NCBI GenBank assembly: GCA_964459595.1 | Contig: CAYWLV010000001.1 | Span: 84,056 to 148,055, forward strand | Direction of reading: 5' to 3' | DNA length: 64,000 nt | Origin: an uncultured Gammaproteobacteria bacterium | Lineage (GTDB): Bacteria > Patescibacteriota > Microgenomatia > UBA1406 > GWC2-37-13 | Shown here: piece after piece, positions 1 through 64,000 of the stretch | Numbering within the stretch: the first letter of the stretch is position 1 | Layout of the letters: each line of letters begins with the position of its first letter | Program-made: the position numbers and the translations under genes | The notes under the pieces: generated by a model | Database searches by the model: none | What the model was told of the DNA's origin: nothing | Seen by the model: only the letters and a program-made list of their open reading frames with translations

Positions 1-879
1 TTGATACCCACCAAATAGAGAACGAATATAGTCTGGCAAATAGCGAGACATATATTCTATACCAAACCATCCTCCTGTAGTTGGAGTTGGTACAGCTGAT
101 TTCGTTATTGGGAGAAACGTTCCAAATAATGCAAGAAGCGATGATGCGCCAGGAAATGATCCACTCAAAGCTATGATGATGAGCATACTCCCCACTCCTC
201 CCCCAAAGTAAAGGAGATTATACACATCAAGTCGCTTTCCTCTTCTCGATTCAATGAAAATTTTTATGAAATAAAGCAATAGAAAGCTGCCGGTGAGTGG
301 GATGTTTGCATATTTTGTGAGAAAAAAACAAAATGGAACTATCGCACCAAGAACGAGAGTAACTCTATTAATCGGAGTAATCATGAGGGAGAGATTCGCC
401 ATAAACAAAAAGAGAGTGAGATTTTCCGCCATTGCGAGGCTCGGATACCAATAAAAGAAATAGTTTGTGACGTAGAGGAAGAGGGAGAAAAATAGAATTA
501 AGTTGTTAGTCGAGAGTCGTTGGTCGCTAGCTCCGATAACTTTTCTAAGTATTTTGTAGAAGAAGAGAAATGAGACGAGGGCTAATATAACATTTGTGAA
601 ATAGAACATCCGCACATCCTTGTTTAGGATAAAAATAGGAATAAGCGAAAGAGAGTAAAGTGGTGGAACGCCCATTTTGAGAGATCTTCCTTCTCGAGTA
701 ATCTGCAAGCCTTTCCCCTCAATGAAGCTTCGCGCACTGTTGAGATAGTGGATTGTATCGGGGTAGGGCTCTAAGTTGGGAATAAGGGTGCGCATTGAAA
801 ATGGATCTCGCAACAACAAAGCAATAAAGATGAAGAGCGCAATGAGAAACGGCCAGTGCTTTTTTACCATTTTCATCAT
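1..879 (-). CDS. Polytopic membrane protein, candidate GT-C (ArnT/PMT-like) glycosyltransferase. Only the 5' part is present; the gene runs off the window start.
   Basis: Manual minus-strand translation from the ATG at 879-877 gives MMKMVKKHWPFLIALFIFIALLLRDPF.... I checked all 293 codons down to position 1 and found no stop. The sequence is strongly hydrophobic. It is absent from the ORF track because it is open-ended. Confidence 0.5.
   Translation of the reverse strand, partial: MMKMVKKHWPFLIALFIFIALLLRDPFSMRTLIPNLEPYPDTIHYLNSARSFIEGKGLQITREGRSLKMGVPPLYSLSLIPIFILNKDVRMFYFTNVILALVSFLFFYKILRKVIGASDQRLSTNNLILFFSLFLYVTNYFFYWYPSLAMAENLTLFLFMANLSLMITPINRVTLVLGAIVPFCFFLTKYANIPLTGSFLLLYFIKIFIESRRGKRLDVYNLLYFGGGVGSMLIIIALSGSFPGASSLLALFGTFLPITKSAVPTPTTGGWFGIEYMSRYLPDYIRSLFGGYQ
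506..531. repeat. In-frame heptamer tract (GTCG/GGTCG flavour) inside a CDS
   Basis: ttagtcgagagtcgttggtcgctagc encodes GASDQRLSTNN on the minus strand. The 21-mer at 506-526 is identical to 8168-8188. Confidence 0.7.
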
Positions 880-929
880 TGTATCATAGGCTTTTGGGAA
901 AAGAAAAAAATGATACAATTGTTCACATA

Positions 930-3311
930 ATGAAAACAGTTTCCATTATTATCCCGGTATTTAATGAAGAGAATAATATTGTGAGCGTTATTGAAAGTGT
1001 ACTTTCTTCTGACACGCTTGGGCTTAAGAAAGAAATAATTATTGTTGATGACGGGAGCACGGACAATACCAAACTAAAAGTCGAAAAAATACTACAGGCA
1101 AAAGTGCAACTCATTTCTTTCCCAGAAAACAAGGGCAAGGGTGCCGCGCTAAAGGCAGGATTTAAAAGAGCATCGGGAGATATCCTTTTAGTTCAAGATG
1201 CGGATCGCGAATATAATCCTTCAGACTATAAAACACTTCTTCGTCCATTTCTTAATTACGTTGCTCAGGTTGTGTACGGAAGTAGGAATAGCAACAGGAA
1301 GACTTTTCATACAAAATATTCCTATCTCCCCTTTTATTGGGGTGGAATAGCGCTCACCTGGATAATAAATATTCTCTTTGGTACTCGCCTCACAGATCAG
1401 GCAACAGGATATAAAGTATTTGATGCACGATATAAACAGCTGTTAACTAGTCCAAGAGAAAATAGATTTTCATATGAAGTTGCAGTTACTGGGCTTCTCG
1501 CAAGAAGCGGAATCCAGATACGTGAGGTACCCATTCACTACACTCCCCGTACATTTTATGAAGGAAAAAAAATAGGCGTTTGGGATTTTATTGAAAGTAT
1601 CTTTGTTGCCCTTCGGTATTCTTTGAATCCTCTAATCCTTCCTCTTATTCTTATCCTATATTTTTGGAAAGATTCAATCTTTCACCTCTCAACTCAAATT
1701 CACGATTGGATGGATGGCACTTTTATGATTTGGACTGTTCAAAACAACATTGAGCACTTCAAAGCATTTGCGATTAGTAAATTATATGAAACGAACGCAA
1801 TGTACTCATTTCCTCACTCTCTCTCAATGACTGATCATTTTTACTTTCCTTCATTTATTGCCACATTAATTTCATTGTTTTCTTCAAACTATTTTTTGCA
1901 GTTTAATGTCTTAACAGTTGGCAACCATATTCTTCTCTTATTTTCATTTTATCTTCTTGCGGGACGAATCACACGAAATAGTTGGATTAAAACAATTTCA
2001 TCATTTTATTTTGCATTTGGTCCATATTTCTTTTTGCAAATGGGCCATTTACAAATGGTATTTCTCTGGCCCCTTATCTTATCTGTCTATTATTTGTCCG
2101 ATTCAACTAAATCTCCAACAAGCGTAGTCAATTCCGGTGTGTGGATGGGACTACAGTTTCTCACAGGAACTTATTTAGGAGTAATGGGTTTTTTACTTGC
2201 AACTTTGCATTTTGTGTGCTCGTATTTTTTTGATAATCAAAGATTTGATGTGATCAAACGGTATGCGCTTTTCCTTTTCTTTTTCTTGCTGGTAGGGATG
2301 GTATCTATCTATGGTTATTTTCAGGTGAATGCACTGTACCATCCGGTGAGGGAGCAGGGACAGTATGTGAGCTATGCAGCTCATATCACAGATTACTTAT
2401 TTACCGTTAACCGCTCTTTTATATACTCGCTTTTTCCTTCATGGACTACTCTAAATAATCACAATTCATCAGAGCGTGCGGCATTTATTGGCTTTCTCCC
2501 TCTCATAATTTTTGGTGTCTGGATTTTGTTTCAGAAAAAAAGATTAGTGCTTTCAATGAGCTTAAATAAAAATACAATCTGGCTTATTGCACTGTTTTGT
2601 ATTGGGTTTATATTTTCACTTGGTCCAAGATTTAACTGGAATGGAATTTATAAGGTGACTCCACTTCCCTACCTTGTTCTTTTAAAGTTGTTTCCTCCGG
2701 TTGGCATCATTCGAGCAACAGCAAGGTGGTATGTTTATATTCATTTTGCAGTTTCTGTAGGCATGGTGTATTTTCTTTCTCAAATAGAACCGATTCTGCC
2801 TAAAAAATCGAAAGCAGGTATTATGACTCTACTTTTTGCATTTGCAGTATTGGAGTTTTATGTGTCGCCAGTTCAAACAGTTCAAAAGGGTTATATTCGC
2901 GCCTCAGATACTTTTCTTAAAAAACAGTGTGTACTACAACCTGGTGCTATACTTGAGTATCCGTTTGAGTATCGAGCACCAGATAGAACTGTGGAAAAAT
3001 TTCTTGCAGCAAAAACAAATACGCTTATGTACTCAACACTTCATACATGTCCCACATTGAGTGGATTTTCAAGTTTTGAACCCCCTCTTTTTTTGACACT
3101 TCAACGAATCTTTGATTCTCAGGGATTTTCAGATACAACAATAACGCAGCTTCAGCAACTATCTATAACCTATGTTCGAGTATCTAAAAATCATCTCAAT
3201 AGTAAAGAGAAACAAAATCCGCAAAGCTATATTACATCCAACAAACTACACCAAATCTATTCTGATGTAGAATCAACAATATATAGAATTGATAAAAAAA
3301 ATTATGATTAA
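930..3311 (+). CDS. Fusion protein: N-terminal GT2 polyprenyl-phosphate glycosyltransferase (DPM1/ArnC-like) plus a polytopic membrane domain of about 560 aa
   Basis: The ORF is 879-3311 with a TTG start. The first ATG at 930 gives MKTVSIIIPVFNEENNI..IIVDDGSTDNT..KGKGAALKAGF..QDADREYNP, which are GT2 signatures. The rest is many hydrophobic helices. Confidence 0.75.
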   Translation: MKTVSIIIPVFNEENNIVSVIESVLSSDTLGLKKEIIIVDDGSTDNTKLKVEKILQAKVQLISFPENKGKGAALKAGFKRASGDILLVQDADREYNPSDYKTLLRPFLNYVAQVVYGSRNSNRKTFHTKYSYLPFYWGGIALTWIINILFGTRLTDQATGYKVFDARYKQLLTSPRENRFSYEVAVTGLLARSGIQIREVPIHYTPRTFYEGKKIGVWDFIESIFVALRYSLNPLILPLILILYFWKDSIFHLSTQIHDWMDGTFMIWTVQNNIEHFKAFAISKLYETNAMYSFPHSLSMTDHFYFPSFIATLISLFSSNYFLQFNVLTVGNHILLLFSFYLLAGRITRNSWIKTISSFYFAFGPYFFLQMGHLQMVFLWPLILSVYYLSDSTKSPTSVVNSGVWMGLQFLTGTYLGVMGFLLATLHFVCSYFFDNQRFDVIKRYALFLFFFLLVGMVSIYGYFQVNALYHPVREQGQYVSYAAHITDYLFTVNRSFIYSLFPSWTTLNNHNSSERAAFIGFLPLIIFGVWILFQKKRLVLSMSLNKNTIWLIALFCIGFIFSLGPRFNWNGIYKVTPLPYLVLLKLFPPVGIIRATARWYVYIHFAVSVGMVYFLSQIEPILPKKSKAGIMTLLFAFAVLEFYVSPVQTVQKGYIRASDTFLKKQCVLQPGAILEYPFEYRAPDRTVEKFLAAKTNTLMYSTLHTCPTLSGFSSFEPPLFLTLQRIFDSQGFSDTTITQLQQLSITYVRVSKNHLNSKEKQNPQSYITSNKLHQIYSDVESTIYRIDKKNYD

Positions 3312-4128
3312 GTCACTTCTTTCAATTTTATCTCATCCTCTTAATAAAAATGATAAGTGGAATACAGTATTAAGAGTTCTTTGGTGGAAAATGAATCAAC
3401 TATTATTCCGTCTTCCAGCAGTAGTTGAGCTTGTGCCAGGAAGAAAAATAATTTGCTATCCCGATAGTTCAAGTGGAGGTCTCATTATCTATAAACGGCT
3501 TTTTGATTATGAAGAGATGATGTTTTTACAAAAGCATCTTAATTCTACAAGCACATTTATTGATGTGGGTGTAAATATAGGAGACTATTCTCTTATCGCA
3601 TCGAGCATCATTAGAAAAAATACTATTCATTCGTTTGAGCCATTCAAATCTGTATTGAAAAGATTTCAAGAGAATATTCAACTTAATTCCATCCGCAATA
3701 TTAAAACTCATGAAATGGTGGTGTCTAACACAGATGGATACGAGTATTTTGATTCAGAACCCGAGTCTGAAGTAAACCACATTGCATATGTCAACTCTGC
3801 AAAATCAATTAAGATTCAATCTATTACCCTAGACACTTTTGCAAAGAATAATAATATTTCTCAAATCGATATATTAAAAATAGACGTGGAAGGGGCTGAG
3901 ATGAAGGTGCTACTCGGAGCAAAGAAGCTGCTTGCTAAGGGGAAAATTAAAATAATTCTTCTTGAGTTAAACCGTAATAATCAATCTTTTGGGAGTACAA
4001 ATAAGGAGATAGCATCGTATTTGAAAAAACATAAATACTCCCTCTTCACCCTCGATTCAGGATTTCTTTGCCCCCTTACCGGCATTCACAATAATGATAT
4101 TATCAATATTATTTGTATGAAAAAGTGA
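3304..4128 (+). CDS. FkbM-family SAM-dependent methyltransferase
   Basis: FIDVGVNIGDYS...FEP...IDILKIDVEGAEMKVLLGA is the typical FkbM pattern. The ATG at 3304 overlaps the upstream stop. The ORF track starts at a TTG at 3289. Confidence 0.75.
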   Translation: MIKSLLSILSHPLNKNDKWNTVLRVLWWKMNQLLFRLPAVVELVPGRKIICYPDSSSGGLIIYKRLFDYEEMMFLQKHLNSTSTFIDVGVNIGDYSLIASSIIRKNTIHSFEPFKSVLKRFQENIQLNSIRNIKTHEMVVSNTDGYEYFDSEPESEVNHIAYVNSAKSIKIQSITLDTFAKNNNISQIDILKIDVEGAEMKVLLGAKKLLAKGKIKIILLELNRNNQSFGSTNKEIASYLKKHKYSLFTLDSGFLCPLTGIHNNDIINIICMKK

Positions 4129-4943
4129 AAACTCCTCTAGCTTCGATACTCGTATGTTCTCATAACGCAGAAGAGTTTATTAAAAGTACTGTGCTTTCGA
4201 TTTTGAATCAATCATTTCGGGACTTTGAGCTGCTTATTCTTGATGACGATTCATCTGATAACACTGTACCCATACTCAAAGAGCTTCAAAGGGCTGATTC
4301 TCGCATATCTATTTTTGAAAGTAAAAAGAATTATGGCCCTTATAAGGGGCTTAATTTTCTGATTAATAGGGCGCGAGGCTCATATATAGCAATAAACGAT
4401 CATGATGATATCTGGCACAGTAGTAAGCTAGAAAAGCAAATTATCTACCTAGAATCTCATCCAGAAAGCGTAGGGTGTGGGAGTAGTATTATAAACTGGT
4501 ATGAGCAGTATCAGAAAGGAATTTTGAGAAAGCAGCCGCCGAACCATACTGTGGCCTGGCATACCTCACTCGTATTTCGGAATAATGGATATAAATACGA
4601 CCTTACAATATCCGTTGGTACAGATTTTTATTTTATGCATAATATTCTTTGCAAAGATGGTAATCGAATTCACAATATTGACGAGCCTCTTGTATTTAGA
4701 CGAATTTGGAAAGAACAAAAAAATCTTTCAAGCAGTTGGATGAAAAAGATGAGGATAACAGATATAGTCAAACTATATGTTCCTCTGGTTGATAAGCTTG
4801 CATTATTAAACAGAAGACTAATCCCCTCCGCAATTACAGAGTGGCTCTTGATACATATACTACATGCGTATAATGTAGTTACTCCCAATCAGATTCGAGA
4901 GAAAGAATTATTGAGAGAGTTTCGTCAATTTATAGTAGCGTAG
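4113..4943 (+). CDS. Glycosyltransferase family 2
   Basis: ASILVCSHNAEEFIKSTVLSILNQSFRDFELLILDDDSSDNT. The start is either TTG 4113 or GTG 4125, the latter giving a GTGA overlap with the upstream stop. Confidence 0.75.
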   Translation: MYEKVKTPLASILVCSHNAEEFIKSTVLSILNQSFRDFELLILDDDSSDNTVPILKELQRADSRISIFESKKNYGPYKGLNFLINRARGSYIAINDHDDIWHSSKLEKQIIYLESHPESVGCGSSIINWYEQYQKGILRKQPPNHTVAWHTSLVFRNNGYKYDLTISVGTDFYFMHNILCKDGNRIHNIDEPLVFRRIWKEQKNLSSSWMKKMRITDIVKLYVPLVDKLALLNRRLIPSAITEWLLIHILHAYNVVTPNQIREKELLREFRQFIVA

Positions 4944-7388
4944 CCAGTAGCCATCAATATCTATTGTTTTTCCTTCTCCCACTTTATAGTATTTTTTTAC
5001 TTCATTTATACCTAGATCTACATTATTAGTAAGCCATGGAAGAAAAACATAATATATGTTTCCTTGGTATTTCTTATCTTTATGAATGGCTAAATTTTCT
5101 GTATAAAGAACAGAAGGTTTGTAGGTGTTTTTAATTTTGTAAGTTAATATATATGATTTTTCGATATTCATATACTCATAATATGCAAGCCATTTATTCC
5201 GATGATATTTTTCATTTAATACATTAAATATAAGCGTATCAGAAGCAGCAACTTGTATCCTCTTGTTAAATGCATTAAGTAATCTATTGATATAAACATA
5301 TTCAGTATTGTAGACCATAGAATCGCATCTACTCGAAAAATCATCGCTGATTTTAAAAATAGTATGTTTCCCAAATTTCATAGAGCCAAAGTATTTAATT
5401 GATAGGGGATCAATTGAATAAAATAATTGAAACATATTAAATATGATTCCAATCACTGCAAAGCTAATTCCAAAACCTATTTTTTTGTCAAAAGATAAAT
5501 AGTAAAGAATCATTGTTATAAGAAAAAAAGGCGCCATTACTACGTAGCGAGGATGAGTAACAGTTACATAAGTCAAATTAAAGCAGAGGTATACGAGCCA
5601 TGTAATAATCAAAGCAAAATAGTATTTATTATGAAAAATGCTGCAATTTATCTTTTTATTAAGTAAAATCAAATATATTAAAAGTAATACGTATATCCAA
5701 CTCCCATTAAGAATAAAGATTTGTCCAAAACGTTGATACATAACGCTTGTATTTATCAGAAGTGAGGTATTTATACTTCCTACAGACCCTCCCCACACCT
5801 TTCCACCATTTACTACAACGTAAATTATAAAAACAAATAGAGGAATGAATAAAATAAAATATTTATAAATCAACCTTAGTATTGATAAAGTTTTTTGATT
5901 TATGTTGAACTTCATATAGTAAGGAGATATTTCTATTAAAAATAGAGACCCTATATATGCAGAGTAAATTAAAACTCCAATTTCCTTAGAGAAAAGGGAT
6001 AGCGTGCCAGCAAATACAGCAAGAATATAGTAGCTATGGCTAAGGAGTGTAATAAAAATGATAAAAAATGCAAATGAAGGATAATCTAATGAAATATTAA
6101 GCGAAGTTGAAAATAGAAGTGGAGTTGTACATATGAGAATTGAATATATAGATGAAAGGCCTCTACTTATAATAAAAATATTTCTATATAAATAATATAA
6201 GGAAATATACGTAGCAACACACAACATCATAAAGCTAGCTTGAAGTAATACAGTATTTCCAATTTGTAAAAAACTTAGAATACTAATAATAAATGCAATT
6301 CCATGCGATGAATGGCCATACCATTGGAACCCTCTAAAAAACTGAAAAAATGAAAAATCAAAGTTACTCATTCCTTCGACTGCAGACATAAAATTATTCC
6401 CTCCATCGAATCGAGGCAAATCTTTGAGAAAAGGCAAATATAATACTATTATAAAAATTGATCCAACTCCAATATATTTATCAATTTTCAGTTTTGAAAA
6501 AAAATAATTACTAGTCTTACTTGTGGTTATTAAATAGATAAATAGAATATGAAGAAAACTAAATAATATAAGTAAATCTATTTTTAGTTTTTGAAATAAA
6601 TATAGATCTCCAAAAAGAGCTGAATCGATAAAGAGGAGTAAGAAGAACATAACCATCGCAATTTCAAATTTCACTTTAGGAATTGATATTCTAGATACTA
6701 ATGACTTAATAAGCCTAATGTGCGTCTGAGTATCAAAATAATTTAATAATGATGTTAGTAAACGTCGTTTAAAGAAAAAAATTAAAAAAAATCCAATATA
6801 AAGAAAACTAGAAGAAATAATAGTGATGGGCTCTATATATGACAAATATGATCTTATCTTTAATAGTAGAAAGCTTTCAAGTGAGTTTAGAACGGATTTT
6901 TTAGTATAAATATATTTCACTAAGAATTTCCCTGAGTTGGAGATGCCTATCGAATTTTCACTTCTGCCTCGCTGAGATATAATTGTAATTTCATATGCTT
7001 TTCCTTTAGATTCTGTTTGCTTTGGAAATCCAAAAGGATAATATTCTGAATCTGATATATTTTTTGTGTTATATGAATTCAGATATATCCAGTTTAATTT
7101 CCCCCTTTCTTTTAGTCCGAACACAAGCGTATCATCATTATTTCGATTATATGTATTTATATATAGACTAACAATTCCCAAATTGTTTGTTTCAGCTTTA
7201 AATGAATAGGTTAGTTTTTGAGCTTTTTTTAATTCTGGTCGTTTGATGCTCGTTTGCAATACATTAGTAATTGTAAGTGGCGTATCAGAATATTTAATAA
7301 GCGCAAAGAAAAAAGAGATTATAAGGATACTAATTTGTACAGCAAAGCAAACTAGAAGTATTTTTCTATATTTAAAAATATTTCTCAT
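4908..7388 (-). CDS. Large polytopic membrane protein (826 aa) of unknown function, possibly a glycan polymerase/transferase
   Basis: Long ORF with an N-terminal TM helix, a soluble domain of about 170 aa, more than 12 hydrophobic helices and a soluble C-terminal domain of about 200 aa. GC is very low. I recognise no catalytic motif. Confidence 0.55.
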   Translation of the reverse strand: MRNIFKYRKILLVCFAVQISILIISFFFALIKYSDTPLTITNVLQTSIKRPELKKAQKLTYSFKAETNNLGIVSLYINTYNRNNDDTLVFGLKERGKLNWIYLNSYNTKNISDSEYYPFGFPKQTESKGKAYEITIISQRGRSENSIGISNSGKFLVKYIYTKKSVLNSLESFLLLKIRSYLSYIEPITIISSSFLYIGFFLIFFFKRRLLTSLLNYFDTQTHIRLIKSLVSRISIPKVKFEIAMVMFFLLLFIDSALFGDLYLFQKLKIDLLILFSFLHILFIYLITTSKTSNYFFSKLKIDKYIGVGSIFIIVLYLPFLKDLPRFDGGNNFMSAVEGMSNFDFSFFQFFRGFQWYGHSSHGIAFIISILSFLQIGNTVLLQASFMMLCVATYISLYYLYRNIFIISRGLSSIYSILICTTPLLFSTSLNISLDYPSFAFFIIFITLLSHSYYILAVFAGTLSLFSKEIGVLIYSAYIGSLFLIEISPYYMKFNINQKTLSILRLIYKYFILFIPLFVFIIYVVVNGGKVWGGSVGSINTSLLINTSVMYQRFGQIFILNGSWIYVLLLIYLILLNKKINCSIFHNKYYFALIITWLVYLCFNLTYVTVTHPRYVVMAPFFLITMILYYLSFDKKIGFGISFAVIGIIFNMFQLFYSIDPLSIKYFGSMKFGKHTIFKISDDFSSRCDSMVYNTEYVYINRLLNAFNKRIQVAASDTLIFNVLNEKYHRNKWLAYYEYMNIEKSYILTYKIKNTYKPSVLYTENLAIHKDKKYQGNIYYVFLPWLTNNVDLGINEVKKYYKVGEGKTIDIDGYWLRYYKLTKLSQ

Positions 7389-8589
7389 GAATTATTGACA
7401 AAAATGACAGTTTGAAGTTTTCAGAATCAAAAAGATTTGAAACAGCAACGGATTGAATATTATTTGAAAGTAAATGTAGTAAAGTGTTTGAAACTAGATT
7501 ATCTTGATTTTTGAAGAGATATTTTCGAGTATCCGCTTTATAAAGTGTATTTACTATCTCTGGCAGTCCTCCCCCATTATAGAGCACTGGGATGCAGCCT
7601 GCTGATATCGCCTCAACAGCCGCAATTCCAAAGTGCTCCATATTAATAGGATTGGTTTCTCCATAGCCCCCTGCATGCCAATATATTTTAGATTTGAGGA
7701 GCACATCCTCAACTTCCTTTCGATCCACATTCAAGTGAAAGAAAATGGGATAGCCTTTTGCCATTTCCTTGAGCTGTTCAATATAGCGAATTGAGGAAGG
7801 CTCAGTGCCAACGCCGCCAACGAGATGTAATTGCAAGTCAGTCGTGAGTCGAGGGTCGTTGGTCGATAGCACGGAATACAGCTCTTTAAATGCCTCAATG
7901 AGGATTTCTTGCTTTTTTCCGTGGCCTAAAGTGAAGAATCGGCCAACTGAAGCAATCCAGTTGAGTTTAGTCGTAGGTCGTTGGCCGTTAGCCGTTAGCA
8001 GTTTTACTGGTGGATATATAACTATCGCGTTTTTATTCCACATCTTTTTTATCCATCCCTTTACAAACTCAGAATGACAGATAAAAGTATCATATGAGTT
8101 CAGCCGTTTGACCATGTCAGGGTATACTCCAGCACGAAGTCTATCATTAAGCTTTTCATATAGAAAATTAGTCGAGAGTCGTTGGTCGATGGCCGATGGA
8201 ATGAATTTTTTTATAAATCTAAAAAACTGGAGGACATAGTTGAAGAGGCCGCTGCGGATAGTCGAAGGAAAATGCACATAGTAGATATTCCACTTTCCGA
8301 TTGCATAGGAATAGTCCATGAAGGAGATATTTACAAACAAGTCTACAGACGATAGTCGTTGGTCGAGAGCAAAGGAGCGAAGCGATTCTTCACTTTCAAC
8401 CTGCTTGAAGGTGACGTCTGAGAGGTCGATGTCGAGCTTTTCCTTAATTTTAGTTAGAGAGACAGAATCTTGAGATACAAATATCACCTCAAAACCCTCA
8501 TCTGCAAGTGTTCGAGCAATTGTGCACGCCACTACTTCCCCGCCGCCCAAGCCCGAGAGCCATTTGTCATAAATAATTGCGGTTTTCAT
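7372..8589 (-). CDS. Glycosyltransferase family 4 (GT-B fold)
   Basis: N-terminal GLGGGEVVA and C-terminal EHFGIAAVEAISAGCIPV, an E-x7-E-like motif. The gene carries four in-frame heptamer tracts. Confidence 0.75.
   Translation of the reverse strand: MKTAIIYDKWLSGLGGGEVVACTIARTLADEGFEVIFVSQDSVSLTKIKEKLDIDLSDVTFKQVESEESLRSFALDQRLSSVDLFVNISFMDYSYAIGKWNIYYVHFPSTIRSGLFNYVLQFFRFIKKFIPSAIDQRLSTNFLYEKLNDRLRAGVYPDMVKRLNSYDTFICHSEFVKGWIKKMWNKNAIVIYPPVKLLTANGQRPTTKLNWIASVGRFFTLGHGKKQEILIEAFKELYSVLSTNDPRLTTDLQLHLVGGVGTEPSSIRYIEQLKEMAKGYPIFFHLNVDRKEVEDVLLKSKIYWHAGGYGETNPINMEHFGIAAVEAISAGCIPVLYNGGGLPEIVNTLYKADTRKYLFKNQDNLVSNTLLHLLSNNIQSVAVSNLFDSENFKLSFLSIIHEKYF
7838..7870. repeat. In-frame heptamer tract in the GT4 gene
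   Basis: gtcagtc|gtgagtc|gagggtc|gttggtc|gatagc has period 7 and encodes VLSTNDPRLTTDL. Confidence 0.65.
7966..8002. repeat. In-frame heptamer tract in the GT4 gene
   Basis: gtttagtcgtaggtcgttggccgttagccgttagcag encodes KLLTANGQRPTTKLN. Confidence 0.65.
8168..8199. repeat. In-frame heptamer tract in the GT4 gene
   Basis: ttagtcgagagtcgttggtcgatggccgatgg encodes PSAIDQRLSTN. The 21-mer is identical to 506-526. Confidence 0.7.
8348..8370. repeat. In-frame heptamer tract in the GT4 gene
   Basis: gacgatagtcgttggtcgagagc encodes ALDQRLSSV. Confidence 0.6.
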
Positions 8590-9602
8590 TCTCTTTTGTT
8601 GTTTTTTAAAATTGCGTAATTATGCTCTATTGCATCAAGATGAAGTCCATGCAATTTATCTGCCCGTTTGGCTGAGAGTTCAAAGAAGTGAGAGAAGAAG
8701 AAGAGCGACACTTTCAAATATTGGCTTTGCTGAGCGAGGCGATTATGCTTTATGCCAAATGGAATTCGAAGAAGAGATTTTGCAAAAAACTTTAAATACT
8801 CTCTCCAAAATATTCGTCTTGGAAACCAGAAGAAAGTATGTAAAAGCCTTCCCAGCTCGCTATGATAGATAAAAAAGTTTGAGAACTCTCCCGCGGACGC
8901 TGCATGGACATGATGAACAACGGCTTTCGGCGCATACATGATTTTATATCCATGCATTTTTGCTCTTTCGGAGATCTCCACATCTTCGTAGTACATGAAA
9001 AAAGTATCATCAAGCAGTCCAATTTTTGTCAGGGCAGACTTTCGATACAACGCAGCAACAGCACAGGCAGCATACGTTTCTTTCTCTCTTTCAAATTGGC
9101 CAACATCTTCCGCATAGTCTTGCGAATGCCCTTTTACCACAGCGCCCACATCTCTTCCATATCCATCGTTAAACATAACAATTCCTGCATTTTGGATTTT
9201 ATTGGTTTTCTGCAGATATACTTTAGATCCAACTGCAAACACTTTTTCATCTTTTTCTGCCACTTTCACGAGCTCCGTGAGCCAATTGGAATCAACAAGG
9301 CAGTCATTATTGAGCAGAATAACATACTCACCTTTTGCAATTTTGATCCCTTCATTGTTTCCTCCAGCAAAGCCGAGATTTCGGGGAAGAGAGAGTAGTT
9401 GGTAGTTTGTAGTTAGTAGTTTATTTGATGAAATCCAATTCGAAATTATACTAGAGCTTTTGTCGCGAGAGGCATTATCTACAATAATCACTTCATATCG
9501 GACTTTTGGATAGGAAAGATGAGAAAGTGACTCTAATGTATCTTTTATGAACTTTTCTCCTTGAAAATTAAGAACGATGACGCTGCAAAAGGGGTATGAC
9601 AT
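8586..9602 (-). CDS. Glycosyltransferase family 2
   Basis: CSVIVLNFQGEKFIKDTLESLSHLSYPKVRYEVIIVDNASRDKS...LLNNDC. There is a 4-nt overlap with the downstream GT4 gene. Confidence 0.8.
   Translation of the reverse strand: MSYPFCSVIVLNFQGEKFIKDTLESLSHLSYPKVRYEVIIVDNASRDKSSSIISNWISSNKLLTTNYQLLSLPRNLGFAGGNNEGIKIAKGEYVILLNNDCLVDSNWLTELVKVAEKDEKVFAVGSKVYLQKTNKIQNAGIVMFNDGYGRDVGAVVKGHSQDYAEDVGQFEREKETYAACAVAALYRKSALTKIGLLDDTFFMYYEDVEISERAKMHGYKIMYAPKAVVHHVHAASAGEFSNFFIYHSELGRLLHTFFWFPRRIFWREYLKFFAKSLLRIPFGIKHNRLAQQSQYLKVSLFFFSHFFELSAKRADKLHGLHLDAIEHNYAILKNNKRE
9391..9424. repeat. In-frame heptamer tract (GTTAGTA/GTTGGTA flavour) in the GT2 gene
   Basis: gagagtagttggtagtttgtagttagtagttta encodes NKLLTTNYQLLSL. 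It shares agtagttggtag and gtagttagtag with 59121-59150. Confidence 0.6.
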
Positions 9603-10623
9603 ATTGTTTTACTATTTTTTTTAGTTTGAAAATAATCAGCGAGATATAATCATTATACCGATAAACCCCTCCCCATACACGCGCAATGTATTCTCTTCTA
9701 TTCTCAATATTTTGAAATCTCTCAAATATCTTTTTATCTGCTATTTTTTGCTTATTGTGGCGAAAGATAAAGTATGAAAACAACTGCGGCACTACTCCCC
9801 TTCTCGTATATAATTCATCCAATTCAAGTATTTTCTTCACATGAGAGACTGCATTTTTTTTATGCAAGTTTGGATTATGCGTGAGAAGTAAATATGCTAT
9901 TCCTCCTCCAGTATTGTGTTGTTCCCATAATGTTAAGTATCGGTTGAGCGTTTGGAGTATTAGTTCAGAATGAATTGCCTCTGTAGGATCTTCTTCAAGC
10001 ATCACGGGAACGGATGGGTAGAGTAGCATTGGGTGCTGCTTTGAGGAGGGCAATTGATTATTAATGCGTTGTACTAATCGCCATTGAGCACTTGTATATT
10101 GATTTCTGTGAGGACCGATATAATCAAAATTTACAAAAATACCGTTATTCGAAAGTGAGTTGGCTAGGCAGTGAATGAAAGAATTTATATATTGGATATG
10201 ATGAAGTCCCGCGACATTTACAATTAAATCAAATGAGCCCTTTTTAAACGTAATTGTATTCGCATCAGCACAAATATACTTGATGTCTCGCTTTCTTTTT
10301 AATTTCTTTGCTTGTTTGATAAGGTCTGTAGAGTAGTCAAATGCAACTGCACTTTTTACGATTTTCTTGTCGATAAATTCTCGTTCAATTCTTCCATTTC
10401 CACAATTTATAAAGAGAGCTTTTTTAAATGGCTTATGAGCATATTTTCTTTTGAACTCGTCAATCCACCAGACATTTTTATCTCCTGTAAAGTTGGCACA
10501 CATGTATTCTCGAACGAGTGGAATATCGTTCCAATAGGTATTTTTGTAGTAGACAGAAAAGTTATTATTAACCACCGTACCGTTTCCCATTGTGCCTATT
10601 GTATCAAAACTATTTTGATACAA
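9568..10623 (-). CDS. Class I SAM-dependent methyltransferase
   Basis: ALFINCGNGRIEREF (motif I-like)...DLIVNVAGLHHI...NGIFVNFDY. Confidence 0.6.
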   Translation of the reverse strand: MYQNSFDTIGTMGNGTVVNNNFSVYYKNTYWNDIPLVREYMCANFTGDKNVWWIDEFKRKYAHKPFKKALFINCGNGRIEREFIDKKIVKSAVAFDYSTDLIKQAKKLKRKRDIKYICADANTITFKKGSFDLIVNVAGLHHIQYINSFIHCLANSLSNNGIFVNFDYIGPHRNQYTSAQWRLVQRINNQLPSSKQHPMLLYPSVPVMLEEDPTEAIHSELILQTLNRYLTLWEQHNTGGGIAYLLLTHNPNLHKKNAVSHVKKILELDELYTRRGVVPQLFSYFIFRHNKQKIADKKIFERFQNIENRREYIARVWGGVYRYNDYISLIIFKLKKIVKQYVIPLLQRHRS

Positions 10624-10632
10624 TGGCTTAAT

Positions 10633-12228
10633 ATGAGGAAATACATCATTCTGATATTACTTCTAGCTTTTGCTGCATCAATCCGTTTATATCAATCCGG
10701 TCTTCCCATCTCTGAAGTCGACTATCCTGGGCACATAGTTGCCTCTATGAGACTATTTTCTTCTTCCCTCATATCGCTACGGCCGTCATCCAACTTAATA
10801 ATTCAACTATTTTCATTTCGTCATGGATATACAACTCAACTATTTCCAGCGGTCTTTTATTCTATTTTTCATCTACTCCTTAAATTTCCCATCACAGAAA
10901 GTACGCTTGCTATCACTAATATTTCAATAGGAATAATTAGCTTACTGGTAATTTTCTTTTTCATTTATACGTTGTGGGACAAAAAGACAGCATTAATAGC
11001 TTTGACATTATTTTCAATTCTTCCCATACATGTAAGTTTGAGTAGAGTGCATGTGGGTACCCAGCTTATTCAAGGTATATTTTTCTTCTTATCAATAACG
11101 TTTATTTATCGTTATATTCAAAAACAAAATCAATTTGATAAGAACTTGTATTATGTCACTACATTCTTTCTCATTGGTTCGGATAATATATTTCCGGTGA
11201 GTTTAGCGCTTCATATTTTGCTTCTTTGGTATTTAAGCAATAATTCTCGTCAAATGATGGGGAATTACATAAAAGTTTTGTACCTAAACTTACAATCGTT
11301 CGTGTGTATTGCTGCTCCAATCCTTTTATATATTTGCTTTGATGTGATACGACTTGTTAAGTATGGAAGTGAAGCACCAGGAGGGTTTTTATTTCGCACA
11401 CTGGGAAAAACATCTCACCTCTATTTCGATTTAATTCGACCGCTTAACTGGAGCATGCAACTTATTGGCATTCCCCTTGTCGTAACTTTCATCTATTTTA
11501 TGTTCAAATCACTCATATCAAAAAAAGGAAATTGGGAAAGTTCGTATATGTATTTGATTATTGTTATCTATTATCTTCTCCTCACTTATGGAAAGGAGGT
11601 AGAGCGCAGCTACATCTATTTTATTGCTGTACCACTTGTAGCGATTGTTGCAAGAAAAATCAATACACAAGGTCTTATTTTTCCTGTAGTAGTAATTTCA
11701 ACTTTCATCTATATGGTAAGTGTCATTTTTAACGTGCCGATAATAAATCCAACCATAAAAGCGTATGGGAGCACTCAATGGAGGAGTGAAGCACCTGATA
11801 ATGGACTTAAAACTCTTGGATATATTGTGCGAAAGCATATAGTAGCAGCAAACTCTACTTCATATGGAAAGCTGGTAAAGCTCAACATAATTCTTGATGC
11901 ACCAGGAGGATGGTATTATTTGGGAGATTATTTTTTTGATATACCTTCACATGATTTAAACGGGTCAACAAAGCTAATAAATACTTTATATATTGTACGA
12001 CAAGATATGAATAGAGAAGAAAATACCATCCTTAAGAATTATGTTGTCGTAAATAAACTCCGTAAGATAGCAGTAATAACTAAAAATAAAACTGAAATCC
12101 TTACATTATATTCACATTTGGCAACTGACAAGATTAAGGAATTCCCAATAAGTCAATATAACTCACTGTATGACAATGAGTTTGGAAATCTTAAATCTCT
12201 CGGAAAACTCTATCTAGGAATCTACTGA
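10633..12228 (+). CDS. Polytopic membrane protein, candidate GT-C family glycosyltransferase
   Basis: The ORF is 10312-12228, but its first 107 codons are antisense to the neighbouring gene. The in-frame ATG at 10633 gives MRKYIILILLLAFAASIRLYQSG..., followed by many TM helices and a soluble C-terminus. Confidence 0.5.
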   Translation: MRKYIILILLLAFAASIRLYQSGLPISEVDYPGHIVASMRLFSSSLISLRPSSNLIIQLFSFRHGYTTQLFPAVFYSIFHLLLKFPITESTLAITNISIGIISLLVIFFFIYTLWDKKTALIALTLFSILPIHVSLSRVHVGTQLIQGIFFFLSITFIYRYIQKQNQFDKNLYYVTTFFLIGSDNIFPVSLALHILLLWYLSNNSRQMMGNYIKVLYLNLQSFVCIAAPILLYICFDVIRLVKYGSEAPGGFLFRTLGKTSHLYFDLIRPLNWSMQLIGIPLVVTFIYFMFKSLISKKGNWESSYMYLIIVIYYLLLTYGKEVERSYIYFIAVPLVAIVARKINTQGLIFPVVVISTFIYMVSVIFNVPIINPTIKAYGSTQWRSEAPDNGLKTLGYIVRKHIVAANSTSYGKLVKLNIILDAPGGWYYLGDYFFDIPSHDLNGSTKLINTLYIVRQDMNREENTILKNYVVVNKLRKIAVITKNKTEILTLYSHLATDKIKEFPISQYNSLYDNEFGNLKSLGKLYLGIY

Positions 12229-13202
12229 GATCTTATCAGATTAAACACAAACGCTTTTAAGCGCTCATATATCTTAAAGAAGATAAAAAAATGAGATTGA
12301 ACAATACGATTATATTGCTGCTCAATATAGCTTTGATTTTGAGCAACGGTTCTAAGCCGCACAATTTCATCTATTAGCAAACTTGAATTTATATCAATCT
12401 TTTTCCGATTGGCAAAATGCTCTGTATAGCGAGATTTATTTAGACGTAAGTATTTGGGTAACTCAGATAGGGCAACTGAATAAAATCGTATTGGTCGCTC
12501 AAAAATATCCAAATTATTATCAATATAGAGAGGCATCCTCTTGATAAGCTCTGGTGAGTTAAATTCTTGGTGAATATAAGCCTTTATCTTTTCAATAATT
12601 TTTTTTTGACCTCCTAAAAATGAAAAATGCCATCCCCCATTCTGAATCAAACTGACAGATGTAGTCTCCCTCAAATATTGCATATATTCTATATTCATAA
12701 ACTGAGCTGCTCGTGTTCCTATCCATTTCTCTTTCGACTTTAAGTCAAAGTAGTAGTAATGAAAGGTCTGTTCAAATCCAAAAAAGCGCGCTTTATGAAT
12801 CTGTTTTTTGAGTTGTCTTACAGCACTAGCTTTAGGGATTTCATCTACATCGCTGAGAAGTATTATATCTTTTGGCTTTGCATTTTTTAGCCCGTGGCAA
12901 ATTGAGTTGCGATGAATATGTTCATTAATCCCAGCTTGTATATCTTGGGTAGGATAGCCGTGAGGATAGGGCTTCAGAAGTGAAAGTTCACTATAATCAT
13001 TTATTACAATATGAATAATTTTATGTAGATAGCTACTAAATCGATGTTTATTATCATTAAAGTGGAGCGGCTTTTTTTTACCAGTATGAGTAAGTTTAGA
13101 TTCAACAAGAACAAATGTATCGACAATCTTTGACAGCTCTTTCAATCGAATTTCTAAAAGATCAAGTTCATTATAAAAAATGAAAGTGTCAAATATTTTC
13201 AT
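12222..13202 (-). CDS. Glycosyltransferase family 17-like (beta-1,4-mannosyl-glycoprotein GlcNAc-transferase family)
   Basis: The N-terminus MKIFDTFIFYNELDLLEIRLKEL..VDTFVLVES..TH.GKKKPL matches the GT17 N-terminal signature as I recall it. Confidence 0.6.
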   Translation of the reverse strand: MKIFDTFIFYNELDLLEIRLKELSKIVDTFVLVESKLTHTGKKKPLHFNDNKHRFSSYLHKIIHIVINDYSELSLLKPYPHGYPTQDIQAGINEHIHRNSICHGLKNAKPKDIILLSDVDEIPKASAVRQLKKQIHKARFFGFEQTFHYYYFDLKSKEKWIGTRAAQFMNIEYMQYLRETTSVSLIQNGGWHFSFLGGQKKIIEKIKAYIHQEFNSPELIKRMPLYIDNNLDIFERPIRFYSVALSELPKYLRLNKSRYTEHFANRKKIDINSSLLIDEIVRLRTVAQNQSYIEQQYNRIVQSHFFIFFKIYERLKAFVFNLIRSQ

Positions 13203-14032
13203 AATAATCTTAATATTTTTTTTCTAATATTACAATAAATTTGCCAGGCATTGTAAACTTTTGATGATTGAATTATTTCTAAATCTTGATTCTTTCTATC
13301 TAACAGTAAGTTAAGTTCGTTGATATATAAAATTAATGAATGTTTTTTTTGAACTTCTAGCCTTTTGTTAAAATTATATGTTTCCCTGTATTTGTTTTGT
13401 AGTTTAAGTTCTATTTTCTTTAATTTATTAAAAATAGATTTATTTCTGATAATAAGGCCTAAACCTTCTGAGTGATGAAAAGATATAGTATTTTGTTTTT
13501 CTTTAATCTCTTTCCATAGTTTATGTACGCCAAAACCTCTAGACAGCACATCTATATCATGAAGCATGATAACTCCATCGTCCTTTACTTTGGGTGACCA
13601 CTTTAGATAGTCGTTTTTAACAGCCTCGTAAGTGTGCATCCCATCGATATGAAGCAAATCTATCGAGTTATCTTTAAAACTTAGCACCGCATCGTCAAAA
13701 TACTTTTTTACTAAGGATATATTAATTTTTTTATATATATTATTTGATATATATCTTACGTTTTTTAGAATATCGCTACCATATCTTCCAGTATGGTCTT
13801 CGCCTTCCCAGCAATCAATTGCATAGATTTTAGATCGCAATTTACCGTCAAGAACAGCCTGACTAAATGAAAATAATGATGTACCTTTATATGTTCCTAA
13901 TTCAACTATCACTTTAGGTCGAATATTTCTAATTAGGTCATATCCAAAGAATATATGACCAGTCCATGGAAGGTGGTAGTCGTACATTACCGCATGATAG
14001 TCATACGTTGGTCTATATGATTTCCAATTCAT
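13199..14032 (-). CDS. Class I SAM-dependent methyltransferase (Methyltransf_24/CmcI-like)
   Basis: VIVELGTYKGTSLFSF...IDCWEGEDHTG...DLLHIDGMHTYEAV...IMLHDI. The ATG at 14032 forms an ATGA overlap with the upstream stop. The ORF track start at 14113 is less likely. Confidence 0.6.
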   Translation of the reverse strand: MNWKSYRPTYDYHAVMYDYHLPWTGHIFFGYDLIRNIRPKVIVELGTYKGTSLFSFSQAVLDGKLRSKIYAIDCWEGEDHTGRYGSDILKNVRYISNNIYKKINISLVKKYFDDAVLSFKDNSIDLLHIDGMHTYEAVKNDYLKWSPKVKDDGVIMLHDIDVLSRGFGVHKLWKEIKEKQNTISFHHSEGLGLIIRNKSIFNKLKKIELKLQNKYRETYNFNKRLEVQKKHSLILYINELNLLLDRKNQDLEIIQSSKVYNAWQIYCNIRKKILRLL

Positions 14033-14835
14033 TTTTGGGCTTGAAGCACAGTGATTTGTGCAGAATTTGTCAACATTAAATAGAACAAAATGAGTGGAAT
14101 TTTTATTTTCCAAGGAATGAATTTAAGAAGACTATTATTTATATGCATTAGAATTTCCCATGCCTCGTTAAACTGCGAGTCGACTTCGTATCTACTGTAA
14201 CCTTTAATATTTCTAAAACCATTTTTTGTTAACAACTTAATTCCAGGCTTTGGGGGGATAAAAGTTAAATGTTCAGCCAGTATCTGATACCATTGGTCTT
14301 TCATTAATCTATATAACAAGGATTCTGGGTTTGGTGTTTCGATATAGAAGTATGATTCATAAGCCATTACTCTTCTGACTTCTTTTAGTGTTAGATTGAT
14401 TTCTTTTAAGAATAAATGTTCTAGATGTTGAGAAGAAATAACTATATCTACACTATTATCTGGCAATGATATCTTAGTGCTACTAGAAATAATAAATCTT
14501 TGATATTTAGTGTCTTTAAAGTATTTTTTTAAATGAGGGTCAATATCAAGCCCGACATAGAATATTTTTGATTGAATCTTTTTATTTATATTTGCAATTG
14601 ACTTTACTAACAGCGCATCCCCACAGCCAATATCTAAAATATTTATATTTTTTCTTTTCAGTTTTTTGATAAGACTTATGAGTACTTTTTCAAAATGCCT
14701 GATTATATGATGTTGACGTTCGCCATAATGCAATATATTTTTTTTATTTCGAGTATCAATATAAGATCCGTAGTTGATTCGCCTATTATTAGTGTTTAAA
14801 TAGATACCTTCTTTATTTTGTCTAAAGCTCAGCAT
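14029..14835 (-). CDS. Class I SAM-dependent methyltransferase
   Basis: NILDIGCGDALL (motif I)...VDIVISSQHLEHL. Confidence 0.65.
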   Translation of the reverse strand: MLSFRQNKEGIYLNTNNRRINYGSYIDTRNKKNILHYGERQHHIIRHFEKVLISLIKKLKRKNINILDIGCGDALLVKSIANINKKIQSKIFYVGLDIDPHLKKYFKDTKYQRFIISSSTKISLPDNSVDIVISSQHLEHLFLKEINLTLKEVRRVMAYESYFYIETPNPESLLYRLMKDQWYQILAEHLTFIPPKPGIKLLTKNGFRNIKGYSRYEVDSQFNEAWEILMHINNSLLKFIPWKIKIPLILFYLMLTNSAQITVLQAQK

Positions 14836-14927
14836 AGTTAATTAGAAACAATGCTTTTAAAATTCGAGATTATTATATACTATTCTAGGATAATTTAATT
14901 AATTACTGCCTTAGGTGAAGATAATAT

Positions 14928-15923
14928 CTAGAGAATCCTTCTAACAATCTTATTATAAAAAGAAGTAATCCTGCTATAAGTTCTATCAACTAAAGTTATT
15001 GACTCAAAAAGATTACTATTCAAAAATATTGGCGGTTCCTTACGCAGTAAAATAGCCTCCTTACGAGAAGAATTAGTAACATCATTTTGAATATATGCAT
15101 CGATGAATGGAAATAATGAATATTTATCAAGAATAAGTTCCTTAGCCTTTCGAATATCTGGAAGAGATTGAGCATAATGGGAAGGATCATTTATTATTTT
15201 CAAAATTTGATTTGCTGTGTTCTGAGGGTGAGTGAGATCGATTTTTATATAGCTTCCCTTCGGAAAGTATGACTCGATATTTTTACATCCAAAATAAAAC
15301 GGGTATGTTTCTGTGAGATAGGCGTCTGCAAGTTTTTCTGTGAAGTAATCTTCATGTTGAGAGTTTTCAATGACGATAGAGTATTTATAGGGGCTGAGGG
15401 CTTCCCCCTTATCTGAAAAGTCTTGGATTCCTCTCCCAAATAAGTCTAGCCTATCCCCCAGTATCTTTTTAATCTCATGAGCAAAGGTTAATCGAGCCCT
15501 ATGGCCATCGGTGTAGAGCTTAGTAGAAGTGATGAGACAGATATCTTTTGTCTTTGCTGGGTGATTATCTTTAAGTTCTTCATATGGTTCTTTCACATAC
15601 CATGGGTTTGATTGTTGATTCCATATGATGTGAGGGTGATTTAAGTTTGTGTGACAAGTTACAAGTGTATAAAACTGGCGAATAAACCATTTTGAGTAGG
15701 TGCGAAACGTGGGAGGCTCCCAAGTAGTAAAAATAGTATGCTTTTTTGGACAAATTACTTCTTCATCAGTCTGGAGACCATCAAACACAAACCAGTAGTC
15801 GCATTCTTTTACAGAGTTATTTATTTCAAACTGATATTGTTCAAATCCAGATTTTGGTAGTTGATTGATAAGCGTCCATGTGGGACTTTCTGTAGTTATT
15901 TTGACAACCATCTTATTACTCAT
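14928..15923 (-). CDS. Glycosyltransferase family 10-like (alpha-1,3/4-fucosyltransferase family)
   Basis: YKYSIVIENSQHEDYFTEKLADAYLTETYPFYFG matches the GT10 signature FENS..DY.TEK...A.....P.Y.G. Confidence 0.6.
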   Translation of the reverse strand: MSNKMVVKITTESPTWTLINQLPKSGFEQYQFEINNSVKECDYWFVFDGLQTDEEVICPKKHTIFTTWEPPTFRTYSKWFIRQFYTLVTCHTNLNHPHIIWNQQSNPWYVKEPYEELKDNHPAKTKDICLITSTKLYTDGHRARLTFAHEIKKILGDRLDLFGRGIQDFSDKGEALSPYKYSIVIENSQHEDYFTEKLADAYLTETYPFYFGCKNIESYFPKGSYIKIDLTHPQNTANQILKIINDPSHYAQSLPDIRKAKELILDKYSLFPFIDAYIQNDVTNSSRKEAILLRKEPPIFLNSNLFESITLVDRTYSRITSFYNKIVRRIL

Positions 15924-17029
15924 CTAAATCGTTTCAACTTGTTTAATAGCGTCCACACTTTATAAAATTTACTTCGTACAATTTTTGCATGAAGGGGATA
16001 AATGGAGTTGTAGCCAAAAAAATTATTTGCTTCAATAGACTTTACCACGTACTCAACAAGTCCTGTATTTACCTTTTTTTCTTTAAAGTTCCATTTTGTA
16101 GATTCATATATATCAAGTAAATGTTTCACTACAACCTTTGATGAAAAGCAGTTCAGAGCTAGTGTTCTTAGTTGTAACCCGTATGATGCTTTGTACTTTT
16201 CCAATTCAAGAGCAATCGACGCAATACTAACTGGTTTGTTGAGCTCTTTACCGGTGAATCCCGCATCAAGTAGGACTTGAAAATTCGATGGAGTGATAAT
16301 TCCATCAAACCCAGTTTTGTCCAATATAATAGGCACTCTTCCACACAGCATAGCTTCCATTACTCCCCGCCCAAGAGAAAAAACAATGTCTGACTTGTTT
16401 ATGTATTCTGGTAAGTCACTATTCTTAACTTCTCCAAATTGCCCCCCCATAAATCTCACATCTATAGAATAGGATGCGCACGCATTCAGTATTTGTTTTC
16501 TAAGTAAATCGGGAAGTTTAGTAGACATTACAAGCGCTTTGTGTGGCGTATGATGAATGGGTGATTGCGGGTAAAAAAGATCCTCATTTATGATATTGTT
16601 TACTCGAAAAATGTGCTTTTTTGCAACTTTTTTGGAAATAAGATTCTTTTGAATCAACTCTGAAACAGCACCAAATCGTGAGATATTTATATCAATTAAT
16701 GGAGGTTGTTCGAGAAAGTGAATAGAACCATGAGATAGAAAGAATATAGGTAAATCGGGAAACTGGTGACGCACTTCAAGTGCAGTGATGTTGTGATGCA
16801 CATGGGCAATATCGAAATCTACTGCCGCATAGTCTGTGATATCTGTGGTAACTGGCACAAATATATCATCTAAGTCTTTCTCAAGTTTGCCCAGATATTT
16901 TGTATATACACACACGTCGTGTCCTTCCCGCTTGAGAGTGCGGGCGAGCTCAAAAGTGAATAGTTCTGTTCCACCATAATTTACTAAATGATGATTGGTA
17001 AGGAGTATTTTCATAGAGGTATAATTCAT
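15920..17029 (-). CDS. Glycosyltransferase family 4 (GT-B fold)
   Basis: MKILLTNHHLVNYGGTELFTFELARTLKREGHDV...GVMEAMLCGRVPI. Confidence 0.7.
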   Translation of the reverse strand: MNYTSMKILLTNHHLVNYGGTELFTFELARTLKREGHDVCVYTKYLGKLEKDLDDIFVPVTTDITDYAAVDFDIAHVHHNITALEVRHQFPDLPIFFLSHGSIHFLEQPPLIDINISRFGAVSELIQKNLISKKVAKKHIFRVNNIINEDLFYPQSPIHHTPHKALVMSTKLPDLLRKQILNACASYSIDVRFMGGQFGEVKNSDLPEYINKSDIVFSLGRGVMEAMLCGRVPIILDKTGFDGIITPSNFQVLLDAGFTGKELNKPVSIASIALELEKYKASYGLQLRTLALNCFSSKVVVKHLLDIYESTKWNFKEKKVNTGLVEYVVKSIEANNFFGYNSIYPLHAKIVRSKFYKVWTLLNKLKRFR

Positions 17030-17064
17030 TATACGGGTAACTTGTGATTTGATACAATAAGAAG

Positions 17065-17865
17065 ATGCAGAAGATTGGCAAGCTGTTTAAGAACTTGAAG
17101 CTCCTTTGGAACTATCGGGAGCTGTTGTGGAACTTGGCAAACCGCGAAATTACGCAGCGCTATAAGCAAAGTGTGCTCGGATATGCATGGGTGATACTCA
17201 ATCCCCTTTTTCAGCTTATCGTGATGAGTTTTGTTTTTGATGTGGTATTGAGAGTTTCTTCGCTTGGAGTACCGTTTATTTTGTTCCTTTCTGCAGCACT
17301 CCTGCCTTGGAACTTATTTACGCAAAGCCTCACATCATCATCAAATGTCCTCGTAAGCAATAGCCACTTAATCACAAAAATATATTTCCCCAGAGAAATA
17401 CTTGTATACAGCACCATCATTGCAAAAATGGTGGACTTTTTTTACTCCTGCCTTGTACTTATATTTTTCCTTATCATATTTAAAATCCCCGTCACCATTT
17501 ATTATCTCTGGCTCCCCCTCATTTTTGTTATTCAGCTTTTTCTGATGGCAGGCATTGCTCTTCTTGTTGCAGCACTCAATTTATTTTATCGTGATATTCA
17601 ATACCTCCTCACACTTATCCTCCTTTTGTGGATGTATGTGACACCCATCATGTACCCAATTGAGATGATTCCAGCACAGTATCGCTTTATTATGTCACTG
17701 AACCCCATGGCTGTAATTGTGAATGCATATAGACAGGTACTTCTTTCAGGGAATCCTCCCAATTTGTATAGCTTGACTGTGGCGGGATTAATTTCATTTG
17801 CTGTATTTGCATTTGGATTTACCGTGTTTAAAAAGTTAGAAGGAGAGTTTGCAGACTATGTCTAA
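17065..17865 (+). CDS. ABC-2 type polysaccharide/teichoic-acid export permease (Wzm/TagG-like)
   Basis: ELLWNLANREITQRYKQSVLGYAWVILNPL is followed by 6 TM helices. The partner ATPase gene lies directly downstream. Confidence 0.8.
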   Translation: MQKIGKLFKNLKLLWNYRELLWNLANREITQRYKQSVLGYAWVILNPLFQLIVMSFVFDVVLRVSSLGVPFILFLSAALLPWNLFTQSLTSSSNVLVSNSHLITKIYFPREILVYSTIIAKMVDFFYSCLVLIFFLIIFKIPVTIYYLWLPLIFVIQLFLMAGIALLVAALNLFYRDIQYLLTLILLLWMYVTPIMYPIEMIPAQYRFIMSLNPMAVIVNAYRQVLLSGNPPNLYSLTVAGLISFAVFAFGFTVFKKLEGEFADYV

Positions 17866-18595
17866 TATCGCAATCCATGCAGAAAATGTTTGTAAAAAAT
17901 ATCATCTGCAAAAGCAGAGGACGTTTAAAGAGTTTCTCCCTGCTCTTTTGGGTGGTGCGGATACGGTAATTAAATTTAACGCGCTCTCTCACCTGAATTT
18001 TGAACTGGAAAAAGGAGATTCACTGGGGATCTTGGGAAAAAATGGATCGGGAAAATCAACACTTCTTAAGGTGATTGCTGGAGTGACAAAGCCGAGTGAT
18101 GGGCGCATCACAGTGCGAGGGCGTGTTGCTCCATTAATTGAACTGGGAGCTGGATTTCACCCAGAGCTAACAGGCCGAGAAAATGTATATCTCAATGGTT
18201 CTATTTTGGGAATTAAACATCGCGATATGGAAAAACTATTTCCATCTATTGTGGCATTTGCAGAACTTGAAGAGTTTATGGACCAGCCAACGAAATATTA
18301 TTCATCGGGAATGTATATGCGCCTTGCATTTGCTGTGGCAGTTGCAGAAACGCCAGACATTCTTCTCGTGGATGAGATATTGGCGGTGGGAGACCAAAAA
18401 TTTCAAAAGAAATGCTTGAACAGAATGGAAGAGTTTAAAAAAAGTGGGAGCACCATGATGATGGTGAGCCACAGCCCTGAACAACTCAAAAAATATTGCA
18501 ACAAAGGGTTAGTCCTTCATGCAGGCAAGCAGCTTTTCTACGGAAATATGGAGCAGGCAGAGGCAATTTATGACGAGATAATGGAGCAAGCATAA
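17849..18595 (+). CDS. ABC transporter ATP-binding protein (Wzt/TagH-like, without a C-terminal glycan-binding domain)
   Basis: Walker A GKNGSGKSTLLK, signature SSGMYMRLAFA and Walker B LLVDEILAVGD. An alternative start exists at 17858. Confidence 0.85.
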   Translation: MQTMSNIAIHAENVCKKYHLQKQRTFKEFLPALLGGADTVIKFNALSHLNFELEKGDSLGILGKNGSGKSTLLKVIAGVTKPSDGRITVRGRVAPLIELGAGFHPELTGRENVYLNGSILGIKHRDMEKLFPSIVAFAELEEFMDQPTKYYSSGMYMRLAFAVAVAETPDILLVDEILAVGDQKFQKKCLNRMEEFKKSGSTMMMVSHSPEQLKKYCNKGLVLHAGKQLFYGNMEQAEAIYDEIMEQA

Positions 18596-18620
18596 ATAAA
18601 TATGCTACAATGATTTTCTC

Positions 18621-19721
18621 ATGACCAAAATATTTATTTCAGGATCAATGGCCTACGATGATATTATGGTCTTTCCACATCATTTTAAAGACTACTTTCA
18701 TCCGGAAAAACTACATCAAATAAATGTGTCATTTGCAGTCAGCGAATTGGCAAAACATTTGGGAGGAATTGCCACAAATGTGAGTTATGCGCTACGAAAT
18801 ACATGTGATTATTACGTGCAAAATCCTAAATCCCAAACACTAAATCCTAAACAAACCCCAAATTCTAAATCAAAAATAAATCAAGACGGGAACATTTCAA
18901 TTTATCCCGTGGGGGCGGTGGGGAGAGATGGCGATTTGCTTCTTGATTTTTTTAAAAAGAATTCAATAGACAGCTCATACGTACTCAAAGATGAAAAACT
19001 CTATACGGCAACGGGAAAAGTGATTACAGACATGAATGATAATCAAATATGGGGGTTTTACTACGGGGCCTGTTGCATAAATCCTAAACTCGAAACCCTA
19101 AAAACAAAACAAATGGATCAAAATTCCAAATCCCAAAAAGAGGATCAGTTTTGGATTGTGTCTGCGACGCATGAGAAGCCGTTCACCACTGTTCTCCGAC
19201 ATGTTATTCAAAATAAACTCCCCTACATGTTTGATCCCGGTATGGCCCTCACCTGGATCCGAGATGATTTGCTTAAAAAAGGAGTGCTGAACGCAACATA
19301 CGTTGTTGGTAATGATTACGAGATTGCAATGATAGAAAAACGATTGAAGATGAGTGTAGTGGAGATAGTGAAGGGCGGAGTGAATGTGATCACAACACTG
19401 GGAGAAAAAGGCGTGAAATACGATGAGGTACTAAATGAAGAAATGAAGAAATATCCAAATGAAAAAATAAATATATCTCACAAGACTCACGCTGTAGTGA
19501 AGGCGGTGAGAGTGAGGAAGGTAGTTGATCCTACCGGAGCAGGTGATGCATGGAGAGGTGGATTTGTGGGAGCGCTAGTTGCAGGTAAGTCTATTCGCGA
19601 GTGCTTAGTGATGGGAAATGTGATGTCGAGTTTTGCGGTGCAGGCGATGGGGACGGTGGAGTATAAGGCAGAGAGGAAAGAGATAGAAAAACGAATAAAA
19701 ACTCTAAACCCTAAACAATAA
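18621..19721 (+). CDS. PfkB-family carbohydrate/nucleoside kinase (adenosine-kinase candidate) with low-complexity inserts
   Basis: C-terminal DPTGAGDAWRGGF (PfkB signature 2). It lies next to ahcY. The last codons (KTLNPKQ*) read into a repeat arm. Confidence 0.7.
   Translation: MTKIFISGSMAYDDIMVFPHHFKDYFHPEKLHQINVSFAVSELAKHLGGIATNVSYALRNTCDYYVQNPKSQTLNPKQTPNSKSKINQDGNISIYPVGAVGRDGDLLLDFFKKNSIDSSYVLKDEKLYTATGKVITDMNDNQIWGFYYGACCINPKLETLKTKQMDQNSKSQKEDQFWIVSATHEKPFTTVLRHVIQNKLPYMFDPGMALTWIRDDLLKKGVLNATYVVGNDYEIAMIEKRLKMSVVEIVKGGVNVITTLGEKGVKYDEVLNEEMKKYPNEKINISHKTHAVVKAVRVRKVVDPTGAGDAWRGGFVGALVAGKSIRECLVMGNVMSSFAVQAMGTVEYKAERKEIEKRIKTLNPKQ
18818..18886. repeat. In-frame CTAAAYY-type heptamer tract in the PfkB kinase gene
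   Basis: aaatcct|aaatccc|aaacact|aaatcct|aaacaaa... encodes QNPKSQTLNPKQTPNSKSKINQ. Confidence 0.7.
19077..19140. repeat. In-frame CTAAAYY-type heptamer tract in the PfkB kinase gene
   Basis: ataaatcctaaactcgaaaccctaaaaacaaaacaaatggatcaaaattccaaatcccaaaaag encodes INPKLETLKTKQMDQNSKSQK. Confidence 0.65.
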
Positions 19722-19826
19722 ACTCTAAACAAATAAATACAAAATTCTAAATCTTAAATATAAAGATTTGAAATTTAGTATTTAATAATTTGATTAGGAT
19801 TGAGGGTTTAGTATTTAGAATTTATA
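19699..19826. repeat. Family-A heptamer hairpin element (CTAAAYY arm / RRTTTAG arm), copy A1
   Basis: Left arm aactctaaaccctaaac..ctctaaac, box aaataaatacaaaa at 19731-19744, inner palindrome aaatctt/aagattt at 19749-19769, right arm gattaggattgagggtttagtatttagaattt. Confidence 0.75.
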
Positions 19827-19835
19827 GTTAATCTT

Positions 19836-21116
19836 ATGACCTACGATGTGAAGGATATCAACTTGGCGGATTCTGGAAAACAGTTAATCGAGTGGGCGGA
19901 GAGAGAAATGCCGGTGCTTCGCCTTATTAAAAAACGATTTGCAAAAGAAAAGCCACTCAAGGGAGTGACTCTTGCAGCATGCCTTCATGTAACAAGTGAA
20001 ACAGCAAACCTCATGAGAACACTGAAAGCCGGAGGAGCAAATGTATGTTTAGCAGCAAGCAATCCCCTTTCCACAAATGATGCAGTGGCGGCAGCACTCG
20101 TGAAGGAATATGATATTCCCACATTTGCAATAAAAGGAGAAGATAACAAAACATACTTTAAGCACTTGAATGCCACACTCGATTTCAAACCAAATATGAC
20201 AATGGATGATGGTGCAGATTTGGTGAGCATTTTGCACACCACTCGAAAAGAACTTCTCAAAGGGGTGGTAGGTAGCAATGAAGAAACAACAACGGGGGTG
20301 ATTCGCTTGCGCGCAATGGAAAAAGATAAGGCGCTCAAAATCCCAGTTTTGGCAGTGAATGATAATCTCACAAAGCACATGTTTGATAATCAATATGGAA
20401 CGGGACAAAGCACACTGGACGGCGTGATTCGCGCCACCAACATGCTTCTTGCCGGCCGCAACTTTGTTGTGGTTGGGTATGGATGGTGTGGACGAGGACT
20501 CGCACGACGAGCACAAGGAATGGGAAGTCATGTGATTGTGTGTGAAGTGGATGCTGTAAAAGCGCTTGAGGCGAGAATGGATGGATACCGTGTGATGCCA
20601 CTTGTGGAAGCAATGGCGATTGCAGATGTGGTGGTCACTGTTACCGGAGACAAACATGTGATAGACACCCCTCACATTAAAGCAGCAAAAGATGGGCTTA
20701 TTCTTGCAAACTCAGGACATTTTGATGTGGAGATAAACAAAGTTGCCATGAAAAAGCTTTCAAAAAGCATTCGCACGGTGCGCCCATTTGTGGAAGAGTA
20801 TCTACTAGAAGACAGAAGTAAGAAGACAGAAATAAGAACCAAAAAAATATATCTGTTGGCAGACGGACGACTGGTGAACCTCGGCAGTGCTGAAGGACAC
20901 CCTGCGAGCGTAATGGATATGAGCTTTGCTGGGCAAGCATTGGGAAGTGAATATATGTGGAAGAATAAGGGGAAGTTTGAAAATAAAGTATATTCCCTAC
21001 CTGCTAATGTGGATCAAGAAATAGCTGCACTCAAACTGAAAAGTGAGGGTGTAGAAATTGACAAGCTTACCGCTGAGCAGAAAGAATATTTGAATAGCTG
21101 GAAGGAAGGAACGTAA
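19836..21116 (+). CDS. ahcY: Adenosylhomocysteinase
   Basis: [22 protein letters not shown]...[10 protein letters not shown]...[17 protein letters not shown]; full-length match to the family. Confidence 0.95.
20806..20840. repeat. In-frame AGAAGAY-type heptamer tract in ahcY
   Basis: tagaagacagaagtaagaagacagaaataagaacc encodes [12 protein letters not shown]. The 21-mer at 20806-20826 is identical to the intergenic 44146-44166. Confidence 0.75.
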
Positions 21117-21123
21117 GTTCCTT

Positions 21124-21191
21124 AACAAATCCTAAATTCTAAACTCTAAATCCTAAGCAAATAAAACAAAAATCTTAAATCTTAAAGATTT
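21124..21191. repeat. Family-A element A2: left arm, box and inner palindrome
   Basis: aaatcctaaattctaaactctaaatcctaagcaaataaaacaaaaatcttaaatcttaaagattt is colinear with A1. The palindrome aaatctt-a-aagattt lies at 21177-21191. Confidence 0.7.
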
Positions 21192-21570
21192 TCGGATTGC
21201 TCGCTTTTGAAGACTTGAGTATTCCTCCTAAGATGAGGGACAATTCGTGAGTTTCTTTCCACAGAGTACGAAGTGATTCCTTTCTATCTGGAAATTCAAC
21301 TGCCAATAATCGAATCCAATAGAGTGTTTCTTTACTTTCTTTTCTAGAAATAGATACTTTATTTATGAAATCTTTTTTGCTATCGCAGGCATTTGCCTCC
21401 ATGTAATTAGCTCCAATACTTGTTCCACTTCTGAGTAGTTGGTCAATGAGGGGGCGAGAAATTGTAGAGATTGTTAAGGACTTACAAAATAGAATTAATT
21501 TTTCACTAAAAATGGAAACACGCTCTTCTAGATTGTATGTTTTTGTAATTGTTTTAATATTTTGCCCCAT
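21175..21570 (-). CDS. Four-helix-bundle protein (23S rRNA intervening-sequence protein family)
   Basis: RSGTSIGANYMEANACDSKKDFINKVSISRKESKETLYWIRLL is the characteristic core of this family. The gene is nested between the two halves of repeat A2. Confidence 0.8.
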   Translation of the reverse strand: MGQNIKTITKTYNLEERVSIFSEKLILFCKSLTISTISRPLIDQLLRSGTSIGANYMEANACDSKKDFINKVSISRKESKETLYWIRLLAVEFPDRKESLRTLWKETHELSLILGGILKSSKASNPKIFKI

Positions 21571-21607
21571 TTGTTTAGAGTTTAGGATTTAATATTTAGA
21601 GTTTACC
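21571..21607. repeat. Family-A element A2: right arm
   Basis: ttgtttagagtttaggatttaatatttagagtttacc starts immediately after the ATG of the nested gene. Confidence 0.7.
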
Positions 21608-21626
21608 GCTATCCGATTTCCCTAGT

Positions 21627-21648
21627 CAACGGTTTATAAGCCGCAAAT
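21627..21648. repeat. Short palindromic motif, copy 1 (caacggtttataagccgcaaat)
   Basis: It is the reverse complement of 35872-35893 with one mismatch. The core is cggYttataagccg. Confidence 0.6.
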
Positions 21649-21714
21649 GAGATCGATTAGGTTGATGGAGCTGGATAAAAAAGAGGTTAGCGGTCTAGAG
21701 TCCAGGGTCTTTTT

Positions 21715-22557
21715 TTATTTCTCGCAGTCGCACTTGAAGTTGTCGGCCAAGCGAGCGAGCACCTGCTCTGTTTTGTAAAACGCGGAGTCTTTCATGTGTT
21801 CAATCTCTTCTTGAAGGAATAGGATCTGCTGATCTGCAGGAGTGGGAGCATCTATCTTTCTCACGCGCCACTGCCAACTTGCTTGGAGAATGGAATGCTG
21901 TCTATAGCGAAAGAGCACATGAGGACAGTGAATTGCTGTGTGACCAACATCAAATAACCTATACCAAAGAAAATGGCGTATATCATATTTTTCGTGTTCG
22001 ATAAATCCGCCAACTGCGCGTGCATGCTGTGTATTAAAAAGTGCCGCATTATTGATATAGTTTTGTTTTTTTAGTAGGTATTTTACTTGTTCGGAATAGG
22101 AAGGGACGTGAACTGTAAATGAGCTTCCCTCTTTACGTCTCCATTCTGTTGGATAGGTGAGCCAGGCCAATTTTTCCCGTGGTCCAAAAAGTAGAAAGTT
22201 TGAATAGATGATTGCAGGGTGTGGGTTTTTCATACCCAAGGTAAGCATTTTTGCAATATATGTATGGTCAAGTTCGTCGTCTGCATCCAAAAAGCATGTG
22301 TATTCTGTTTTTGATAGCTCTAAACCCTTATTAAATGCAGCAAGTTGACCTCTGTTATGAATGAATGAATGATATTCAATATATGGAAAATATAAGTTTA
22401 AATATTCTTTAGCAATCAGTTCTGTAAGATCTGAAGATCCATTATTTATAATAATAGTTTTATTTACATGATAAGTTTGATGAAGGACGCTTTCAATTGC
22501 CTGGCGAATATAGGGGCCATGATTATGAGCAACAATAATTACGGTAAGAGAGGACAT
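21715..22557 (-). CDS. Glycosyltransferase family 2
   Basis: LTVIIVAHNHGPYIRQAIESVLHQTY...IIINNGSSD...FLDADDEL. Confidence 0.75.
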   Translation of the reverse strand: MSSLTVIIVAHNHGPYIRQAIESVLHQTYHVNKTIIINNGSSDLTELIAKEYLNLYFPYIEYHSFIHNRGQLAAFNKGLELSKTEYTCFLDADDELDHTYIAKMLTLGMKNPHPAIIYSNFLLFGPREKLAWLTYPTEWRRKEGSSFTVHVPSYSEQVKYLLKKQNYINNAALFNTQHARAVGGFIEHEKYDIRHFLWYRLFDVGHTAIHCPHVLFRYRQHSILQASWQWRVRKIDAPTPADQQILFLQEEIEHMKDSAFYKTEQVLARLADNFKCDCEK

Positions 22558-22618
22558 AATTTTAGTATATCATCTACTGAAAACAAAAGCCGTTATCAAA
22601 AATATTTAATTTAGTAGA

Positions 22619-23215
22619 ATGGGTGCTATGTATGAGAGAATACGACATCTCTTTCAAGGAGAACGGCAAGAACCGTCAATAGAATCCTTTATGAGCAAGC
22701 TTAGTGATAAGCTAAACCGCACATTTCAAGATCATCTTACTCAGGGAAAAATTGACAAAGCAATTCCTCGGTATGGACTTCCTTCAAAACCACTCCTTCA
22801 ACCACACAGAATGTGGCTTGGTGACTTTACTGCTGAACGAGAGCTCCATTTTTCTGCTGCACTGGGATCGTTGAAAAAAGAAGGTAAAACAGATGTAGTA
22901 TTTTTGCAGACAAACGGCATGCGAGAGAGAGGAGAGTTCTATATTGTCTCAGCGGATATAATAAAACTCACCGCTTTCCCTTATGAGCCAATTGACGAAA
23001 TAGACAATCCTTTGCATGTGAAATCGCCAACCCGACATGAACTTAAACTGTGCAGAGAAATTATGGAGCAAATGACTCAAGACATATCAATACTAGACCC
23101 TCCTCCATATTTTGAAAGATATGGCATACCTATACATCTCGTGACATTAGCAGATCAAGCAACTCGGTGTATTCGTGAAAAAGGAGCTACAATTCCCTAT
23201 TCAGATTTTTTATAG
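22619..23215 (+). CDS. Hypothetical protein (198 aa)
   Basis: ORF only; I recognise no motif. Its end overlaps the converging gene by 19 nt. Confidence 0.4.
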   Translation: MGAMYERIRHLFQGERQEPSIESFMSKLSDKLNRTFQDHLTQGKIDKAIPRYGLPSKPLLQPHRMWLGDFTAERELHFSAALGSLKKEGKTDVVFLQTNGMRERGEFYIVSADIIKLTAFPYEPIDEIDNPLHVKSPTRHELKLCREIMEQMTQDISILDPPPYFERYGIPIHLVTLADQATRCIREKGATIPYSDFL

Positions 23216-24645
23216 ATTAATCTTCTTGGTAAAACCCACCCACTCTTTTTTGCAGTTTCCATCCGAAGCAATCTCTTTTTACTTCTCTTTTTTTCTTTTA
23301 ATGCATTTGCGATGGCGAGGGCCCAGTCGGTATGTGACTTTGGAGTATAGAGAAGCCCTTTGGCAACTGCAGCGGTTGCCGAAGGGGCAACAATTGGTTT
23401 TCCGGAAGCGAGATAAAGCGGAAGCTCGGGATGATTGAATACGGTGGATTTATCATATTTAAAAGGCGATATGAGAATATCAAAAGACTGCAAGAATAGG
23501 GGTAGTTTTTTATAGGGCTGCTTCCCTACAGGAAAAATATTGGGAGACTTCTCTGCAACTTCTATAACCGGGCGATAATCGGTATTTCCCACAAGCACAA
23601 TCGATGCGGTGGGAAATGAAGCGGCAAGTTTGAATAGCAAATCTTCATCTATTTTTTCATCAAGTGTGCCGATATAGCCCATTACTGGTTTTTTGATCCA
23701 ACATAAACCCACATCGCATGTTTGAATCATTTTAGAAGTATCTTTAAACGCATCCCAATCGACACCATTTTTTACGAGAATATCTCTTTTATCGCGAAAG
23801 AGCGCTATATGGGGAGCAGTCAGAAGTTCGGCATGTTTTATACATTTCTTTTCGGCCTTAACTATATGTTTTCCAGCTGCTCCTGTTTGAATAAATCCAT
23901 ACGCATTATCATATGTGTATGTGTATTTTTTCAGTGGGAAAATAAGAGACCAGAATGGGTGGTGGAGATAAGTGATTGATGGTCGATGGTCTTTGGTCGC
24001 AAGCTGGAGGGATTTTTTGAGGAATGCAACTTCTTTTCGTGAAGGATTTTGATAGTTGAGATGAAGAATCTTTTTTGCAGTGAGTCGAATGGCAGTAAAG
24101 TTTGGAAATGATTCGATAATCCGAAATCCGGGACGACTTCCCTCATCAAACACGCCCTCGATATAAGTGACGGGAACTTTTTCAGAAAGTTTCTGAGAAA
24201 TCTGAACTGATCGAGATTGAAAGTCCGAAGAATCAGTAGTGCCAAAGATAATATATGAGTTTATTTTGCGAGATTTTATTTGAGCATAAGATTTCTTGTC
24301 TAGTTTACCCTGAGCCTGCCGAAAAGATCGAAAAGACACCAATGTCCTTATATATTTGAAAAAATATAGTACATATGCATAAGGAGTCTTTCTTAAGATA
24401 TGGAGCCATTTCTTTTTGCGCAAAAGCGAGAGAATAGATTTTTGCTTGAGTAAAAGCATTGGAACTTCTTCATTTTTAGACCGAACAAATATCTTTTTTA
24501 TATCCTGCCCCGCAAAATAAAATGCGGAGAAAAACTCAAAGATGAGAGACGAATCATGCAGCGAGAGAGAAGATCGAAGTTGCTCCACTTCAAGGTATAA
24601 GAGCTTTTCTTGTTCTATAAGATTTTTCAGAATTGGCTTTTTCAT
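23197..24645 (-). CDS. Putative glycosyltransferase (GT-B, TuaH-like C-terminal half) with an N-terminal extension
   Basis: The C-terminal half GYIGTLDEKIDEDLL..IVLVGNTDY...PVGKQPYKKLPLFLQSFDILISPF resembles GT1/GT4-type enzymes. Confidence 0.45.
   Translation of the reverse strand: MKKPILKNLIEQEKLLYLEVEQLRSSLSLHDSSLIFEFFSAFYFAGQDIKKIFVRSKNEEVPMLLLKQKSILSLLRKKKWLHILRKTPYAYVLYFFKYIRTLVSFRSFRQAQGKLDKKSYAQIKSRKINSYIIFGTTDSSDFQSRSVQISQKLSEKVPVTYIEGVFDEGSRPGFRIIESFPNFTAIRLTAKKILHLNYQNPSRKEVAFLKKSLQLATKDHRPSITYLHHPFWSLIFPLKKYTYTYDNAYGFIQTGAAGKHIVKAEKKCIKHAELLTAPHIALFRDKRDILVKNGVDWDAFKDTSKMIQTCDVGLCWIKKPVMGYIGTLDEKIDEDLLFKLAASFPTASIVLVGNTDYRPVIEVAEKSPNIFPVGKQPYKKLPLFLQSFDILISPFKYDKSTVFNHPELPLYLASGKPIVAPSATAAVAKGLLYTPKSHTDWALAIANALKEKKRSKKRLLRMETAKKSGWVLPRRLIYKKSE
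23972..24004. repeat. In-frame heptamer tract (GGTCG flavour)
   Basis: gtgattgatggtcgatggtctttggtcgcaagc encodes LATKDHRPSITY. Confidence 0.5.
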
Positions 24646-24676
24646 GACTGTTGAGGAATACTATAGCATAGAACGG

Positions 24677-24802
24677 CTAAATCCTAAACTCTAAATTCTA
24701 AACCCTAAACTAAGATACGCAAAAATCAAAATTTCTAAAACAATTAAATTTTGGATTTAATCTTTTGAGAATTAGGTTTTAGGGTTTAGGATTTAGAATT
24801 TA
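24677..24802. repeat. Family-A heptamer hairpin element A3
   Basis: The left arm ctaaatc|ctaaact|ctaaatt|ctaaacc|ctaaact has perfect period 7. The right arm is attaggt|tttaggg|tttagga|tttagaa. Confidence 0.8.
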
Positions 24803-24833
24803 TCTCGCTTCGTTTCGTGTATAATATAAAGCT

Positions 24834-26267
24834 ATGGAAAAACTTACTAAAATCGTTGCAACAATTGGTCCTTCATGCGACTCTGAAGAGCAAATTGAGT
24901 CACTTATTCACGCAGGAGTGAATGTATTTCGCTTCAATTTTAAACATTCAACTATTACTTGGCATGCCGAACGAATTCACCGGGTAAAAAAAGTTGCCAA
25001 AAAAATAAAGAAACATGTGGGAACCCTTCTTGATTTGCAGGGACCAGAAATTCGCATATATATGCCAGGAGAAAGTATCGCTATTAAAGAGGGTGAACTT
25101 GTTACCCTTGGTGAACGTGTTTTTACCGACTCATCAGTGAAAGGTTTTTCATGTTCTCATCCAGATTTATTTAACGATTTAAAGGTTGGTCAGCATTTAT
25201 TAGCTGATGACGGAGCATTTACCTTTACTGTGAAAGAAGTGAAACCAGAAATTATCCTTCTCTGCAATCGTGCTGGGCTATTAAAGAATCGAAAATCACT
25301 CCGCATTCCTGGTGCAGATTTTTCATTTCCTGTATTGGTTGATCGCGATTTTGAAGGACTCAAAATGGCACAGCGAGCTGAAATCGACTTTATCGCCCTT
25401 TCCTATGCACGTAATGCAAAGGATGTTGAAATAACAAGAAAAGAGATGGATAAATATAAAGTAAAAGCTCGCATAATTACAAAAATTGAAGCACGTTCAG
25501 CAATAAATAATTTGGATGAAATTATTGAAGTGAGTGATGGAATTATGGTGGCACGAGGTGATCTCGGAATTGAACTTCCACTGGAAGAAGTTCCCTATTG
25601 GCAAAAGGTTATGATTGGGAAATGTATGGAAAAAGGAATCCCCGTGATTACAGCAACTCAGATGCTCCAAACCATGATCGAAAATCCATATCCAACACGC
25701 GCAGAGGTGTCTGATGTTGCCAATGCCACTTTTGATCTCACTGATGCAGTGATGCTTTCTGGAGAAAGTGCATCTGGAAAATATCCTCTTGAAACGGTGA
25801 CTATGATGCGTCACATTATCGAATCAAATGAAAGAAGATTTATAAAAGACACACGTACGGAATACAACTTTAAAGGAGGCGACAATGAACGAATGTTATG
25901 TGAAGCGGCATATAACATGTATAAAAACTTTGAATCAAGCAAGCAACATTTTGCTGGGTTTATGATATTTACAGAATCAGGGAGAACCGCACGTATGCTT
26001 TCTCGATATCGACCAAATGTACCTATTTATGCTCTTGTATCCTCAAACAAAGTTGGTGACATGCTGACCCTTGATTACGGTGTTCATCCCCTGTCTCATT
26101 TTACGCCATATACAAAAGAGTTAACAACAGCTAAAGGAATAAATAGCATTCTCGACCATTTAATTGAAGTAAAACGAATTAAAAAAGGACAATCTATGAT
26201 TATTTTATACGGCGACGAATGGATGAAAACGGGAAAGACAAGCACACTGAAGCTGGTACAAGTGTAA
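24834..26267 (+). CDS. pyk: Pyruvate kinase
   Basis: TKIVATIGPS...VFRFNFKH...MVARGDLGIE...; full-length match. Confidence 0.95.
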   Translation: MEKLTKIVATIGPSCDSEEQIESLIHAGVNVFRFNFKHSTITWHAERIHRVKKVAKKIKKHVGTLLDLQGPEIRIYMPGESIAIKEGELVTLGERVFTDSSVKGFSCSHPDLFNDLKVGQHLLADDGAFTFTVKEVKPEIILLCNRAGLLKNRKSLRIPGADFSFPVLVDRDFEGLKMAQRAEIDFIALSYARNAKDVEITRKEMDKYKVKARIITKIEARSAINNLDEIIEVSDGIMVARGDLGIELPLEEVPYWQKVMIGKCMEKGIPVITATQMLQTMIENPYPTRAEVSDVANATFDLTDAVMLSGESASGKYPLETVTMMRHIIESNERRFIKDTRTEYNFKGGDNERMLCEAAYNMYKNFESSKQHFAGFMIFTESGRTARMLSRYRPNVPIYALVSSNKVGDMLTLDYGVHPLSHFTPYTKELTTAKGINSILDHLIEVKRIKKGQSMIILYGDEWMKTGKTSTLKLVQV

Positions 26268-26269
26268 GA

Positions 26270-26384
26270 AACCTAAACCCTAAACAATAATCTCTAAACA
26301 AATAAATACAAAAATTTCAAATTTTTGACTTATTTTTCAGATTTGGGATTTGATTAGGTTTTAGAATTTAGAGTTTAGAATTTT
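26270..26384. repeat. Family-A heptamer hairpin element A4
   Basis: Left arm aacctaaaccctaaac...tctctaaac, box aaataaatacaaaa at 26300-26313, right arm gattaggttttagaatttagagtttagaatttt. Confidence 0.75.
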
Positions 26385-26390
26385 AACATT

Positions 26391-28202
26391 ATGTCCTCTA
26401 TTCGCAACTTCGCAATTATCGCGCATGTAGACCATGGCAAGAGCACTCTTGCTGATCGTTTATTGGAGTTAACCGGAGTTGTATCTGCTGGAAACCATGA
26501 AGAACAGATGCTCGATCGCAATCCTGTCTCGCGTGAACGTGGTATCACCATAAAACTTGCACCGGTAAAGATGATATATAGAAGACAGAAGATAGAAGAA
26601 AGAAGTATGAATGACTCAAATCTAGATTCTGACTTCACTATTCTGAATTTAATAGATACACCTGGACATGTGGACTTTTCCTATGAAGTAGACCGAACAC
26701 TAGCCTGTGTGGATGGGGTGATTTTACTTGTTGATGCGACACAGGGGATACAAGCACAAACAATCGCCAATGCCTATAAAGCTCTTGAGAAAAATCTTGT
26801 CATTATTCCAGTCATCAATAAAATTGATATGCCGGGAGCTGAGGTTGAGAAAACAAGAAAACAGATTATGGACTTTCTGGGTATCCGGGCAGATGAAATG
26901 TATGAAATATCAGCAAAAACCGGAGAAGGAGTGCAAAAGGTATTAGATGCAGTGATTGAAAAAATTCCAGCACCGACAATTTTAGAACACAACTTAAAAG
27001 ATACACAGAACGAAGAACGGAGAACGACGAACTTTAAGCTACAAGCTCTCATTTTTGACTCATATTACGATACTCACAAAGGCGTGATTGCATTTGTACG
27101 CGTGTTTGGCGGCTCGATAAAACGAGGAATGACAGTAAAAATGGCTCATGAAGGGGGCACGTTTATTGTGTCTGAAGTGGGGATTTTCAAACCAGATCTC
27201 ACCACAACCGAAGAAGTAAAAGATGGAGAAATAGGCTATGTTGCCACCAATTTAAAAGATATTCATGCAATTCAAATTGGAGACACAATGCAACTTCCCA
27301 AAGATGATACTCCTCCCCTTCCTGGGTATAAAAAAGTGAAGCCGATGGTGTATGCAAGTATCTTTCCTACAGATACAAACGATTATCTCAATTTTAAAAA
27401 AGCACTAGAAAAGTTATATCTCACAGATAGCGCCCTCGACTTTAGTGGTATATACAGTACGGCGCTTGGTGCAGGATTTCGCGTGGGATTCTTGGGATTA
27501 CTTCATGCAGATGTTGTACGAGAACGACTTGAACGCGAATATGAGCTGAGCCTTGTTCTTACCCCCCCACAAGTAGAGTTCAAAATAGAAGATGGACGTT
27601 TTTTTGAGCCGATTGTAAAAATATTTATTTATACTCCAGAAAACTACACGGGAGCCGTTATGAAAGTGTGTGAAGAACATCGGGCCAAATTTATCACCAT
27701 GGACAATACCAATCAAATTGCACTCACTTATGAGATGCCACTAGCTGAGCTTATCACCGACTTTTTTGATCAACTGAAAAGCAAAACAAGCGGTTATGCT
27801 TCACTCGATTGGGAAATTCTTCGTTATGAGATGGCAGATGCAAATAAAATGGAACTACTTATCAACAATGATCCCGTTGAAGAGTTCTCAGAAATTGTAG
27901 TAACGGAACGAGCACAAGAGAAAGCGCAGTTTCTCACCAAGCGTTTAAAAGACCTCATCCCTCGTCAACAGTATGAAGTAAAAATTCAAGCAAAATATAA
28001 AGGAAAGATTATTGCTAGTGAGCGGATATCGCCATTTAGAAAAAATGTATTAATTCATAATAGTAAGGTAGTGGGGGCGGGAGACGTGGGAAGAAAAAAT
28101 AAGTTATTGGAAAAGCAAAAAGAGGGTAAAAAACTCATGAAAGCTGTAGGGAAAGTGGAAATCCCGAAAGATGCGTTTATGAAACTCTTCAAAAAGGATT
28201 AA
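26391..28202 (+). CDS. lepA: Translation elongation factor 4
   Basis: IRNFAIIAHVDHGKSTLADRLL...LIDTPGHVDF...C-terminal KLLEKQKEGKKLMK. The G domain holds two low-complexity inserts. Confidence 0.95.
   Translation: MSSIRNFAIIAHVDHGKSTLADRLLELTGVVSAGNHEEQMLDRNPVSRERGITIKLAPVKMIYRRQKIEERSMNDSNLDSDFTILNLIDTPGHVDFSYEVDRTLACVDGVILLVDATQGIQAQTIANAYKALEKNLVIIPVINKIDMPGAEVEKTRKQIMDFLGIRADEMYEISAKTGEGVQKVLDAVIEKIPAPTILEHNLKDTQNEERRTTNFKLQALIFDSYYDTHKGVIAFVRVFGGSIKRGMTVKMAHEGGTFIVSEVGIFKPDLTTTEEVKDGEIGYVATNLKDIHAIQIGDTMQLPKDDTPPLPGYKKVKPMVYASIFPTDTNDYLNFKKALEKLYLTDSALDFSGIYSTALGAGFRVGFLGLLHADVVRERLEREYELSLVLTPPQVEFKIEDGRFFEPIVKIFIYTPENYTGAVMKVCEEHRAKFITMDNTNQIALTYEMPLAELITDFFDQLKSKTSGYASLDWEILRYEMADANKMELLINNDPVEEFSEIVVTERAQEKAQFLTKRLKDLIPRQQYEVKIQAKYKGKIIASERISPFRKNVLIHNSKVVGAGDVGRKNKLLEKQKEGKKLMKAVGKVEIPKDAFMKLFKKD
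26579..26610. repeat. In-frame AGAAGAY-type heptamer tract in lepA
   Basis: tagaagacagaagatagaagaaagaagtatg encodes RRQKIEERSM. It shares tagaagacagaag with 20806 and 44146. Confidence 0.65.
27005..27032. repeat. In-frame heptamer tract (AGAACGN) in lepA
   Basis: cagaacg|aagaacg|gagaacg|acgaact encodes TQNEERRTTN. Confidence 0.6.
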
Positions 28203-28230
28203 TGATCACTACAAGACTACTGCACTCCCT

Positions 28231-28354
28231 CAATTTTTAATTTTAAATTATTAATTTCTAATCAATAGTTAATGACTTAATTTTTAAAAAGTTTATAAAT
28301 TAAAATATAGTTAAAAATTAAAAATTAGATATTAAAAATTAAGATGAAAATTAG
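28231..28354. repeat. Family-B AT-only heptamer hairpin element B1
   Basis: T-rich left arm caatttttaattttaaattattaattt and A-rich right arm ttaaaaa|ttaaaaa|ttagata|ttaaaaa|ttaagat. Confidence 0.65.
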
Positions 28355-28357
28355 TTG

Positions 28358-29314
28358 TTAGCTTGCTATAAAGTACTTCTTAAAGTAAGTTCTTTGACGT
28401 TTTGCATACTGTACTTCTTTTGTCGCCCACTGACGTTTTGCCTCAGTCAGCGATAGCTCATTATTATGATATGCAATGAGCTGTCGATATCCCAAGGCGT
28501 TTAACCCTGGATCTGTTGCTCTATATCCCTCATCAAGAAGCTTGTGTACCTCCTCAAGTGCTCCCTGCTCTATTCGTTGCTCTACACGAAGGGTGATTTT
28601 TTCATGTGCAATTTCTTGATTTAGGTGAAAAAATGGAAGATATGAAATCGATACAGCCTCTTGCACACCTCGGAGGTGTGTAAGGCGGGAGGTGAGGGTT
28701 TCTTGCGTATTATGGGGTGGAAGAGAGGTTAATCCCGCTTGAGCAATCTCTATTCTGCGTATGAGTCTTTGTGAGTTGTTGCGATCACTGTTATTAAGTT
28801 CAACGAGAAGTTGTTTATTTTCCTTTTCAAGAATTGATTGCAGCTCTTCAATCGTTTTGCCCTGTAATGATTTGCGAAGATCCCAATTTTCCTGCACTCC
28901 AATATTTGGTGTACCAAAGAGCAGATGACGCAGATAGTAGCCTGTACCTCCAACTAGAATCGGAGTTTTACCTCGACCAATTATATCTTTAATTACCGAC
29001 TCTGCTATCGTGCAATAGTCAGAAGATGAAAAAGGGATTTTAGGATCAACAATATCATACAGCCAAACCTTTGCTGAATGCTGAAAGGCTGAGGAGGAAA
29101 GCTCATAATATCCAATTTCATATTTTTCTTTTGTTAAACTTTGAACTTTAAACCTTGAACTTTTAGCTATGTCTTTTCCAGTGATGATATCAAGTTTTTT
29201 ATAGATTTGTCGAGAATCAAAGTTTACAATTTCACCATTATGAGTGGCTGTAAGTTCGAGAGCTTTGGCAGATTTTCCGGTCGCCGTTTGACCGAAAAGG
29301 ACGAAGACATTCAT
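28358..29314 (-). CDS. miaA: tRNA dimethylallyltransferase
   Basis: VLFGQTATGKSAKALEL...LVGGTGYYLRHLL. It contains an in-frame REP copy. Confidence 0.9.
   Translation of the reverse strand: MNVFVLFGQTATGKSAKALELTATHNGEIVNFDSRQIYKKLDIITGKDIAKSSRFKVQSLTKEKYEIGYYELSSSAFQHSAKVWLYDIVDPKIPFSSSDYCTIAESVIKDIIGRGKTPILVGGTGYYLRHLLFGTPNIGVQENWDLRKSLQGKTIEELQSILEKENKQLLVELNNSDRNNSQRLIRRIEIAQAGLTSLPPHNTQETLTSRLTHLRGVQEAVSISYLPFFHLNQEIAHEKITLRVEQRIEQGALEEVHKLLDEGYRATDPGLNALGYRQLIAYHNNELSLTEAKRQWATKEVQYAKRQRTYFKKYFIAS
28664..28683. repeat. REP palindrome, copy 3, in frame inside miaA
   Basis: cacacctcggaggtgtgtaa is identical to the copies at 35804-35823 and 36584-36603. It encodes LTHLRGV on the minus strand. 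Confidence 0.8.
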
Positions 29315-29322
29315 AATAGGTT

Positions 29323-29450
29323 TAAATCCTAAATCCTAAAAACTAAATCCTAATCAAACCCTAAATAAAAAATATCAAACACTAAAAGAAATATTTTAGG
29401 ATTTGAGACTTTGTATTTATTTTTATAGAGTTTAGGGTTTAGGATTCAGA
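29323..29450. repeat. Family-A heptamer hairpin element A5
   Basis: Left arm aaatcct|aaatcct|aaaaact|aaatcct, reversed box near 29411-29424, right arm tagagtttagggtttaggattcaga. Confidence 0.75.
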
Positions 29451-29458
29451 GTCTGTAT

Positions 29459-30331
29459 TCACTTGTGTTTTTGCATTTTTGCTGCGTCTACCAAGTTTTT
29501 GAAGAGATAAAGTACATCAAGAGGTCCAACTCCTCCTGGAGTTGAGGTGTAATACGCTGCAATTGGGTCTACCTCTTTTTCGTCATAATCACCCTTTAAT
29601 TTATCATGTTCTTTACGAACTCCAACATTTACGAGAACAACTCCCTGTTTTAACATCGAAGAAGTAAGAATTTTTTTCCCAACAGCAGGAATGATGATAT
29701 CTGCTTCTTTATAGTACTCTTCAGGATTGGGTGTTTGGGAATTGATTCCCATAAAGTTAATCTTTATTTCGCTAAAAGTCTTTACAATAGGTCTTCCCCC
29801 AGTAATTCCCTTTCCGATTACTATTATTTGTTTATGTTTAAGGACACGGCGAAGAGCTTCGAAGTCCTTTTTTTTGTCGATAAACAATGCTCCATCCATT
29901 TTAGGATGAATATAAATGTGTTTTAAAATAGTGAGGATAGCAAGGCCAAGAGGTGAGAAAAACTCCGTTTTACGACGATGTCCTTCTATTTCTTTTTCTA
30001 ACGCTATAAAATCATACAAGCTCTCTGTGACGAGCTGGGGAGGGAGGGGTTGTTGAACAATAATTCCGGTCACTTCTGGATGTTGACTCATCTCTTTTAT
30101 TTTGCGCATAAAAGGCTCAAAAGAGGGTACAGTTTCGTATTGAATAAACTCAAAAAGAATTCCTAAACGCTTAGCAGTTTGTTGCTTGATATGTACAAAT
30201 GAAAGTTGTTCAGGGGAGTTTCCAACCAAAAAAACCACCACTTTAAGCTTTCTTTTTTTGCTTAATTTAGCCACTTCTTGCTTCAACTCGGCTTCAAGGG
30301 TTTCTACCAACTTTTTTACCGGTATTATCAT
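29459..30331 (-). CDS. folD: Bifunctional methylenetetrahydrofolate dehydrogenase/cyclohydrolase
   Basis: VGNSPEQLSFV...PAVGKK...STPGGVGPL. I prefer the ATG at 30331 over the TTG at 30355. Confidence 0.9.
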   Translation of the reverse strand: MIIPVKKLVETLEAELKQEVAKLSKKRKLKVVVFLVGNSPEQLSFVHIKQQTAKRLGILFEFIQYETVPSFEPFMRKIKEMSQHPEVTGIIVQQPLPPQLVTESLYDFIALEKEIEGHRRKTEFFSPLGLAILTILKHIYIHPKMDGALFIDKKKDFEALRRVLKHKQIIVIGKGITGGRPIVKTFSEIKINFMGINSQTPNPEEYYKEADIIIPAVGKKILTSSMLKQGVVLVNVGVRKEHDKLKGDYDEKEVDPIAAYYTSTPGGVGPLDVLYLFKNLVDAAKMQKHK

Positions 30332-30393
30332 TTGTGTACGTGAATTATACCACAAATACAGCTAAAAAGCGAGACTATAGGAGGGCTTTTAAA

Positions 30394-30516
30394 ACACTAA
30401 ATCCTAAAAACTAAACCCTAAACAAATCCTAAATAGGTACAAAATAGGCGCTAAATACCTGTCGATTAGATTTTGGCAAATTTGAATAAAATTTATGATT
30501 TAGGATTTAGTGTTTG
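30394..30516. repeat. Family-A heptamer hairpin element A6
   Basis: Left arm acactaaatcctaaaaactaaaccctaaacaaatcctaaat, right arm atgatttaggatttagtgtttg. Confidence 0.7.
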
Positions 30517-30527
30517 CTCATTTAGCC

Positions 30528-33098
30528 TTAGATCAGAGTTGCGCTTACCACTTTGTCTGCCTTATCGGAAAATCGCATAAGAATTACTCCTTTTGCAGTG
30601 CGTGAGCGTGCGGGAATGGATGCTAATGGAATCTTGACGATTTGACCAGAAGAACTTGTCATAATAATAGTAGTATCATCTGGATTGACGATTTGTACGA
30701 ATCCTATACTTCCCATTTTTTCATCAACCGATGCCACCTTTACTCCCTTGCCACCTCTGTGTTGTCCTTTAAAGAGGAGAAGGCTGGTTTTTTTCCCAAT
30801 TCCCTTTTCTCCAATAACAATTATATTTTTTTTGTATTCTTCTTGAGTAAACACATCAGCTGCTGCAACTAAATCTCCATCTGTAAGTTCAATTCCACGA
30901 ACGCCGATTGATGATCTCCCCGTGTGTCGAACCTCTTTTTCCTTAAAGACAATTGCCTTACCATGTTTGGTAGTGATGATTGCATTCATGTCTCCATCGG
31001 TCATCTTGACCCAAAGCAATTCGTCATTTTCTTCAAGCTTTATTGCAATGATTCCATTTGATCGAATATTTTCAAACTCTTCAAACGTTGTCTTCTTAAC
31101 GGTTCCTTGTTTGGTGAACATCATGACATACTTTTTTTGGAATGCCGCCATTTGTTCTTGTTTTGAAGTGACGGCTCCTGATGGGCCATATGTGAGCACA
31201 GAAGTTACTGTTTCCTCTGGTCTGAGAGCCAATAAATTCACAATAGCCTTCCCTTTGGAAATACGTGAACCAACAGGAATATCCCATACACGAGTTTGGA
31301 ACATTCTTCCCTGATTGGTAAAGAAGAGTGTATAGTCATGTGTCATTGCGGTTGTTATGTAGTACACGTTGTCAGTGTCCTTTGTTTCAATTCCAGACAC
31401 ACCTTTACCACCTCTATTTTGCACACGGAAAGTTTCTCGAGGAACTTGTTTAATATATCCTTCTTTGGTGAGTACAACAATTACTTCTTTGTTTTCGATT
31501 AACTCTTCATCGGTGATTTCTCCTGGGCGAGATTTTACCACTTTGGTTCTTCGTTCATCTCCATATCGTTTTGAAAGATCTAAGAGTTCATCCTTTATAA
31601 CTCCTAAGATTTTAAATACATCGCGCAAAAGTGACTCAAGATAGGCGATGAGTTTTTTGAGCTCTTTTAACTCTTCCTCAATTTTTGATCGTTCCAAACC
31701 TGTAAGTCGTTTTAGTTGCATATCTAGAATAGCCTGAGATTGCAAATCTGAAAGACCAAACTTTTTCATGAGTTTTGATTTTGCATCTGGTTCATCTTTG
31801 GCTTTCTTGATGATTTCTACAACCTCATCAATGTTATCTAGAGCAATGATATACCCCTCCAGGATATGAGCTCTATATTTTGCTTGACGAAGCTGATGTT
31901 CGGTTCGTCGTGTGATAACTGCAACACGATGTCTTAAGTATTGTTCAAGAATGGAGTGGAGACCAAGCGTTTGTGGAACACCATCTACCAATGCAACAAT
32001 ATTGATTGGAAAAGATGTTTGCATTTCTGTGAATTTGAAGAGATTGTTCAATACTTTTTTGTATTGTGCATCGCGTTTCAGTTCTATCACCACACGAATT
32101 CCATCTCGATCCGACTCATCTCGAAGGTCTGATATGCCCACAATTTTTTTGTCAATCACCAAATGAGCAATTTTTTCAACAAGATTTGCCTTATTTACTT
32201 GATAAGGGAGTTGTCGAATAACAATTGAAAGTCGTCCTTTGTCTAGTTCTTCTTCTTCAACTTTTGCACGAATAAGTACTTTACCTTTTCCCGTTATATA
32301 AGCTTGTTTTATTTCGTTCCACCCATAAATAATTCCGTGGGTAGGAAAGTCGGGTCCTTTTATATGTTCTAGAAGTTCATCTATTGTTACATCATAGGCA
32401 AGTGGTACGTCGGTGGGTTTGAGGAGCTTTTCTTCTTTTGGAGTTACTGTCTTTTTAGCTTTATCAATCATGAGACATATAGCTCCAACCAGTTCATTTA
32501 AATTATGTGGTGGTATTTTTGTTGCCATACCGACAGCAATTCCTTCTGCACCCATGAGAAGCAAATTGGGAAGCTTAGCTGGCACATAGAGCGGCTCTTT
32601 AAGTGTGGCATCAAAGTTGTCTGTCCAGTCGACTGTCTCGCGATCAATATCATCCATCAACTCATCAGCTATTTTGCTCAATTTTACTTCAGTATAACGC
32701 ATCGCAGCTGGAGGGTCTCCATCGATAGACCCGAAATTTCCCTGCCCCTTTACGAGTGGATAACGCATCGAAAAATCTTGAGCAAGACGAGCAAGTGCGT
32801 CGTATACGGAAGCGTCTCCATGGGGATGATACTTACCTAACACCTCTCCGACAACCTTTGCACTTTTTGAAAATCGCGCACCAGAGGTGAGTCCAAGCTT
32901 ATACATTGCATACAAAATACGTCTATGAACAGGTTTTAGTCCATCTCGGATATCTGGAAGTGCTCTTGACACGATGACAGACATCGAGTAGTTTAGATAA
33001 GCTCGTTTCATGATAGAAACTATTTCTTGATTCACTAATCCCGAATTTGCAGGGAGTATTGGTGACTCTGTTAGTTCTTCTGGTTTTTTTTCATCCAT
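30528..33098 (-). CDS. gyrA: DNA gyrase subunit A
   Basis: [32 protein letters not shown]...GKYHPHGD; 856 aa, full length. Confidence 0.97.
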
Positions 33099-33107
33099 AA
33101 TAAAAAT

Positions 33108-33220
33108 AAAATCCTAAACTCTAAAAACTAAACTCTAAACAAATTCTAAATCATAAATCCTAAATATTTTAGGATTTTGACATAATTGATTAGGATTTAG
33201 GGTTTAGTATTTAGTGTTTG
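33108..33220. repeat. Family-A heptamer hairpin element A7
   Basis: The left arm is aaatcctaaactctaaaaactaaactctaaac. A perfect 10-bp inner stem aaatcctaaa-tat-tttaggattt lies at 33155-33177. The right arm is gattaggatttagggtttagtatttagtgtttg. Confidence 0.8.
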
Positions 33221-33225
33221 CTAAT

Positions 33226-33738
33226 TTACTTCATCCCTGCTTTGATAGAATCATACGCCTTATCTTTACCCAAAAAGCTTTTTGTTTTTACCCATTTTCC
33301 TTTTTCAAGTTCTTTATAGTGATTAAAAAAGTGTTGAATTTTTTTCTTTTCGATTTCATTTAAATCACCAATATCACTTATATGAGCAAAGAAAGGATCT
33401 ACTTTCTCAACGGGGACTGCGAGTATTTTTGTGTCAATTCCTGCTTCATCTTCCATTTCCAACATACCAATGGGTCGCACTGAAATATATACACCTGGCA
33501 TTACCGGGTAGGTTGAAATAACGAGAACATCTACTGGATCTCCATCCTCTGCATGGGTATTGGGAATAAATCCATAGTTGAAAGGATAGACCATGGTGGT
33601 AAACGCAAATCGGTCTACCTTCATAAATCCACTTTCCTTGTCGAGTTCATATTTAATTGGTGAACCTTGAGGGATTTCAATAACGACATTAACTTCATGA
33701 GGAGGGTTTTTTCCGACAGATAATTTAGAGGTGTCCAT
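33226..33738 (-). CDS. ppa: Inorganic pyrophosphatase (family I)
   Basis: [16 protein letters not shown]...[21 protein letters not shown]. Confidence 0.95.
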
Positions 33739-33801
33739 AATTTAATTTTTAATTTCTAATTTTTATTTAATTTATAAATTAATAATTTAAAATTATAAAT
33801 T
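33739..33801. repeat. Family-B AT-only heptamer hairpin element B2
   Basis: Left arm aatttaatttttaatttctaatttttattt, right arm ataaattaataatttaaaattataaatt. Confidence 0.65.
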
Positions 33802-33810
33802 GCGAGCAAA

Positions 33811-35829
<2,019 letters not shown>

Positions 35830-35871
35830 CTAATCAAAAAATAAAGTTGATATGACAGTCTAAAACACCTT

Positions 35872-35893
35872 ATTTGCGGCTTATAAGCCGTTG
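35872..35893. repeat. Short palindromic motif, copy 2 (atttgcggcttataagccgttg)
   Basis: The core cggcttataagccg at 35877-35890 is a perfect palindrome. The motif is the reverse complement of 21627-21648 apart from one base. Confidence 0.6.
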
Positions 35894-35929
35894 CTTAGGT
35901 TTCAAAAGTTATGATAATAATGTGCAAGC

Positions 35930-36571
35930 ATGAAACGATATACATCATTTGCTTTAGGTGAAATTTATCATATTTGTAATAAAAGTATTTCAAACTATAA
36001 AATTTTTAGAAAAGAAGAATACTCACGACGGTTTTTGGATATTTGTAGTTTTTATAATCTGGAGGAAAAATATAAATATTCAGACTATTTGAGAAAAGAA
36101 AAAACATCTTTATTTCCAAATTTACTCCAATTATCAAGCCCAAAATATACAGTTCTATCATATTGTCTTATGCCTGATCATTATCACATCCTTATTCAAG
36201 CATCCAAAGATACGAATATTTCTAAGTATATTGGCACAATAGAAAACTCATATACAAGATTTTACAACTTGAGAAATAACAGAAAAGGCCCACTTTGGCA
36301 ATCGTCCTTTAGATGTGTACGAATTCAATCTAATGAACAATTACTTCATGTAATTCGATATATTCATCTAAATCCTGTAACGGCTAATTTAGCAACAAAT
36401 CCTCGCGATTGGGAGTTTTCATCTCATGCACTCTATTTACAACATACAATCTTGAATTCTATACCGTATATTTCAATAAAGTCAGTAGAAAACTTTGAGG
36501 CTTTTGTATTAAATAATGCAGATTATCAAAAAAGACTTAGAGTAATTAAAAGTGCCCTTAGGGACTATTAG
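35930..36571 (+). mobile_element. REP-associated tyrosine transposase (RAYT; IS200/IS605-type Y1 HUH transposase family)
   Basis: HUH motif CLMPDHYHILIQ and catalytic Tyr motif IRYIHLNPV. The gene is flanked by identical REP palindromes. Confidence 0.8.
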
Positions 36572-36582
36572 GAGGGCCCGCA

Positions 36583-36603
36583 ACACACCTCGGAGGTGTG
36601 TAA
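36583..36603. repeat. REP palindrome, copy 2 (12 nt downstream of the RAYT stop)
   Basis: acacacctcggaggtgtgtaa is in the same orientation as copy 1. Confidence 0.8.
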
Positions 36604-36620
36604 ATGGCCCATTTTTAATT

Positions 36621-37538
36621 CTATAGCAGAATGATTATGGGGATGAGGATGATGCCAATTGCCATGGTGAATGCAACGAGAGCGCTTGCAAACGGGAGGT
36701 CAAGATCATGCTCCACGGAGAATGCCACAGCTAGCGCAGCTGCAGGTGACGCTGCTGCTATAAGAATTACTTTTTGCCCAATACCTGAAACTGCAAAAAT
36801 AGAAGTAAATATATATGCCAAAAGCAATGAAAAACCCATAATGATTCCAGCGGACAATGCCAATTGAACGAGATTTTTTTTATTTAAGAAGTAACTAAAA
36901 TTAAGCAAAATCCCAATACTTACAAAAAGGAGTGGGTTTACAAATTGTGAAAGTGTAGTTTTAACGTTTGTTATTGGGGCGGGAAGTTGATATCCAGAAA
37001 TTCCTATTATTACTCCGAGAACAAGAGCAAATATCATTGGATTTTTCATAAAAGAGAGTATCCCCTTCTTAATTCCCATTTCTTTTTTATTTCCAAGAGA
37101 TCCTGTTATCAAGTAAACAATCGTCCAGGCCATGAACCCATTTCCCAAATCATACATAAAAAGATATTTCAGGTTTTCAACTCCATAAAATGCTTGGATA
37201 AAAGGAAGTGCAAAAACGAGTGTTGCCGAAATCCCCGAAGCAGCGATGAGCGTTCCGATTGTTTTATTACTAAACTGAAGAGTTTTCCCGGTGAAGTAGC
37301 TGAGCGCAATGAGAATAAGTGAAATAACAATAGAAATTACGGGATAAACAGCAAGCGAATAATCAAACTGTGTACTTGCGAAGGAGAGAAAAACAAGAAG
37401 AGGTAGAGGGAGATAAAAAAGAAACTTAATTGCCTTTCGTGCAAAATCTTCATCGACTATTTTCTTAACTTTCGAAAAATAACCAATAAAAATGAGTGAG
37501 AAAACAGAAATAATGATCTGAAGATTTTTGATTTCCAT
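36621..37538 (-). CDS. AEC-family (auxin efflux carrier-like) membrane transporter
   Basis: About 10 TM helices. The N-terminus IFIGYFSKVKKIVDEDFARKAIKFLFYLPLPLLVF is typical of the AEC/membrane transport family. Confidence 0.65.
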   Translation of the reverse strand: MEIKNLQIIISVFSLIFIGYFSKVKKIVDEDFARKAIKFLFYLPLPLLVFLSFASTQFDYSLAVYPVISIVISLILIALSYFTGKTLQFSNKTIGTLIAASGISATLVFALPFIQAFYGVENLKYLFMYDLGNGFMAWTIVYLITGSLGNKKEMGIKKGILSFMKNPMIFALVLGVIIGISGYQLPAPITNVKTTLSQFVNPLLFVSIGILLNFSYFLNKKNLVQLALSAGIIMGFSLLLAYIFTSIFAVSGIGQKVILIAAASPAAALAVAFSVEHDLDLPFASALVAFTMAIGIILIPIIILL

Positions 37539-37573
37539 AGTATGAATTATACAATAAAAAAATCCCCCTGATT

Positions 37574-37611
37574 GCTCAGAGGGACTTTTTTGATGTGTCT
37601 AGTGTAAACGA
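37574..37611 (-). terminator. Intrinsic terminator downstream of rplL
   Basis: On the minus strand ccctctga-gcaa-tcaggggg forms 8 bp (one G.U) and is followed by aTTTTTTTa. An A-tract precedes it, so it may be bidirectional. Confidence 0.65.
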
Positions 37612-37612
37612 A

Positions 37613-37999
37613 TTACTTCATTTCTACTTTTGCACCGGCAGCTTCTAACTTTTTCTTAGCATCTTCTGCGACATCTTTCTTCGCATCTTTTACTAATTCA
37701 TAAGGTAGAGTTTCTACTGCTTTTTTTGCGTCCATTAATCCAAGTGCTGGATTAACTTCTCGAACTGCTTTAATAACAGCGAGTTTATTGCTCCCGGCTT
37801 CGGTAAGCACAACGGTGAATGAAGTTTTTTCTTCAACTGGTCCCGCTGCTGCTCCTCCTGCTGCTGGTGCTGCTACTGCTGCCATTGCTGTTACGCCGAA
37901 TTTTTCTTCGAGGTATTTTGCAAGTTCAGCCATTTCAAGCACTGTTAATGTTTCAAGTTCTGTTGCGATTTTCTGCATTTTTTCATTGAGTTCAGCCAT
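37613..37999 (-). CDS. rplL: 50S ribosomal protein L7/L12
   Basis: Ala-rich hinge [15 protein letters not shown] and C-terminal domain [22 protein letters not shown]. Confidence 0.95.
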
Positions 38000-38006
38000 T
38001 GTGTAT

Positions 38007-38015
38007 CACCTCCTT
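38007..38015 (-). promoter_or_regulatory. Shine-Dalgarno sequence of rplL
   Basis: AAGGAGGTG on the minus strand, 7 nt upstream of the ATG. Confidence 0.65.
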
Positions 38016-38039
38016 TAAATATGGTTAATAGATATAATT

Positions 38040-38112
38040 GTTTCTTGTAACTCGAAACTTGCAACTTGCAACTTTATAAAAAAAGTGTAAGTTAAAAGCT
38101 TCAAGCTACAAA
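38040..38112. repeat. Heptamer hairpin element (AACTTGC flavour) in the rplJ-rplL spacer
   Basis: The left arm is gtaactc|gaaactt|gcaactt|gcaactt. The right arm agtgtaagttaaaagcttcaagctac is imperfectly complementary. Confidence 0.6.
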
Positions 38113-38119
38113 AAAGCAT

Positions 38120-38662
38120 TTAGCCTTTCTTAACTTTAGCGTTCAACACCATAACAAATTTTTGTGTTGGAAATTTGATGTTGTTGACAAAATGTGAAAT
38201 TGGACTCTTCATGCTTCCGATAATTTTTGCCATGAGCTCGCTCTTGCTTGGGAGCTTAGATAATTTATCCATTGACACAGCATCATAGGGAGTCTTATCA
38301 AGGAAACCAAATTTAAATGCAATAGACTTATCTGTTTTGGCTACTTTTGCAAAAGCATTCATGCCCATGCTCCAGTCTTTTCCTAAGCTCACGACTGCTG
38401 TATTTTCTTTAAGATCTTTTGCCATTTTTTGGAATGGGCGAAGATCGCCATGTTCTTTAGAAGCAGCAAGCTTATTGATAGATTTCGTGAAAATGGTGTT
38501 TTTTACCATTTTAACTGTGGCTCCCCCTTTGCGAAGTTCCCGTCTTAATGCTTCAAGAGCTATATGCTTTGTTTTATCAAACTTAAAGAGAGCAAAATTA
38601 TCTGACTTTTTGAGAAAGTCTGTAACAACCGAAAGTTGAGAAAGTTTTTTTTGGTTTTTCAT
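38120..38662 (-). CDS. rplJ: 50S ribosomal protein L10
   Basis: Its position directly upstream of rplL, its size (180 aa) and L10-like ALRRELRKGGATVKMVKNT. Confidence 0.85.
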   Translation of the reverse strand: MKNQKKLSQLSVVTDFLKKSDNFALFKFDKTKHIALEALRRELRKGGATVKMVKNTIFTKSINKLAASKEHGDLRPFQKMAKDLKENTAVVSLGKDWSMGMNAFAKVAKTDKSIAFKFGFLDKTPYDAVSMDKLSKLPSKSELMAKIIGSMKSPISHFVNNIKFPTQKFVMVLNAKVKKG

Positions 38663-38784
38663 GATCGTATCACTTTTTCGCTCGCAAGCGAAATATTCTA
38701 GGAATTAATAATTAAATTTAATGACAAATTGTCAGCCTAGAGTTATAATGACTCTACAAGTATAGCACAGCACACTAAGAATAA

Positions 38785-38860
38785 CAAATCCTAAACTCTA
38801 AACAAAACCTAAATTTGAAATTTAGTATTTTATTGAATCCATTTGTTTAGGATTTAGAGC
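38785..38860. repeat. Family-A heptamer hairpin element A8 (short)
   Basis: Left arm caaatcctaaactctaaacaaaacctaaat, right arm atttgtttaggatttagagc. Confidence 0.75.
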
Positions 38861-38865
38861 TTAAC

Positions 38866-39165
38866 TTATTCTCCAAGAAGTTCTCGGAGGGTCTTTACTT
38901 TTCTTTCACCCTTTTCATCCGATTTTTTCTGGGCAGAAGCTTTCTTAGCCTTCATTTCTGCGGCCACCTGTACTTTCTTTTGGAATCTCTCTACTGCACC
39001 CTTTGTGTCAAGGAATCTATGTTCACCTGTGTAAAATGGATGACACTTACTACAAACTTCGACATGAATAGACTGTTTTGTTGATCCAGTTGTGTAGTTT
39101 AATCCGCAAGATGAGCAGATTACTTTTGCGTCGCTGAAGTATGTGGGATGAATTTGTGCTTTCAT
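38866..39165 (-). CDS. rpmE: 50S ribosomal protein L31 (Zn-binding type) with a Lys-rich C-terminal tail
   Basis: MKAQIHPTY...CSSCG...CSKCHPFYTG. The ATG at 39165 is preferred to the extended ORF. Confidence 0.9.
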   Translation of the reverse strand: MKAQIHPTYFSDAKVICSSCGLNYTTGSTKQSIHVEVCSKCHPFYTGEHRFLDTKGAVERFQKKVQVAAEMKAKKASAQKKSDEKGERKVKTLRELLGE

Positions 39166-39227
39166 ATGAGTTGGAACAATTGAACAATGAATTAAGATTA
39201 TACAAGTAAAGTGCGAGAAATTCAAAC

Positions 39228-40427
39228 TCAATTTTTGTATTCAAGGAGTTCTGGTATGCGGAGCGTAAAGAACACCGTTGCAATAATCGTTGCAACACCG
39301 CCTACTACCACAGTAAATGGCGTACCTATGAGGCTTGCGAGAATACCACTTTCTACTTCACCTAATTGCGGACCACCCATATAAAACATCATATTAATCG
39401 ATACCATTCGTCCTCGCAAATGATCAGGGGTCACCATTTGACGCAGCGTACTTCGAATAATACTACTCACCATATCTGCTCCTCCCACTATCACCATCAT
39501 CAGCAGCGAAGCAGCAAAATGGACAGAGAGACCAAATACCACGGTAGCTAAACCATAAAAGAACACAGCGGTAATTAAAAGATATCCTTGTTTACCAATA
39601 TGTTTTTGAGATGAAAAGATAAGCCCAACTATCATACCGCCAATCGAAGGAGCTGCATAGAGTAACCCCAACCCTTCAGGACCAACTTTTAAAATATCTC
39701 GGGCAAAAACAGGCATAAGTGTCATTCCAGATCCAAAAAACGAAGCAAAAAAATCAAGAAGCATGGAACTCCAAATAAGTCGCGAATTGCGCACAAAATG
39801 AATTCCCTCTTTTATAGAATGGATGTTGCCGTTTTCATTTTCGCATAGTTGTTGTTCAAAGTTGCCAACTTGCAGAATTGTATAGAGATAGTAACCAATA
39901 CAAACTATATTGAGTGCAAGAACTGGCGCAAATCCAGCCCGCGCAATGAGAAACCCTGCAATGGAAGGTCCAAGCACCATTGCAGTGCGGTAACCCATTG
40001 AGGTGATACTAATTGCATTTTGATAGTCGTAACGAGGCAAGAGTGCTGGAATAAGTGCTTGACTGGCGGGTGATGAAAATGTGAGAGCAATTGAGTTTAC
40101 TACAATAACTCCATAAATCACTGCTGGGCTCACTAAATGCATATATGCAAGCCCGGTAAGCAGGAGCGAAAAGAGAAATAAAAACCCCTGAGCGTATGCA
40201 AGTGTTTTTCGCCTTGGATGAGTATCTGAGATGTGGCCAGCAAACAAGGCAAATACAAATACCGGAAGCACACGTGCAAGCCCCATGAGTCCAAGTGCTA
40301 AGGGAGAACCAGTAAGCTGATACAGTACCCAAGAAAGGGCCACATTCTGCATTTCATAGCCCATTTGGAATATAAATGCGCCAGATGCAAGGAGTCGAAA
40401 TGATTTGTGTTTCAAAGAAGCAAACAT
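39228..40427 (-). CDS. MFS transporter
   Basis: 12 predicted TM helices and a GHISDTHPRRK loop (MFS motif A-like). The ATG at 40427 avoids overlap with the RF gene. Confidence 0.75.
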   Translation of the reverse strand: MFASLKHKSFRLLASGAFIFQMGYEMQNVALSWVLYQLTGSPLALGLMGLARVLPVFVFALFAGHISDTHPRRKTLAYAQGFLFLFSLLLTGLAYMHLVSPAVIYGVIVVNSIALTFSSPASQALIPALLPRYDYQNAISITSMGYRTAMVLGPSIAGFLIARAGFAPVLALNIVCIGYYLYTILQVGNFEQQLCENENGNIHSIKEGIHFVRNSRLIWSSMLLDFFASFFGSGMTLMPVFARDILKVGPEGLGLLYAAPSIGGMIVGLIFSSQKHIGKQGYLLITAVFFYGLATVVFGLSVHFAASLLMMVIVGGADMVSSIIRSTLRQMVTPDHLRGRMVSINMMFYMGGPQLGEVESGILASLIGTPFTVVVGGVATIIATVFFTLRIPELLEYKN

Positions 40428-40458
40428 ATGTATTGAGTAAGTATGAATTATACCAGTT

Positions 40459-41169
40459 TTAGGCGAGTTTTGCAACCTGTATTGCCTCAAAAACCTTTTC
40501 CCACTTCCCCTCTCCGATTATGTCCTCAAGGTTATGAAAGCTCTTCCCAATGCGATGATCTGTGAGTCTGTTTTGCGCAAAGTGATAGGTTCGAATTTTG
40601 TCTGAACGTTCTCCCGAGCCTACATTACGTACAAACGATTGCGTTGCACCCTTTTTTTTCTCTTCCTCCAGTTGATAGAGCTTGGCTGAGAGCAAATCAA
40701 GCGCGATTTGACGGTTGGCAAGCTGTTGGCGCTCACGACTGGCAGTAGTTACGATGCCTGTTGGCTTATGTATTAGTCGTACAGCAGTTGACACCTTGTT
40801 CACGTTTTGTCCGCCATGTCCTCCCGCTCGAAAAAACTGCCACTCGATGTCACCAGGGTTTATCTTAATTTCTGACTGAATGATGTGGGGGAGAACCACA
40901 ATTACACAGGTTGAGGTATGTATTCTTCCTTTTCTCTCTGTTTCGGGGATTCTTTGTACACGGTGGACGCCTGTTTCGTATTTAAAGAGGGCGAATGCGT
41001 TTTCTCCCTGTATTTTGGCAATATTATCTTCGAGATAACTCACCTTAAATTTATGCTTTTCAGCATATTTAAAGTATGACATGAGGAGTTCCTGCATCCA
41101 GAGCTTACTTTCATCTCCCCCAACCCCGGGGAGGGATTCAATTATAGCAATATTTGGGTTTATAAGCAT
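40459..41169 (-). CDS. prfA: Class I peptide chain release factor, RF1-type, lacking N-terminal domain 1
   Basis: GGQ motif ([11 protein letters not shown]) and a PxT-type anticodon motif ([14 protein letters not shown]). At 236 aa it begins at the equivalent of the RF1 domain 2 start. Confidence 0.85.
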
Positions 41170-41180
41170 AATAATTAGGT

Positions 41181-41304
41181 CCTAAACACTAAATACTAAA
41201 CACTAAACTCTAAACAAATTCTAAATTAAAAATCTTTAAACTCTAAATATTTAAAAATTTTGTATTTATTTGTGTAATATTTATTATTTAGAGTTTAGGA
41301 TTTA
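41181..41304. repeat. Family-A heptamer hairpin element A9
   Basis: Left arm cctaaac|actaaat|actaaac|actaaac|tctaaac, reversed exact box ttttgtatttattt at 41258-41271, right arm tttagagtttaggattta. Confidence 0.75.
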
Positions 41305-42582
41305 CAAACATACAACTGTTTGCTCTCCCGTTTTCATATTCTTTACTTTAATCTGTTTCTTTTGCACTTCTTCTGGTCCGATAATATAGACGGTTTCTAT
41401 TCCTTTTTTATTTGCATATTTTAATTGCTTTTCTAGCTTTGCCATTTCATCGGGATAGAGCATCACTGTTTTTCCTTGTTTTCGAAGAGTAGTAACCGCC
41501 TTAAGCGACTCAGACACGAGCTCTGGCGAGAAGATGGTGACTAATTCGAGCTTATTTCCTTCTTCTTTAAGCATCCCTCTTTCTTTGATCACCTCAAAAA
41601 GTCTCTCAATACCAAAAGATCCTCCAGTGGCAGGGATATCTTTCCCTAAATACAGCCCAACAAGTTTGTCATAGCGGCCACAGCCTGCAACTGATCCCAC
41701 TCCCCCATCTCGTACAGTAAACTCCCATACTGGGCCGGTGTAGTAGGAAAGTCCTCTGATAATGGAAAGATCGAACACATACAACTCATCGGCAATTGCA
41801 GCTAATTTTAAATAGGAAAAGATTGTAGAAAGTTCGTTTAACCCTTCTTGAGCAATGGGAATATCCTTCATCATTTCTTTTAATTTGGCAATGAGCTCGG
41901 TATTTGATCCCTTGAGATTTACTACCTCCATTATTTTATTTATTACATCCGATGAAACTCTTTTTCGTTCCATCTCAGCAACCACTCCTTCTGGACCAAT
42001 TTTTTCAATTTTATCGATTGCAATACAAATTGTGTAAAACTGGTCAGGAGTGGCGCCTGCATACTGCACCAGACCATCAATAAACTTTCGATTGTTTATA
42101 CGTGCAAAATAGTTTGAAAACCCCAGTTTTTTCATGATCTCCAAACCCATTTGAATAAATTCTGCATCTGCAATCATAGAGGAAGAACCTATGGTGTCTG
42201 CATCACATTGAAAGAACTCACGAAAACGCCCTTTTTGTGTATTGTCTGCTCGCCAAACTGGCTGTATTTGGTAGCGTTTAAAGGGAAGTGGAATTTTGTC
42301 GCCGTATTGGGCAACAACACGACAGGTAGGCACCGTTAAATCATACTTCATTGCCACTTTTCTCCCTCCTCTATCTTCAAATTGGTAGATGAGCTGTTCG
42401 GCTTCTGAGCCATATTTCCCCAGAAGTATATCTGCGTGTTCAAGGGTGGGAGTTTCAAGTGGTTCATAGCCAAACGACTCAAACACCTCTTTAAAAAGAG
42501 CAATTACTCGTTGCCGAATCTTCATGTCCTCTGGAAGAAAGTCGCGAAAGCCTTTGAGTGTGCGAGGTTGGATGGTGGTCAT
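41302..42582 (-). CDS. hisS: Histidine--tRNA ligase
   Basis: PRTLKGFRDFLPEDM...QPVWRADNTQKGRFREFFQCD...GGGRYD-like CGRYDKL. The ATG is at 42582. Confidence 0.93.
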   Translation of the reverse strand: MTTIQPRTLKGFRDFLPEDMKIRQRVIALFKEVFESFGYEPLETPTLEHADILLGKYGSEAEQLIYQFEDRGGRKVAMKYDLTVPTCRVVAQYGDKIPLPFKRYQIQPVWRADNTQKGRFREFFQCDADTIGSSSMIADAEFIQMGLEIMKKLGFSNYFARINNRKFIDGLVQYAGATPDQFYTICIAIDKIEKIGPEGVVAEMERKRVSSDVINKIMEVVNLKGSNTELIAKLKEMMKDIPIAQEGLNELSTIFSYLKLAAIADELYVFDLSIIRGLSYYTGPVWEFTVRDGGVGSVAGCGRYDKLVGLYLGKDIPATGGSFGIERLFEVIKERGMLKEEGNKLELVTIFSPELVSESLKAVTTLRKQGKTVMLYPDEMAKLEKQLKYANKKGIETVYIIGPEEVQKKQIKVKNMKTGEQTVVCL

Positions 42583-42602
42583 GAAAGATATTATACAAGA
42601 AA

Positions 42603-42715
42603 ACACTAAACTCTAAATCACAAATTTCAAATAATAGTTTACAAAATTCTGAAATCTAAATTTTTTTCTGATTATTATTTCAACTTTATTTTGATCTTGA
42701 GATTTAGAGTTTAAG
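42603..42715. repeat. Family-A heptamer hairpin element A10
   Basis: Left arm acactaaactctaaatcacaaat, right arm tcttgagatttagagtttaag. Confidence 0.65.
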
Positions 42716-44126
42716 ATTTTATGATCTTATACTCACCCTTTGTATCTTCTACCTTATATCCTTTAGCTTCGATTTGTCTTCGAATCTCATCTGCTTTTGC
42801 ATATTCTTTATTATCTTTAGCTTTTTTTCTTTCTGCTGCAAGTCTTTGTATTTCCTCTGGAATTTCAACTATTATATCTTCTTTAAGAAGTTCAAGTCCG
42901 AGAATAGAATCAAACTCTGTGACGAGTTGTAATTTTTCTGCTGCTGAAACACCAGACTTTAATAGGGTAAAAAGTACCGCTATAGCTTGAGGAGTCTGAA
43001 GGTCGTTTTGAATATATTTCAAAAACTTGGTCCTATAATCTGGGGATCCTTCGACTTCATCTTTTGTTTGTGTGCTTCGCTCGTCGTTTTTTATTTTTGA
43101 TTTTAGATTGTTGATTTCCGACTTAAGCCGGTTATATGCCTCTTCAGCCCCTTCCAGTGCTTTCCAAGTGAAGTTCATGGGCTGGCGATAGTGCGACTGC
43201 AAGAGAAGAAGTCGATATGCAAGCGGATCAATTCCTCGTCTTGTGATATCTTCAATCGTAAAGAAATTGCCAAGACTCTTACTCATCTTCTCCCCTTCTA
43301 CCTGAAGAAAGTGGTAGTGCATCCACACATGCACAAAGGGAACCCCATTTGCTGCTTCAGACTGAGCAATTTCATTTTCATGATGTACTGGGATATGATC
43401 AATCCCTCCGGTGTGAATATCGAGCGTTTTTCCTAAATATTTCATGGCCATTGCAGAGCACTCAATGTGCCATCCCGGGAATCCATCTCCCCAAGGAGAG
43501 TCCCAGTGCATAGTATGGTCCTTAAATTTTCCCACTCGCTTAAACCACAATGAAAAATCTGCAGGGTGGCGCTTATCTTTGTCTGTATATACATCATCCC
43601 GCACCGCTTCTTTTTTATCTTCTTTTTTCTGACCAGAAAGTTTGCCATAATCAGCTAATGTTGATGTATCAAAATATACTGCTTCTTGAGTTTCATATGC
43701 ATGACCACCCTTAATAAGTGTTTGTACTAGTTCAATCATCTCGGGAATATGATCGGTTGCTTTACAGGTGATAGTTGGACGAGAGATATTCATTGCATCC
43801 ATCGACAAAAAGAAGAAGTCGGTATAATACTTTGCAAGGTCCCACACTGTTTTTCCATATTTCCGTGCACCCTTTTCCATTTTATCTTCTCCTGAGTCTG
43901 CATCGTCTGATAAATGTCCAACATCGGTGATATTCATAACATGCTTCACATCATATCCTAGATATTTGAAGACTCGTTTAAGTGTGTCGTTGAACACGTA
44001 TGCGCGTATATGGCCAATATGCGCAAAATCGTATACGGTGGGGCCGCAAGAATAGAGTGAGAGTTTATGAGGAATGAGTGGTTTAAATTCCTCAACAGTT
44101 CGTGTAAGCGTGTTGTAAAGTTTCAT
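42711..44126 (-). CDS. cysS: Cysteine--tRNA ligase
   Basis: MKLYNTLTR..YSCGPTVYDFAHIGHIR (HIGH)...KMSKSLGN. Confidence 0.95.
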   Translation of the reverse strand: MKLYNTLTRTVEEFKPLIPHKLSLYSCGPTVYDFAHIGHIRAYVFNDTLKRVFKYLGYDVKHVMNITDVGHLSDDADSGEDKMEKGARKYGKTVWDLAKYYTDFFFLSMDAMNISRPTITCKATDHIPEMIELVQTLIKGGHAYETQEAVYFDTSTLADYGKLSGQKKEDKKEAVRDDVYTDKDKRHPADFSLWFKRVGKFKDHTMHWDSPWGDGFPGWHIECSAMAMKYLGKTLDIHTGGIDHIPVHHENEIAQSEAANGVPFVHVWMHYHFLQVEGEKMSKSLGNFFTIEDITRRGIDPLAYRLLLLQSHYRQPMNFTWKALEGAEEAYNRLKSEINNLKSKIKNDERSTQTKDEVEGSPDYRTKFLKYIQNDLQTPQAIAVLFTLLKSGVSAAEKLQLVTEFDSILGLELLKEDIIVEIPEEIQRLAAERKKAKDNKEYAKADEIRRQIEAKGYKVEDTKGEYKIIKS

Positions 44127-44138
44127 TCGAATATTATA

Positions 44139-44198
44139 CAGAAGATAGAAGACAGAAGTAAGAAGATAGAATCACATTCTTAATTCTTGCTTCTAACT
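44139..44198. repeat. Family-D heptamer hairpin element (AGAAGAY arm / RTCTTCT arm)
   Basis: Left arm agaagat|agaagac|agaagta|agaagat|agaat, right arm attcttaattcttgcttctaacttcattcttct. Confidence 0.75.
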
Positions 44199-44211
44199 TC
44201 ATTCTTCTAAA

Positions 44212-44982
44212 TTATATCTCAAATTTCGCTAGGAGTGGAAAATGATCCGAGTAGGGAGCATTTATGCGGATAATTGAAACAGCCTTACAATTTTTGTAAA
44301 AACAGTAATCGAGTTTGCTTTCCTTTCCGATAAAAAATTGAAGAATTTTCATAAGATATTTTTCAATTACAGTGTAGTACAGGAGTTTTCCATCGGTCGT
44401 GTAGGAAATGGTGTTTGTCGCTTCCGAAAAACCATGAGACTCCATAAGCATTTCTAGTTTTTTTCTCCCGAATGGATAGTTGAAGTCGCCTACAAGGATT
44501 GTAGCATGAGAAGAAGATTTTTGAATATCGTCTAGCGTTCTCTCAAGCTGTTTTATTCGAATTCCGTTTGTACCGTGGGGGGATAGATGAATATTGTAAA
44601 CATCCACCTTTTTATTTGTACCTTCCACTTCAAATTCTGCTTTTAATACTGTTCTATCTTTTTTCTTGCTTTTAAAAATACGGAGTATAAACGTGATTGC
44701 TTCAGCGAGACCCCGCGGGAGTGTAATCGATTTTGTTTCTGTACACACAACTTGTTCTGGATTATAAAATGTAGCCACTCCATATACTTTTCCAAATTTT
44801 ATAAATCCATTTGAATAATCTGCTAGTGAATAGCCCAACTTTTCAATTCTCTCCAAACTTTTCTCATGAGTATCAACCTCTTGAAGACAGACGATATCTG
44901 GTGAGTATTTTTTGAAAAAAGAAGGGAGCCCCTTTTGACCATCATTAAATAGCGTATTGTAGGTAAGAATGGAAAGCTGCAT
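44212..44982 (-). CDS. Endonuclease/exonuclease/phosphatase (EEP) family protein
   Basis: N-terminal LTYNTLF...DIVCLQEV and C-terminal SDHFPL, which are EEP signatures. Confidence 0.7.
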   Translation of the reverse strand: MQLSILTYNTLFNDGQKGLPSFFKKYSPDIVCLQEVDTHEKSLERIEKLGYSLADYSNGFIKFGKVYGVATFYNPEQVVCTETKSITLPRGLAEAITFILRIFKSKKKDRTVLKAEFEVEGTNKKVDVYNIHLSPHGTNGIRIKQLERTLDDIQKSSSHATILVGDFNYPFGRKKLEMLMESHGFSEATNTISYTTDGKLLYYTVIEKYLMKILQFFIGKESKLDYCFYKNCKAVSIIRINAPYSDHFPLLAKFEI

Positions 44983-44995
44983 AAAAATGAGTATA

Positions 44996-45016
44996 CACTA
45001 AACTCTAAACTCTATA
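44996..45016. repeat. Family-A heptamer tract, single arm only
   Basis: cactaaactctaaactctata. I saw no complementary arm in this 70-nt divergent spacer. Confidence 0.45.
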
Positions 45017-45052
45017 CTGAGACCATAGGATTCATGGTATACTAGTTGAGAA

Positions 45053-45712
45053 ATGATAAAACTAGTGCTTTTAGATTTTGATGACACTCTTTGTCTATCA
45101 GAAGAGTCCTGCTTTTATTTTGAGAATGAAGTGGCACAATCGATGGGATTTCCACCCATGAGCCGGGAAATTCATAAACAAACATGGGGTCAACATCTTC
45201 AGGAAGCTATAACAGATAGGATTCCTGGCATTAACAGCATTGAGTTTATGAAGCGTTTTGAGTCTCAAGTACCAAAAGCTATTCAAGAAGGTCGATTTGA
45301 TAACGTGCCCCCACATAATTTAGCCGTTCTTGAAACGATAAAAGATGAAGGTAAAAAAATTGCTCTCATCACTTCCCGTTCATTAATTGAGGTGCAGTCA
45401 ATAATGGATGTTTCCCACCCATTAAGCAAACGAATCGATGCGTTTTATCATAGAGACAATGTGAGTCATATTAAGCCTGACCCACGCGTATTTAATAAAG
45501 CTCTTTTTGAGTTTGATGTAATGCCAATTGAGTGTGTGTATGTGGGTGACACACTTAAAGATGGATTTGCAGCAAAAAATGCTGGGATGGATTTTATTGC
45601 AGTGCTTGAAAGTGGGTTGGTGAGCAGAGATACATTTAAAAATGCTAATATTGCAGTAGATTACTTCGCAGAAAAATTCACCGATATTCTTCCCTATATA
45701 CAGCAAAATTAA
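45053..45712 (+). CDS. HAD-superfamily hydrolase (phosphatase)
   Basis: Motif I LLDFDDTL, motif II ALITSRS, motif IV YVGDTLKD. Confidence 0.75.
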   Translation: MIKLVLLDFDDTLCLSEESCFYFENEVAQSMGFPPMSREIHKQTWGQHLQEAITDRIPGINSIEFMKRFESQVPKAIQEGRFDNVPPHNLAVLETIKDEGKKIALITSRSLIEVQSIMDVSHPLSKRIDAFYHRDNVSHIKPDPRVFNKALFEFDVMPIECVYVGDTLKDGFAAKNAGMDFIAVLESGLVSRDTFKNANIAVDYFAEKFTDILPYIQQN

Positions 45713-45713
45713 A

Positions 45714-45766
45714 AAAGTCTGAAAGTCTTAAAGTCTAAAGTCAGAAAGTTGGAAAGTTAGAAAGAC
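45714..45766. repeat. Family-C heptamer tract (AAGTCTR flavour), single arm, upstream of the tRNA
   Basis: aagtctg|aaagtct|taaagtc|taaagtc|agaaagt|tggaaag|ttagaaag. Confidence 0.6.
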
Positions 45767-45790
45767 GATTGTATTATATAATCGGAGGTA

Positions 45791-45863
45791 CGGGACATAG
45801 TTCAGATGGTAGAACATGCGGTTCGGGACCGCAAGGTCGTGAGTTCAAGTCTCACTGTCCCGA
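45791..45863 (+). tRNA. tRNA-Pro (anticodon CGG)
   Basis: Hand-folded cloverleaf: acceptor CGGGACA/TGTCCCG, D stem GTTC/GAAC, anticodon stem TGCGG/CCGCA with loop TTCGGGA, T arm GTGAG-TTCAAGT-CTCAC, discriminator A. No CCA is encoded. Confidence 0.9.
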
Positions 45864-45893
45864 CTTTCATTTTTTGTTATACTCAAAACACCT

Positions 45894-48878
45894 ATGTCTT
45901 CTCAACAACCAGGACCAGAAGGTGGCGTAATCAATAGAGTTGAAAGCACCATTTCTCCCTCATCAGTCGTTCCACCGATCTCGCCTTATATGGAGATTCA
46001 GAAAAAAGCAAAAGCACAGTTTAACGAGTTTACAGCGATGTATAGAAGCGAAGAAAGAAGTATAGATCCAGAGTTTGACCACACGGTAGAACGGAGTATC
46101 GCAACTATCATCGATCCCGTGGTACAGACTGAGATAAAGCGTATAACTGATTTTTCAGGAGTAAAACAATCAACTTCATTAGAGAGTTTTATTGATAACA
46201 CAGCGAGCGAAATGAGCAGCGCATCACTTATTTCGGCTGTCAAATCACTTTCTCCGTCACAACCAGAGGAAAAAGCGGAACTATTAAATGATGTGATGAG
46301 AGTACGCGCAACTCGTGTGTTTTCCAAGGCGAAAAACGCATCTATTCCTCCTCTTTATCCTCTTTCAAAGGATACAGTTGAACCTCAGTTTGAAGCCCTA
46401 CTTTCAGTAAATGATGAGGCGACAATTCGAAAATACTGTGGAGAAATGGAACGGTTTGGGATAGATGGCATCGACACCTATTACAGTGCACTTTCAGATA
46501 TCCATCTCTCACAAAAAACATTTAAAGCCACCCATAAAAGAGCACAGTCGTGCAGTGATATCGACTCAACCGCACACTATGCAATTCAATCAATTAGAAA
46601 TATGGAGCTTCCCGACGAGGAAAAGATCATTCTTGAAAGAGGAATTTTAGCCCACGCAAAAACAAAAAGAGACTCAATACGCCAATATTCAACCGAAGGC
46701 TTAGGAATGAATAAAGACGTGATCCAAAAAAAAATAAAAGATATTCAAGAGGCGCCTGATTTTGGCAAGCTCGTTGATGAAGCATGGGAAACACTTCAAT
46801 ATAATACGCCGAAAAAAGACAAAACATTTCTGCTCAATCACGCACCAAAGCCTATAATGGATTTGCTTATTTTGCTCAAAGAAATGCGTGCTGGCATGTC
46901 AAAACACGGAGTAACACCAGAACTAGTAGCTCGCTATGGGTGGCAGCTGCGACTCAGGCCAGATCAGCTCGCAATTATTTTAGAAAAGTTTGGGAAATAT
47001 GCCGATGCACCGGATTTTAGGCGGTTTGCGAGTCGAGTCCAAGATGAATATTTACGTACCGAAGCATCGGGATTTGAGATTAGAGAAAATGTGAAGATGA
47101 AGGATGGTGTGAGCAATGAGGCGCTGCTTCGAGAAAGTATGAATGCACTACTCAAGGTGCATCGCCCCCGCGGTCAACAAAAAGTATACTTCACTTTATT
47201 TTATGGTGAAAATTCGATGCAAAAGGTTGCAGTAGATACCTACGAAGATATTACAAGTGTAGAGCTTGATAGAAATATTGCAGAAGCACTTAAATTAGCC
47301 AAAACAGAGGCAATTTCACTCACTCTTACAGAGCGAGCAGCCCTCGGATTTACTCGATATTCACTAAATCGAGAGAAGGATGAAACGTATAAAAAAATCT
47401 ATCATCATGGAGAACAAAATGATATTAAGGGAGATTATGTTATTCAAATAAAAGATCATACAACGGCGAGCTCGTATAGTGAAGACACAGTAGATGAACA
47501 TAGCCCCACCACTCTTTTTGCAGCAGCAGATGGACAACTCGCACTACTACTTGATCGGCGCCAGATGCTTAAGCGAAATGTGGAGTCGATGAGAACAGTG
47601 ATTCGCTACACTCATTCAAAAAAAGATGGGGGACCAGCCTATATCCATTCTCAAAAAATATTCAAGGCACTTCGCGATTTAAAAGGGAACAGATATACAA
47701 CCCTTGATACGGGTCTGAGTACGTATATTGATCATGAAGTTGAAACTGGAATTGAAGCAGACACCATAGGAGTACCCCAATTGGAAGGAAGGTCATTTTA
47801 TAAAGAAATAGATGAATCCTACCCTTCACTTCACTTTACAGTACGGAGTAAAACGGGAGAAGAAAAACAGGTGAAGCTGTCGCCTGCATTTACCCGCTCA
47901 CTCATATATGCGTTAGCAAACAATGTTGACGTATTTCATTACCTGCATGCAGCAAGCAAAGATGGTGATATTTATTTCGATGAAAAAGGTGATCAATTTG
48001 ATTCCTTGCAACCACTCTATACCTCATTTAATCATCTTAAGGATGAGTTTAATACGTATTTAAGAGCATCAAACAAACAACCAAATCCTGAAGTGGTTAT
48101 AGAGTGGCTGAGAAGTTACGAAGGCCAAAAGCAACGCGCAGAACGGGGGTTTTGTGATTTATTCACTCTTGCATCAGCACCACCTGGAAAAGTGGAGTTG
48201 CCATTTGCCAATGCATCAAAAAAGGTACACGGCGGCGCAGCACTTCTCACCTCTCCAAGCGGAGGGATGTACTCAGGGCTTTCTCTCCAACCGGAAAGTG
48301 AGGCGAGGACTGAGGTAGATGTCGACAAAAAACATATATTTGACACGTATTTTAGTTCAGCCGAGGCAACAATTTACAATAGAATTCCGATCGATTTGCA
48401 GAACGCACGGCCATGCATGGGAATAATTGGTTATCTACAACGAGGGGATGTGGCTGTATCAACCTGCCGCAAACTTCCATGTCAAGCGCAAGAAACTTTC
48501 AAAACAGAATTCTTAAAGCTTACCACAGAAGAACTTACCGGTAAAAAACAAGCATCCTTTTTGAAACAATTCCATCCGCTCTTAGAAAAGTGGGATGAGC
48601 TCGTGAAGGGTAGTGCAACTCTTTCTGAATATATAGATGCTCGCACCTCCCTCTTTGAAAAGCTGACAGATGAAGATGCTCCAACAAGAGAAATTCTTAT
48701 TAGTTTAGGATGTACAAATCAGGTGGAGTTTCAAGCTTATTTGAATAGGATATTGCAGAAGTCTGCAGACGAAACGTTAGATAGAAATAAAATTATTCAC
48801 ACAAAGGAAGCGTTTATCGGGTTTATGCATGCGTCAGGTGTAAAAACAGCAATGAAAGAAAAGAAATCAAGCCACTAG
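45894..48878 (+). CDS. Large hypothetical protein (994 aa), soluble, with no recognisable domain
   Basis: Uninterrupted ORF with an ATG start 31 nt after the tRNA. It has no TM helix, signal peptide or catalytic motif that I can recognise. The N-terminus is disordered and Ser/Pro-rich. Confidence 0.6.
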   Translation: MSSQQPGPEGGVINRVESTISPSSVVPPISPYMEIQKKAKAQFNEFTAMYRSEERSIDPEFDHTVERSIATIIDPVVQTEIKRITDFSGVKQSTSLESFIDNTASEMSSASLISAVKSLSPSQPEEKAELLNDVMRVRATRVFSKAKNASIPPLYPLSKDTVEPQFEALLSVNDEATIRKYCGEMERFGIDGIDTYYSALSDIHLSQKTFKATHKRAQSCSDIDSTAHYAIQSIRNMELPDEEKIILERGILAHAKTKRDSIRQYSTEGLGMNKDVIQKKIKDIQEAPDFGKLVDEAWETLQYNTPKKDKTFLLNHAPKPIMDLLILLKEMRAGMSKHGVTPELVARYGWQLRLRPDQLAIILEKFGKYADAPDFRRFASRVQDEYLRTEASGFEIRENVKMKDGVSNEALLRESMNALLKVHRPRGQQKVYFTLFYGENSMQKVAVDTYEDITSVELDRNIAEALKLAKTEAISLTLTERAALGFTRYSLNREKDETYKKIYHHGEQNDIKGDYVIQIKDHTTASSYSEDTVDEHSPTTLFAAADGQLALLLDRRQMLKRNVESMRTVIRYTHSKKDGGPAYIHSQKIFKALRDLKGNRYTTLDTGLSTYIDHEVETGIEADTIGVPQLEGRSFYKEIDESYPSLHFTVRSKTGEEKQVKLSPAFTRSLIYALANNVDVFHYLHAASKDGDIYFDEKGDQFDSLQPLYTSFNHLKDEFNTYLRASNKQPNPEVVIEWLRSYEGQKQRAERGFCDLFTLASAPPGKVELPFANASKKVHGGAALLTSPSGGMYSGLSLQPESEARTEVDVDKKHIFDTYFSSAEATIYNRIPIDLQNARPCMGIIGYLQRGDVAVSTCRKLPCQAQETFKTEFLKLTTEELTGKKQASFLKQFHPLLEKWDELVKGSATLSEYIDARTSLFEKLTDEDAPTREILISLGCTNQVEFQAYLNRILQKSADETLDRNKIIHTKEAFIGFMHASGVKTAMKEKKSSH

Positions 48879-48880
48879 AT

Positions 48881-49420
48881 CTACTGCTTACTTCCTCCTG
48901 GCTTAGTTTCAATTGGCTGTGGATCTGTGGGTTTTTTTCTCTTTTTTCCGGAAAGTGCGGTGCCTCTTCCACTTTTTCCCTCGGGTGCATTTGACATGCT
49001 ATTTCTTTGTCGCATTTCAGCCTCTTTTCTTTGCTGTTCTATAATTTCTTGAGTTTCGAGTTGTTTTTTTTCAGCGGCTTTTTGATCTTTTCTCTGTGCT
49101 GTTTTTGTATCTTCGTTTTTTACCAATTGGAAAAGTCGTTGCTTCATACTTTCAATTTTCATTTTATCTTGATCTGCATATGATTTTTGAAGCTTATCAA
49201 AGTCAAGAGGCGTTCCCTTTCCTCCATTTCCCTGCATTTCCTTGAATTTAGATTTCGCGCTTGAATTTTCTGGAGTTTTGGCATTTTCACTAAAACTATT
49301 TCGAATCATATCCCACGGCGATAGCGTTTCACCAATCTGTTTTATCGACGATTTGCCAATGTCTTTCCCAGTTTCAATAACTTGTTCAAAAGCATCTTGA
49401 ATAATTTTTTTTATGGCCAT
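48881..49420 (-). CDS. Hypothetical highly charged protein (Lys/Glu/Gln-rich, basic tail)
   Basis: MAIKKIIQDAFEQVIETGKD... starts at the ATG at 49420. The coding region is low-complexity and coiled-coil-like. It converges on the 994-aa gene with only 2 nt between the stops. Confidence 0.45.
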   Translation of the reverse strand: MAIKKIIQDAFEQVIETGKDIGKSSIKQIGETLSPWDMIRNSFSENAKTPENSSAKSKFKEMQGNGGKGTPLDFDKLQKSYADQDKMKIESMKQRLFQLVKNEDTKTAQRKDQKAAEKKQLETQEIIEQQRKEAEMRQRNSMSNAPEGKSGRGTALSGKKRKKPTDPQPIETKPGGSKQ

Positions 49421-49449
49421 ACTTAAATATACACTAATCATTAAGTACA

Positions 49450-49562
49450 AAATCCTAAATTACAAATTCCAAATAAACATATATAAAAACCTAAAATCTA
49501 AACAATTTTTGTATTTAGAATTTTGATTATATTTCGATCTTGTCATTTAGGATTTGGGATTT
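49450..49562. repeat. Family-A heptamer hairpin element A12
   Basis: Left arm aaatcctaaattacaaattccaaat...cctaaaatctaaac, right arm tcatttaggatttgggattt. Confidence 0.65.
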
Positions 49563-49566
49563 ATCT

Positions 49567-49884
49567 TTATATTCCCAGAAGTGCTTTTCCTCTTTTTGTC
49601 ATCCGCGTCATGTCCCAAGGTGGGTCAAATGTCATCTCAATATCAACATGCTTTCGATCGATACCCACCTCAAATAGCTTTAAGTAAATATCTTCCTCTA
49701 TAACACCAAATAGTGGGCATCCCATGGTCGTGAGAGTCATCACTATATGCACAGATTTATTTTTTAAAACACTCACCTTATAAATGAGGCCCAAATCTAC
49801 AAGAGAAACGTGCATTTCTGGATCCATCACTAAATCTAGTTGATCCATAACTATTTGTTTAGTAACTCGCACTAGAGAAGTCAT
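49567..49884 (-). CDS. DUF59/MIP18-family Fe-S cluster assembly protein (SufT-like)
   Basis: VMDPEMHVSLVDLGLIYKV...MTLTTMGCPL...DPPW. Confidence 0.8.
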   Translation of the reverse strand: MTSLVRVTKQIVMDQLDLVMDPEMHVSLVDLGLIYKVSVLKNKSVHIVMTLTTMGCPLFGVIEEDIYLKLFEVGIDRKHVDIEMTFDPPWDMTRMTKRGKALLGI

Positions 49885-49908
49885 AGATGTAGTATACCAA
49901 AAGATACA

Positions 49909-50016
49909 TTAAACTCTAAACACTAAACTCTAAACTTTAAAATCTAAACTTTAAACAAATCCTACATTATAAATTCAAATTTTAAACGAAAACGGATAGG
50001 GTTTAGAATTTAGGAT
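49909..50016. repeat. Family-A heptamer hairpin element A13
   Basis: Left arm ttaaact|ctaaaca|ctaaact|ctaaact|ttaaaat|ctaaact|ttaaaca, right arm gatagggtttagaatttaggatg. Confidence 0.7.
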
Positions 50017-50077
50017 GAAATACTTCACTTCTGATGCTGTATACTGATGGTATCTAAAAATTTTAATAGACTATCTT

Positions 50078-51742
50078 ATGTATACTCTCCGATTTGTTCC
50101 CCTCGGTGGTGTCGTCGGTGTTACGAAAAATATGTATGTATATGAGTTGTATAAAGACTCAGTTTTACAAGATATTCTTATCGTAGACTGTGGGATTGGC
50201 TTTCCCCATGAAAAAGAACTGGGAGTGGATTTTGTGATTCCCGATATCACATACCTCAAAGATAAACTTGACAAAATTCGAGCTATACTTCTCACTCATG
50301 GTCATGAAGATCATATCAGCGCGCTTCCCTTCCATTATGAAGACTTAGGACGCCCCCCCATTTTTACTGCAAAGCTCACTGCCGCGTTTGTGGCAAATAA
50401 ATGCAAGGAGTTTAATCTCCCCATTGATATTAAAGTGGTGGAATATGGAAAGCAGTATCGGTTTGGAGAGTTCACCGCAGAGTTTCTTCCGGTCACCCAC
50501 TCAATTCCTGACACAACACACATATTAATTGGATCTCCTGTTGGCACTATGTATCATGGTTCTGACTTTAAACTGGACACAACACCCGTCTATGGAGTGC
50601 CACCAGATTTTTATCGCATCACAAAAGCAGGTCATGATGGGATTATTGCTTTAATGTCAGACTGTTTGGGAGTTATGCGCGATGGACTCACACAAAGTGA
50701 GGCTATTGTTGGGCAAACTTTTGAGGATGAGATGAGAAAAACAAAGGGAAAATTTGTGATGACTACCTTTTCATCTAACATTTCTCGTATTCGACAGTGC
50801 GTAGAATCTGCAATTAAGTTTAATCGAAAAATTATTTTTCTTGGGCGTTCTATGCGAGAAAATACACGTATAGCTAAAGAAATTAATTATCTCCCCATTC
50901 CTGCACAGTTTTTAGGAAAAGAAGAAGAAGTGATGCAATTACCCCCAAATAAGGTATGTTTAATTGTTGCGGGTAGTCAAGGTCAGTATGGTTCTGCACT
51001 TTCAAAGCTTGCAAATAAGCAAAATGAAAATGTAAAGATGAAACCCGGAGACAAGGTATTTATTTCATCTGACCCAATTCCAGGGAACGAAAACGAAGTA
51101 TATGCCCTTGTTGAAGAAATGTCCCTTCAAGGAGTGCATGTTGTGTATTCAGATGTAGCAGACCAACTTCATGCTTCAGGTCATGGCAATCGAGAAGACT
51201 TGAAGTTTCTTATGCGATTTACAAACCCCGCTTACTTTATTCCAATTGGAGGAACCATTCGTCATCAACAGGAGTATCGCTCCCTTGCTGGTACGATGGG
51301 GTTTGACGAAAAAAAAGTAATACTGCTTAACGAAGGAGAGACAATGGTTTTTCAGAAAGGAAAAGCAGAGCGAGGAGTGGATGTTGACACAAAAAGTATA
51401 TACGTGGATGCATATGGAGTTGGAGATGTTGGAAACCTTGTCCTGAGGGACAGAAAAACACTTTCTTCAGACGGAATGGTGATTTGCTTTTTAGCAATTA
51501 CAAAAGCGTCACAGTTGGTGACGCGACCAAAATTTGTGTCCAATGGATTTGTATTCCAACAAAATGAAAAGGAGTTGTTTGAAAAAGCAACCCAAATAGT
51601 GGAAGCTGCTATGAAACCAGCCGGCGCACCAGTGAGCGACTTTAATGGAGTAAAACGAAGTATTATTTCAAAACTTGAAAACTTCTTCTTTAAACAAAGA
51701 GGAAGAAAACCGTTGATTGTTGTTGAGACACTGGAAATTTGA
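50078..51742 (+). CDS. rnj: Ribonuclease J
   Basis: VPLGGVVGVTKNMYVYE...LLTHGHEDHISALP (HxHxDH); beta-CASP length, 554 aa. Confidence 0.92.
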   Translation: MYTLRFVPLGGVVGVTKNMYVYELYKDSVLQDILIVDCGIGFPHEKELGVDFVIPDITYLKDKLDKIRAILLTHGHEDHISALPFHYEDLGRPPIFTAKLTAAFVANKCKEFNLPIDIKVVEYGKQYRFGEFTAEFLPVTHSIPDTTHILIGSPVGTMYHGSDFKLDTTPVYGVPPDFYRITKAGHDGIIALMSDCLGVMRDGLTQSEAIVGQTFEDEMRKTKGKFVMTTFSSNISRIRQCVESAIKFNRKIIFLGRSMRENTRIAKEINYLPIPAQFLGKEEEVMQLPPNKVCLIVAGSQGQYGSALSKLANKQNENVKMKPGDKVFISSDPIPGNENEVYALVEEMSLQGVHVVYSDVADQLHASGHGNREDLKFLMRFTNPAYFIPIGGTIRHQQEYRSLAGTMGFDEKKVILLNEGETMVFQKGKAERGVDVDTKSIYVDAYGVGDVGNLVLRDRKTLSSDGMVICFLAITKASQLVTRPKFVSNGFVFQQNEKELFEKATQIVEAAMKPAGAPVSDFNGVKRSIISKLENFFFKQRGRKPLIVVETLEI

Positions 51743-51873
51743 AAATTAGTTTTAGATTCTGTCACTCGTAATTTCCCCCACCAGTACTCAAAAAGCTTCG
51801 AAGCCTGCTGGCCGAACTTTTTTCCGTGCTGATGGGCACCCTTTACTCGTGCCACCTAAAACTTTTTATCATT

Positions 51874-51925
51874 CAATAATTTAAAATTATTTAATAATTT
51901 AAAATTTAATATTAAAAATTAATTT
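51874..51925. repeat. Family-B AT-only heptamer tract B3
   Basis: caataatttaaaattatttaataatttaaaatttaatattaaaaattaattt lies directly upstream of recR. Confidence 0.5.
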
Positions 51926-51928
51926 CAC

Positions 51929-52561
51929 ATGCTTCCCGATCATCTTAAACAAGTCGCTTTATTTTTTGAACGGTTACCCGGGATTGGGGGGAAAACTGCC
52001 AACAGACTTGCTTTATATCTCCTGAGAATGCCCACATCCGACCTACAGGAGTTTGCCAAACAACTTTCCGAACTCAAGGAAAAAACAAAGCGCTGCAAAA
52101 CATGTATGAACCTTTCAGAAACAGAAATCTGTGGTATTTGTAGTGATGTGCGAAGAAATCATCAGATAATAACAGTTGTAGAGTCACCTCTTGACCTTCT
52201 TTCATTTGAAAAGGGACACATTTATTCAGGAGTATACCACGTTCTTCACGGAAGAATTGATCCGCTCAACAATATTGGTCCCGATGATATTTTTATCGAT
52301 GCGCTCATAAACCGTGTAACCGATTTAATAACTTCTCGTAATACCGAGTCGAAAAATGAAAAAGAACTTGAAGTTGTCCTCGCAACGAATCCAGACATGG
52401 AGGGTGAAGCAACAGCAATGTATATTCAAAAAAAATTAAAAATTATTAATTTAAAATTAAAAATTACTCGGCTAGGTTACGGCATGCCGATGGGGGCAAG
52501 TGTGGAATATGCAGATTATGGAACGCTGGGGAAAGCATTGGAGAACAGAAGAAGTTTTTAA
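51929..52561 (+). CDS. recR: Recombination protein RecR
   Basis: LPGIGGKTANRLALYLL (HhH), Cys4 zinc finger CKTC..C.IC, Toprim NPDMEGEATAMYI. Confidence 0.93.
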   Translation: MLPDHLKQVALFFERLPGIGGKTANRLALYLLRMPTSDLQEFAKQLSELKEKTKRCKTCMNLSETEICGICSDVRRNHQIITVVESPLDLLSFEKGHIYSGVYHVLHGRIDPLNNIGPDDIFIDALINRVTDLITSRNTESKNEKELEVVLATNPDMEGEATAMYIQKKLKIINLKLKITRLGYGMPMGASVEYADYGTLGKALENRRSF

Positions 52562-52569
52562 TAATAAAT

Positions 52570-52690
52570 ACTAAACCCCAAATCTTAAACTCTAAACAAA
52601 TCCCAAATTATAAATCCTAAAAAATAATAATTTAGAGTTTGCTATTTTGCATTAATTTGATTAGGATTTAGTGTTTAAGATTTAGGGTTT
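52570..52690. repeat. Family-A heptamer hairpin element A14
   Basis: Left arm actaaaccccaaatcttaaactctaaacaaatcccaaat, right arm gattaggatttagtgtttaagatttagggttt. Confidence 0.75.
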
Positions 52691-52700
52691 CATTAGACAC

Positions 52701-53621
52701 TTACTTATTAATTGCTTCAACGATTACGTTTGCAACAGAAACCTCAACGAGCTTATCAAATTTTTGGTCATCCTTCAATAAAATAGTATCTGTAGTAAAT
52801 ACTTTCTCAATCACAGAATCTTGCATTTGGGAGGGTGCTTTAGGCCCAAAGTCATGATGTACCACAGCTGTAAGCACTCTGATTGCACCGCGCTGTAAAC
52901 AAAGCTCTGCAGCATGTCGAAGTGTTCCTCCTGAGGTGATCATATCATCCACGAGTATCGCTGTTTTACCATTTACATCTCCATATAAATCAAGTGCCAC
53001 ACTCTTATGAATTGCCGCAAGGTTTCTTCTTTTTTCAACAACGGTGATGGAGTGTTCTGTGTGACCAAATAATTCATCTCCAAATTTGCGAGCTCGCTCA
53101 ACTCCTCCATGATCTGGAGATACAACTGCAACTGTATCAACTGATACGTTGCCAATATATTTTTTAATTTCATTTGCAAGAATGGGAAATGCATTGATAT
53201 TCTTGAATGGAATGGAAAATACTCCCTCAGTGGCCTCATCATGCAAATTGATTACGTAAACCTTATAAAACCCAATTGACTCAAGGAACTTGATGACTAC
53301 ATTTGCAGAAACACATTCTCCTGGTCTATGCTGTACGTCCTGTCGTGCATATCCAAAATAAGGAATAATCGCATATACTTTTTTAGCTTCTTGACGGCGA
53401 AGCGCATCACAAAAGAAAAATAATTCCATGAGATGGGTATCGGATGGATTTGCTGTTGGCTGAATAACATAGCAATTTTCGTTTTTTACTTCTTCTTCGA
53501 TATGAATTCGAATCTCTGAGTTTTCAAAGCGGACTATTTCTGCTTTTGCGAGTGGGACTTTAAGAATATCGGACACTTTTTGTGAGAGAGCGGGGTTTGC
53601 ACTTCCTGAAAATAGTTTCAT
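52701..53621 (-). CDS. prs: Ribose-phosphate pyrophosphokinase
   Basis: MKLFSGSANPALSQKV...GYARQD...ILVDDMITSGGT. The ATG is at 53621. Confidence 0.93.
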   Translation of the reverse strand: MKLFSGSANPALSQKVSDILKVPLAKAEIVRFENSEIRIHIEEEVKNENCYVIQPTANPSDTHLMELFFFCDALRRQEAKKVYAIIPYFGYARQDVQHRPGECVSANVVIKFLESIGFYKVYVINLHDEATEGVFSIPFKNINAFPILANEIKKYIGNVSVDTVAVVSPDHGGVERARKFGDELFGHTEHSITVVEKRRNLAAIHKSVALDLYGDVNGKTAILVDDMITSGGTLRHAAELCLQRGAIRVLTAVVHHDFGPKAPSQMQDSVIEKVFTTDTILLKDDQKFDKLVEVSVANVIVEAINK

Positions 53622-53640
53622 AAAAATATTATACATGGTA

Positions 53641-53682
53641 TATTAAGTTCGTTAGTCGCTAGTTGTAGATTGCTGGTTGGAA
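53641..53682. repeat. G/T-rich heptamer tract, single arm
   Basis: gttagtc|gctagtt|gtagatt|gctggtt|ggaatat. Confidence 0.45.
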
Positions 53683-53684
53683 TA

Positions 53685-54266
53685 TCACTTAAAGTAGGTA
53701 CTTAGCGGGATAAAAGCTTTGTTTTCAACATTAAACCAGAACGATCTCTTGTTCTGCGTAGCTTCATCGATGACATTTACCACAAGGAGCGTGGGATCTG
53801 CCCAGCCAGTGATTTCTTCAAGTGTATATCCATCAACTTTTTTCTGAAACTCATCTGTTATTGAGATGAACGCTTTTTCATCTGCAAATGGGCCACCAGA
53901 ACTTTTAAAAAGTAAGTAGGTTACTGCCCTACTATTTTTTTCACGAATAAACAGATATTTTGTGTCAGGAGACCAAGTATTAAACGGAATCTCAAGATAG
54001 GTATTTGTATCTGCTGTCTTTTTGTACAACACCTGCTTTTCGGAGATTTCTTTGGATGACACAGATAACGTGTCTCCTTCAAGTGTCAGTGTTTTACTTC
54101 CTTCGGGAGAGTCCATGACGGACACAGTGTTTGTGGATGCTAACACAGTTGTTGAGGGAGGTGGAGTGCTCACTCGTGCTCTCGAAGTTGATTTCCCCAC
54201 CATTAAAAAGAGCAATCCAGCAACAGTAAGAGTTACAAATAATGAGATATAAACAAATTTATTCAT
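53685..54266 (-). CDS. Hypothetical membrane-anchored or secreted protein
   Basis: N-terminal TM/signal anchor FVYISLFVTLTVAGLLFLMV. I recognise no other motif. Confidence 0.5.
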   Translation of the reverse strand: MNKFVYISLFVTLTVAGLLFLMVGKSTSRARVSTPPPSTTVLASTNTVSVMDSPEGSKTLTLEGDTLSVSSKEISEKQVLYKKTADTNTYLEIPFNTWSPDTKYLFIREKNSRAVTYLLFKSSGGPFADEKAFISITDEFQKKVDGYTLEEITGWADPTLLVVNVIDEATQNKRSFWFNVENKAFIPLSTYFK

Positions 54267-54975
54267 AGATTGTTATAAGTGTTCCCTTTTCTTGATCCAA
54301 GGGTCCATCTGCCCATTCATATAATGTTGCAACATCTGTTTGTTTCATATTAATACAACCATGACTCATTGCATGACCAAAATTATTGTGCCAATAAGCT
54401 CCATGAATACTATATCCCGCACTCCCTGGAACTTCGCTATTTGAATAAAACATTACGTGAGGAACATTAGGTAGATCATAGTAGTCTGCTCCACTCCCCC
54501 CTGTCATCCGAGTTGATCTAAATTTGCTCCATATGGTGGAGTCTCCCGTAGGTGTTCGTCCCCAGAGCCCGGAAGAAATAGGGGTTTGCATAAATAGTTC
54601 CTCTCCTTCATATGCCGAAAGCGTTTGAGTAGTGAGATTTACATATATATGTTTTTCACCATGTGGAACATGAACTCCAAGAACTGACGAACTTCCTTCA
54701 TTTTCAGAGAACGTAATATTCGGTGCATGAACTGCTTTGCCTGCGAATGTGCCGATGGCGTTTTTTTCAACTTCGAGTTTCGGTGGCTGTTTACAACTTA
54801 TCGTATTTGCACAGGGAACCTTTTTTTTCTGAGAATATGTGGTGAGGGTGAGAGCAACTATAAATAAAACTACCGCAGCCATTGTGGGGCGAAGGAGTGA
54901 AAAATACATGCTAAAACTGTCTTTTTTTGGGGAAGAGTTGGACTGTTTATGTTTTGTTCGTTTTTTTGTCTTCAC
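54259..54975 (-). CDS. L,D-transpeptidase (YkuD domain)
   Basis: IHGAYWHNNFGHAMSHGCINM is the catalytic H...SHGC motif. There is an N-terminal TM anchor. Confidence 0.85.
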   Translation of the reverse strand: MKTKKRTKHKQSNSSPKKDSFSMYFSLLRPTMAAVVLFIVALTLTTYSQKKKVPCANTISCKQPPKLEVEKNAIGTFAGKAVHAPNITFSENEGSSSVLGVHVPHGEKHIYVNLTTQTLSAYEGEELFMQTPISSGLWGRTPTGDSTIWSKFRSTRMTGGSGADYYDLPNVPHVMFYSNSEVPGSAGYSIHGAYWHNNFGHAMSHGCINMKQTDVATLYEWADGPLDQEKGTLITIYE

Positions 54976-54982
54976 TTAATTA

Positions 54983-55606
54983 TCATATCACTTCTTCAAT
55001 ACGAATAGTAAGGTCGTTATTTGTATGGACGAATACAAATGAAATTGACACCTGTTTTGTATTGGTTATATAGAGATTCTGAAGGGTGTTTTCAGAATAT
55101 ATTGACACACCATCCTTTTTTTCTATATTGGGAATCACAGCAAAGTCATGTGAAGTAGGCGCTTCTACATCGAGACCTGCCCTTTGGGCAGCAACATACA
55201 TAAATGAGGCTAAGTGGCACACGCCATCTCCCACGAGCCAACCATCAGACTTGAAGCCTTCTGAAGCATTAAAATGGGCATTGGTGGTGAGAGCTATTTT
55301 TCCTTTGTACTTGTCTAGTACAGCCTCATGGAACGCAAAAGTTTCTCCAGGCTTAAGTACAAAAGACGTTTCCTTTTGGTCCTTAACACTCTTCCAGTCA
55401 ACAGGATTGCCATTCTTAACAGTTCTTCCTAAATAGGCTAGAGTAAGAAGAATATTATCTGAAAATACACCATTTACAAAGCTATTTGAATACCGATTTG
55501 AGAGTGAGTACGTCACCTCAGCAAGCGCCTTAGGCACACTTTGTGGCTGAAATGCGCTCAACATGAGTGAGGTCGCGGTAATGAGTGAAAATAGGGTTGA
55601 ATTCAT
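54983..55606 (-). CDS. VanW-like domain protein (secreted)
   Basis: Signal peptide; GETFAFHEAV...GDGVCHLASFMYVAAQRAGL resembles the VanW GGG(V/I)CQ.S.T.Y.A motif. Confidence 0.5.
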   Translation of the reverse strand: MNSTLFSLITATSLMLSAFQPQSVPKALAEVTYSLSNRYSNSFVNGVFSDNILLTLAYLGRTVKNGNPVDWKSVKDQKETSFVLKPGETFAFHEAVLDKYKGKIALTTNAHFNASEGFKSDGWLVGDGVCHLASFMYVAAQRAGLDVEAPTSHDFAVIPNIEKKDGVSIYSENTLQNLYITNTKQVSISFVFVHTNNDLTIRIEEVI

Positions 55607-55650
55607 AGCCCATAGTATACACTACTATAGGCTTAAAGTCAATCAGGGAT

Positions 55651-55902
55651 TTAGCCTTGTTGGGAAATCTCAATAAGCTTTTTTGCGGCTAATTCTTGTG
55701 TTTTTTTCACTGCTTCGTTCACTGACTCTGCAATTCTATTTTCAATAATACCATCTATTTCCACTTCAAGGATTTGTTGATCGCCACGCATGGTAATTTT
55801 TACCCCATTATTATCAACCACAACAGTTTCCTGTTGCAGTGCTGCTTGCATTTTTTGCGCTTGTTGTTGTAATTTTTGTAAGTCTCCGAGTCCGCCTAAC
55901 AT
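55651..55902 (-). CDS. ybaB: YbaB/EbfC-family nucleoid-associated protein
   Basis: LQKLQQQAQKMQAALQQETVVVDNNGVKITMRGDQQILEVEID. It lies downstream of dnaX, as is typical. Confidence 0.85.
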   Translation of the reverse strand: MLGGLGDLQKLQQQAQKMQAALQQETVVVDNNGVKITMRGDQQILEVEIDGIIENRIAESVNEAVKKTQELAAKKLIEISQQG

Positions 55903-55934
55903 AAGTAAAGAAATAAATTATTAATAAAACGTTA

Positions 55935-56037
55935 AAATCTAGACGCTAAATTCTAAACAAGTCCTAATTTAAAAACTCTAAATTCTTACATAAAAATTTT
56001 ATTTATTTAGGATTTATAGTTTATTGTTTAGGGTTTT
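55935..56037. repeat. Family-A heptamer hairpin element A15 (right arm overlaps the dnaX 3' end)
   Basis: Left arm aaaatctagacgctaaattctaaacaagtcctaat, right arm tttaggatttatagtttattgtttagggttttg. The dnaX C-terminus KTLNNKL* is encoded by the arm. Confidence 0.65.
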
Positions 56038-57084
56038 GTTTTCTCCTGATCTTATTCTATCACAATACTCCAGTAAAGACACATGGAGCGGGATACTGGG
56101 AAATGGACTCATCTTGATGAGTCCATAGGCTTCATTAATGAGCTTCATTAAAATAATTGTTTCTTTGAGTGAGAATGAGAGAGTTGAGACATTTCCCTGC
56201 ACCTTATGAAGAAATAACAGATGGTTTTGAAGATCAATCAGGAGTTCTTCGATGAGAAGTGGGATGTTTCCTCCCCCCAAATCAAATTCTTTCAACCAGG
56301 TAAGAATGAGTGCGCTATTTTTTTTCTGCAAGTTGTCGTAAAGCGCTTGCTTTGAGCGAATACCAAGTGAATGAATGAGAGATGTTTCATCTGTATGACC
56401 GGATAAGACCATCTCCTCAAGAATTTTTGCGCCATCACGAAAAGAGCGATCACAATGTGTTGCGATGATTGATAAGGATTTATCTGAAAGAGTGAGCTTT
56501 TCGTGTTTTGCAATGCGCGAGAGCATATGCACAATCTCGTTTACTTGGGCATGTCCAAACTGAACAAGAACACAGCGACTCTGAATTGTTTTAGGAACTT
56601 TTTCAAGATTGGTGGTTGCGAGGATAAATATCACTGTTTCAGGCGGCTCTTCCAACGTTTTGAGAAGTGCATTAAACCCATCGTTTGTGATCATATGAGC
56701 TTCATCGATGATATAAACTCGGTATTTTCCGGCCATTGGCATGAGAGACGTTTCACGAATAAGTTCTTTTACTTCGTTGATTCCTCGATTTGATGCTGCA
56801 TCCATTTCTGTAACATCCGAAAAGGAAGATTTGTCTATAGCATTACAATGTGCACATGCATTACAAGGTTCCACTGAGCTCCCTTTTCCTCCATATGCAT
56901 TTTGTAGGCAGTTTACTGCCTTTGCAAATATGCGGGCAGCTGACGTTTTTCCTGTTCCTTTATGGCCAACAAATAGAAAAGCGTGGGGAAGTGATTTGCT
57001 TTGGAGAATTGAGAGAAGTGACTGTCGTGGAGTTGTGTTGTCAAGTTCTTCGATAGTATGGGGGCGATACTTTAGGTAATACAT
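56014..57084 (-). CDS. dnaX: DNA polymerase III subunit gamma/tau, short form (domains I-III only)
   Basis: YLKYRPHTIEELDN...FLFVGHKGTGKTSAARIFAKAVNC...Zn module C..C..C...YIIDEAHM; 356 aa. Confidence 0.92.
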   Translation of the reverse strand: MYYLKYRPHTIEELDNTTPRQSLLSILQSKSLPHAFLFVGHKGTGKTSAARIFAKAVNCLQNAYGGKGSSVEPCNACAHCNAIDKSSFSDVTEMDAASNRGINEVKELIRETSLMPMAGKYRVYIIDEAHMITNDGFNALLKTLEEPPETVIFILATTNLEKVPKTIQSRCVLVQFGHAQVNEIVHMLSRIAKHEKLTLSDKSLSIIATHCDRSFRDGAKILEEMVLSGHTDETSLIHSLGIRSKQALYDNLQKKNSALILTWLKEFDLGGGNIPLLIEELLIDLQNHLLFLHKVQGNVSTLSFSLKETIILMKLINEAYGLIKMSPFPSIPLHVSLLEYCDRIRSGENKTLNNKL

Positions 57085-57097
57085 GGAAACATTATAA

Positions 57098-57217
57098 CAA
57101 ACTCTAGACTCTAGACAGTAAGCACTAAATTCTAATTTACAAAACCCAAATAAAATAATACAAAATTCGAAAATCTAATAATCATATTTAGTACTTGTAG
57201 TTTAGGATTTAGAGTTT
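57098..57217. repeat. Family-A heptamer hairpin element A16
   Basis: Left arm caaactctagactctagac..cactaaattctaat, right arm tagtttaggatttagagttta. It abuts the ybeY-like stop. Confidence 0.7.
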
Positions 57218-57566
57218 ATTTGAGTAGGTTTTTCATCCCATGGATGATGAGTTCATCAATTAAAGAATCCAGTCGTTTATTCCGTTCTGCAGCAAGAAGG
57301 ACTATTTGTGGATAGCACAAAAAAATCTCGCCCAGAAGTGGTTCTTCCATATCTGTATCTGTACGATACGGAAAAGCCAAAACGGGAAGAGCTACATCTT
57401 CATGCTTATATACGGATGCAATTCGTCTCATCTTGGTTTTACCCACAAAAATGAGAGTGATAGAAAGAGTAGGATCAATATGGAGTTCTGTAGTAGTTTT
57501 CTCCACACAACTCTTAATACGTTTTCTGTCGATAAGATATCGAGACGAGGTGATGATATGTATCAT
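57216..57566 (-). CDS. YbeY-like protein lacking the C-terminal metal-binding His triad
   Basis: The YbeY-like core is IFVGKTKMRRIASVYKHEDVALPVLAFPY...LGEIFLCYP. The protein ends IHGMKNLLK*, whereas YbeY has HG.LHL.GYDH. Confidence 0.6.
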   Translation of the reverse strand: MIHIITSSRYLIDRKRIKSCVEKTTTELHIDPTLSITLIFVGKTKMRRIASVYKHEDVALPVLAFPYRTDTDMEEPLLGEIFLCYPQIVLLAAERNKRLDSLIDELIIHGMKNLLK

Positions 57567-57574
57567 AAAGCTTT

Positions 57575-57805
57575 TTATCTGAGATGCATTGCTGTTCTTT
57601 CTTTCTTAGTAGACAATGCAAATCTTCGTCTGCGAGCACGAAGACGAATACGCTCTTTTGCTTCATCCTTCAATCGTAGAGATGGCTTTTTGTAATATTG
57701 CTTTTTTCGAAGCTCATCAACAATATTCTCATCCATAAACATACGAGAGAATTTTCTGAAAATCGCGTCTTTTGTTTCTCCTTTTTTCTTGAATATAACA
57801 ACCAT
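57575..57805 (-). CDS. rpsU: 30S ribosomal protein S21
   Basis: 76 aa, basic; ..AIFRKFSRMF..ENIVDELRKKQYYKKPS..RLK fits the S21 pattern (R.F.R......G......R...YEKP). Confidence 0.75.
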   Translation of the reverse strand: MVVIFKKKGETKDAIFRKFSRMFMDENIVDELRKKQYYKKPSLRLKDEAKERIRLRARRRRFALSTKKERTAMHLR

Positions 57806-57833
57806 TATATATACACCTCCTCAAAATATATGT

Positions 57834-57946
57834 AAACTCTAAATCCTAAACTCTAAACAAATTAAAAATCTTAAATCTAAAACCTCAAACAACTAATTTT
57901 AGAATTTTACATCTAATTGTTTAGAATTTAGGGTTTAAGATTTAGT
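57834..57946. repeat. Family-A heptamer hairpin element A17
   Basis: Left arm aaactct|aaatcct|aaactct|aaacaaa, right arm gtttagaatttagggtttaagatttag. Confidence 0.75.
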
Positions 57947-57968
57947 TTTTTTTGTTATCCCTATTGTA

Positions 57969-58802
57969 TTACACTTCCCGTATTATTTCAATCAGTTTTT
58001 GGAGTGAAAGTGGAGTGGGGATAGAATCCGGCGTGCGTGAAGATCCGTTTAACAACATATTTTTCAAAATATGAAGAAACCATGTCCCTTTTTTGTCTTC
58101 GCTTTTGATTTTATCATATACCGGAGTTAAATCGAGTTCTGGGCGGGGGAGTGTTTTGATCCGAGCCGTGAGCTTTTGAGGATCTTTCATAACAACGAGC
58201 GCAAATCCTCTTTTTTGTGCCAATCGCATTGCTTCATCGTAGGACGAATTCATAGCAATCGACTTGCCATATTTTGACGTAAATATAAATCCTTTTTCTA
58301 TCTCCTTTTCAGCTTTCAGTTTGTAAATAAAGAGTTGAAGGACTCCATCTAGAAGGGTAAAAACAGCTTGAGTGAGTATGGTGTCGGACATGCCCTTTTT
58401 TTTGAGACCGGTAATTAATTGATGGAGACAAAATTCGTATTTATCTGAGGAGGGATCGGGATAATTTACTTCTCCAAAGTTGTCTATATCTGTGACATAC
58501 TCTACAATTCGCTTCACTGGCTCCTTATCTTTGCCTGATAGATGATCTTGAATGATCAAATAATCAAAGACTCGTTTACTAGCTGAGGTCCGTTCATTGA
58601 TTTGATGATGATCGAACTTACCATACCCTGTGTCACAATAGAGAATTTCTGGATTGGTGTCTGGCACCTCATTGTTCCAGTTCTTTTGTTGGGGAGTAAA
58701 TGCAATTTCTGCCTCATCCCATCCGGGAATAAAACGCGTGATAAGCCAGGCGCTCGTAATAGCGTCTAGATCGGGAAAAATATGAGTGACTATAGTCTTC
58801 AT
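57969..58802 (-). CDS. DHH-family phosphoesterase-like protein
   Basis: THIFPDLDAITSA (DxD motif) and GKFDHHQ (DHH motif). Confidence 0.5.
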   Translation of the reverse strand: MKTIVTHIFPDLDAITSAWLITRFIPGWDEAEIAFTPQQKNWNNEVPDTNPEILYCDTGYGKFDHHQINERTSASKRVFDYLIIQDHLSGKDKEPVKRIVEYVTDIDNFGEVNYPDPSSDKYEFCLHQLITGLKKKGMSDTILTQAVFTLLDGVLQLFIYKLKAEKEIEKGFIFTSKYGKSIAMNSSYDEAMRLAQKRGFALVVMKDPQKLTARIKTLPRPELDLTPVYDKIKSEDKKGTWFLHILKNMLLNGSSRTPDSIPTPLSLQKLIEIIREV

Positions 58803-58807
58803 AGGAT

Positions 58808-58931
58808 AAAACTCTAAACTCTAAACGCTAAACCCTAAACAAATCATAAATCCTAAATCTGAATACCTAAATATTTCTAATTAAGAATTTTGACCTTTTT
58901 GACTGAGATTTAGTGTTTAGTATTTAGGATT
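58808..58931. repeat. Family-A heptamer hairpin element A18
   Basis: Left arm aaaactc|taaactc|taaacgc|taaaccc|taaacaa, right arm gagatttagtgtttagtatttaggattt. It overlaps the proS stop. Confidence 0.75.
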
Positions 58932-60624
58932 TTTTAAATTCAAGCATTAACTTATCAACAGTAACAAGCTTCACTTCCTTTTCCCCTCTTTTTTTCATCT
59001 CGATCATCTCCCCTGTTTTTGGGGAAATGACAAGTCGATAGGGGCACCCGACAAGATCTGCATCTGCAAATTTGGCACCGGGTGATACATCGGTGCGATC
59101 GTCAAAGAGTATCTCAAGATGGTAGTTAGTAGAAAGTAGTTGGTAGAGGGTATGAGCTTTTTCGAAGGGAGCTGAATCTTTACCGATTGCGATTAAATGG
59201 ATTTTGTACGGTGCAATATTTTCAGGCCATTTTATACCTCGTTCATCATGATGCTGCTCCACAATTGTGGCCAGAGTTCGTCCGATTCCTATTCCGTAGC
59301 AACCCATATAATATGGCTTATCTGTGCCATCGGCATCTTTAAACACGGCATTATTCATGAGTTTTGTGTAGTGATATCCGAGCTGAAAAATGTTTCCCAC
59401 TTCAATCCCCTTTTTCATGATAAGTTTTTTACCATCTGGCGTAATATCTCCTTCTTTTGCAAGTGCGATATCAGCAAGTTTTTCACAGGTAAAGTCACGT
59501 CCATAGTTTACGTTAATGGTGTCTGTTGTTTCTTCTTTTTGACCCCCAATAAAATTTTTGACTGTGGTGAGTGAGATATCTCCAATATAGCGAGCACCGG
59601 TATGACCCCATGAGTGTACATACCCTCGTTTTGTACCAATTGCACTAAGGTCTTCCTCTGTTGCTGGTTCGAGCTGTCCCACTGCATTGAGTGCGTGCTC
59701 TAGTTTGATTTTATTAACTTCCAAGTCTCCCCTCATTACGGCTATAATTATTTCTTTGTTTACTCTATTTTTAAACACAACATTTTTAAGAAAGTGAGCA
59801 GAATTTTTTTTATAATGCTTTTCATTATCTTCCATGGTTTGAACCCATGCAGGCTGCTGTATAGTTTCAACTGGCTTTTCTTCCTCTTGTGAATTAATCT
59901 CTGTTCTTTGAAAGATGGCAACATCTTCGTGTGCATTATATACTCCGTCTGTAGTTGAGAGATAATTTGTTTCTCCAATGGGTGAGTCTACGACATATTC
60001 ATGACAATATTCTCCTCCGATATACCCACCATCAGACTCAACGATTACTGTATCAAGTCCGAGCCTTTTAAAAATACGGGTGTAGGTATCCCCCATTTTT
60101 TTATATTCTTTCTTAAACTCTTCAGAATTAATATCAAAAGAATATGCATCTTTCATGATAAACTCACGTACTCGCAGTAACCCACCTCGCGCTCTCATTT
60201 CGTCTCTAAACTTTGAGGAGAATTGGTAGATATTAATTGGCAATTCTTTGTAACTAATTTGAAACTTTCTGATAACATCTACAAACATTTCTTCAGCAGT
60301 ACCACCGAGGGCAAACTCAGCTCCTCGTCTATCTTTTATCTGCATAAGTTCAAATCCTGCTGTATTTGTGCGATTAGTTTCTTTCCATAGTTCAAGCGGA
60401 TGAAGTACGGGTGACACCATTTCTTGTGCACCGGCTGCGTCCATTTCTTCCTTAACAATTTTCATAATATTTTGTTGCAGCTTCATGCCAAGGGGGAGAA
60501 AGAAGAATCTTCCTGCTGTTGATTCACGAATATAGCCGGCTTGATAGAGAAGCTTATAGGAGTCCATTGTTGCGTCGGAAGGTGCTTCACGGACTGTTTT
60601 TCCAAAGAGTTTAGAATATAACAT
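58924..60624 (-). CDS. proS: Proline--tRNA ligase (bacterial type)
   Basis: MLYSKLFGKTVREAPSDA...AGYIRESTAGRFFFLPLG...FRDEMRARGGLLRVREF. Confidence 0.95.
   Translation of the reverse strand: MLYSKLFGKTVREAPSDATMDSYKLLYQAGYIRESTAGRFFFLPLGMKLQQNIMKIVKEEMDAAGAQEMVSPVLHPLELWKETNRTNTAGFELMQIKDRRGAEFALGGTAEEMFVDVIRKFQISYKELPINIYQFSSKFRDEMRARGGLLRVREFIMKDAYSFDINSEEFKKEYKKMGDTYTRIFKRLGLDTVIVESDGGYIGGEYCHEYVVDSPIGETNYLSTTDGVYNAHEDVAIFQRTEINSQEEEKPVETIQQPAWVQTMEDNEKHYKKNSAHFLKNVVFKNRVNKEIIIAVMRGDLEVNKIKLEHALNAVGQLEPATEEDLSAIGTKRGYVHSWGHTGARYIGDISLTTVKNFIGGQKEETTDTINVNYGRDFTCEKLADIALAKEGDITPDGKKLIMKKGIEVGNIFQLGYHYTKLMNNAVFKDADGTDKPYYMGCYGIGIGRTLATIVEQHHDERGIKWPENIAPYKIHLIAIGKDSAPFEKAHTLYQLLSTNYHLEILFDDRTDVSPGAKFADADLVGCPYRLVISPKTGEMIEMKKRGEKEVKLVTVDKLMLEFKKS
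59121..59150. repeat. Heptamer-type tract (GTTAGTA/GTTGGTA) in frame in proS
   Basis: ggtagttagtagaaagtagttggtagaggg encodes LYQLLSTNYH. It shares 11- and 12-mers with 9391-9424 and resembles the intergenic 60661-60683. Confidence 0.5.
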
Positions 60625-60640
60625 AAATATATTATATCAG

Positions 60641-60683
60641 GGTATAGGGCGTAGGGGGAAGTTAGTAGTTAGTAGTTAGGGGG
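60641..60683. repeat. G/T-rich heptamer tract (TAGGGCG + GTTAGTA units), intergenic
   Basis: ggtatagggcgtagggggaa gttagta|gttagta|gttaggg|gg. Confidence 0.55.
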
Positions 60684-61200
60684 AGACGTTAGTAAGAATG
60701 AGGGAAACAATCTCATTGACATTTTTGTTTGATGTATCAATGATGAGTGTGTAGTTCTTGGGATCAAAGAAATCGGAGCGATTGTGAATTACTTTTACTT
60801 TTTCAAACCAGCCACTATCACGAGAAACAACTTCTTTTTTTGCTTCTTCAAGAGACATATGTTCGCGCTCAGCAAATCGATTAAATCGTATGCCATCATC
60901 TGCGATTAACAATATCTTGAGAACACCAGATGCTTCTCCAGCCATAATGCCAGCTAGCCATGAATCAAGCAATAAATTTCCAGGCTTGTGGAGCATATCT
61001 TTCACCATGCCATCTACTTTCTTTGTGAGTATATCTGTTTGCTCTTCAGCACTATTTAGGTCTAGATTATGGGAGCGAGCATAGTCTCGAAAATACGCGC
61101 CAGTAGAAAATGTTGGCCAGTTGAGTTTTTTTTGTAGTTCACGAAAAACAGAAGATTTTCCTGTACATATTTTGCCAGAGATGGTGATTTTCGTATACAC
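60676..61200 (-). CDS. Cytidylate-kinase-like P-loop NMP kinase (archaeal-type CMK family)
   Basis: Canonical Walker A ITISGKICTGKSSV. It is paralogous to the next gene. Confidence 0.55.
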   Translation of the reverse strand: MYTKITISGKICTGKSSVFRELQKKLNWPTFSTGAYFRDYARSHNLDLNSAEEQTDILTKKVDGMVKDMLHKPGNLLLDSWLAGIMAGEASGVLKILLIADDGIRFNRFAEREHMSLEEAKKEVVSRDSGWFEKVKVIHNRSDFFDPKNYTLIIDTSNKNVNEIVSLILTNVSP

Positions 61201-61297
61201 GTTTAATTTTAAATTTTTAAGTTTTAATTTTTAATTAATTTTTTAATTTAAAAATTAATTAATTAATAATTAATTAAAAATTTAAAATAGTACTTAA
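61201..61297. repeat. Family-B AT-only heptamer hairpin element B4
   Basis: T-rich left arm gtttaattttaaatttttaagttttaatttttaatt, A-rich right arm aaaaattaattaattaataattaattaaaaatttaaaat. Confidence 0.65.
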
Positions 61298-61300
61298 AAA

Positions 61301-61861
61301 TTATTTACCAAAGGCTCCCTTATATTTTAATTTATCCAATACTTTCCCTACTGTCTCCATTGGTCCACATCCATATGTGTCTACTACGAGGTCATAATAT
61401 TTAGGTGCCCAAAAATCATAGTCTCCATAAAGTTTTTTCCATTTATCAATATTTTCAGTTTCTCTTTGGCGAATCCATTTCTTTGCATCATCAACCGATA
61501 CATTTTCACGATTCATTACCCGGTCTACACGCACTTCATCGTGCGAACAAAAAACAAGCACTTTGAGAACTCCAGGAATATCTCGGGCAACAAATCCAGA
61601 AAGCCAAGCTTCATAAATAAGTTGGTTTTCTTCTGTAAGCATTTTTTTCGTCATTGCTTCAATACTCTTTTCATGATCGTCACTTCTAGATGCAGCTCCT
61701 TGCATATTTTCATGAATTCCATGCATTCTGTCATATTCTCGTTGAATAAACCCGGCATTAATATGCTTCCAGCCAAGAATGGTTTGAAGATTGCGAGAGA
61801 GAGTAGTGGTACCAACTGCGACTTTTCCAGAGACGGTTATGTTTTTGTAGGTGTTTTCCAT
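61301..61861 (-). CDS. Cytidylate-kinase-like paralog with a degenerate P-loop
   Basis: ITVSGKVAVGTTTLS has Thr where the Walker A Lys should be. The rest is colinear with 60676-61200 (AWLSGF..GVLKVL..). Confidence 0.5.
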   Translation of the reverse strand: MENTYKNITVSGKVAVGTTTLSRNLQTILGWKHINAGFIQREYDRMHGIHENMQGAASRSDDHEKSIEAMTKKMLTEENQLIYEAWLSGFVARDIPGVLKVLVFCSHDEVRVDRVMNRENVSVDDAKKWIRQRETENIDKWKKLYGDYDFWAPKYYDLVVDTYGCGPMETVGKVLDKLKYKGAFGK

Positions 61862-61878
61862 GATTTAGTATACAGGAA

Positions 61879-61961
61879 AAATTTAATTTTTAAATTTTAA
61901 TTTTTTAATAACTATTAATTTTTAAATTAAATCATTAAAAATTGAATAGAAATTAAAAATT
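61879..61961. repeat. Family-B AT-only heptamer hairpin element B5
   Basis: Left arm aaatttaatttttaaattttaattttttaat, right arm ttaaattaaatcattaaaaattgaatagaaattaaaaatta. Confidence 0.6.
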
Positions 61962-63156
61962 ACTTGAACAGTCTGAGGATGTCGTTAATCGATACCAAAA
62001 CCGCAAGTCCCATAAGGAACACAAATCCAGCAATATTGGTGATATTTTCTATCCTCTGATGAACTTGTTTTCTAGTAATCCACTCATACACTACAAATAC
62101 CATCCGTCCCCCATCAAGCGCCGGGAAAGGAAGTATATTCATAACGCCCAGAGAGAGAGAAAGGAGCGCCATTAAATTCAAAATGTTTTTAATGAGCTGT
62201 GTTCCTGATGTTTGTACCATATCATTTACCACTCCATATATTCCCACAGGACCGGCAACTGCTCCAGAAACAGCAGATGCATTTTTTTCTTTGATTGATA
62301 CACCTATGAGTTTTCCAATTGCGCTGAAGTTGTATTCCAACACATTATAAGAATGCATAAAACCAGAAAACACTCTATCAAGCGGTTGCTGATATGAAAT
62401 AACCACCCCATCTATAAGGCTGACTCCAATTATAGCCCGCTTGAGTTTTGAATTGTACTGAGGAACTACAGGAATTGTTTTTGTTGCACCATCTTTGAGA
62501 TTTACTGTTTCCAAGTAGATAGTTTTCCCCGGAGATTTTTTAATTAAATCGATAAGTTGCTGTGCAGATGTTAGATGAGTAATGGAGTTATCTGACTCGA
62601 TTGAATAGGAGGAAATAATATCCTCCGACTTTATACCTGCCGTTTCTGCAGGGGATCCTTTTGACAAATTAACCGCAATTACTCTTCCCTCTTGTACACC
62701 AAACGTAAAGTGATGGGGAAAAAGCATGGGGAGTGGATCTGACTTGAAATTGTTACTAGCAAGAAGTCCATAAAGTACCAACACTCCAAAGAGCAGATTC
62801 ATCACGACGCCCGCAGCCACAATAAGAGCTTTTTGATAGGGTTTTTTAAAGGCAAAAGCATCCGTTAAGGACGTAGGGTGTAGGGTGTAGGGTGTCGTTG
62901 TTGAGCTTTCAGCTTTCAGCTTTGAGCTATCTACTTCTTGGTATTCTTCACCAAATAATTTTACGTAGCCACCAAGGGGGAAAATATTTATTGAATAATT
63001 GGTTTCTCCATATTTAATTGTGAAAAGGCGGGGGGGAAATCCAATAGCAAACTCTTCTACCCGCACACCATTGAGTTTTGCCATAATGAAATGGCCAAAT
63101 TCGTGAATAAGAACTAGAAAGCTAAGTATTAATAAAAAGATAATGAGAGAAATCAT
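61960..63156 (-). CDS. rseP: RIP zinc metalloprotease RseP (site-2 protease)
   Basis: HEFGHFIMAK (HExxH), PDZ-like middle region, NILPFPALDGG. It contains an in-frame heptamer insert. Confidence 0.9.
   Translation of the reverse strand: MISLIIFLLILSFLVLIHEFGHFIMAKLNGVRVEEFAIGFPPRLFTIKYGETNYSINIFPLGGYVKLFGEEYQEVDSSKLKAESSTTTPYTLHPTSLTDAFAFKKPYQKALIVAAGVVMNLLFGVLVLYGLLASNNFKSDPLPMLFPHHFTFGVQEGRVIAVNLSKGSPAETAGIKSEDIISSYSIESDNSITHLTSAQQLIDLIKKSPGKTIYLETVNLKDGATKTIPVVPQYNSKLKRAIIGVSLIDGVVISYQQPLDRVFSGFMHSYNVLEYNFSAIGKLIGVSIKEKNASAVSGAVAGPVGIYGVVNDMVQTSGTQLIKNILNLMALLSLSLGVMNILPFPALDGGRMVFVVYEWITRKQVHQRIENITNIAGFVFLMGLAVLVSINDILRLFK
62873..62927. repeat. Two in-frame triple heptamers in rseP: (GTAGGGT)x3 and (AGCTTTC/G)x3
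   Basis: gtagggtgtagggtgtagggt at 62873-62893 and agctttcagctttcagctttg at 62904-62924. Each is 21 nt = 7 codons. Together they encode KLKAESSTTTPYTLHPT. Confidence 0.8.
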
Positions 63157-63158
63157 AT

Positions 63159-63286
63159 AAGTCTGAAAGTCTAAAAGTTGTAAAGTCTAAGATCAAAAAG
63201 CACGCGACTTAGATAATACATTATACACATGGAGAATTGATTATTGACTGACTTTATGACCTTAAGACTTTCAGACTTTTGACTTG
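63159..63286. repeat. Family-C heptamer hairpin element (AAGTCTR arm / YAGACTT arm)
   Basis: Left arm aagtctgaaagtctaaaagttgtaaagtctaaga, right arm ccttaagactttcagacttttgactt. Confidence 0.7.
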
Positions 63287-63291
63287 AACAG

Positions 63292-63846
63292 TTACACTTC
63301 CTGTATCTCTGCTTCTTTTGCTGATTTTATTGAGGCTATGTCTTCGTTTGCCTTTTGTGTGAGAGTATCGATTTCCTTTTCCATTCGGTATTTGTCGTCT
63401 TCTGTAATTTCTTTTTTATCAAATTGATCCTTAATTTTCTTTCGAATATCATCGCGATGATTGCGAATAATATTGCGTTTTTCCTCTATCATTTGACCTA
63501 CAAGCTTACCAAATTTATCTCTTTGTTCTTGGGACATAGGAGGAATTCGAATTGTGATTCTGGTGCCTTGTGTTTGTGGTGAAATTCCCAGAGGACTCTT
63601 CAAAATACCCTTTTCTATATCGATTATCGTTGAAGGGTCAAATGGCGCAATAAGAAGTGCGCTTGCACCATCTGTAGTGATTGTTGACAACTCTTTTAAT
63701 CGAAGTTTTGTTGAGCCTCCATATGTGTCAATAATAATATCTTCAATCATTGCTGGATTTGCTCGACCTGTACGAATAGCTTTTAGCTCCTCTTTGAGAG
63801 CATTAATTGTTTGTTGGAGGTTTAATTTGAATGAAGCGAGATCCAT
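63292..63846 (-). CDS. frr: Ribosome recycling factor
   Basis: LKEELKAIRTGRANPAMIEDI...ISPQTQGTRITIRIPPMSQEQR... Confidence 0.95.
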   Translation of the reverse strand: MDLASFKLNLQQTINALKEELKAIRTGRANPAMIEDIIIDTYGGSTKLRLKELSTITTDGASALLIAPFDPSTIIDIEKGILKSPLGISPQTQGTRITIRIPPMSQEQRDKFGKLVGQMIEEKRNIIRNHRDDIRKKIKDQFDKKEITEDDKYRMEKEIDTLTQKANEDIASIKSAKEAEIQEV

Positions 63847-63859
63847 AGTTTCTCAATTA

Positions 63860-63930
63860 CAAATTTTTAATTTATAATTTTTAATTAATTATTAAATTAT
63901 TTAAAAATTTAAAATTTAAAATTAAAAATT
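63860..63930. repeat. Family-B AT-only heptamer hairpin element B6
   Basis: Left arm caaatttttaatttataatttttaatt, right arm aaaaatttaaaatttaaaattaaaaattaa. Confidence 0.6.
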
Positions 63931-64000
63931 AACCTTTCAGTCCGAGTTCCCAACGGAGAAATCTGTTTACCTTGATATTTTCACCAAATTTCAAAACTGC
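63929..64000 (-). CDS. tsf: 3' end of a gene, probably elongation factor Ts (runs off the window end)
   Basis: Manual translation gives AVLKFGENIKVNRFLRWELGLKG*. The GENI.V.RF.R.E.G pattern and the position upstream of frr fit EF-Ts. Confidence 0.45.
   Translation of the reverse strand, partial: AVLKFGENIKVNRFLRWELGLKG

Follow-up and report, generated by a model that had tools for sequence, protein, structure and literature searches.

Short heptamer repeat arrays kept in frame at loops of a glycosyltransferase gene from a Roizmanbacteria-like genome

Why does a single glycosyltransferase gene carry four in-frame tracts built on a seven-nucleotide unit, and why does one of them share an identical 21-mer with a gene for a membrane protein? 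The tracts could represent a peptide motif, a mobile element or a repeat that is turned over as DNA, and the preliminary description of this locus had argued for repeat dissemination rather than a shared protein motif. The whole stretch of DNA analysed, 64 kb in length, is referred to below as the window. All four tracts in the GT4 gene were confirmed in place, and their limits were refined from the translation.

7372..8589, minus strand: gene for a GT4 glycosyltransferase (GT-B fold) of 405 aa, carrying all four tracts
7837-7872, minus strand: tract 1, sense units CGACCAA CGACCCT CGACTCA CGACTGA, peptide VLSTNDPRLTTD
7963-8004, minus strand: tract 2, about six units AAACTGC TAACGGC TAACGGC CAACGAC CTACGAC TAAACTC, peptide KLLTANGQRPTTKL
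8167-8199, minus strand: tract 3, peptide PSAIDQRLSTN, including the exact 21-mer at 8168-8188
8344-8370, minus strand: tract 4, plus-strand units ATAGTCG TTGGTCG, peptide ALDQRLSSV

The unit is an imperfect heptamer, NNNGTCG on the plus strand and (A)ACGACC/T on the sense strand. Each tract consists of 3-6 imperfect units, the sole identical neighbouring pair being TAACGGC, present twice in tract 2, and the peptides read in frame are rotations of T-T-N-D-Q-R-P/L. Four of the six tracts of this GTCG flavour lie inside 1.2 kb of the 64 kb, with a probability of about 2e-6 by our own binomial estimate. The GT4 tracts form no hairpin (folding z about 0), vary in length and lack defined ends.

The product of the host gene matched PF00534 (Glycos_transf_1) with an E value of 8e-16 (58.5 bits; cut-off 26.4), and its AF2 model (pLDDT 88) showed the two-Rossmann GT-B fold, with BshA, PimA and WaaG as the top Foldseek matches (probability 1.00). 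In the model all four tracts are located at helix ends or in coil, and tracts 2-4 coincide with pLDDT minima: tract 2 forms the linker joining both Rossmann domains, where the local value falls to 72, tract 3 is the low point of the whole model (59), and at tract 4 the value falls to 71. The same protein recurs unchanged in an independent Logan assembly. Its orthologues are labelled Candidatus Roizmanbacteria, Microgenomates or Patescibacteria in the databases; the source genome is Roizmanbacteria-like (Patescibacteria) and not that of a heterocystous cyanobacterium.

Heptamer tracts were also detected in other genes of the window.

501..530, minus strand: tract in the first gene (1-873, N-terminal part), peptide GASDQRLSTNN, including the exact 21-mer at 506-526
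9390..9424, minus strand: sister tract with units of the AACTACT flavour, in the neighbouring GT2 gene (8586-9602), peptide KLLTTNYQL
23972..24004, minus strand: weaker tract in a third gene (23197-24645), units GACCAAA GACCATC GACCATC, peptide LATKDHRPSI
26578..26640, plus strand: LepA site A, heptamer-built insertion, peptide RRQKIEERSMNDSNLDSDFT
27003..27044, plus strand: LepA site B, heptamer-built insertion, peptide QNEERRTTNFKL
62868..62930, minus strand: two adjoining in-frame arrays of unlike units (AAAGCTC and ACACCCT) in an M50 protease gene

Tracts of the same type are carried by LepA, CysRS, ProRS and the M50 protease. The product of the first gene is a hydrophobic multi-pass membrane protein. 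Its earlier label 'GT-C-like' could not be substantiated, as no Pfam family (PMT_2, for instance) was matched by full-length orthologues at E up to 1 or by the fragment at the default 0.001; given the hydrophobic multi-pass nature of the protein, the label may still be correct, though unsupported. The weaker copy reported in the third gene is present, and this gene, being itself weakly Glycos_transf_1-like in Pfam, is not wholly unrelated to GT4. For the neighbouring 810-aa protein (879-3311), no database record was found.

The tracts belong to a much larger population of repeats. Using TRF and our own period scan, we detected 33 period-7 tracts in the window, as against 1-6 for periods 5, 6 and 8-11, and none in shuffled sequences at the stricter threshold. 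At least six unit flavours are represented among the 33 arrays, of which 20 lie in the 8% of the DNA that is non-coding. The AT-rich spacer flavours fold as hairpins (z of -4 to -5), and AT-rich units bearing stop codons are confined to spacers; all six arrays of the GTCG flavour in the window are coding and none of them folds. The strand is biased as well: allowing up to two mismatches, GTCGNNNGTCGNNNGTCG gave 13 matches against 0.5 expected, every one on the plus strand, and in the Patescibacteria loci examined the GT4 unit family was found about 31 times in sense and 3 times in antisense orientation, and 2 times in non-coding DNA. Two antisense copies that were examined lie in predicted membrane proteins, reading WWLVVGG.

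Neighbouring units resemble each other more than units farther apart. The mean Hamming distance was 1.74 between adjacent units, compared with 2.10 between non-adjacent units of the same tract (P 0.004), 2.20 between tracts of the same locus (P 2e-5) and 2.29 between loci, the P values being approximate because pairs are not independent. That the nearest units are most alike points to local unit duplication, i.e. slippage. Unit flavours in one and the same protein agreed weakly (10 of 22 pairs of the same flavour, against 6.4 expected); since P is 0.07, genome-specific flavours are not claimed. When GTDB was scanned with (AACSACY)x3, the matches listed spanned many phyla, not one clade, and among them arrays of both AACCACT and AACGACC occur in many phyla.

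The 21-mer TTAGTCGAGAGTCGTTGGTCG is exactly repeated at 506-526 and 8168-8188, and DQRLSTN is encoded at both places, as had been described. Both copies represent the ordered unit triple CGACCAA-CGACTCT-CGACTAA, and the flanking sequences diverge directly beyond them. A third copy with two mismatches (19/21) was found in tract 1 at 7845-7865 in another codon phase, giving TNDPRLT instead of DQRLSTN; tract 1 reads DPRLTTD, in a phase unlike that of tract 3. An expectation of zero for such a duplication overlooks the heptamer structure: conditioned on the unit pool, its probability is 0.004-0.03. In JGI metagenome contigs no genuine match to the 21-mer was obtained, the single hit, in a eukaryote-like S/P-rich ORF, being a chance match. 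That GT4 and the membrane-protein gene have this 21-mer in common is best explained by a common origin or by copying at the level of the repeat DNA; it does not point to a function common to both proteins.

Codon usage and orthologue sequences distinguish a repeat of this kind from a peptide motif. Within the tracts, D is encoded by GAC in 6 of 6 cases (29% genome-wide), R by CGA in 6 of 6 (26%) and S by TCG in 5 of 8 (9%). At these GT4 loops the orthologues likewise have heptamer arrays, but the units differ and so do the peptides, NSKPSTLNPK and TSNQKLV being examples. The amino-acid identity is 0.28-0.45 in the tracts versus 0.63-0.71 in the rest of GT4, and identity at third positions is not lower in the tracts. 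Because the codons are fixed and atypical, the same DNA is read in two phases, units and peptides differ between orthologues and tract conservation is low, the tracts are a DNA-level repeat and not a peptide motif. Nor was a GT4 tract peptide found conserved with divergent codons in genomes that lack the repeats. This part of the earlier proposal therefore stands; its dissemination, if taken to mean that a mobile 21-mer was inserted not long ago, is not supported, since the loops are occupied in relatives, the JGI metagenome contigs gave no genuine match, no hairpin or discrete element is present and the duplication itself has the probability given above.

In relatives at 55-67% identity, arrays of heptamers likewise occupy the loops of both the first gene and GT4. 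At the tract-2 site the orthologous units are ACGACTA, ACCAACC, AACTCTA/AACCCTA or AACCAGT, and at the sister-tract site the GT2 orthologues carry arrays of AACGACT, AACCAGT, AACCACT or AATCTCC. Orthologous inserts differ in size by 7 or 14 aa. Tract 3, present in 4 of 28 GT4 orthologues, lengthens the loop by 7 aa (21 nt) compared with P0002, P0004 and P0005, while P0007 and P0009 have 14 aa more there; in the orthologous loop of the first gene, the arrays add 7, 10 and 14 aa in L001, L003 and L007, respectively. Indels in 7-aa steps are clearest at tract 3 and at the loop of the first gene. Tract 2 exceeds the linker of homologues lacking a tract by only 2-3 aa; not all of the tracts are simple insertions. 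In GT4 homologues without tracts the loops are short, and the conserved core is shared.

Among LepA orthologues that share 78-95% amino-acid identity, some have the heptamer-built inserts and others lack them. Of 43 close orthologues, 19 have no insert at site A, and the inserts there are not multiples of 7 aa; synonymous sites are saturated in the relatives, and breakpoints were not diagnosable. At the older site B insert, the peptide is kept while synonymous sites drift, indicating that some inserts are under peptide-level constraint. Duplicate assemblies were identical (L001 and L002; L003 and L004; L131 and L134 with the window), no variation in unit number was seen at the tracts among the few compared, and neither the cluster members nor the duplicate assemblies yielded a frameshifted allele. 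These few identical pairs give no information on the slippage rate, and ongoing slippage is not demonstrated by them. The recurrence of arrays at the same loops fits an old array with turnover and repeated insertion alike.

How do these arrays compare with known heptamer repeats? Short tandemly repeated repetitive (STRR) heptanucleotides of heterocystous cyanobacteria have been known since the 1990 study of Mazel et al., the units of STRR1-3 being CCCCAGT, TTGGTCA and CAACAGT. An STRR array inside a functional gene, rnpB, was reportedly described by Vioque in 1997. The present arrays are likewise tandem 7-nt units in many dispersed arrays, with several flavours side by side; the spacer arrays form hairpins and an array may sit in a functional gene. 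Compared with the STRR units, TTGGTCG/AACGACC is one base from STRR2 and AACCAGT of L007 is near STRR3, but none is identical. The mainly intergenic, hairpin-forming character of STRR is shared by the AT-rich flavours but not by the GTCG flavour. Two further differences are the phylum, here Patescibacteria, and the occurrence of one flavour almost solely in coding DNA, in frame and in sense, at internal loops and several times per gene. Nostoc is said, after Elhai et al. in 2008, to contain small dispersed repeats (SDR) of 21-27 nt that land in genes and in heptamer arrays. A 27-nt GC-rich hairpin within a heptamer tract of L003 and palindromes in L133 resemble such SDR, whereas the GT4 tracts have neither a hairpin nor a fixed length. 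Cyanobacterial 7-bp repeats with hairpins have also been reported (PMC2670836).

Direct repeats of TAACTGA are found in Beggiatoaceae, Cyanobacteria and Bacteroidetes (MacGregor 2015, PMC4679880); they are mostly intergenic, mainly just 5' of start codons, for which a translational role was proposed, and the few in ORFs are read as the heptad LSVISYQ (PMC4679880). They share with the present arrays the TAAC-core heptamer, a coding orientation set by stop codons, the spread across phyla and an unexplained mechanism. In contrast to their ORF cases, which lie at protein ends in the stop-free 'reverse' orientation, the arrays described here are internal, occupy orthologous loops and show unit turnover. 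The in-frame precedent is neuO of the E. coli K1 prophage CUS-3, in which three AAGACTC units of the poly-psi VNTR encode the heptad RLKTQDS; the product is full-length only when the unit number is divisible by three, and its activity scales with heptad number (PMC3046976). Both systems have in-frame heptanucleotides in an enzyme of surface polysaccharides and three units per heptad, the disorder being indicated here by the pLDDT minima of tracts 2-4. The neuO repeat differs in that it lies at the 5' end, comprises 2-93 perfect units, slips frequently and acts as a true phase switch, against 3-6 imperfect units at four internal sites here. According to surveys, no other periodic repeat is as abundant in spacers of many prokaryotes as the tandem heptamer, which has no known function and is under-represented in coding regions; in-frame loop arrays are not described there (10.1101/309039; PMC4692102). 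The GT4 tracts are a variant of these known, still unexplained heptamer repeats.

Taken together, the tracts are probably short imperfect heptamer arrays that are turned over at the DNA level and kept in frame at tolerant loops. Among the STRR-like heptamers that fill the genome, the unit (A)ACGACC/T would be the one that lacks stops and is compatible with coding. Arrays may arise and turn over as DNA by gain and loss of units through slipped-strand mispairing, presumably along with a degree of copying from one array to another within a genome, and the peptide may be largely neutral. Inside genes, selection would retain those arrays with a net length in frame (three units making 21 nt, or 7 codons), without an in-frame stop, in the hydrophilic orientation (ACGACCA x3 would give T-T-N-D-Q-R-P in any phase) and at a tolerant surface loop or linker. 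Because three units are exactly seven codons, the repeats could persist in genes as tolerated extra loop peptide, and the GT4 enzyme would offer four such loops, the same ones used by its orthologues. Against slippage as the engine, imperfect arrays of 3-5 units should slip rarely, and the occurrence of this unit family in phyla that are not related hints that some specific process beyond simple slippage is involved. We consider it quite unlikely that an active, sequence-specific process common to many phyla rebuilds the arrays and remodels surface loops, including those of the essential LepA; such a process could be a recombination or repair pathway with hot spots of the GGTCGTT/GGTGGTT type, or an enzyme copying or writing (Y)AAC-N-A-S-Y heptamers.

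Somewhat less improbable, yet still unlikely, is a tiny mobile element similar to the SDR of Nostoc. It would enter genes and spacers as a ready-made block, about 21 nt long or a multiple of this length, and the 21-mer would represent two or three copies of it. The ordered 21-nt triple, found twice exactly and once with a 19/21 match within 64 kb (P 0.004-0.03), would fit such an element, as would the inserts of +7 and +14 aa and one contig joined precisely at a shared tract, and other small elements do enter these loops (the P0026 palindrome, the L003 hairpin and VIPAEAGIQ...RGNDK in LepA). An element should, on the other hand, have defined ends, and the tracts have none, nor a hairpin (z about 0) or a constant length; the flanks of the exact copies differ at once, the orthologous loops are already filled in distant relatives, the JGI metagenome contigs gave no genuine match to the 21-mer and the similarity of adjacent units fits growth in situ better. 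Chance, compositional bias or faulty assembly can hardly be credited at all. Short period-7 matches can arise in AT-rich DNA, but the shuffle controls were clear, no break interrupts the reading frame, the structure model is confident, identical sequences were recovered in independent assemblies from other runs, and the same phenomenon occurs in six related genomes.

Two further readings concern the function of the tracts, and both appear very improbable. As contingency loci, they would switch the glycosyltransferase off and on by gain or loss of one 7-nt unit, as in neuO of E. coli K1. The host genes, surface-polysaccharide glycosyltransferases, are a classic target of phase variation, and the neuO repeats are also in frame with three units per disordered heptad (PMC3046976). 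The few, imperfect units of the present tracts with their single identical neighbouring pair, their internal rather than 5' location, their presence in LepA, CysRS, ProRS and the M50 protease and the lack of frameshifted alleles among cluster members and duplicate assemblies all speak against this. If instead selection acted on the peptide, as a recognition motif or as a hydrophilic linker that is flexible, the DNA period would be a by-product; the strong preference for the hydrophilic sense orientation and the preserved LepA site B peptide agree with such selection. The tract peptides are, though, the least conserved part of GT4, unlike units give unrelated peptides at one loop, one DNA block is read in two phases, the tract codons are atypical for the genome, and tract-free homologues with short loops keep the same core.

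If the heptamer-array reading is correct, loop length in Patescibacteria proteins would be written partly by repeat DNA and not by peptide selection, and orthologue alignments of conserved genes could serve as a ruler for repeat gain, loss and unit turnover. Where MAG proteomes contain low-complexity segments of the TTNDQRP, TTNHQPP and WSLVVGR types, these should be taken as derived from repeats; they can distort alignments and domain boundaries, and identical tracts in unrelated genes may produce assembly mis-joins (L132). An active heptamer process, if true, would be an unrecognised mutational mechanism for loop diversity rather than passive slippage.

In the course of the comparison, an apparent imperfect palindrome in a LepA insert was rejected as no better than shuffled sequences. 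Inserts of the VIPAEAGIQ...RGNDK type were seen in LepA, and a palindrome of 41-44 nt occurs twice in the gene of P0026.

The product of the ORF at 7372-8589 (minus strand) is 405 aa long and contains a Glycos_transf_1 domain (GT4); its confident AlphaFold model (pLDDT 88) matched the GT-B fold enzymes BshA, PimA and WaaG. The four heptamer tracts previously noticed within this gene were all recovered as runs of NNNGTCG units on the plus strand, and all are translated in frame:

7837-7872, minus strand, tract 1, reading VLSTNDPRLTTD
7963-8004, minus strand, tract 2, reading KLLTANGQRPTTKL
8167-8199, minus strand, tract 3, reading PSAIDQRLSTN
8344-8370, minus strand, tract 4, reading ALDQRLSSV

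The identity of the 21-mer TTAGTCGAGAGTCGTTGGTCG at 8168-8188 and 506-526 was exact, the latter copy lying in the first gene (1-873, minus strand; a multi-pass membrane protein), which reads GASDQRLSTNN there. A third copy (19/21) was found at 7845-7865, and the weaker copy at 23972-24004 is also real. With up to two mismatches, the pattern GTCGNNNGTCGNNNGTCG occurred 13 times against 0.5 expected, always on the plus strand, the sense orientation of minus-strand genes.

Five independent results indicate that the tracts are repeat DNA rather than a protein motif, as the preliminary description had argued. The tract codons are set by the repeat unit and atypical for the genome: GAC for D in 6/6 (29% genome-wide), CGA for R in 6/6 (26%) and TCG for S in 5/8 (9%). 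The 21-nt block recurs almost unchanged in a second codon phase, giving DQRLSTN at 8168-8188 and (S)TNDPRLT at 7845-7865. Three heptamers span seven codons (3 x 7 = 21), so that all phases of an array yield one and the same cyclic heptad, NDQRPTT for (AACGACC)n, and this accounts for the "same motif" in unrelated genes. In a codon alignment of GT4 with the six orthologues for which DNA was fetched (L001, L003, L005-L008), heptamer arrays were located at the same places but consisted of different units, as in the linker of tract 2:

window, ACGGCTA/ACGACCT
L005, four ACGACTA/ACGACCA units
L001, ACCAACC
L007, AACCAGT
L008, AACTCTA/AACCCTA, encoding the unrelated peptide NSKPSTLNPK

The neighbouring GT2 gene likewise showed the same loop with differing units. 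Lastly, amino-acid identity was 0.28-0.45 in the tract columns and 0.63-0.71 in the remainder of the protein, while third-position identity was 0.39-0.60 and 0.39-0.46, respectively; the tract peptide was thus not found conserved under divergent codons in repeat-free genomes.

In the window (37% GC, 92% coding), the period scan and TRF detected 33 tracts of period 7, as against 1-6 for periods 5, 6 and 8-11 under one criterion throughout; at a stricter threshold, 13 were observed and none in shuffles. Non-coding DNA, 8% of the window, contains 20 of the 33. The non-coding arrays consist of AT-rich units (CTAAACT, AAATCCT, TTTAGGG-like) laid out as inverted pairs, forming long imperfect hairpins (z -3.9 to -5.0 against shuffles) in the following spacers:

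33099-33225, intergenic, inverted AT-rich arrays
24670-24810, intergenic, inverted AT-rich arrays
58803-58935, intergenic, inverted AT-rich arrays
52562-52700, intergenic, inverted AT-rich arrays
29315-29458, intergenic, inverted AT-rich arrays

[quoted passage not shown]

In coding DNA, the arrays are built from other units (AACGACC-like, AACTACT, ACACCCT, AAAGCTC, AGAAGAT and GAACGAA), and their hosts include glycosyltransferases, LepA, an M50 protease, CysRS and ProRS, the closest orthologues being annotated as Candidatus Roizmanbacteria, Microgenomates or Patescibacteria. The division into coding and spacer flavours follows from the stop content of the units: perfect AACGACC has no stop in any phase on either strand, whereas stops are present in AACGACT, AACCACT and AT-rich units. 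The same stop-codon logic was given by MacGregor for TAACTGA repeats (PMC4679880). At Patescibacteria loci, after correction for three arrays missed by the ORF caller, the AACBACY family was in sense orientation in about 31 cases, antisense in 3 and non-coding in 2; two of the antisense copies read WWLVVGG in predicted membrane proteins. For other phyla, the ORF-borne arrays among the matches listed, a sample, were 24 sense and 13 antisense.

The clearest presence/absence series is that of LepA (26391-28202), which has two insertion hot spots built from heptamers (site A, 26578-26640; site B, 27003-27044). In an alignment of 43 orthologues at 78-95% identity, site A was empty (G-D-Y) in 19, and the others carried 3-51 additional residues encoded by heptamers or by palindromes, among them peptides of the VIPAEAGIQ...DSRLRGNDK type, which are characteristic of palindromic repeat elements; site B ranged from 10 to 46 residues. 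The insertion events are not recent, since the empty-site orthologue (L135) has a protein identity of 94.7% as against only 50% at third positions. At site B, synonymous drift has left the peptide conserved, so an old insert can evidently turn into normal coding sequence.

In GT4, tract 3 is missing from most homologues, which have a conserved T-x-L-H-x-L-x-P segment at that place; in the homologues P0007 and P0009 this segment is followed by a clean 14-aa insert (TTNDQRPTTILD...), and the window protein is 7 aa longer there than P0002, P0004 and P0005. The first-gene loop exceeds that of the window by 7 aa in L001, where the unit is AGCTTTC, by 10 aa in L003 and by 14 aa in L007. All four tracts fall in coil or at the ends of helices, and model confidence dips locally at tracts 2-4 (pLDDT minima 72, 59 and 71). 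Tract 2 exceeds the linker of homologues without a tract by just 2-3 aa, indicating that arrays can also overwrite sequence, not simply add to it.

Immediately neighbouring units were the most similar (mean Hamming distance 1.74), followed by non-adjacent units of the same tract (2.10; P 0.004), units of other tracts at the same locus (2.20; P 2e-5) and units of other loci (2.29). This gradient is predicted by local unit duplication with a little within-genome exchange; in the window, for example, GCCG variants adjoin one another in tract 2, as do ATGG variants in tract 3 and at 23978. From the clear period kept by orthologous loops despite near-saturated synonymous sites, we infer that the arrays may be renewed rather than merely inherited; the duplicate assemblies available were identical in every case. 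The likeliest mechanism, and a moderately probable one, is that STRR-like heptamer arrays grow and turn over by slippage-type events, with frame, stop codons, hydrophilicity and loop tolerance acting as filters. Selection for the peptide itself is improbable, and a phase-variation switch operated by the arrays is equally so.

Spread of a small mobile block, to which the shared 21-mer might point, is unlikely. Whole-window shuffles predicted 0 copies, under a null that ignores repeat structure; permutation of the 20 observed units among six tracts gave an ordered triple in common in 0.4% of trials, and drawing from the unit pool minus one copy of the triple in 2.9%. Together with the third, 19/21 copy, these permutations support a non-independent origin, whether a block of 21 nt or more was inherited or copied. 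As evidence for a mobile element, however, the sharing is not strong: the flanks of the copies diverge at once, the tracts contain no hairpin, the loops are old, and the sole metagenome match was a chance one in a eukaryote-like ORF. The earlier interpretation correctly took the tracts for repeat DNA as opposed to a motif; its implication that a 21-nt element spread recently is unproven and probably incorrect. As a parallel, a 2.7-kb contig of a relative (L132) carries a chimeric ORF in which a DUF1189 membrane-protein gene runs into the GT4 orthologue, with the junction (about 1524) falling precisely on the tract CCAACTACTAACCACCAACCACC, either an assembly mis-join or recombination at a tract common to the two genes; this suggests that an unrelated gene of that genome may also hold an identical tract, whose length may suffice to misguide an assembler or to permit recombination. 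That the arrays as such are an artefact is hardly credible.

The closest known kinds are the cyanobacterial STRR heptamers, which are 7-bp, dispersed and hairpin-forming with no function assigned (PMC2670836), the TAACTGA repeats known from Beggiatoaceae, Cyanobacteria and Bacteroidetes, a small number of which fall within ORFs, at the ends of the proteins (PMC4679880), and the poly-psi VNTR of neuO, where every three AAGACTC units are translated as a disordered heptad, RLKTQDS (PMC3046976). Surveys rank tandem heptamers first among the periodic repeats of prokaryotic spacers and assign them no function (10.1101/309039; PMC4692102). Our literature search found no paper on heptamer repeats in Patescibacteria, and no description of a flavour near-confined to coding DNA, in frame, in internal orthologous loops, with several arrays per gene, unit turnover and essential-protein hosts. 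The GT4-type arrays are a variant of a known but unexplained repeat kind, and their position inside genes makes it practicable to measure how heptamer repeats come about. The unit family is not specific to the Patescibacteria lineage: a GTDB scan with (AACSACY)x3 gave, among the matches listed, Acidobacteriota, Chloroflexota, heterocystous Cyanobacteria, Planctomycetota, Bacteroidota, Firmicutes, one Patescibacteria genome and others, with (AACCACT)n and (AACGACC)n arrays in MAGs of those phyla (DNA records L009-L128). Among these listed matches, 37 of 133 arrays were in ORFs of at least 150 aa, reading TTNDQRP, TTNHQPP or WSLVVGR.

Other repeats were observed in the same loops and in the window. 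The GT4 orthologue P0026 (L133, 10550-10590 and 10697-10740) has two in-frame copies of a 41-44-nt palindrome, ACCGAGGCGGTT...AACCGCCTCGGT, reading TEAVxK..G..TASV; they occupy the tract-2 and tract-1 loops and have no further copy in 21 kb, so the same loops accept a second repeat family. In L003 (about 20880-20920), a 27-nt GC-rich hairpin-like insert, GCCCCGCGAAGCCTTGGCGAAGTGGGG, lies within the heptamer tract of the first-gene orthologue, reminiscent of the SDR (small dispersed repeat) elements reportedly nested in heptamer repeats of Nostoc. The M50 protease gene has two adjoining in-frame arrays of unrelated units (AAAGCTC, then ACACCCT) in one loop (62868-62930), reading SSKLKAESSTTTPYTLHPTS. 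Period-8 arrays (AAAGTCTG and its complement) were located at 45714-45764, just 5' of tRNA-Pro (45791-45864), and at 63159-63188 and 63250-63279, as an inverted pair near 63.2 kb. At 60651-60685, three AACTACT units with C5 runs on either side (G5 on the plus strand) overlap the ORF 60676-61200 at its 3' (stop) end and lie in the spacer that leads to the ProRS gene (58924-60624). In L131, about 350-500 nt past window position 64000, inverted AGCTTGA/AACTTGA arrays surround a core of about 90 nt bounded by ATCTTTGA...TCAAAGAT, a candidate MITE-like unit or small RNA.

Follow-up and report, generated by a model that had tools for sequence, protein, structure and literature searches.

The window analysed here, a 64-kb stretch of a Candidatus Roizmanbacteria (CPR) genome, contains hairpin elements built from degenerate tandem heptamers in most intergenic spacers beyond 19.7 kb, as had been noted: by tally from the spacer sequences, an element occupies about 28 of the 31 spacers of at least 60 nt. 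When the 32 spacers of this region were pooled (4231 nt), identity at lag 7 was 0.46, compared with 0.316 +/- 0.007 in 200 dinucleotide shuffles (z = 19.9), and lag 14 was likewise elevated (z = 13); lag-7 identity of coding sequence is 0.264. Arrays with strict lag-7 repetition account for 868 nt of the window, the corresponding totals for the other lags from 4 to 12 being 0-94 nt, and TRF reports about 60 arrays of period 7 or 14, almost all in the spacers beyond 19.7 kb. The locus at 1-17 kb has no family-A copies, but this mainly reflects the presence of just one spacer of at least 60 nt there. Family A and other heptamer-hairpin flavours are found in independent MAGs, and an assembly artefact is therefore ruled out.

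Family A, (CTAAAYY)n...(RRTTTAG)n, was searched with an nhmmer profile. The search returned 16 complete copies with both arms and one that is split (E values from 1e-8 to 1e-23), together with single arms, in agreement with the 17 two-armed copies and one single arm originally counted (Table 1). It is a true family with a consensus shared among copies, and the inner junction motifs CTCTAAACAAAT ... ATTTGNTTAGGATTTAG are common to the ORF-less copies and to a gene-bearing unit. The perfect 10-bp stem was confirmed at 33155-33164/33168-33177. The other flavours are B, (TTAATTT)n...(AAATTAA)n; C, AAAGTCTG; D, (AGAAGAY)n; and E, (AACTTGC)n. A 7-nt design was originally attributed to all flavours, but flavour C has a period of 8, and only one of its two copies is two-armed. 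Heptamer arrays also occur within ORFs (18820-18889, 19078-19131, 20806-20851 and 26579-26624), with RPE-like in-frame insertions in the conserved genes for PfkB, AdoHcyase and LepA; the translation of the first of these arrays, in PfkB, has CAA at the position where an in-frame TAA is otherwise expected.

Table 1. Heptamer-array elements and associated features of the 64-kb window.
Feature	Position	Strand	Evidence
Family A, ORF-less hairpin	19699-19824		nhmmer E = 1.2e-19; fold
Family A, ORF-less, divergent spacer	24677-24801		nhmmer E = 1.9e-17; spacer z = -3.6
Family A, ORF-less, pyk-lepA spacer	26268-26384		nhmmer E = 3.7e-19; ortholog median 22 nt in 20 relatives
Family A, ORF-less, folD-miaA spacer	29323-29455		nhmmer E = 6.7e-19; z = -4.5; ortholog median 0 nt in 49 relatives
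Family A, ORF-less, gyrA-folD spacer	30391-30516		nhmmer E = 2e-17; ortholog median 22 nt in 57 relatives
Family A, ORF-less, perfect 10-bp inner stem, ppa-gyrA spacer	33108-33220		nhmmer E = 4.2e-22; z = -6.3; ortholog median 20 nt in 58 relatives
Family A, short element	38781-38863		nhmmer E = 6.6e-10
Family A	41182-41304		nhmmer E = 1.2e-18; same spacer in relative L005 holds a copy (4127-4240)
Family A	42600-42720		nhmmer E = 2.5e-10
Family A	49446-49563		nhmmer E = 7.8e-13
Family A, divergent spacer, left arm long, right arm short	49906-50017		nhmmer E = 4e-12; TRF, 6.7 copies of TAAACTC
Family A, convergent spacer	52565-52691		nhmmer E = 2.1e-23; z = -4.5
Family A	55926-56038		nhmmer E = 1e-14
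Family A, downstream of ybeY	57098-57218		nhmmer E = 1.5e-11
Family A	57832-57951		nhmmer E = 1.3e-18
Family A	58808-58932		nhmmer E = 1.4e-22
Family A, gene-bearing element	21126-21605	-	Pfam, TIGR, PDB, nhmmer
Putative promoter of gene-bearing unit (TTGACT, 18 nt, TAAACT)	21606-21660	-	Read from sequence
Family A, solo arm, (CTAAACT) x 3	44998-45018		TRF
Family-A-like arm in PfkB ORF, in-frame reading NPKSQTLNPKQTPNSKSK	18820-18889	+	nhmmer E = 6.8e-5; translation
Second family-A-like array in PfkB ORF	19078-19160	+	nhmmer E = 6.3e-5; translation
Flavour B	28232-28342		TRF; repeat families D5 and D8
Flavour B	33741-33801		TRF; repeat-family listing
Flavour B	51857-51925		TRF; repeat-family listing
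Flavour B	61202-61303		TRF; spacer fold; repeat-family listing
Flavour B	61878-61950		TRF; spacer fold; repeat-family listing
Flavour B	63862-63932		TRF; repeat-family listing
Flavour C, two-armed, period 8, AAGTCTGA / GACTTTAA	63159-63279		TRF period 8; z = -4.2
Flavour C, one-armed array, period 8	45714-45764		TRF; lag-8 identity 0.56 vs lag-7 0.38
Flavour D, (AGAAGAY)n hairpin	44140-44205		z = -7.9; TRF
Flavour E, (AACTTGC)n hairpin, rplJ-rplL spacer	38040-38110		z = -3.3; TRF

The split copy of family A carries a gene that had originally gone unnoticed, and this gene is the strongest clue to the nature of the hairpin elements. In gene orientation, the unit comprises an upstream arm (21571-21605), an ORF of 131 aa (21175-21570) and a downstream arm (21126-21160), with one arm in each of the two spacers beside the loop gene; the nhmmer half-hits lie at 21126-21209 and 21546-21605. 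The loop ORF is intact and matches PF05635 (54.3 bits, cutoff 33.8), TIGR02436 (76.6 bits, cutoff 24) and PDB entry 2RLD (E = 8.8e-15). It encodes the four-helix-bundle "23S rRNA intervening-sequence protein" S23p, related to Avd, a homology noted previously (PMC10053308). A unit at metagenome locus L081 is 72% identical to that of the window in nucleotides, arms included, and 76% in amino acids, with different neighbour genes. The upstream arm would supply the -10 box of the putative promoter through its first heptamer, and the layout at L081 (TTGTCA, 17 nt, TAAACT) matches.

The folding excess expected of the spacers over their shuffles is real but uneven: z is -2 or lower in about half of the spacers, the best values being -7.9, -6.3, -5.7 and -4.5, whereas spacers with the pure A/T flavour B are mostly not significant. 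Pairing between cognate arms is no stronger than between non-cognate ones (-25.2 vs -25.3 kcal/mol, p = 0.45), giving no sign of selection for RNA structure. Classical terminators are not enriched at 39-59 kb (16 observed vs 14.8 expected), consistent with the hairpins having formed in place because replication slippage prefers 7-nt units in this lineage, as has been suggested for bacteria at large, their inverted arms arising through template switching or being selected as long AU-rich hairpins that replace the missing terminators, and the four-helix gene being merely one flanked gene. Over-representation of heptamer SSRs is documented and ascribed to polymerase slippage (PMC4679880, PMC4692102), and the arrays inside ORFs, the single-copy flavours and the many species-specific heptamer flavours carried by relatives also fit such an origin. 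It is nevertheless unlikely, since the elements have no U-tract, no covariation was seen between paired arms, and family-A copies have their junction motifs in common beyond the heptamer. The '+' ORF at 57306-57695 is spurious, the true gene being YbeY on the minus strand (57216-57566); complete elements in truly divergent spacers therefore number only two, and in these there is nothing to terminate.

An in-place origin also leaves unexplained the specific bracketing of the four-helix gene by arrays in other genomes. In 49 of the 70 metagenomic homologues the sequences on either side of the gene pair with one another, compared with 9 of 172 control genes with spacers on both sides, pairing being defined as a cross-flank score more than 5 above the within-flank score; these 9 include a four-helix gene and a RAYT that lies between REPs of its own. 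The cross-flank inverted-repeat score of the 70 homologues averages 19.0, against 8-9 inside a single flank, and a 7-nt period is present in the flank arms at 43 of 48 loci. Among 14 plasmid copies from five phyla (carriers Nostoc, Planktothrix, Gloeocapsa, Euhalothece, Bernardetia, Treponema, Chlorohelix and Monoglobus), flank pairing is seen in 11 and a 7-nt period in 10. Equally hard to reconcile with formation in place is a 50-kb stretch (49 genes) of the Nostoc punctiforme plasmid pNPUN02, the only two lag-7 arrays of which both flank the four-helix gene. Nostoc also has an ORF-less two-armed copy, (CAATTCG)5...(TTGCGAA)3, and Fremyella a solo array, (TTACGAA)9. The combination of gene and arrays is conserved between phyla, in cyanobacteria and four others, in varied genomic contexts.

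Comparison of occupied and empty sites indicates that gene and arrays insert together, which slippage in place does not account for either. The occupied locus L161 differs from the empty locus L176 by an insertion of ~505 nt that includes both arrays and is accompanied by an 11-bp direct duplication, and the array is absent from the empty site; this cyanobacterial pair is the one case of target-site duplication, while L162 and L178 differ by cassette replacement without duplication. The pNPUN02 unit recurs elsewhere at 85-88% identity, one copy splitting a cytosine methyltransferase gene. In the 19-63 relatives compared, orthologous spacers have median lengths of 0-33 nt; those of the window measure 72-172 nt, and the window elements are therefore insertions. 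A profile scan found family A in relatives, but with a patchy distribution.

The tight association of gene and arrays could alternatively mean that the arrays are binding sites for the four-helix protein, as functional cis-elements of a genome-wide regulon, nucleoid or RNA-chaperone system in which the flanks of the gene are autoregulatory. The homologue Avd binds nucleic acid and a reverse transcriptase, and the constancy of the 7-nt period over unrelated sequences points to a protein or mechanistic ruler. We regard this as quite unlikely, because the heptamers diverge widely between close relatives while the protein motif SGTSIGANY-EA stays constant, the unit behaves like inserted DNA, interrupting genes and operons, and the elements are missing from orthologous spacers of relatives.

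The window also encodes a RAYT-like Y1 transposase (35930-36571), matching Y1_Tnp and, at 77.5 bits, just below the cutoff of 80, the NCBIfam model 'REP-associated tyrosine transposase'. Like the window elements, REP, BIME and REPIN sequences are palindromic and abundant between genes, and REPINs are inverted pairs forming hairpins, so that the elements might be REPs or REPINs moved by this enzyme. This is very improbable: REPs are not tandem heptamers, and the gene is flanked by a palindrome of its own, CACACCTCGGAGGTGTGTAA (35800-35823 and 36580-36603, with a third copy at 28660-28683), instead of heptamer arrays, as a RAYT homologue in L048 has its own flanking inverted repeats. Family A is absent from the closest relative, L001, which does retain the RAYT, and no link between the gene and the heptamer hairpins was found.

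The hairpins are probably (about 0.6) gene-less, MITE-like miniatures of an IVS-type selfish element consisting of the four-helix gene and inverted heptamer arrays. The 23S rRNA IVSs of Coxiella burnetii and Leptospira likewise have a PF05635 four-helix ORF in the loop and a long terminal-repeat stem, and such IVSs are considered selfish, mobility having been proposed for them (PMC4990558). The 28-bp terminal stem of the Coxiella IVS, which encloses an S23p ORF, contains two to three tandem GACAGAT heptamers, their number varying by strain, and cleavage by RNase III within this stem was shown experimentally (PMC4990558). The window elements differ in lying between protein-coding genes and not in helix 25 or 45 of 23S rRNA, in the lack of an ORF in 16 of 17 family-A copies and in arms composed wholly of heptamers; RNase III cleavage is here proposed by analogy.

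Miniature copies would have arisen when the loop gene was lost and would have proliferated in the manner of MITEs. Replication slippage may then have altered arm length in 7-nt steps, which would account for the degenerate, unequal arms and for the very long perfect arrays of some genomes. The resemblance between ORF-less and ORF-bearing copies is confined to the arms, and as these are low-complexity heptamers, common descent is not strictly separable from convergence on one heptamer sequence. Within the window no gene-bearing unit matches flavours B to E, which may stem from comparable units in other parts of the genome; for the single-copy flavours D and E and the arrays inside ORFs, local slippage explains the data equally well. 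Among the four roles originally suggested, MITE-like mobile DNA is favoured by the non-trivial shared consensus, the short spacers and patchy distribution in relatives, and the gene-bearing counterpart, while roles as terminators, stabilisers or RNase III sites are plausible as consequences only, given the absence of a G+C-rich stem and of a U-tract, the two complete copies in divergent spacers and the equal pairing of cognate and non-cognate arms. Transcribed paired arms could be RNase III substrates, in which case read-through transcripts would be cut between genes. Outward TAGRRT and TAAACT hexamers of the terminal heptamers could serve as -10 boxes; together with the apparent leaderless character of most genes here, with an extended -10 box 6-8 nt ahead of the ATG, this may explain the tolerance of insertions between formerly operonic genes.

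Neisseria Correia elements and Rickettsia RPEs are similarly non-autonomous, palindromic, about 100-150 nt long and present at many loci, and Correia elements are known to create promoters and to be cleaved by RNase III. Unlike these MITEs, the window elements end in heptamer microsatellites and not in unique terminal inverted repeats, and their parent unit encodes no recognisable transposase and has a target-site duplication in only the one cyanobacterial case; no catalytic activity is known for the four-helix protein. The earlier statement that inverted heptamer arms are not known from any described family was too strong, given the Coxiella stem heptamers and the GGGAATC repeats of Xanthomonas, intergenic heptamer arrays of species-dependent length that include 70-75 convergent inverted pairs with the capacity to fold into stem-loops (Rehm et al. 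2015, PMC4692102). The latter are, however, of one G-rich flavour, were studied as G-quadruplex formers and have no associated gene reported (PMC4692102). The STRRs of filamentous cyanobacteria are also intergenic tandem heptamers of many flavours, but are described as direct tandem arrays, their origin unexplained, in hosts of another phylum and base composition. Our literature search found no paper linking STRRs to a four-helix-bundle gene; on Nostoc, Planktothrix and Euhalothece plasmids, STRR-like arrays flank four-helix genes in inverted orientation.

The window is a segment of a CPR (Patescibacteria) chromosome, judging from the best matches of the inorganic pyrophosphatase gene ppa (92–94% amino acid identity, in metagenome-assembled genomes labelled Microgenomates or Candidatus Roizmanbacteria) and from the gene order pyk, lepA, miaA, folD, gyrA, ppa, gyrB, rplL, rplJ, which is common to the window and its relatives. 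The next 76 loci matching ppa belong mostly to the same group; a lookup of the exact ppa protein gave no record. The G+C content is about 37%.

Tandem Repeats Finder detected about 60 arrays of period 7 or 14 in the window, almost all in spacers beyond 19.7 kb. Identity at lag 7 is 0.45–0.67 in most spacers, against about 0.3 at neighboring lags. In 32 pooled spacers (4231 nt) it is 0.46, compared with 0.316 ± 0.007 in 200 dinucleotide-preserving shuffles (z = 19.9), so the periodicity claimed in the original prediction is borne out; lag 14 gives z = 13, and coding DNA has a lag-7 identity of 0.264. The predicted excess of folding holds for about half of the spacers, with whole-spacer RNAfold z-scores of −2 or lower (down to −7.9, −6.3, −5.7, and −4.5), but is mostly not significant in spacers of the pure A/T flavor. 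Flavor C, taken for a heptamer, has period 8, and the arrays described as intergenic lie nearly all in spacers, but some are inside ORFs. The locus at 1–17 kb indeed carries no family-A copy, but it has almost no spacers. Plant-type telomere repeats (CCCTAAA) from contamination were rejected as a source, the arrays being degenerate, intergenic, set in bacterial synteny and of many flavors.

Members of family A, the (CTAAAYY)n...(RRTTTAG)n hairpins, have more in common than the heptamer alone, with the MAFFT consensus (CTAAAYY)n-CTCTAAACAAAT ... ATTTGATTAGGATTTAG-(RRTTTAG)n. A search with the alignment profile (nhmmer) found single arms, a split copy and 16 copies that are complete, matching the predicted number of copies; the perfect 10-bp stem reported earlier was also recovered.

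The split copy is the key to the family. Most spacers of the window hold a complete two-armed element, while the pair bordering the ORF at 21175–21570 hold one arm each: the left arm only in spacer 21117–21174, and the right arm only at the start of spacer 21571–21714. The two arms are complementary halves of family A, and nhmmer matches occur at both ends of the copy. Since the flanking spacers hold one arm each and the ORF is a member of PF05635/TIGR02436, the copy at 21126–21605 is a family-A element whose loop carries a gene. The 16 other copies have the same arms and junction motifs as the copy with the gene but contain no ORF; they can be no more than derivatives of an IVS-type element. 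The unit recurs beside different genes in the metagenomic locus L081, with 76% amino acid and 72% nucleotide identity including the family-A arms; its putative promoter is laid out similarly, the first heptamer forming the −10 box. The four-helix-bundle protein is the sole gene of the unit and matches no transposase family.

ORFs of 80 relatives were paired with the window genes and the orthologous spacers were measured. The median length in relatives is 22 nt for pyk-lepA (n = 20; 123 nt in the window), 0 nt for miaA-folD (n = 49; 144 nt), 22 nt for folD-gyrA (n = 57; 172 nt), 20 nt for gyrA-ppa (n = 58; 127 nt), and 33 nt for ppa-gyrB (n = 63; 72 nt). Long spacers in relatives carry other palindromes, many of them two-armed heptamer hairpins built of species-specific units, including TAGTGAN, CAAAATT, ACAAATA, and CTAACTA, and period 7 exceeds every other lag across the 80 relative loci. 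Family A itself was found by nhmmer once or twice in the relatives L002, L004, L005, L038, and L041 and not in the two closest relatives; a copy in L005 (4127–4240) occupies the same spacer as the window copy at 41182–41304. These comparisons show the window elements to be insertions.

The association of gene and arrays extends well beyond the window. Four-helix homologues in the relatives L005 and L032 are also bracketed by heptamer arrays, of other flavors. Among 80 metagenomic loci encoding homologues, 70 had both flanks, and the best inverted repeat joining the two 130-nt flanks scored 19.0 on average, against 8–9 within single flanks. The cross-flank score exceeded the within-flank scores by more than 5 at 49 of these 70 loci and in 9 of 172 control genes with spacers of at least 60 nt on both sides; one of the nine is the L005 four-helix gene and another is a RAYT gene with its own REPs. 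The upstream arm has period 7 at 43 of 48 loci, and arms usually start 0–30 nt from the start and stop codons. Other arrays are present at the same loci, with an AATTTTN flavor at nearly all of them. A tblastn search of PLSDB plasmids returned 29 records dominated by filamentous cyanobacteria (Nostoc with 15, then Planktothrix, Anabaena, and others). Paired flanks were seen in 11 of the 14 plasmid loci inspected and period 7 in 10. A 50-kb stretch of the Nostoc punctiforme plasmid pNPUN02 with 49 genes, scanned as a control on the same replicon, has exactly two strict lag-7 arrays, and both flank the four-helix gene. Judged from these loci, the gene-array module is both specific and general. 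Four-helix units often lie inside defense or transport operons (loci L166, L170, L172, L173, L169, and L164): between cas2 and cas1, upstream of cas1, between an RND adaptor and permease, between hsdS and hsdR (a pseudogene copy), or between a helicase and a methylase.

Comparison of the Nostoc flagelliforme locus with Nostoc ATCC 53789 revealed an insertion of about 505 nt, made up of the gene and its two arrays, with an 11-bp direct duplication (TGGAGTTGGGT) at its borders; no array is present at the empty site. The array-gene-array unit of pNPUN02 (about 460 nt) recurs at 85–88% identity in unrelated contexts, in one of which it splits a cytosine methyltransferase gene, and empty versions of its own site carry no arrays. 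Two further comparisons lack a clean junction: L162 is a cassette replacement with no target-site duplication, and L165 has divergent flanks. The duplication was thus seen in one Nostoc pair only and was absent from a second comparison. ORF-less two-armed copies and solo arrays also occur in Nostoc and Fremyella. Occupied and empty sites together show that the gene-array module moves as a unit.

The best reading of the window hairpins is that gene-less miniatures of an IVS-type element family have multiplied in this lineage; the class to which they are assigned is an IVS-type selfish element outside rRNA, with its miniature derivatives. Like IVS-type (S23p) elements, the window copy has a PF05635/TIGR02436 ORF enclosed by terminal inverted repeats able to form a long stem; unlike them, the window copies lie between or within protein-coding genes and not in helix 25 or 45 of 23S rRNA. 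No rRNA gene was found in the window, where the only Rfam match is tRNA-Pro. Among the four roles originally proposed, MITE-like mobile DNA is the best supported, and a candidate parent element has now been identified: as in MITEs, the ORF-less copies have the same ends as a longer element of this genome that carries a gene, although this parent is without a recognizable transposase. Against the MITE-like role it counts that no mobility enzyme was identified in the unit and that the target-site duplication comes from one pair. Local slippage fits the single-copy flavors and the arrays inside ORFs equally well. Mobilization by a REP/REPIN-RAYT system was rejected, since the RAYT of the window is flanked by its own palindromes, CACACCTCGGAGGTGTGTAA, and not by heptamer arms; compared with L004, the RAYT and a membrane-transport gene form an insertion between gyrB and rplL. 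Similarity to cyanobacterial STRRs lies in the tandem heptanucleotide units of intergenic DNA; the host here is a Candidatus Roizmanbacteria, and the window units are not those described for STRRs. The described units are CCCCAGT, TTGGTCA, and CAACAGT, in heterocystous or filamentous cyanobacteria.

The elements do not have the form of intrinsic terminators: their stems are A/U-rich, 20–40 bp long and without a U-tract, not short and G+C-rich with a U-tract. Classical terminator-like sites are not enriched (16 found vs. 14.8 expected), and the sole classical example in the window is downstream of rplL. The duplex energies of cognate and non-cognate arms do not differ (−25.2 vs. −25.3 kcal/mol, p = 0.45), and arm covariation therefore lends no support to a selected RNA structure. 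Transcribed stems would be RNase III substrates. If the IVS-type reading is correct, miniature copies would have arisen when the gene was lost, the arms would be remodeled by slippage, 7 nt at a time, and flavors B to E would have gene-bearing parents elsewhere in the genome.

A broader reading joins these observations: PF05635/TIGR02436 (S23p, Avd-like) genes would mark unrecognized, phylum-spanning mobile elements with inverted heptamer microsatellite ends, and 23S rRNA IVSs, cyanobacterial STRRs, the CPR hairpins and possibly the GGGAATC pairs of Xanthomonas would be products of one system, whose protein recognizes, maintains or propagates 7-nt arrays, perhaps with a host polymerase or a reverse transcriptase. 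This proposal is tentative, with a probability of about 0.4. Avd works with the DGR reverse transcriptase, and the STRR repeats of cyanobacteria have been unexplained since 1990. Avd, an accessory protein of DGRs, has homologues in the PF05635 family (PMC10053308). The 23S IVS of Coxiella burnetii has been described as a selfish element whose loop contains an S23p ORF; RNase III cleaves its 28-bp stem of terminal inverted repeats, and its tandem GACAGAT heptamers number two or three, depending on the strain. Earlier authors proposed that the IVS is a mobile element, the ORF aiding mobility (PMC4990558). Published accounts of heptamer SSR excess in bacteria and of inverted GGGAATC pairs found in Xanthomonas report no associated gene (PMC4692102, PMC4679880). 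In a literature search of incomplete coverage, no paper on CPR heptamer hairpins was found and, apart from that on the Coxiella IVS, none that connects heptamer repeats or STRRs with four-helix-bundle genes. If true, the joint reading suggests an origin for the excess of bacterial heptanucleotide repeats, STRRs included, assigns to the "hypothetical" genes of a very large four-helix-bundle family a definite genomic behavior testable in cultivable Nostoc, and makes the 23S rRNA intervening sequence just one of the sites at which a general selfish element inserts. For CPR, it would mean that a streamlined genome of about 1 Mb is still colonized in nearly every spacer.

Most genes are preceded by an extended −10 box (TGnTATAMT; TGnTATAAT or TATACT) whose end lies 6–8 nt from the start codon, and such starts lack a Shine-Dalgarno sequence. 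The proximity of the box to the ATG suggests leaderless mRNAs, possibly with one promoter per gene. In four cases (lepA, miaA, gyrA, and the four-helix gene), the −10-like hexamer closest to the gene falls on one of the heptamers in the arm beside it. The heptamers at the ends of the arms, in the reading TAGRRT or TAAACT, may supply −10 boxes. On the joint reading, the insertions would have split ancestral operons, each gene now appearing to have its own leaderless promoter. For annotation, hairpins and in-frame insertions would explain over-extended ORF calls and odd low-complexity loops in conserved proteins. The arrays in conserved genes encode low-complexity loop insertions in which in-frame TAA is replaced by CAA, and they resemble the RPE insertions of Rickettsia; a comparable array (935–993) interrupts an ORF of L081.

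Features of the window and of comparison loci
Feature	Position	Remarks
Four-helix-bundle ORF	21175–21570	Intact; PF05635 ("23S rRNA intervening sequence protein") 54.3 bits, cutoff 33.8; TIGR02436 ("four helix bundle protein") 76.6 bits, cutoff 24; PDB 2RLD, E = 8.8e-15
Arms of the split copy	21126–21160; 21571–21605	
CAACGG[C/T]TTATAAGCCGCAA (20-nt motif)	21625–21650; 35870–35895	Beside the four-helix unit; reverse complement ahead of RAYT; L081 has GCGGCTTATAG in the corresponding position upstream of its unit
Perfect 10-bp stem	33155–33177	
ppa	33226–33738	Minus strand
RAYT-like Y1 transposase	35930–36571	213 aa; NCBIfam REP_Tyr_transpos 77.5 bits, cutoff 80
CACACCTCGGAGGTGTGTAA palindrome	35800–36603 (region); 28660–28683	Two copies flanking RAYT; third inside the miaA ORF
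Membrane-transport gene	36621–37538	
Classical terminator	~37560–37600	
Extended −10 boxes (examples)	24817–24833; 44983–45000; 45035–45052; 49885–49900; 55607–55625; 61862–61880	
Longest-ORF starts	29459; 41302; 48881; 52701; 50078	Over-extended by the extended −10 criterion
In-frame arrays, PfkB	18820–18889; 19078–19160	NPKSQTLNPKQ...
In-frame arrays, AdoHcyase/LepA set	20806–20851; 26579–26624	LepA: RRQKIEERS
(AATTCAA)4, gene, (TTTTGAA)4		Nostoc flagelliforme
(AATTCGT)4, gene, (TTACGAA)4		Nostoc sp. C052
(CAATTCG)4, gene, (TTGCGAA)4		N. punctiforme
(AATCCCC)(AATCGTA) arrays and complements		Planktothrix
(TTAGTGA)16 and (TCACTAA)		Bernardetia
(TTTTAGA) and (TCTAAAA)		Gloeocapsa
(CTGGTCA)14		Euhalothece
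Analogous arrays		Treponema, Chlorohelix, Monoglobus pseudogene
GIY-YIG nuclease gene	L033 5907–6200	Small gene of a relative, flanked by inverted repeats like the four-helix gene; may be a further loop cargo
PaaX_M/Cas2-like gene	L041 2004–2612	As above
Trp-repressor-like gene	L028 4121–4558	As above
TTAGTCGAGAGTCGTTGGTCGCTAGC copies	506–531; 7845–7870; 7967–7992; 8168–8193; 8345–8370; 23979–24004	Included among eight copies

The repeat family TTAGTCGAGAGTCGTTGGTCGCTAGC is itself 7-periodic (xGTCGxx), and four of its copies lie in the ORF at 7372–8589 (minus strand) of the glycan locus. The plus-strand ORF at 57306–57695 is spurious, ybeY on the opposite strand being the real gene; with the spurious ORF removed, some 260 nt from ybeY to the following element (57567–57830) have no ORF call or family hit. 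An RF-1-domain ORF (40459–41169) is short (236 aa, its PCRF domain matching profile positions 102–193 only) and overlaps the start of an MFS transporter ORF (39228–40490); the starts of both are probably miscalled. In relatives (about 40 orthologous spacers), the spacer upstream of rplJ, at 38663–38780 in the window, contains a conserved structured motif, CCTAAGACCCGGG...TTTCCCGGCGA, which is probably an L10-leader-like element; Rfam at the gathering threshold reported nothing for it in the window.

Follow-up and report, generated by a model that had tools for sequence, protein, structure and literature searches.

A short heptamer array in a beta-hairpin turn of AhcY and its relation to the intergenic hairpin arrays of a Patescibacteria genome

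The ahcY gene and its in-frame insertion

The window, i.e. the whole 64-kb stretch of DNA that was analysed, carries an ahcY gene and a number of repeat features that are listed in Table 1. The ahcY product aligned with PDB entry 7o5l over its full length (residues 2-426, E=3e-158), and the best 120 AhcY homologues carry the AdoHcyase Pfam domains PF05221 and PF00670, with PF02826 also found on homologues. The similarity to solved enzymes is thus full-length and includes the NAD-binding domain. Both the identification of this ORF as adenosylhomocysteinase and the translation around the 21-mer at position 20806 of the window, as given in the original prediction, were confirmed. Judged by the source names of its closest homologues, the organism is a Candidatus Roizmanbacteria-like member of the Patescibacteria/CPR.

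Table 1. Position of the genes and repeat features discussed in the text (L-numbers denote loci of other genomes).
Feature	Coordinates	Strand	Remarks
Heptamer array, CTAAANN family, inside pfkB	18821..18874	+	Encodes NPKSQTLNPKQTPNSKSK; site variable among relatives
pfkB-ahcY spacer hairpin, CTAAACN/GTTTAGR family	19699..19824	.	TRF, alignment
ahcY (adenosylhomocysteinase)	19836..21116	+	426 aa; baseline in relatives 417 aa
Reported 21-mer	20806..20826	+	DNA-identical in L248; 20806-20831 nearly identical in L001
Heptamer array in ahcY (units AGAAGAC, AGAAGTA, AGAAGAC, AGAAATA, AGAACCA)	20807..20841	+	11 residues in beta-hairpin turn
27-nt in-frame insertion AAGACAGAAGTAAGAAGACAGAAATAA	20809..20835	+	Relative to the empty site (ATAG, then GAAAAAAGAAA); empty in L003, filled in L001, L002 and L248
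lepA in-frame insert	26580..26639	+	+51 nt relative to empty alleles; encodes RRQKIEERSMNDSNLDSDFT
cysS	42711..44126	-	Downstream of the 44140..44208 hairpin
Intergenic hairpin	44140..44208	.	Left arm, five AGAAGNN units (44140-44174); right arm, reverse complement
Exo_endo_phos (EEP) family gene	44212..44982	-	Upstream of the hairpin; L126 orthologue annotated PF03372

Among the best 120 homologues, the modal AhcY length is 417 aa, and the segment between ..VEEY/F and IYLLAEGRL has the form x-[IVL]-G-K-K-K. In the window protein this segment has 15 residues instead of 6. The in-frame insertion into a highly conserved gene that had been proposed is therefore genuine, as is also seen when filled alleles are compared with the empty L003 allele (GTTATAGGAAAAAAGAAA); its size was slightly underestimated, being 9 aa (27 nt) rather than about 8 aa. 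The insertion site is the sole internal indel site in the alignment of these 120 homologues. The exact placement of the 27 nt is ambiguous by a few nucleotides. Inspection by eye of the aligned registers revealed a 2-nt AG..AG microhomology bordering the insert, and neither terminal inverted repeats (TIRs) nor a target-site duplication (TSD) were recognised by eye at its boundaries. No transposase was linked to the insert.

The reading frame is kept and the remainder of AhcY aligns fully to 7o5l, hence the insertion is compatible with the fold. In the alignment with 7o5l, the insert falls in the tight beta-hairpin turn ILPN-GKSIIVI. An AlphaFold2 model built from 37 sequences (mean pLDDT 86) has strands at residues 319-326 and 334-341, joined by a loop at 327-333. 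Mapping on the structure, by which a surface loop had been expected, thus placed the insert in a turn, and in the model it is predicted to lengthen a beta-hairpin (pLDDT about 77-79).

Period-7 arrays in the window and the shared 21-mer

The array in ahcY consists of five 7-nt units, each with a 5-nt core and 2 variable positions (AGAAGNN), which places it above the threshold of at least three tandem 7-nt units for a heptanucleotide simple sequence repeat (SSR). Its core decays toward the 3′ end, where it merges with an A-run, and TRF reported it as a repeat of period 14 at 20807-20838 (2.3 copies, 94% matches). The insert has a single arm and does not fold significantly (z=-1.2 on the plus strand and -0.1 on the minus strand); a hidden second arm or an RNA structure was sought at the insert, and none was found.

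Repeats of this period are abundant in the window. We counted 41-46 period-7 regions (15-16 matches in 21), with at most 11 regions for each of the other periods between 4 and 12, and 28-32 for period 14, a harmonic of 7. About 30 of the period-7 regions lie in non-coding DNA, which makes up 9.6% of the window, so that the excess, of the kind known for heptanucleotide SSRs, is mainly intergenic in these 64 kb. The 10-12 regions in coding sequences include those in pfkB, ahcY, lepA (twice), cysS and the ORFs 7372..8589 and 61960..63156. Nearly all spacers are taken up by period-7 arrays; in most of them the array is followed by its own reverse complement, giving a hairpin. In the pfkB-ahcY spacer, compensatory double changes were found in 5 of the 42 predicted pairs when three genomes were compared, which indicates that the intergenic hairpins are kept as hairpins. 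The left arm of that same hairpin forms the last pfkB codons (..TLNPKQ and the stop). The ahcY array belongs to this period-7 class, whose members form hairpins in almost every spacer and are occasionally coding.

The AGAAGNN family has three loci in the window. Exact copies of TAGAAGACAGAAGTAAGAAGA lie in ahcY and, at 44146-44166 (+), within the left arm of the hairpin in the EEP/cysS spacer; the reported identity between these two loci is thus real, and both belong to one repeat family. A third copy, with 2 mismatches, lies at 26579-26599 inside lepA. In 100 dinucleotide shuffles of the window, 0.02 matches to TAGAAGACAGAAGTAAGAAGA at up to 3 mismatches were expected by chance. All three copies share TAGAAGACAGAAG, and the order of their units is AC, then TA or AT, then A.

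The hairpin at 44140-44208 is stable (-28.1 kcal/mol, z=-6.5; none of 200 shuffles was as good), with the AGAAG cores paired and the NN positions partly in internal loops. A scan of the cysS spacer for consensus promoters and terminators detected nothing. Between the hairpin and the cysS ATG lies TGTATAAT, which is also found in the matching position in L126. In this orthologous EEP-cysS spacer of the L001 genome (L126, 9751-10000), the hairpin is built from CTAAACN/GTTTAGR heptamers, not from AGAAGNN.

The identity of the 21-mers had been taken as direct evidence of copying, a claim that did not survive simulation. When the NN repertoire was drawn from metagenome arrays (AT 30%, AC 29%, TT 9%, and so on), three simulated 5-unit AGAAGNN arrays shared some 21-mer in about 25% of the trials, against 1.3% with uniform NN. 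A metagenome search with TAGAAGACAGAAGWWAGAAGA (the 21-mer with the TA/AT variant allowed) returned at least 120 contigs with GC contents of 29-72%; almost all of the matches listed sit within longer AGAAGAC/AGAAGAT arrays, and no ahcY or lepA context was seen among the matches inspected. Since these matches lie in longer arrays on contigs of varied GC content, AGAAGNN arrays are a type of repeat that crosses phyla and uses a limited set of NN dinucleotides. A search of 596 Gb of genome contigs with the 17-nt core AGACAGAAGTAAGAAGA gave at least 117 matches in unrelated phyla, at chance level for so short a pattern, and no Roizmanbacteria were among the matches listed. Random sequence would hardly ever give such an identity by chance, yet both loci are arrays of one heptamer family; the identity establishes family membership and not a direct copying event. 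The shared 21-mer would reflect the common family, or possibly old paralogy, rather than a recent transfer from the cysS spacer.

Age of the insert and recurrence at the same turn

The 27-nt insert is found at the identical position and in the identical register in L001 (JGI, 1.14-Mb contig), L002 (ENA) and L248 (JGI), and the L248 ahcY contains the exact 21-mer. The genomes that carry it are well diverged: AhcY identity among them is 84-90% and that of CysS is 77%, and in the ahcY flanks, among codons whose amino acid is unchanged, 46-52% are different when the window is compared with L001, L002 and L248. The array measures 27 nt in all four orthologues, which differ by substitutions alone, hence the length instability expected of active slippage was not observed. 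The AGAAGNN insert in lepA is common to the window and L001. Since four diverged genomes share the ahcY insert, and the L126 spacer belongs to another family, the coding AGAAGNN copies are old and stable and the copy in the cysS spacer is lineage-specific. The view that the intergenic repeat had entered the ORF was not borne out in its direction or timing: the ahcY copy predates the divergence of the four genomes, and a donor role of the cysS spacer cannot be demonstrated.

Over its first 21 nt, the ahcY insert is unexpectedly uniform. At none of the 8 codons for the same amino acid did the DNA differ between the window and L001, L002 and L248 (codon-specific P = 0.0026), and the non-preferred codons GAC and AAG AAG are retained. 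The 3′ units of the insert, in contrast, evolve freely, even at the amino-acid level. The left AGAAGNN arm of the lepA insert likewise showed 0/8 synonymous differences relative to L001 (P=0.0033), whereas the rest of that insert diverges freely (2/5). The joint probability of the two observations is about 9e-6, on a comparison that covers 4 orthologues and about 8 codons each. A recombination tract was ruled out as the cause, since codons flanking the ahcY insert differ, and codon bias was ruled out by the codon-specific rates. Concerted evolution or gene conversion was also rejected, because arrays at orthologous loci of different genomes resemble each other more closely than paralogous arrays of one genome do, and because decay of the 3′ units is free. 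With recombination, codon bias and intragenomic homogenisation set aside, this synonymous freeze points to a constraint on the nucleic acid itself, be it DNA or RNA.

The turn that received the insert in ahcY is variable well beyond these four genomes. At least 13 unrelated insert types occur at the identical AhcY codon position across Patescibacteria; their peptides add 3 to 17 aa and are scattered over the tree (neighbour-joining, constructed without bootstrap support) among 417-aa forms. Alleles with and without an insert interleave among close relatives (P0001/P0002 and P0004/P0006), and the closest relative, P0002, lacks the insert, as do many others. The DNA was seen for six insert types; each of these is a short tandem array, and in five the unit has 7 nt. 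The unit is AGAAGNN in the window, L001, L002 and L248, CTCAAAG (four copies) in L004, CAAATYC (units of 6-7 nt) in L005, TTAGGGG (four copies) in L006, NTTAAAA in L007 and AAAATCC (four perfect copies) in L008. In L008 an AAAATCC array is also present just 3′ of ahcY. A rule by which the ahcY insert matches arrays neighbouring it in its own genome was considered and rejected: it fits the window, L001 (through lepA) and L008, and fails for L004 to L007 within ±10 kb. Unrelated DNA of the same length in distant lineages had been named as the observation that would speak against an insertion. Segments of unrelated DNA were indeed found at the site, some of them of the same length (L008), but because the baseline is 417 aa they show a recurrent hotspot and not an ancestral loop.

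A similar situation was observed in LepA, which has only two major internal indel sites among 120 homologues. At least 3 residues occupy the variable block in 70 of the 120 at the first site and in 93 at the second. At the first site, dozens of unrelated inserts break the ancestral turn x-Y-G-[DE]-Y-x. In L004, L005 and L006 this turn carries a GC-rich palindromic element (..VIPVKTGIQ..LDSRLRGNDK..), and the same element lies in frame in their PfkB. The lepA insert of the window has a left arm of four to five AGAAGNN units (26580-26614) and a right arm that is a decayed complementary copy (26624-26644), and its site lacks a purine-rich seed (TATGGTGATTAT). The general phenomenon is thus that repeat-derived DNA colonises a few beta-turn codons of core proteins. 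The comparison with Rickettsia palindromic elements (RPEs) made in the original prediction is in this respect apt as a description of how the inserts behave.

Origin and retention of the insert

The explanation that we favour, although we would put belief and doubt in it at about equal weight, is that the ahcY segment is the fossil of an AGAAGNN array of about 5 units (net +27 nt) that was inserted once and then vertically inherited. The insertion would have taken place in the ancestor of a Roizmanbacteria-like subclade of Patescibacteria, at the Gly codon at the tip of the AhcY beta-hairpin, where the ancestral turn x-I-G-K-K-K would have received the array. The most likely origin that we can infer is slippage during replication, or template switching over a short patch, at the purine/A-rich codons for Gly-Lys-Lys-Lys, with the local sequence, or another array, possibly serving as the seed. 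The array would have been retained because its length is a multiple of 3, it is free of stops, and its hydrophilic residues (E, D, R, S, K, T) lengthen a solvent-exposed hairpin; we infer that the insert is selectively neutral at the protein level. Several observations do not sit easily with this explanation. A neutral passenger should not show frozen synonymous sites, as both ahcY and the lepA arm do. The lepA insert, having two arms and a site without a purine-rich seed, must be imported and not locally grown. The at least 13 hits at one codon, with none in other AhcY loops, exceed simple permissiveness; the interleaved alleles need precise loss, allele exchange or repeated gain; and the length fixed at 27 nt in four genomes is unlike that of an active microsatellite.

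Its main competitor follows the reading of the original prediction: transposition, gene conversion or template switching would have brought a copy of an intergenic hairpin repeat, like that at 44140-44208, into ahcY, so that the segment would be a captured piece of a dispersed, mobile, RPE-like element. We regard this as possible but doubtful. The two loci do share their family and an exact 21-mer, and the three window copies share TAGAAGACAGAAG and unit order, but an identity of this kind has a probability of about 0.25 within the family, and the ahcY copy is older than the divergence of the four genomes, in one of which the orthologous spacer (L126) holds another family. Import into LepA and PfkB loops does happen, as the unrelated GC-rich palindromic element dispersed in frame at these hotspots in L004, L005 and L006 indicates, and the lepA copy, which keeps both hairpin arms, looks imported. 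The ahcY insert, on the other hand, has neither a second arm nor a fold, and no TIR/TSD signature was seen by eye at its boundaries. The AAAATCC array of L008, present both in the insert and just 3′ of the gene, speaks for import, whereas for 4 of the 5 other insert types no matching array was found within ±10 kb. Still harder to sustain is the proposal that the 417-aa forms arose by deletion from an ancestral longer loop, or that the segment is an assembly artefact or chimera. Extra residues are present at the site in about a third of the best 120 homologues, but the 417-aa x-[IVL]-G-K-K-K form is uniform over all clades, the solved structures share the short turn, and the longer forms are mutually unrelated in sequence and length. 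The identical insert in four independent assemblies (NCBI, JGI, ENA) removes the worry about an artefact, and we consider this proposal refuted and barely credible in either form.

The frozen synonymous sites raise a different alternative, namely that the purine-rich heptamer array is functional as a nucleic acid and that selection on the motif, not on the peptide, keeps it in ahcY. In the mRNA or in the DNA it would be bound by a protein or an antisense RNA, or it would be a signal at which translation pauses; a minus-strand transcript of the cysS spacer, for instance, would pair perfectly with 21 nt of the ahcY mRNA, and in the spacer the transcribed strand of cysS and EEP does carry the exact complement. 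The synonymous conservation over the initial 21 nt in four genomes, even at non-preferred codons, next to a free 3′ half, and the same signature in the lepA arm are consistent with such a function, as are the occurrence of AGAAGAY arrays in at least 120 metagenome contigs over a GC range of 29-72% and their placement: 27 of the 123 arrays listed end shortly before the start of an ORF, compared with 13 of 120 in the control. However, the presumed partner is not conserved (the L126 spacer is without AGAAGNN), P0002 and many other relatives live without the insert, no local RNA structure was detected at it, and the freeze is drawn from just 4 orthologues with about 8 codons each. We therefore judge this function unlikely. 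Going beyond it, a site-selective process in Patescibacteria may install heptamer arrays and hairpin repeats in turns of essential proteins, the targets being the AhcY x-I-G-K-K-K and LepA x-Y-G-[DE]-Y-x beta-hairpin turns and PfkB, with selection at the DNA or RNA level, and not at the protein level, maintaining the arrays, which might serve for binding or be targeted by antisense transcripts from the spacer hairpins. This is a speculation to which we attach little credence; if true, it would amount to an unrecognised regulatory or genome-maintenance layer, and not junk.

The insert has features of several known systems. In the account given in PMC10969869, RPEs (Ogata et al. 2000) are palindromic elements of about 150 bp that fall into defined families, each encoding a conserved peptide. 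As in the cases described there, repeat-derived DNA is found here in frame in housekeeping genes of a reduced genome, at fold-compatible sites, and also between genes. The likeness to Rickettsia thus stands for the in-frame, fold-compatible site and fails for palindromy and length: the ahcY insert has 27 nt (9 aa) against the roughly 100-150 bp given in PMC10969869, is non-palindromic, is built of 7-nt units, and belongs to an unrelated phylum. Its fold (z=-1.2 and -0.1 on the two strands) does not approach that of the spacer hairpin (z=-6.5). Closer analogues of RPEs are the lepA insert, with 51 nt and two arms, and the GC-rich element of the relatives. The in-gene units of Borg tandem repeats are reportedly multiples of 3 nt, near-perfect and recently formed, whereas the ahcY unit is of 7 nt (its peptide period would be 7 aa), its copies are imperfect and the insert is old. 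Both have pervasive tandem repeats in intergenic DNA as well as in frame inside genes, where they contribute peptide segments that are hydrophilic or of low complexity (PMC9879509). In-frame MITEs (ERIC, BOX and cyanobacterial MITEs; PMC10969869) are likewise short non-autonomous repeats tolerated as translational fusions, but the ahcY insert is far shorter than any described MITE, and no TIR or TSD was recognised in it by eye.

Heptameric SSRs are known from cyanobacteria (STRR and GGGGA(T/C)T) and Xanthomonas (GGGAATC) (PMC4692102), and TAACTGA repeats from Beggiatoaceae and Cyanobacteria (PMC4679880). Citing Mrazek 2007, both papers ascribe the excess of heptamer SSRs to polymerase slippage. 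They resemble the arrays in the window in that 7-nt units are over-represented, mostly intergenic, often of ~4 units and sometimes arranged as inverted stem-loop pairs; the known ones are, however, described as under-represented in or excluded from coding sequences (PMC4692102, PMC4679880), whereas here they lie in frame in essential genes and at recurrent hotspots. They differ also in that many units with a 5-nt core and 2 variable positions coexist here in one genome, and in that the coding copies are length-stable and conserved. A heptamer SSR excess (PMC4692102, PMC4679880) and in-frame repeat insertion by RPEs and MITEs (PMC10969869) are already known. Our search of the literature found no report from CPR/Patescibacteria of in-frame heptamer arrays at recurrent hotspots of essential genes.

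The present case joins intergenic heptamer microsatellites with in-frame repeat insertion, which is known mainly from Rickettsia. Repeats of the class from which the spacers of a minimal CPR genome are built also extend hairpin turns in core enzymes, and in different lineages they do so repeatedly at the same codon. Such inserts can cause errors when CPR proteins are aligned, placed in phylogenies or annotated. AhcY, LepA and PfkB offer a testable system for how reduced genomes generate protein length variation, in which it can be asked why the synonymous sites of the inserts stay conserved, and whether it is targeting of the DNA or tolerance of the protein that determines the hotspots.

Repeat arrays in the window and in other organisms

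The window carries many intergenic units of a CCCTAAA/TTTAGGG-like type, whose heptamer is the same as that of plant-type telomere repeats. Striking as it is, this likeness of the intergenic heptamers is probably a coincidence. The ahcY gene of L006, a relative with a different insert in this gene, contains four copies of TTAGGGG. A second, rarer repeat class consists of period-8 arrays (AAAGTCTG / GACTTTAA), one of which lies directly upstream of tRNA-Pro, the sole tRNA gene in the window. Heptamer arrays were also found within coding sequences.

Arrays of AGAAGAC/AGAAGAT heptamers were present in at least 120 metagenome contigs (L128-L247), and since these contigs span 29-72% GC, the arrays occur in many unrelated organisms. 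Among the matches listed, 27 of 123 arrays stopped within about 40 nt upstream of the start of a long ORF; the opposite-side control gave 13 of 120. Several arrays immediately preceded an RBS and an ATG. Among the listed genome contigs that matched the 17-nt core (L009-L125), several Bacteroidales MAGs had multiple 17-mer matches each (e.g. L051, 6748-6785), with two matches spaced 21 nt in one MAG, which suggests that these MAGs likewise carry AGAAG-type heptamer arrays.

Coordinates of repeat arrays and associated features (window positions unless a locus is named)
Feature	Position	Remark
CCCTAAA/TTTAGGG-like units	24772-24802, 33190-33219, 52573-52627, 58808-58841	intergenic
Period-8 arrays	45714-45764, 63159-63188, 63250-63279	
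tRNA-Pro	45791-45864	
GTAGGGT x3 and AGCTTTC x3, adjacent	62865-62935	in CDS 61960..63156 (-)
Three GTCGNNG-type heptamer arrays	7837-8199	in CDS 7372..8589 (-)
pfkB	18621..19721	
Peptide NPKSQTLNPKQTPNSKSK	18821-18874	in pfkB
pfkB-ahcY spacer hairpin, left arm	19699-19737	
23S rRNA-intervening-sequence-type four-helix-bundle gene	21175..21570 (-)	adjoins ahcY
lepA insert, AGAAGNN hairpin remnant	26580-26639	common to window and L001
lepA second variable site, AGAACGN heptamer array	27003-27034	about aa 198-208
Extended -10-like TGTATAAT	44127-44139 (-); L126 9985-10000	
GC-rich palindromic element	L004 15290-15390	lepA; likewise lepA of L005 and L006, and pfkB of the same three loci

The cysS spacer and the gene beside ahcY

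In both the window and L126, the locus with the orthologous spacer, the stretch that separates the spacer hairpin from the cysS ATG contains an extended -10-like motif, TGTATAAT, although the two hairpins differ in heptamer family. A simple sigma-70 scan called no promoter at this motif. Because EEP and cysS are minus-strand genes, a read-through or leader RNA from the minus strand of 44146-44166 would be antisense to the ahcY insert (20806-20826) over 21 nt without a mismatch. The predicted pairing extends to 26 nt with one mismatch, and the L001 genome does not conserve it. Both cysS and ahcY touch sulfur amino-acid metabolism.

The four-helix-bundle gene is present in L001 and L002, which share the ahcY insert; L003, L004 and L005 either lack it or have it at another place. 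Hence, it is a small variable gene within an otherwise syntenic block.

Variable sites in LepA and PfkB

In an alignment of 120 LepA homologues (P0241-P0360), the x-Y-G-[DE]-Y-x turn was an insertion hotspot, with at least 3 residues of this variable alignment block occupied in 70 of them. The inserts were 1 to 51 aa long and of dozens of unrelated types, many looking like translated two-armed repeats. The second variable block held at least 3 residues in 93 of the 120. In pfkB, 3-4 interior variable sites are occupied by heptamer-derived peptides, and the final codons (..TLNPKQ stop) lie in the left arm of the spacer hairpin between pfkB and ahcY.

L004, L005 and L006 carry a GC-rich palindromic element, GTCATCCCCG..CGGGGATCCAG...CTGGATTCCCGC..GCGGGAATGAC, translated as VIPVKTGIQ...LDSRLRGNDK; a related motif, GTCATTGCGAGCGGATCGC, occurs in the L126 cysS spacer. 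In these three AT-rich genomes both LepA and PfkB hold the element in frame, and this is a true RPE-like situation.
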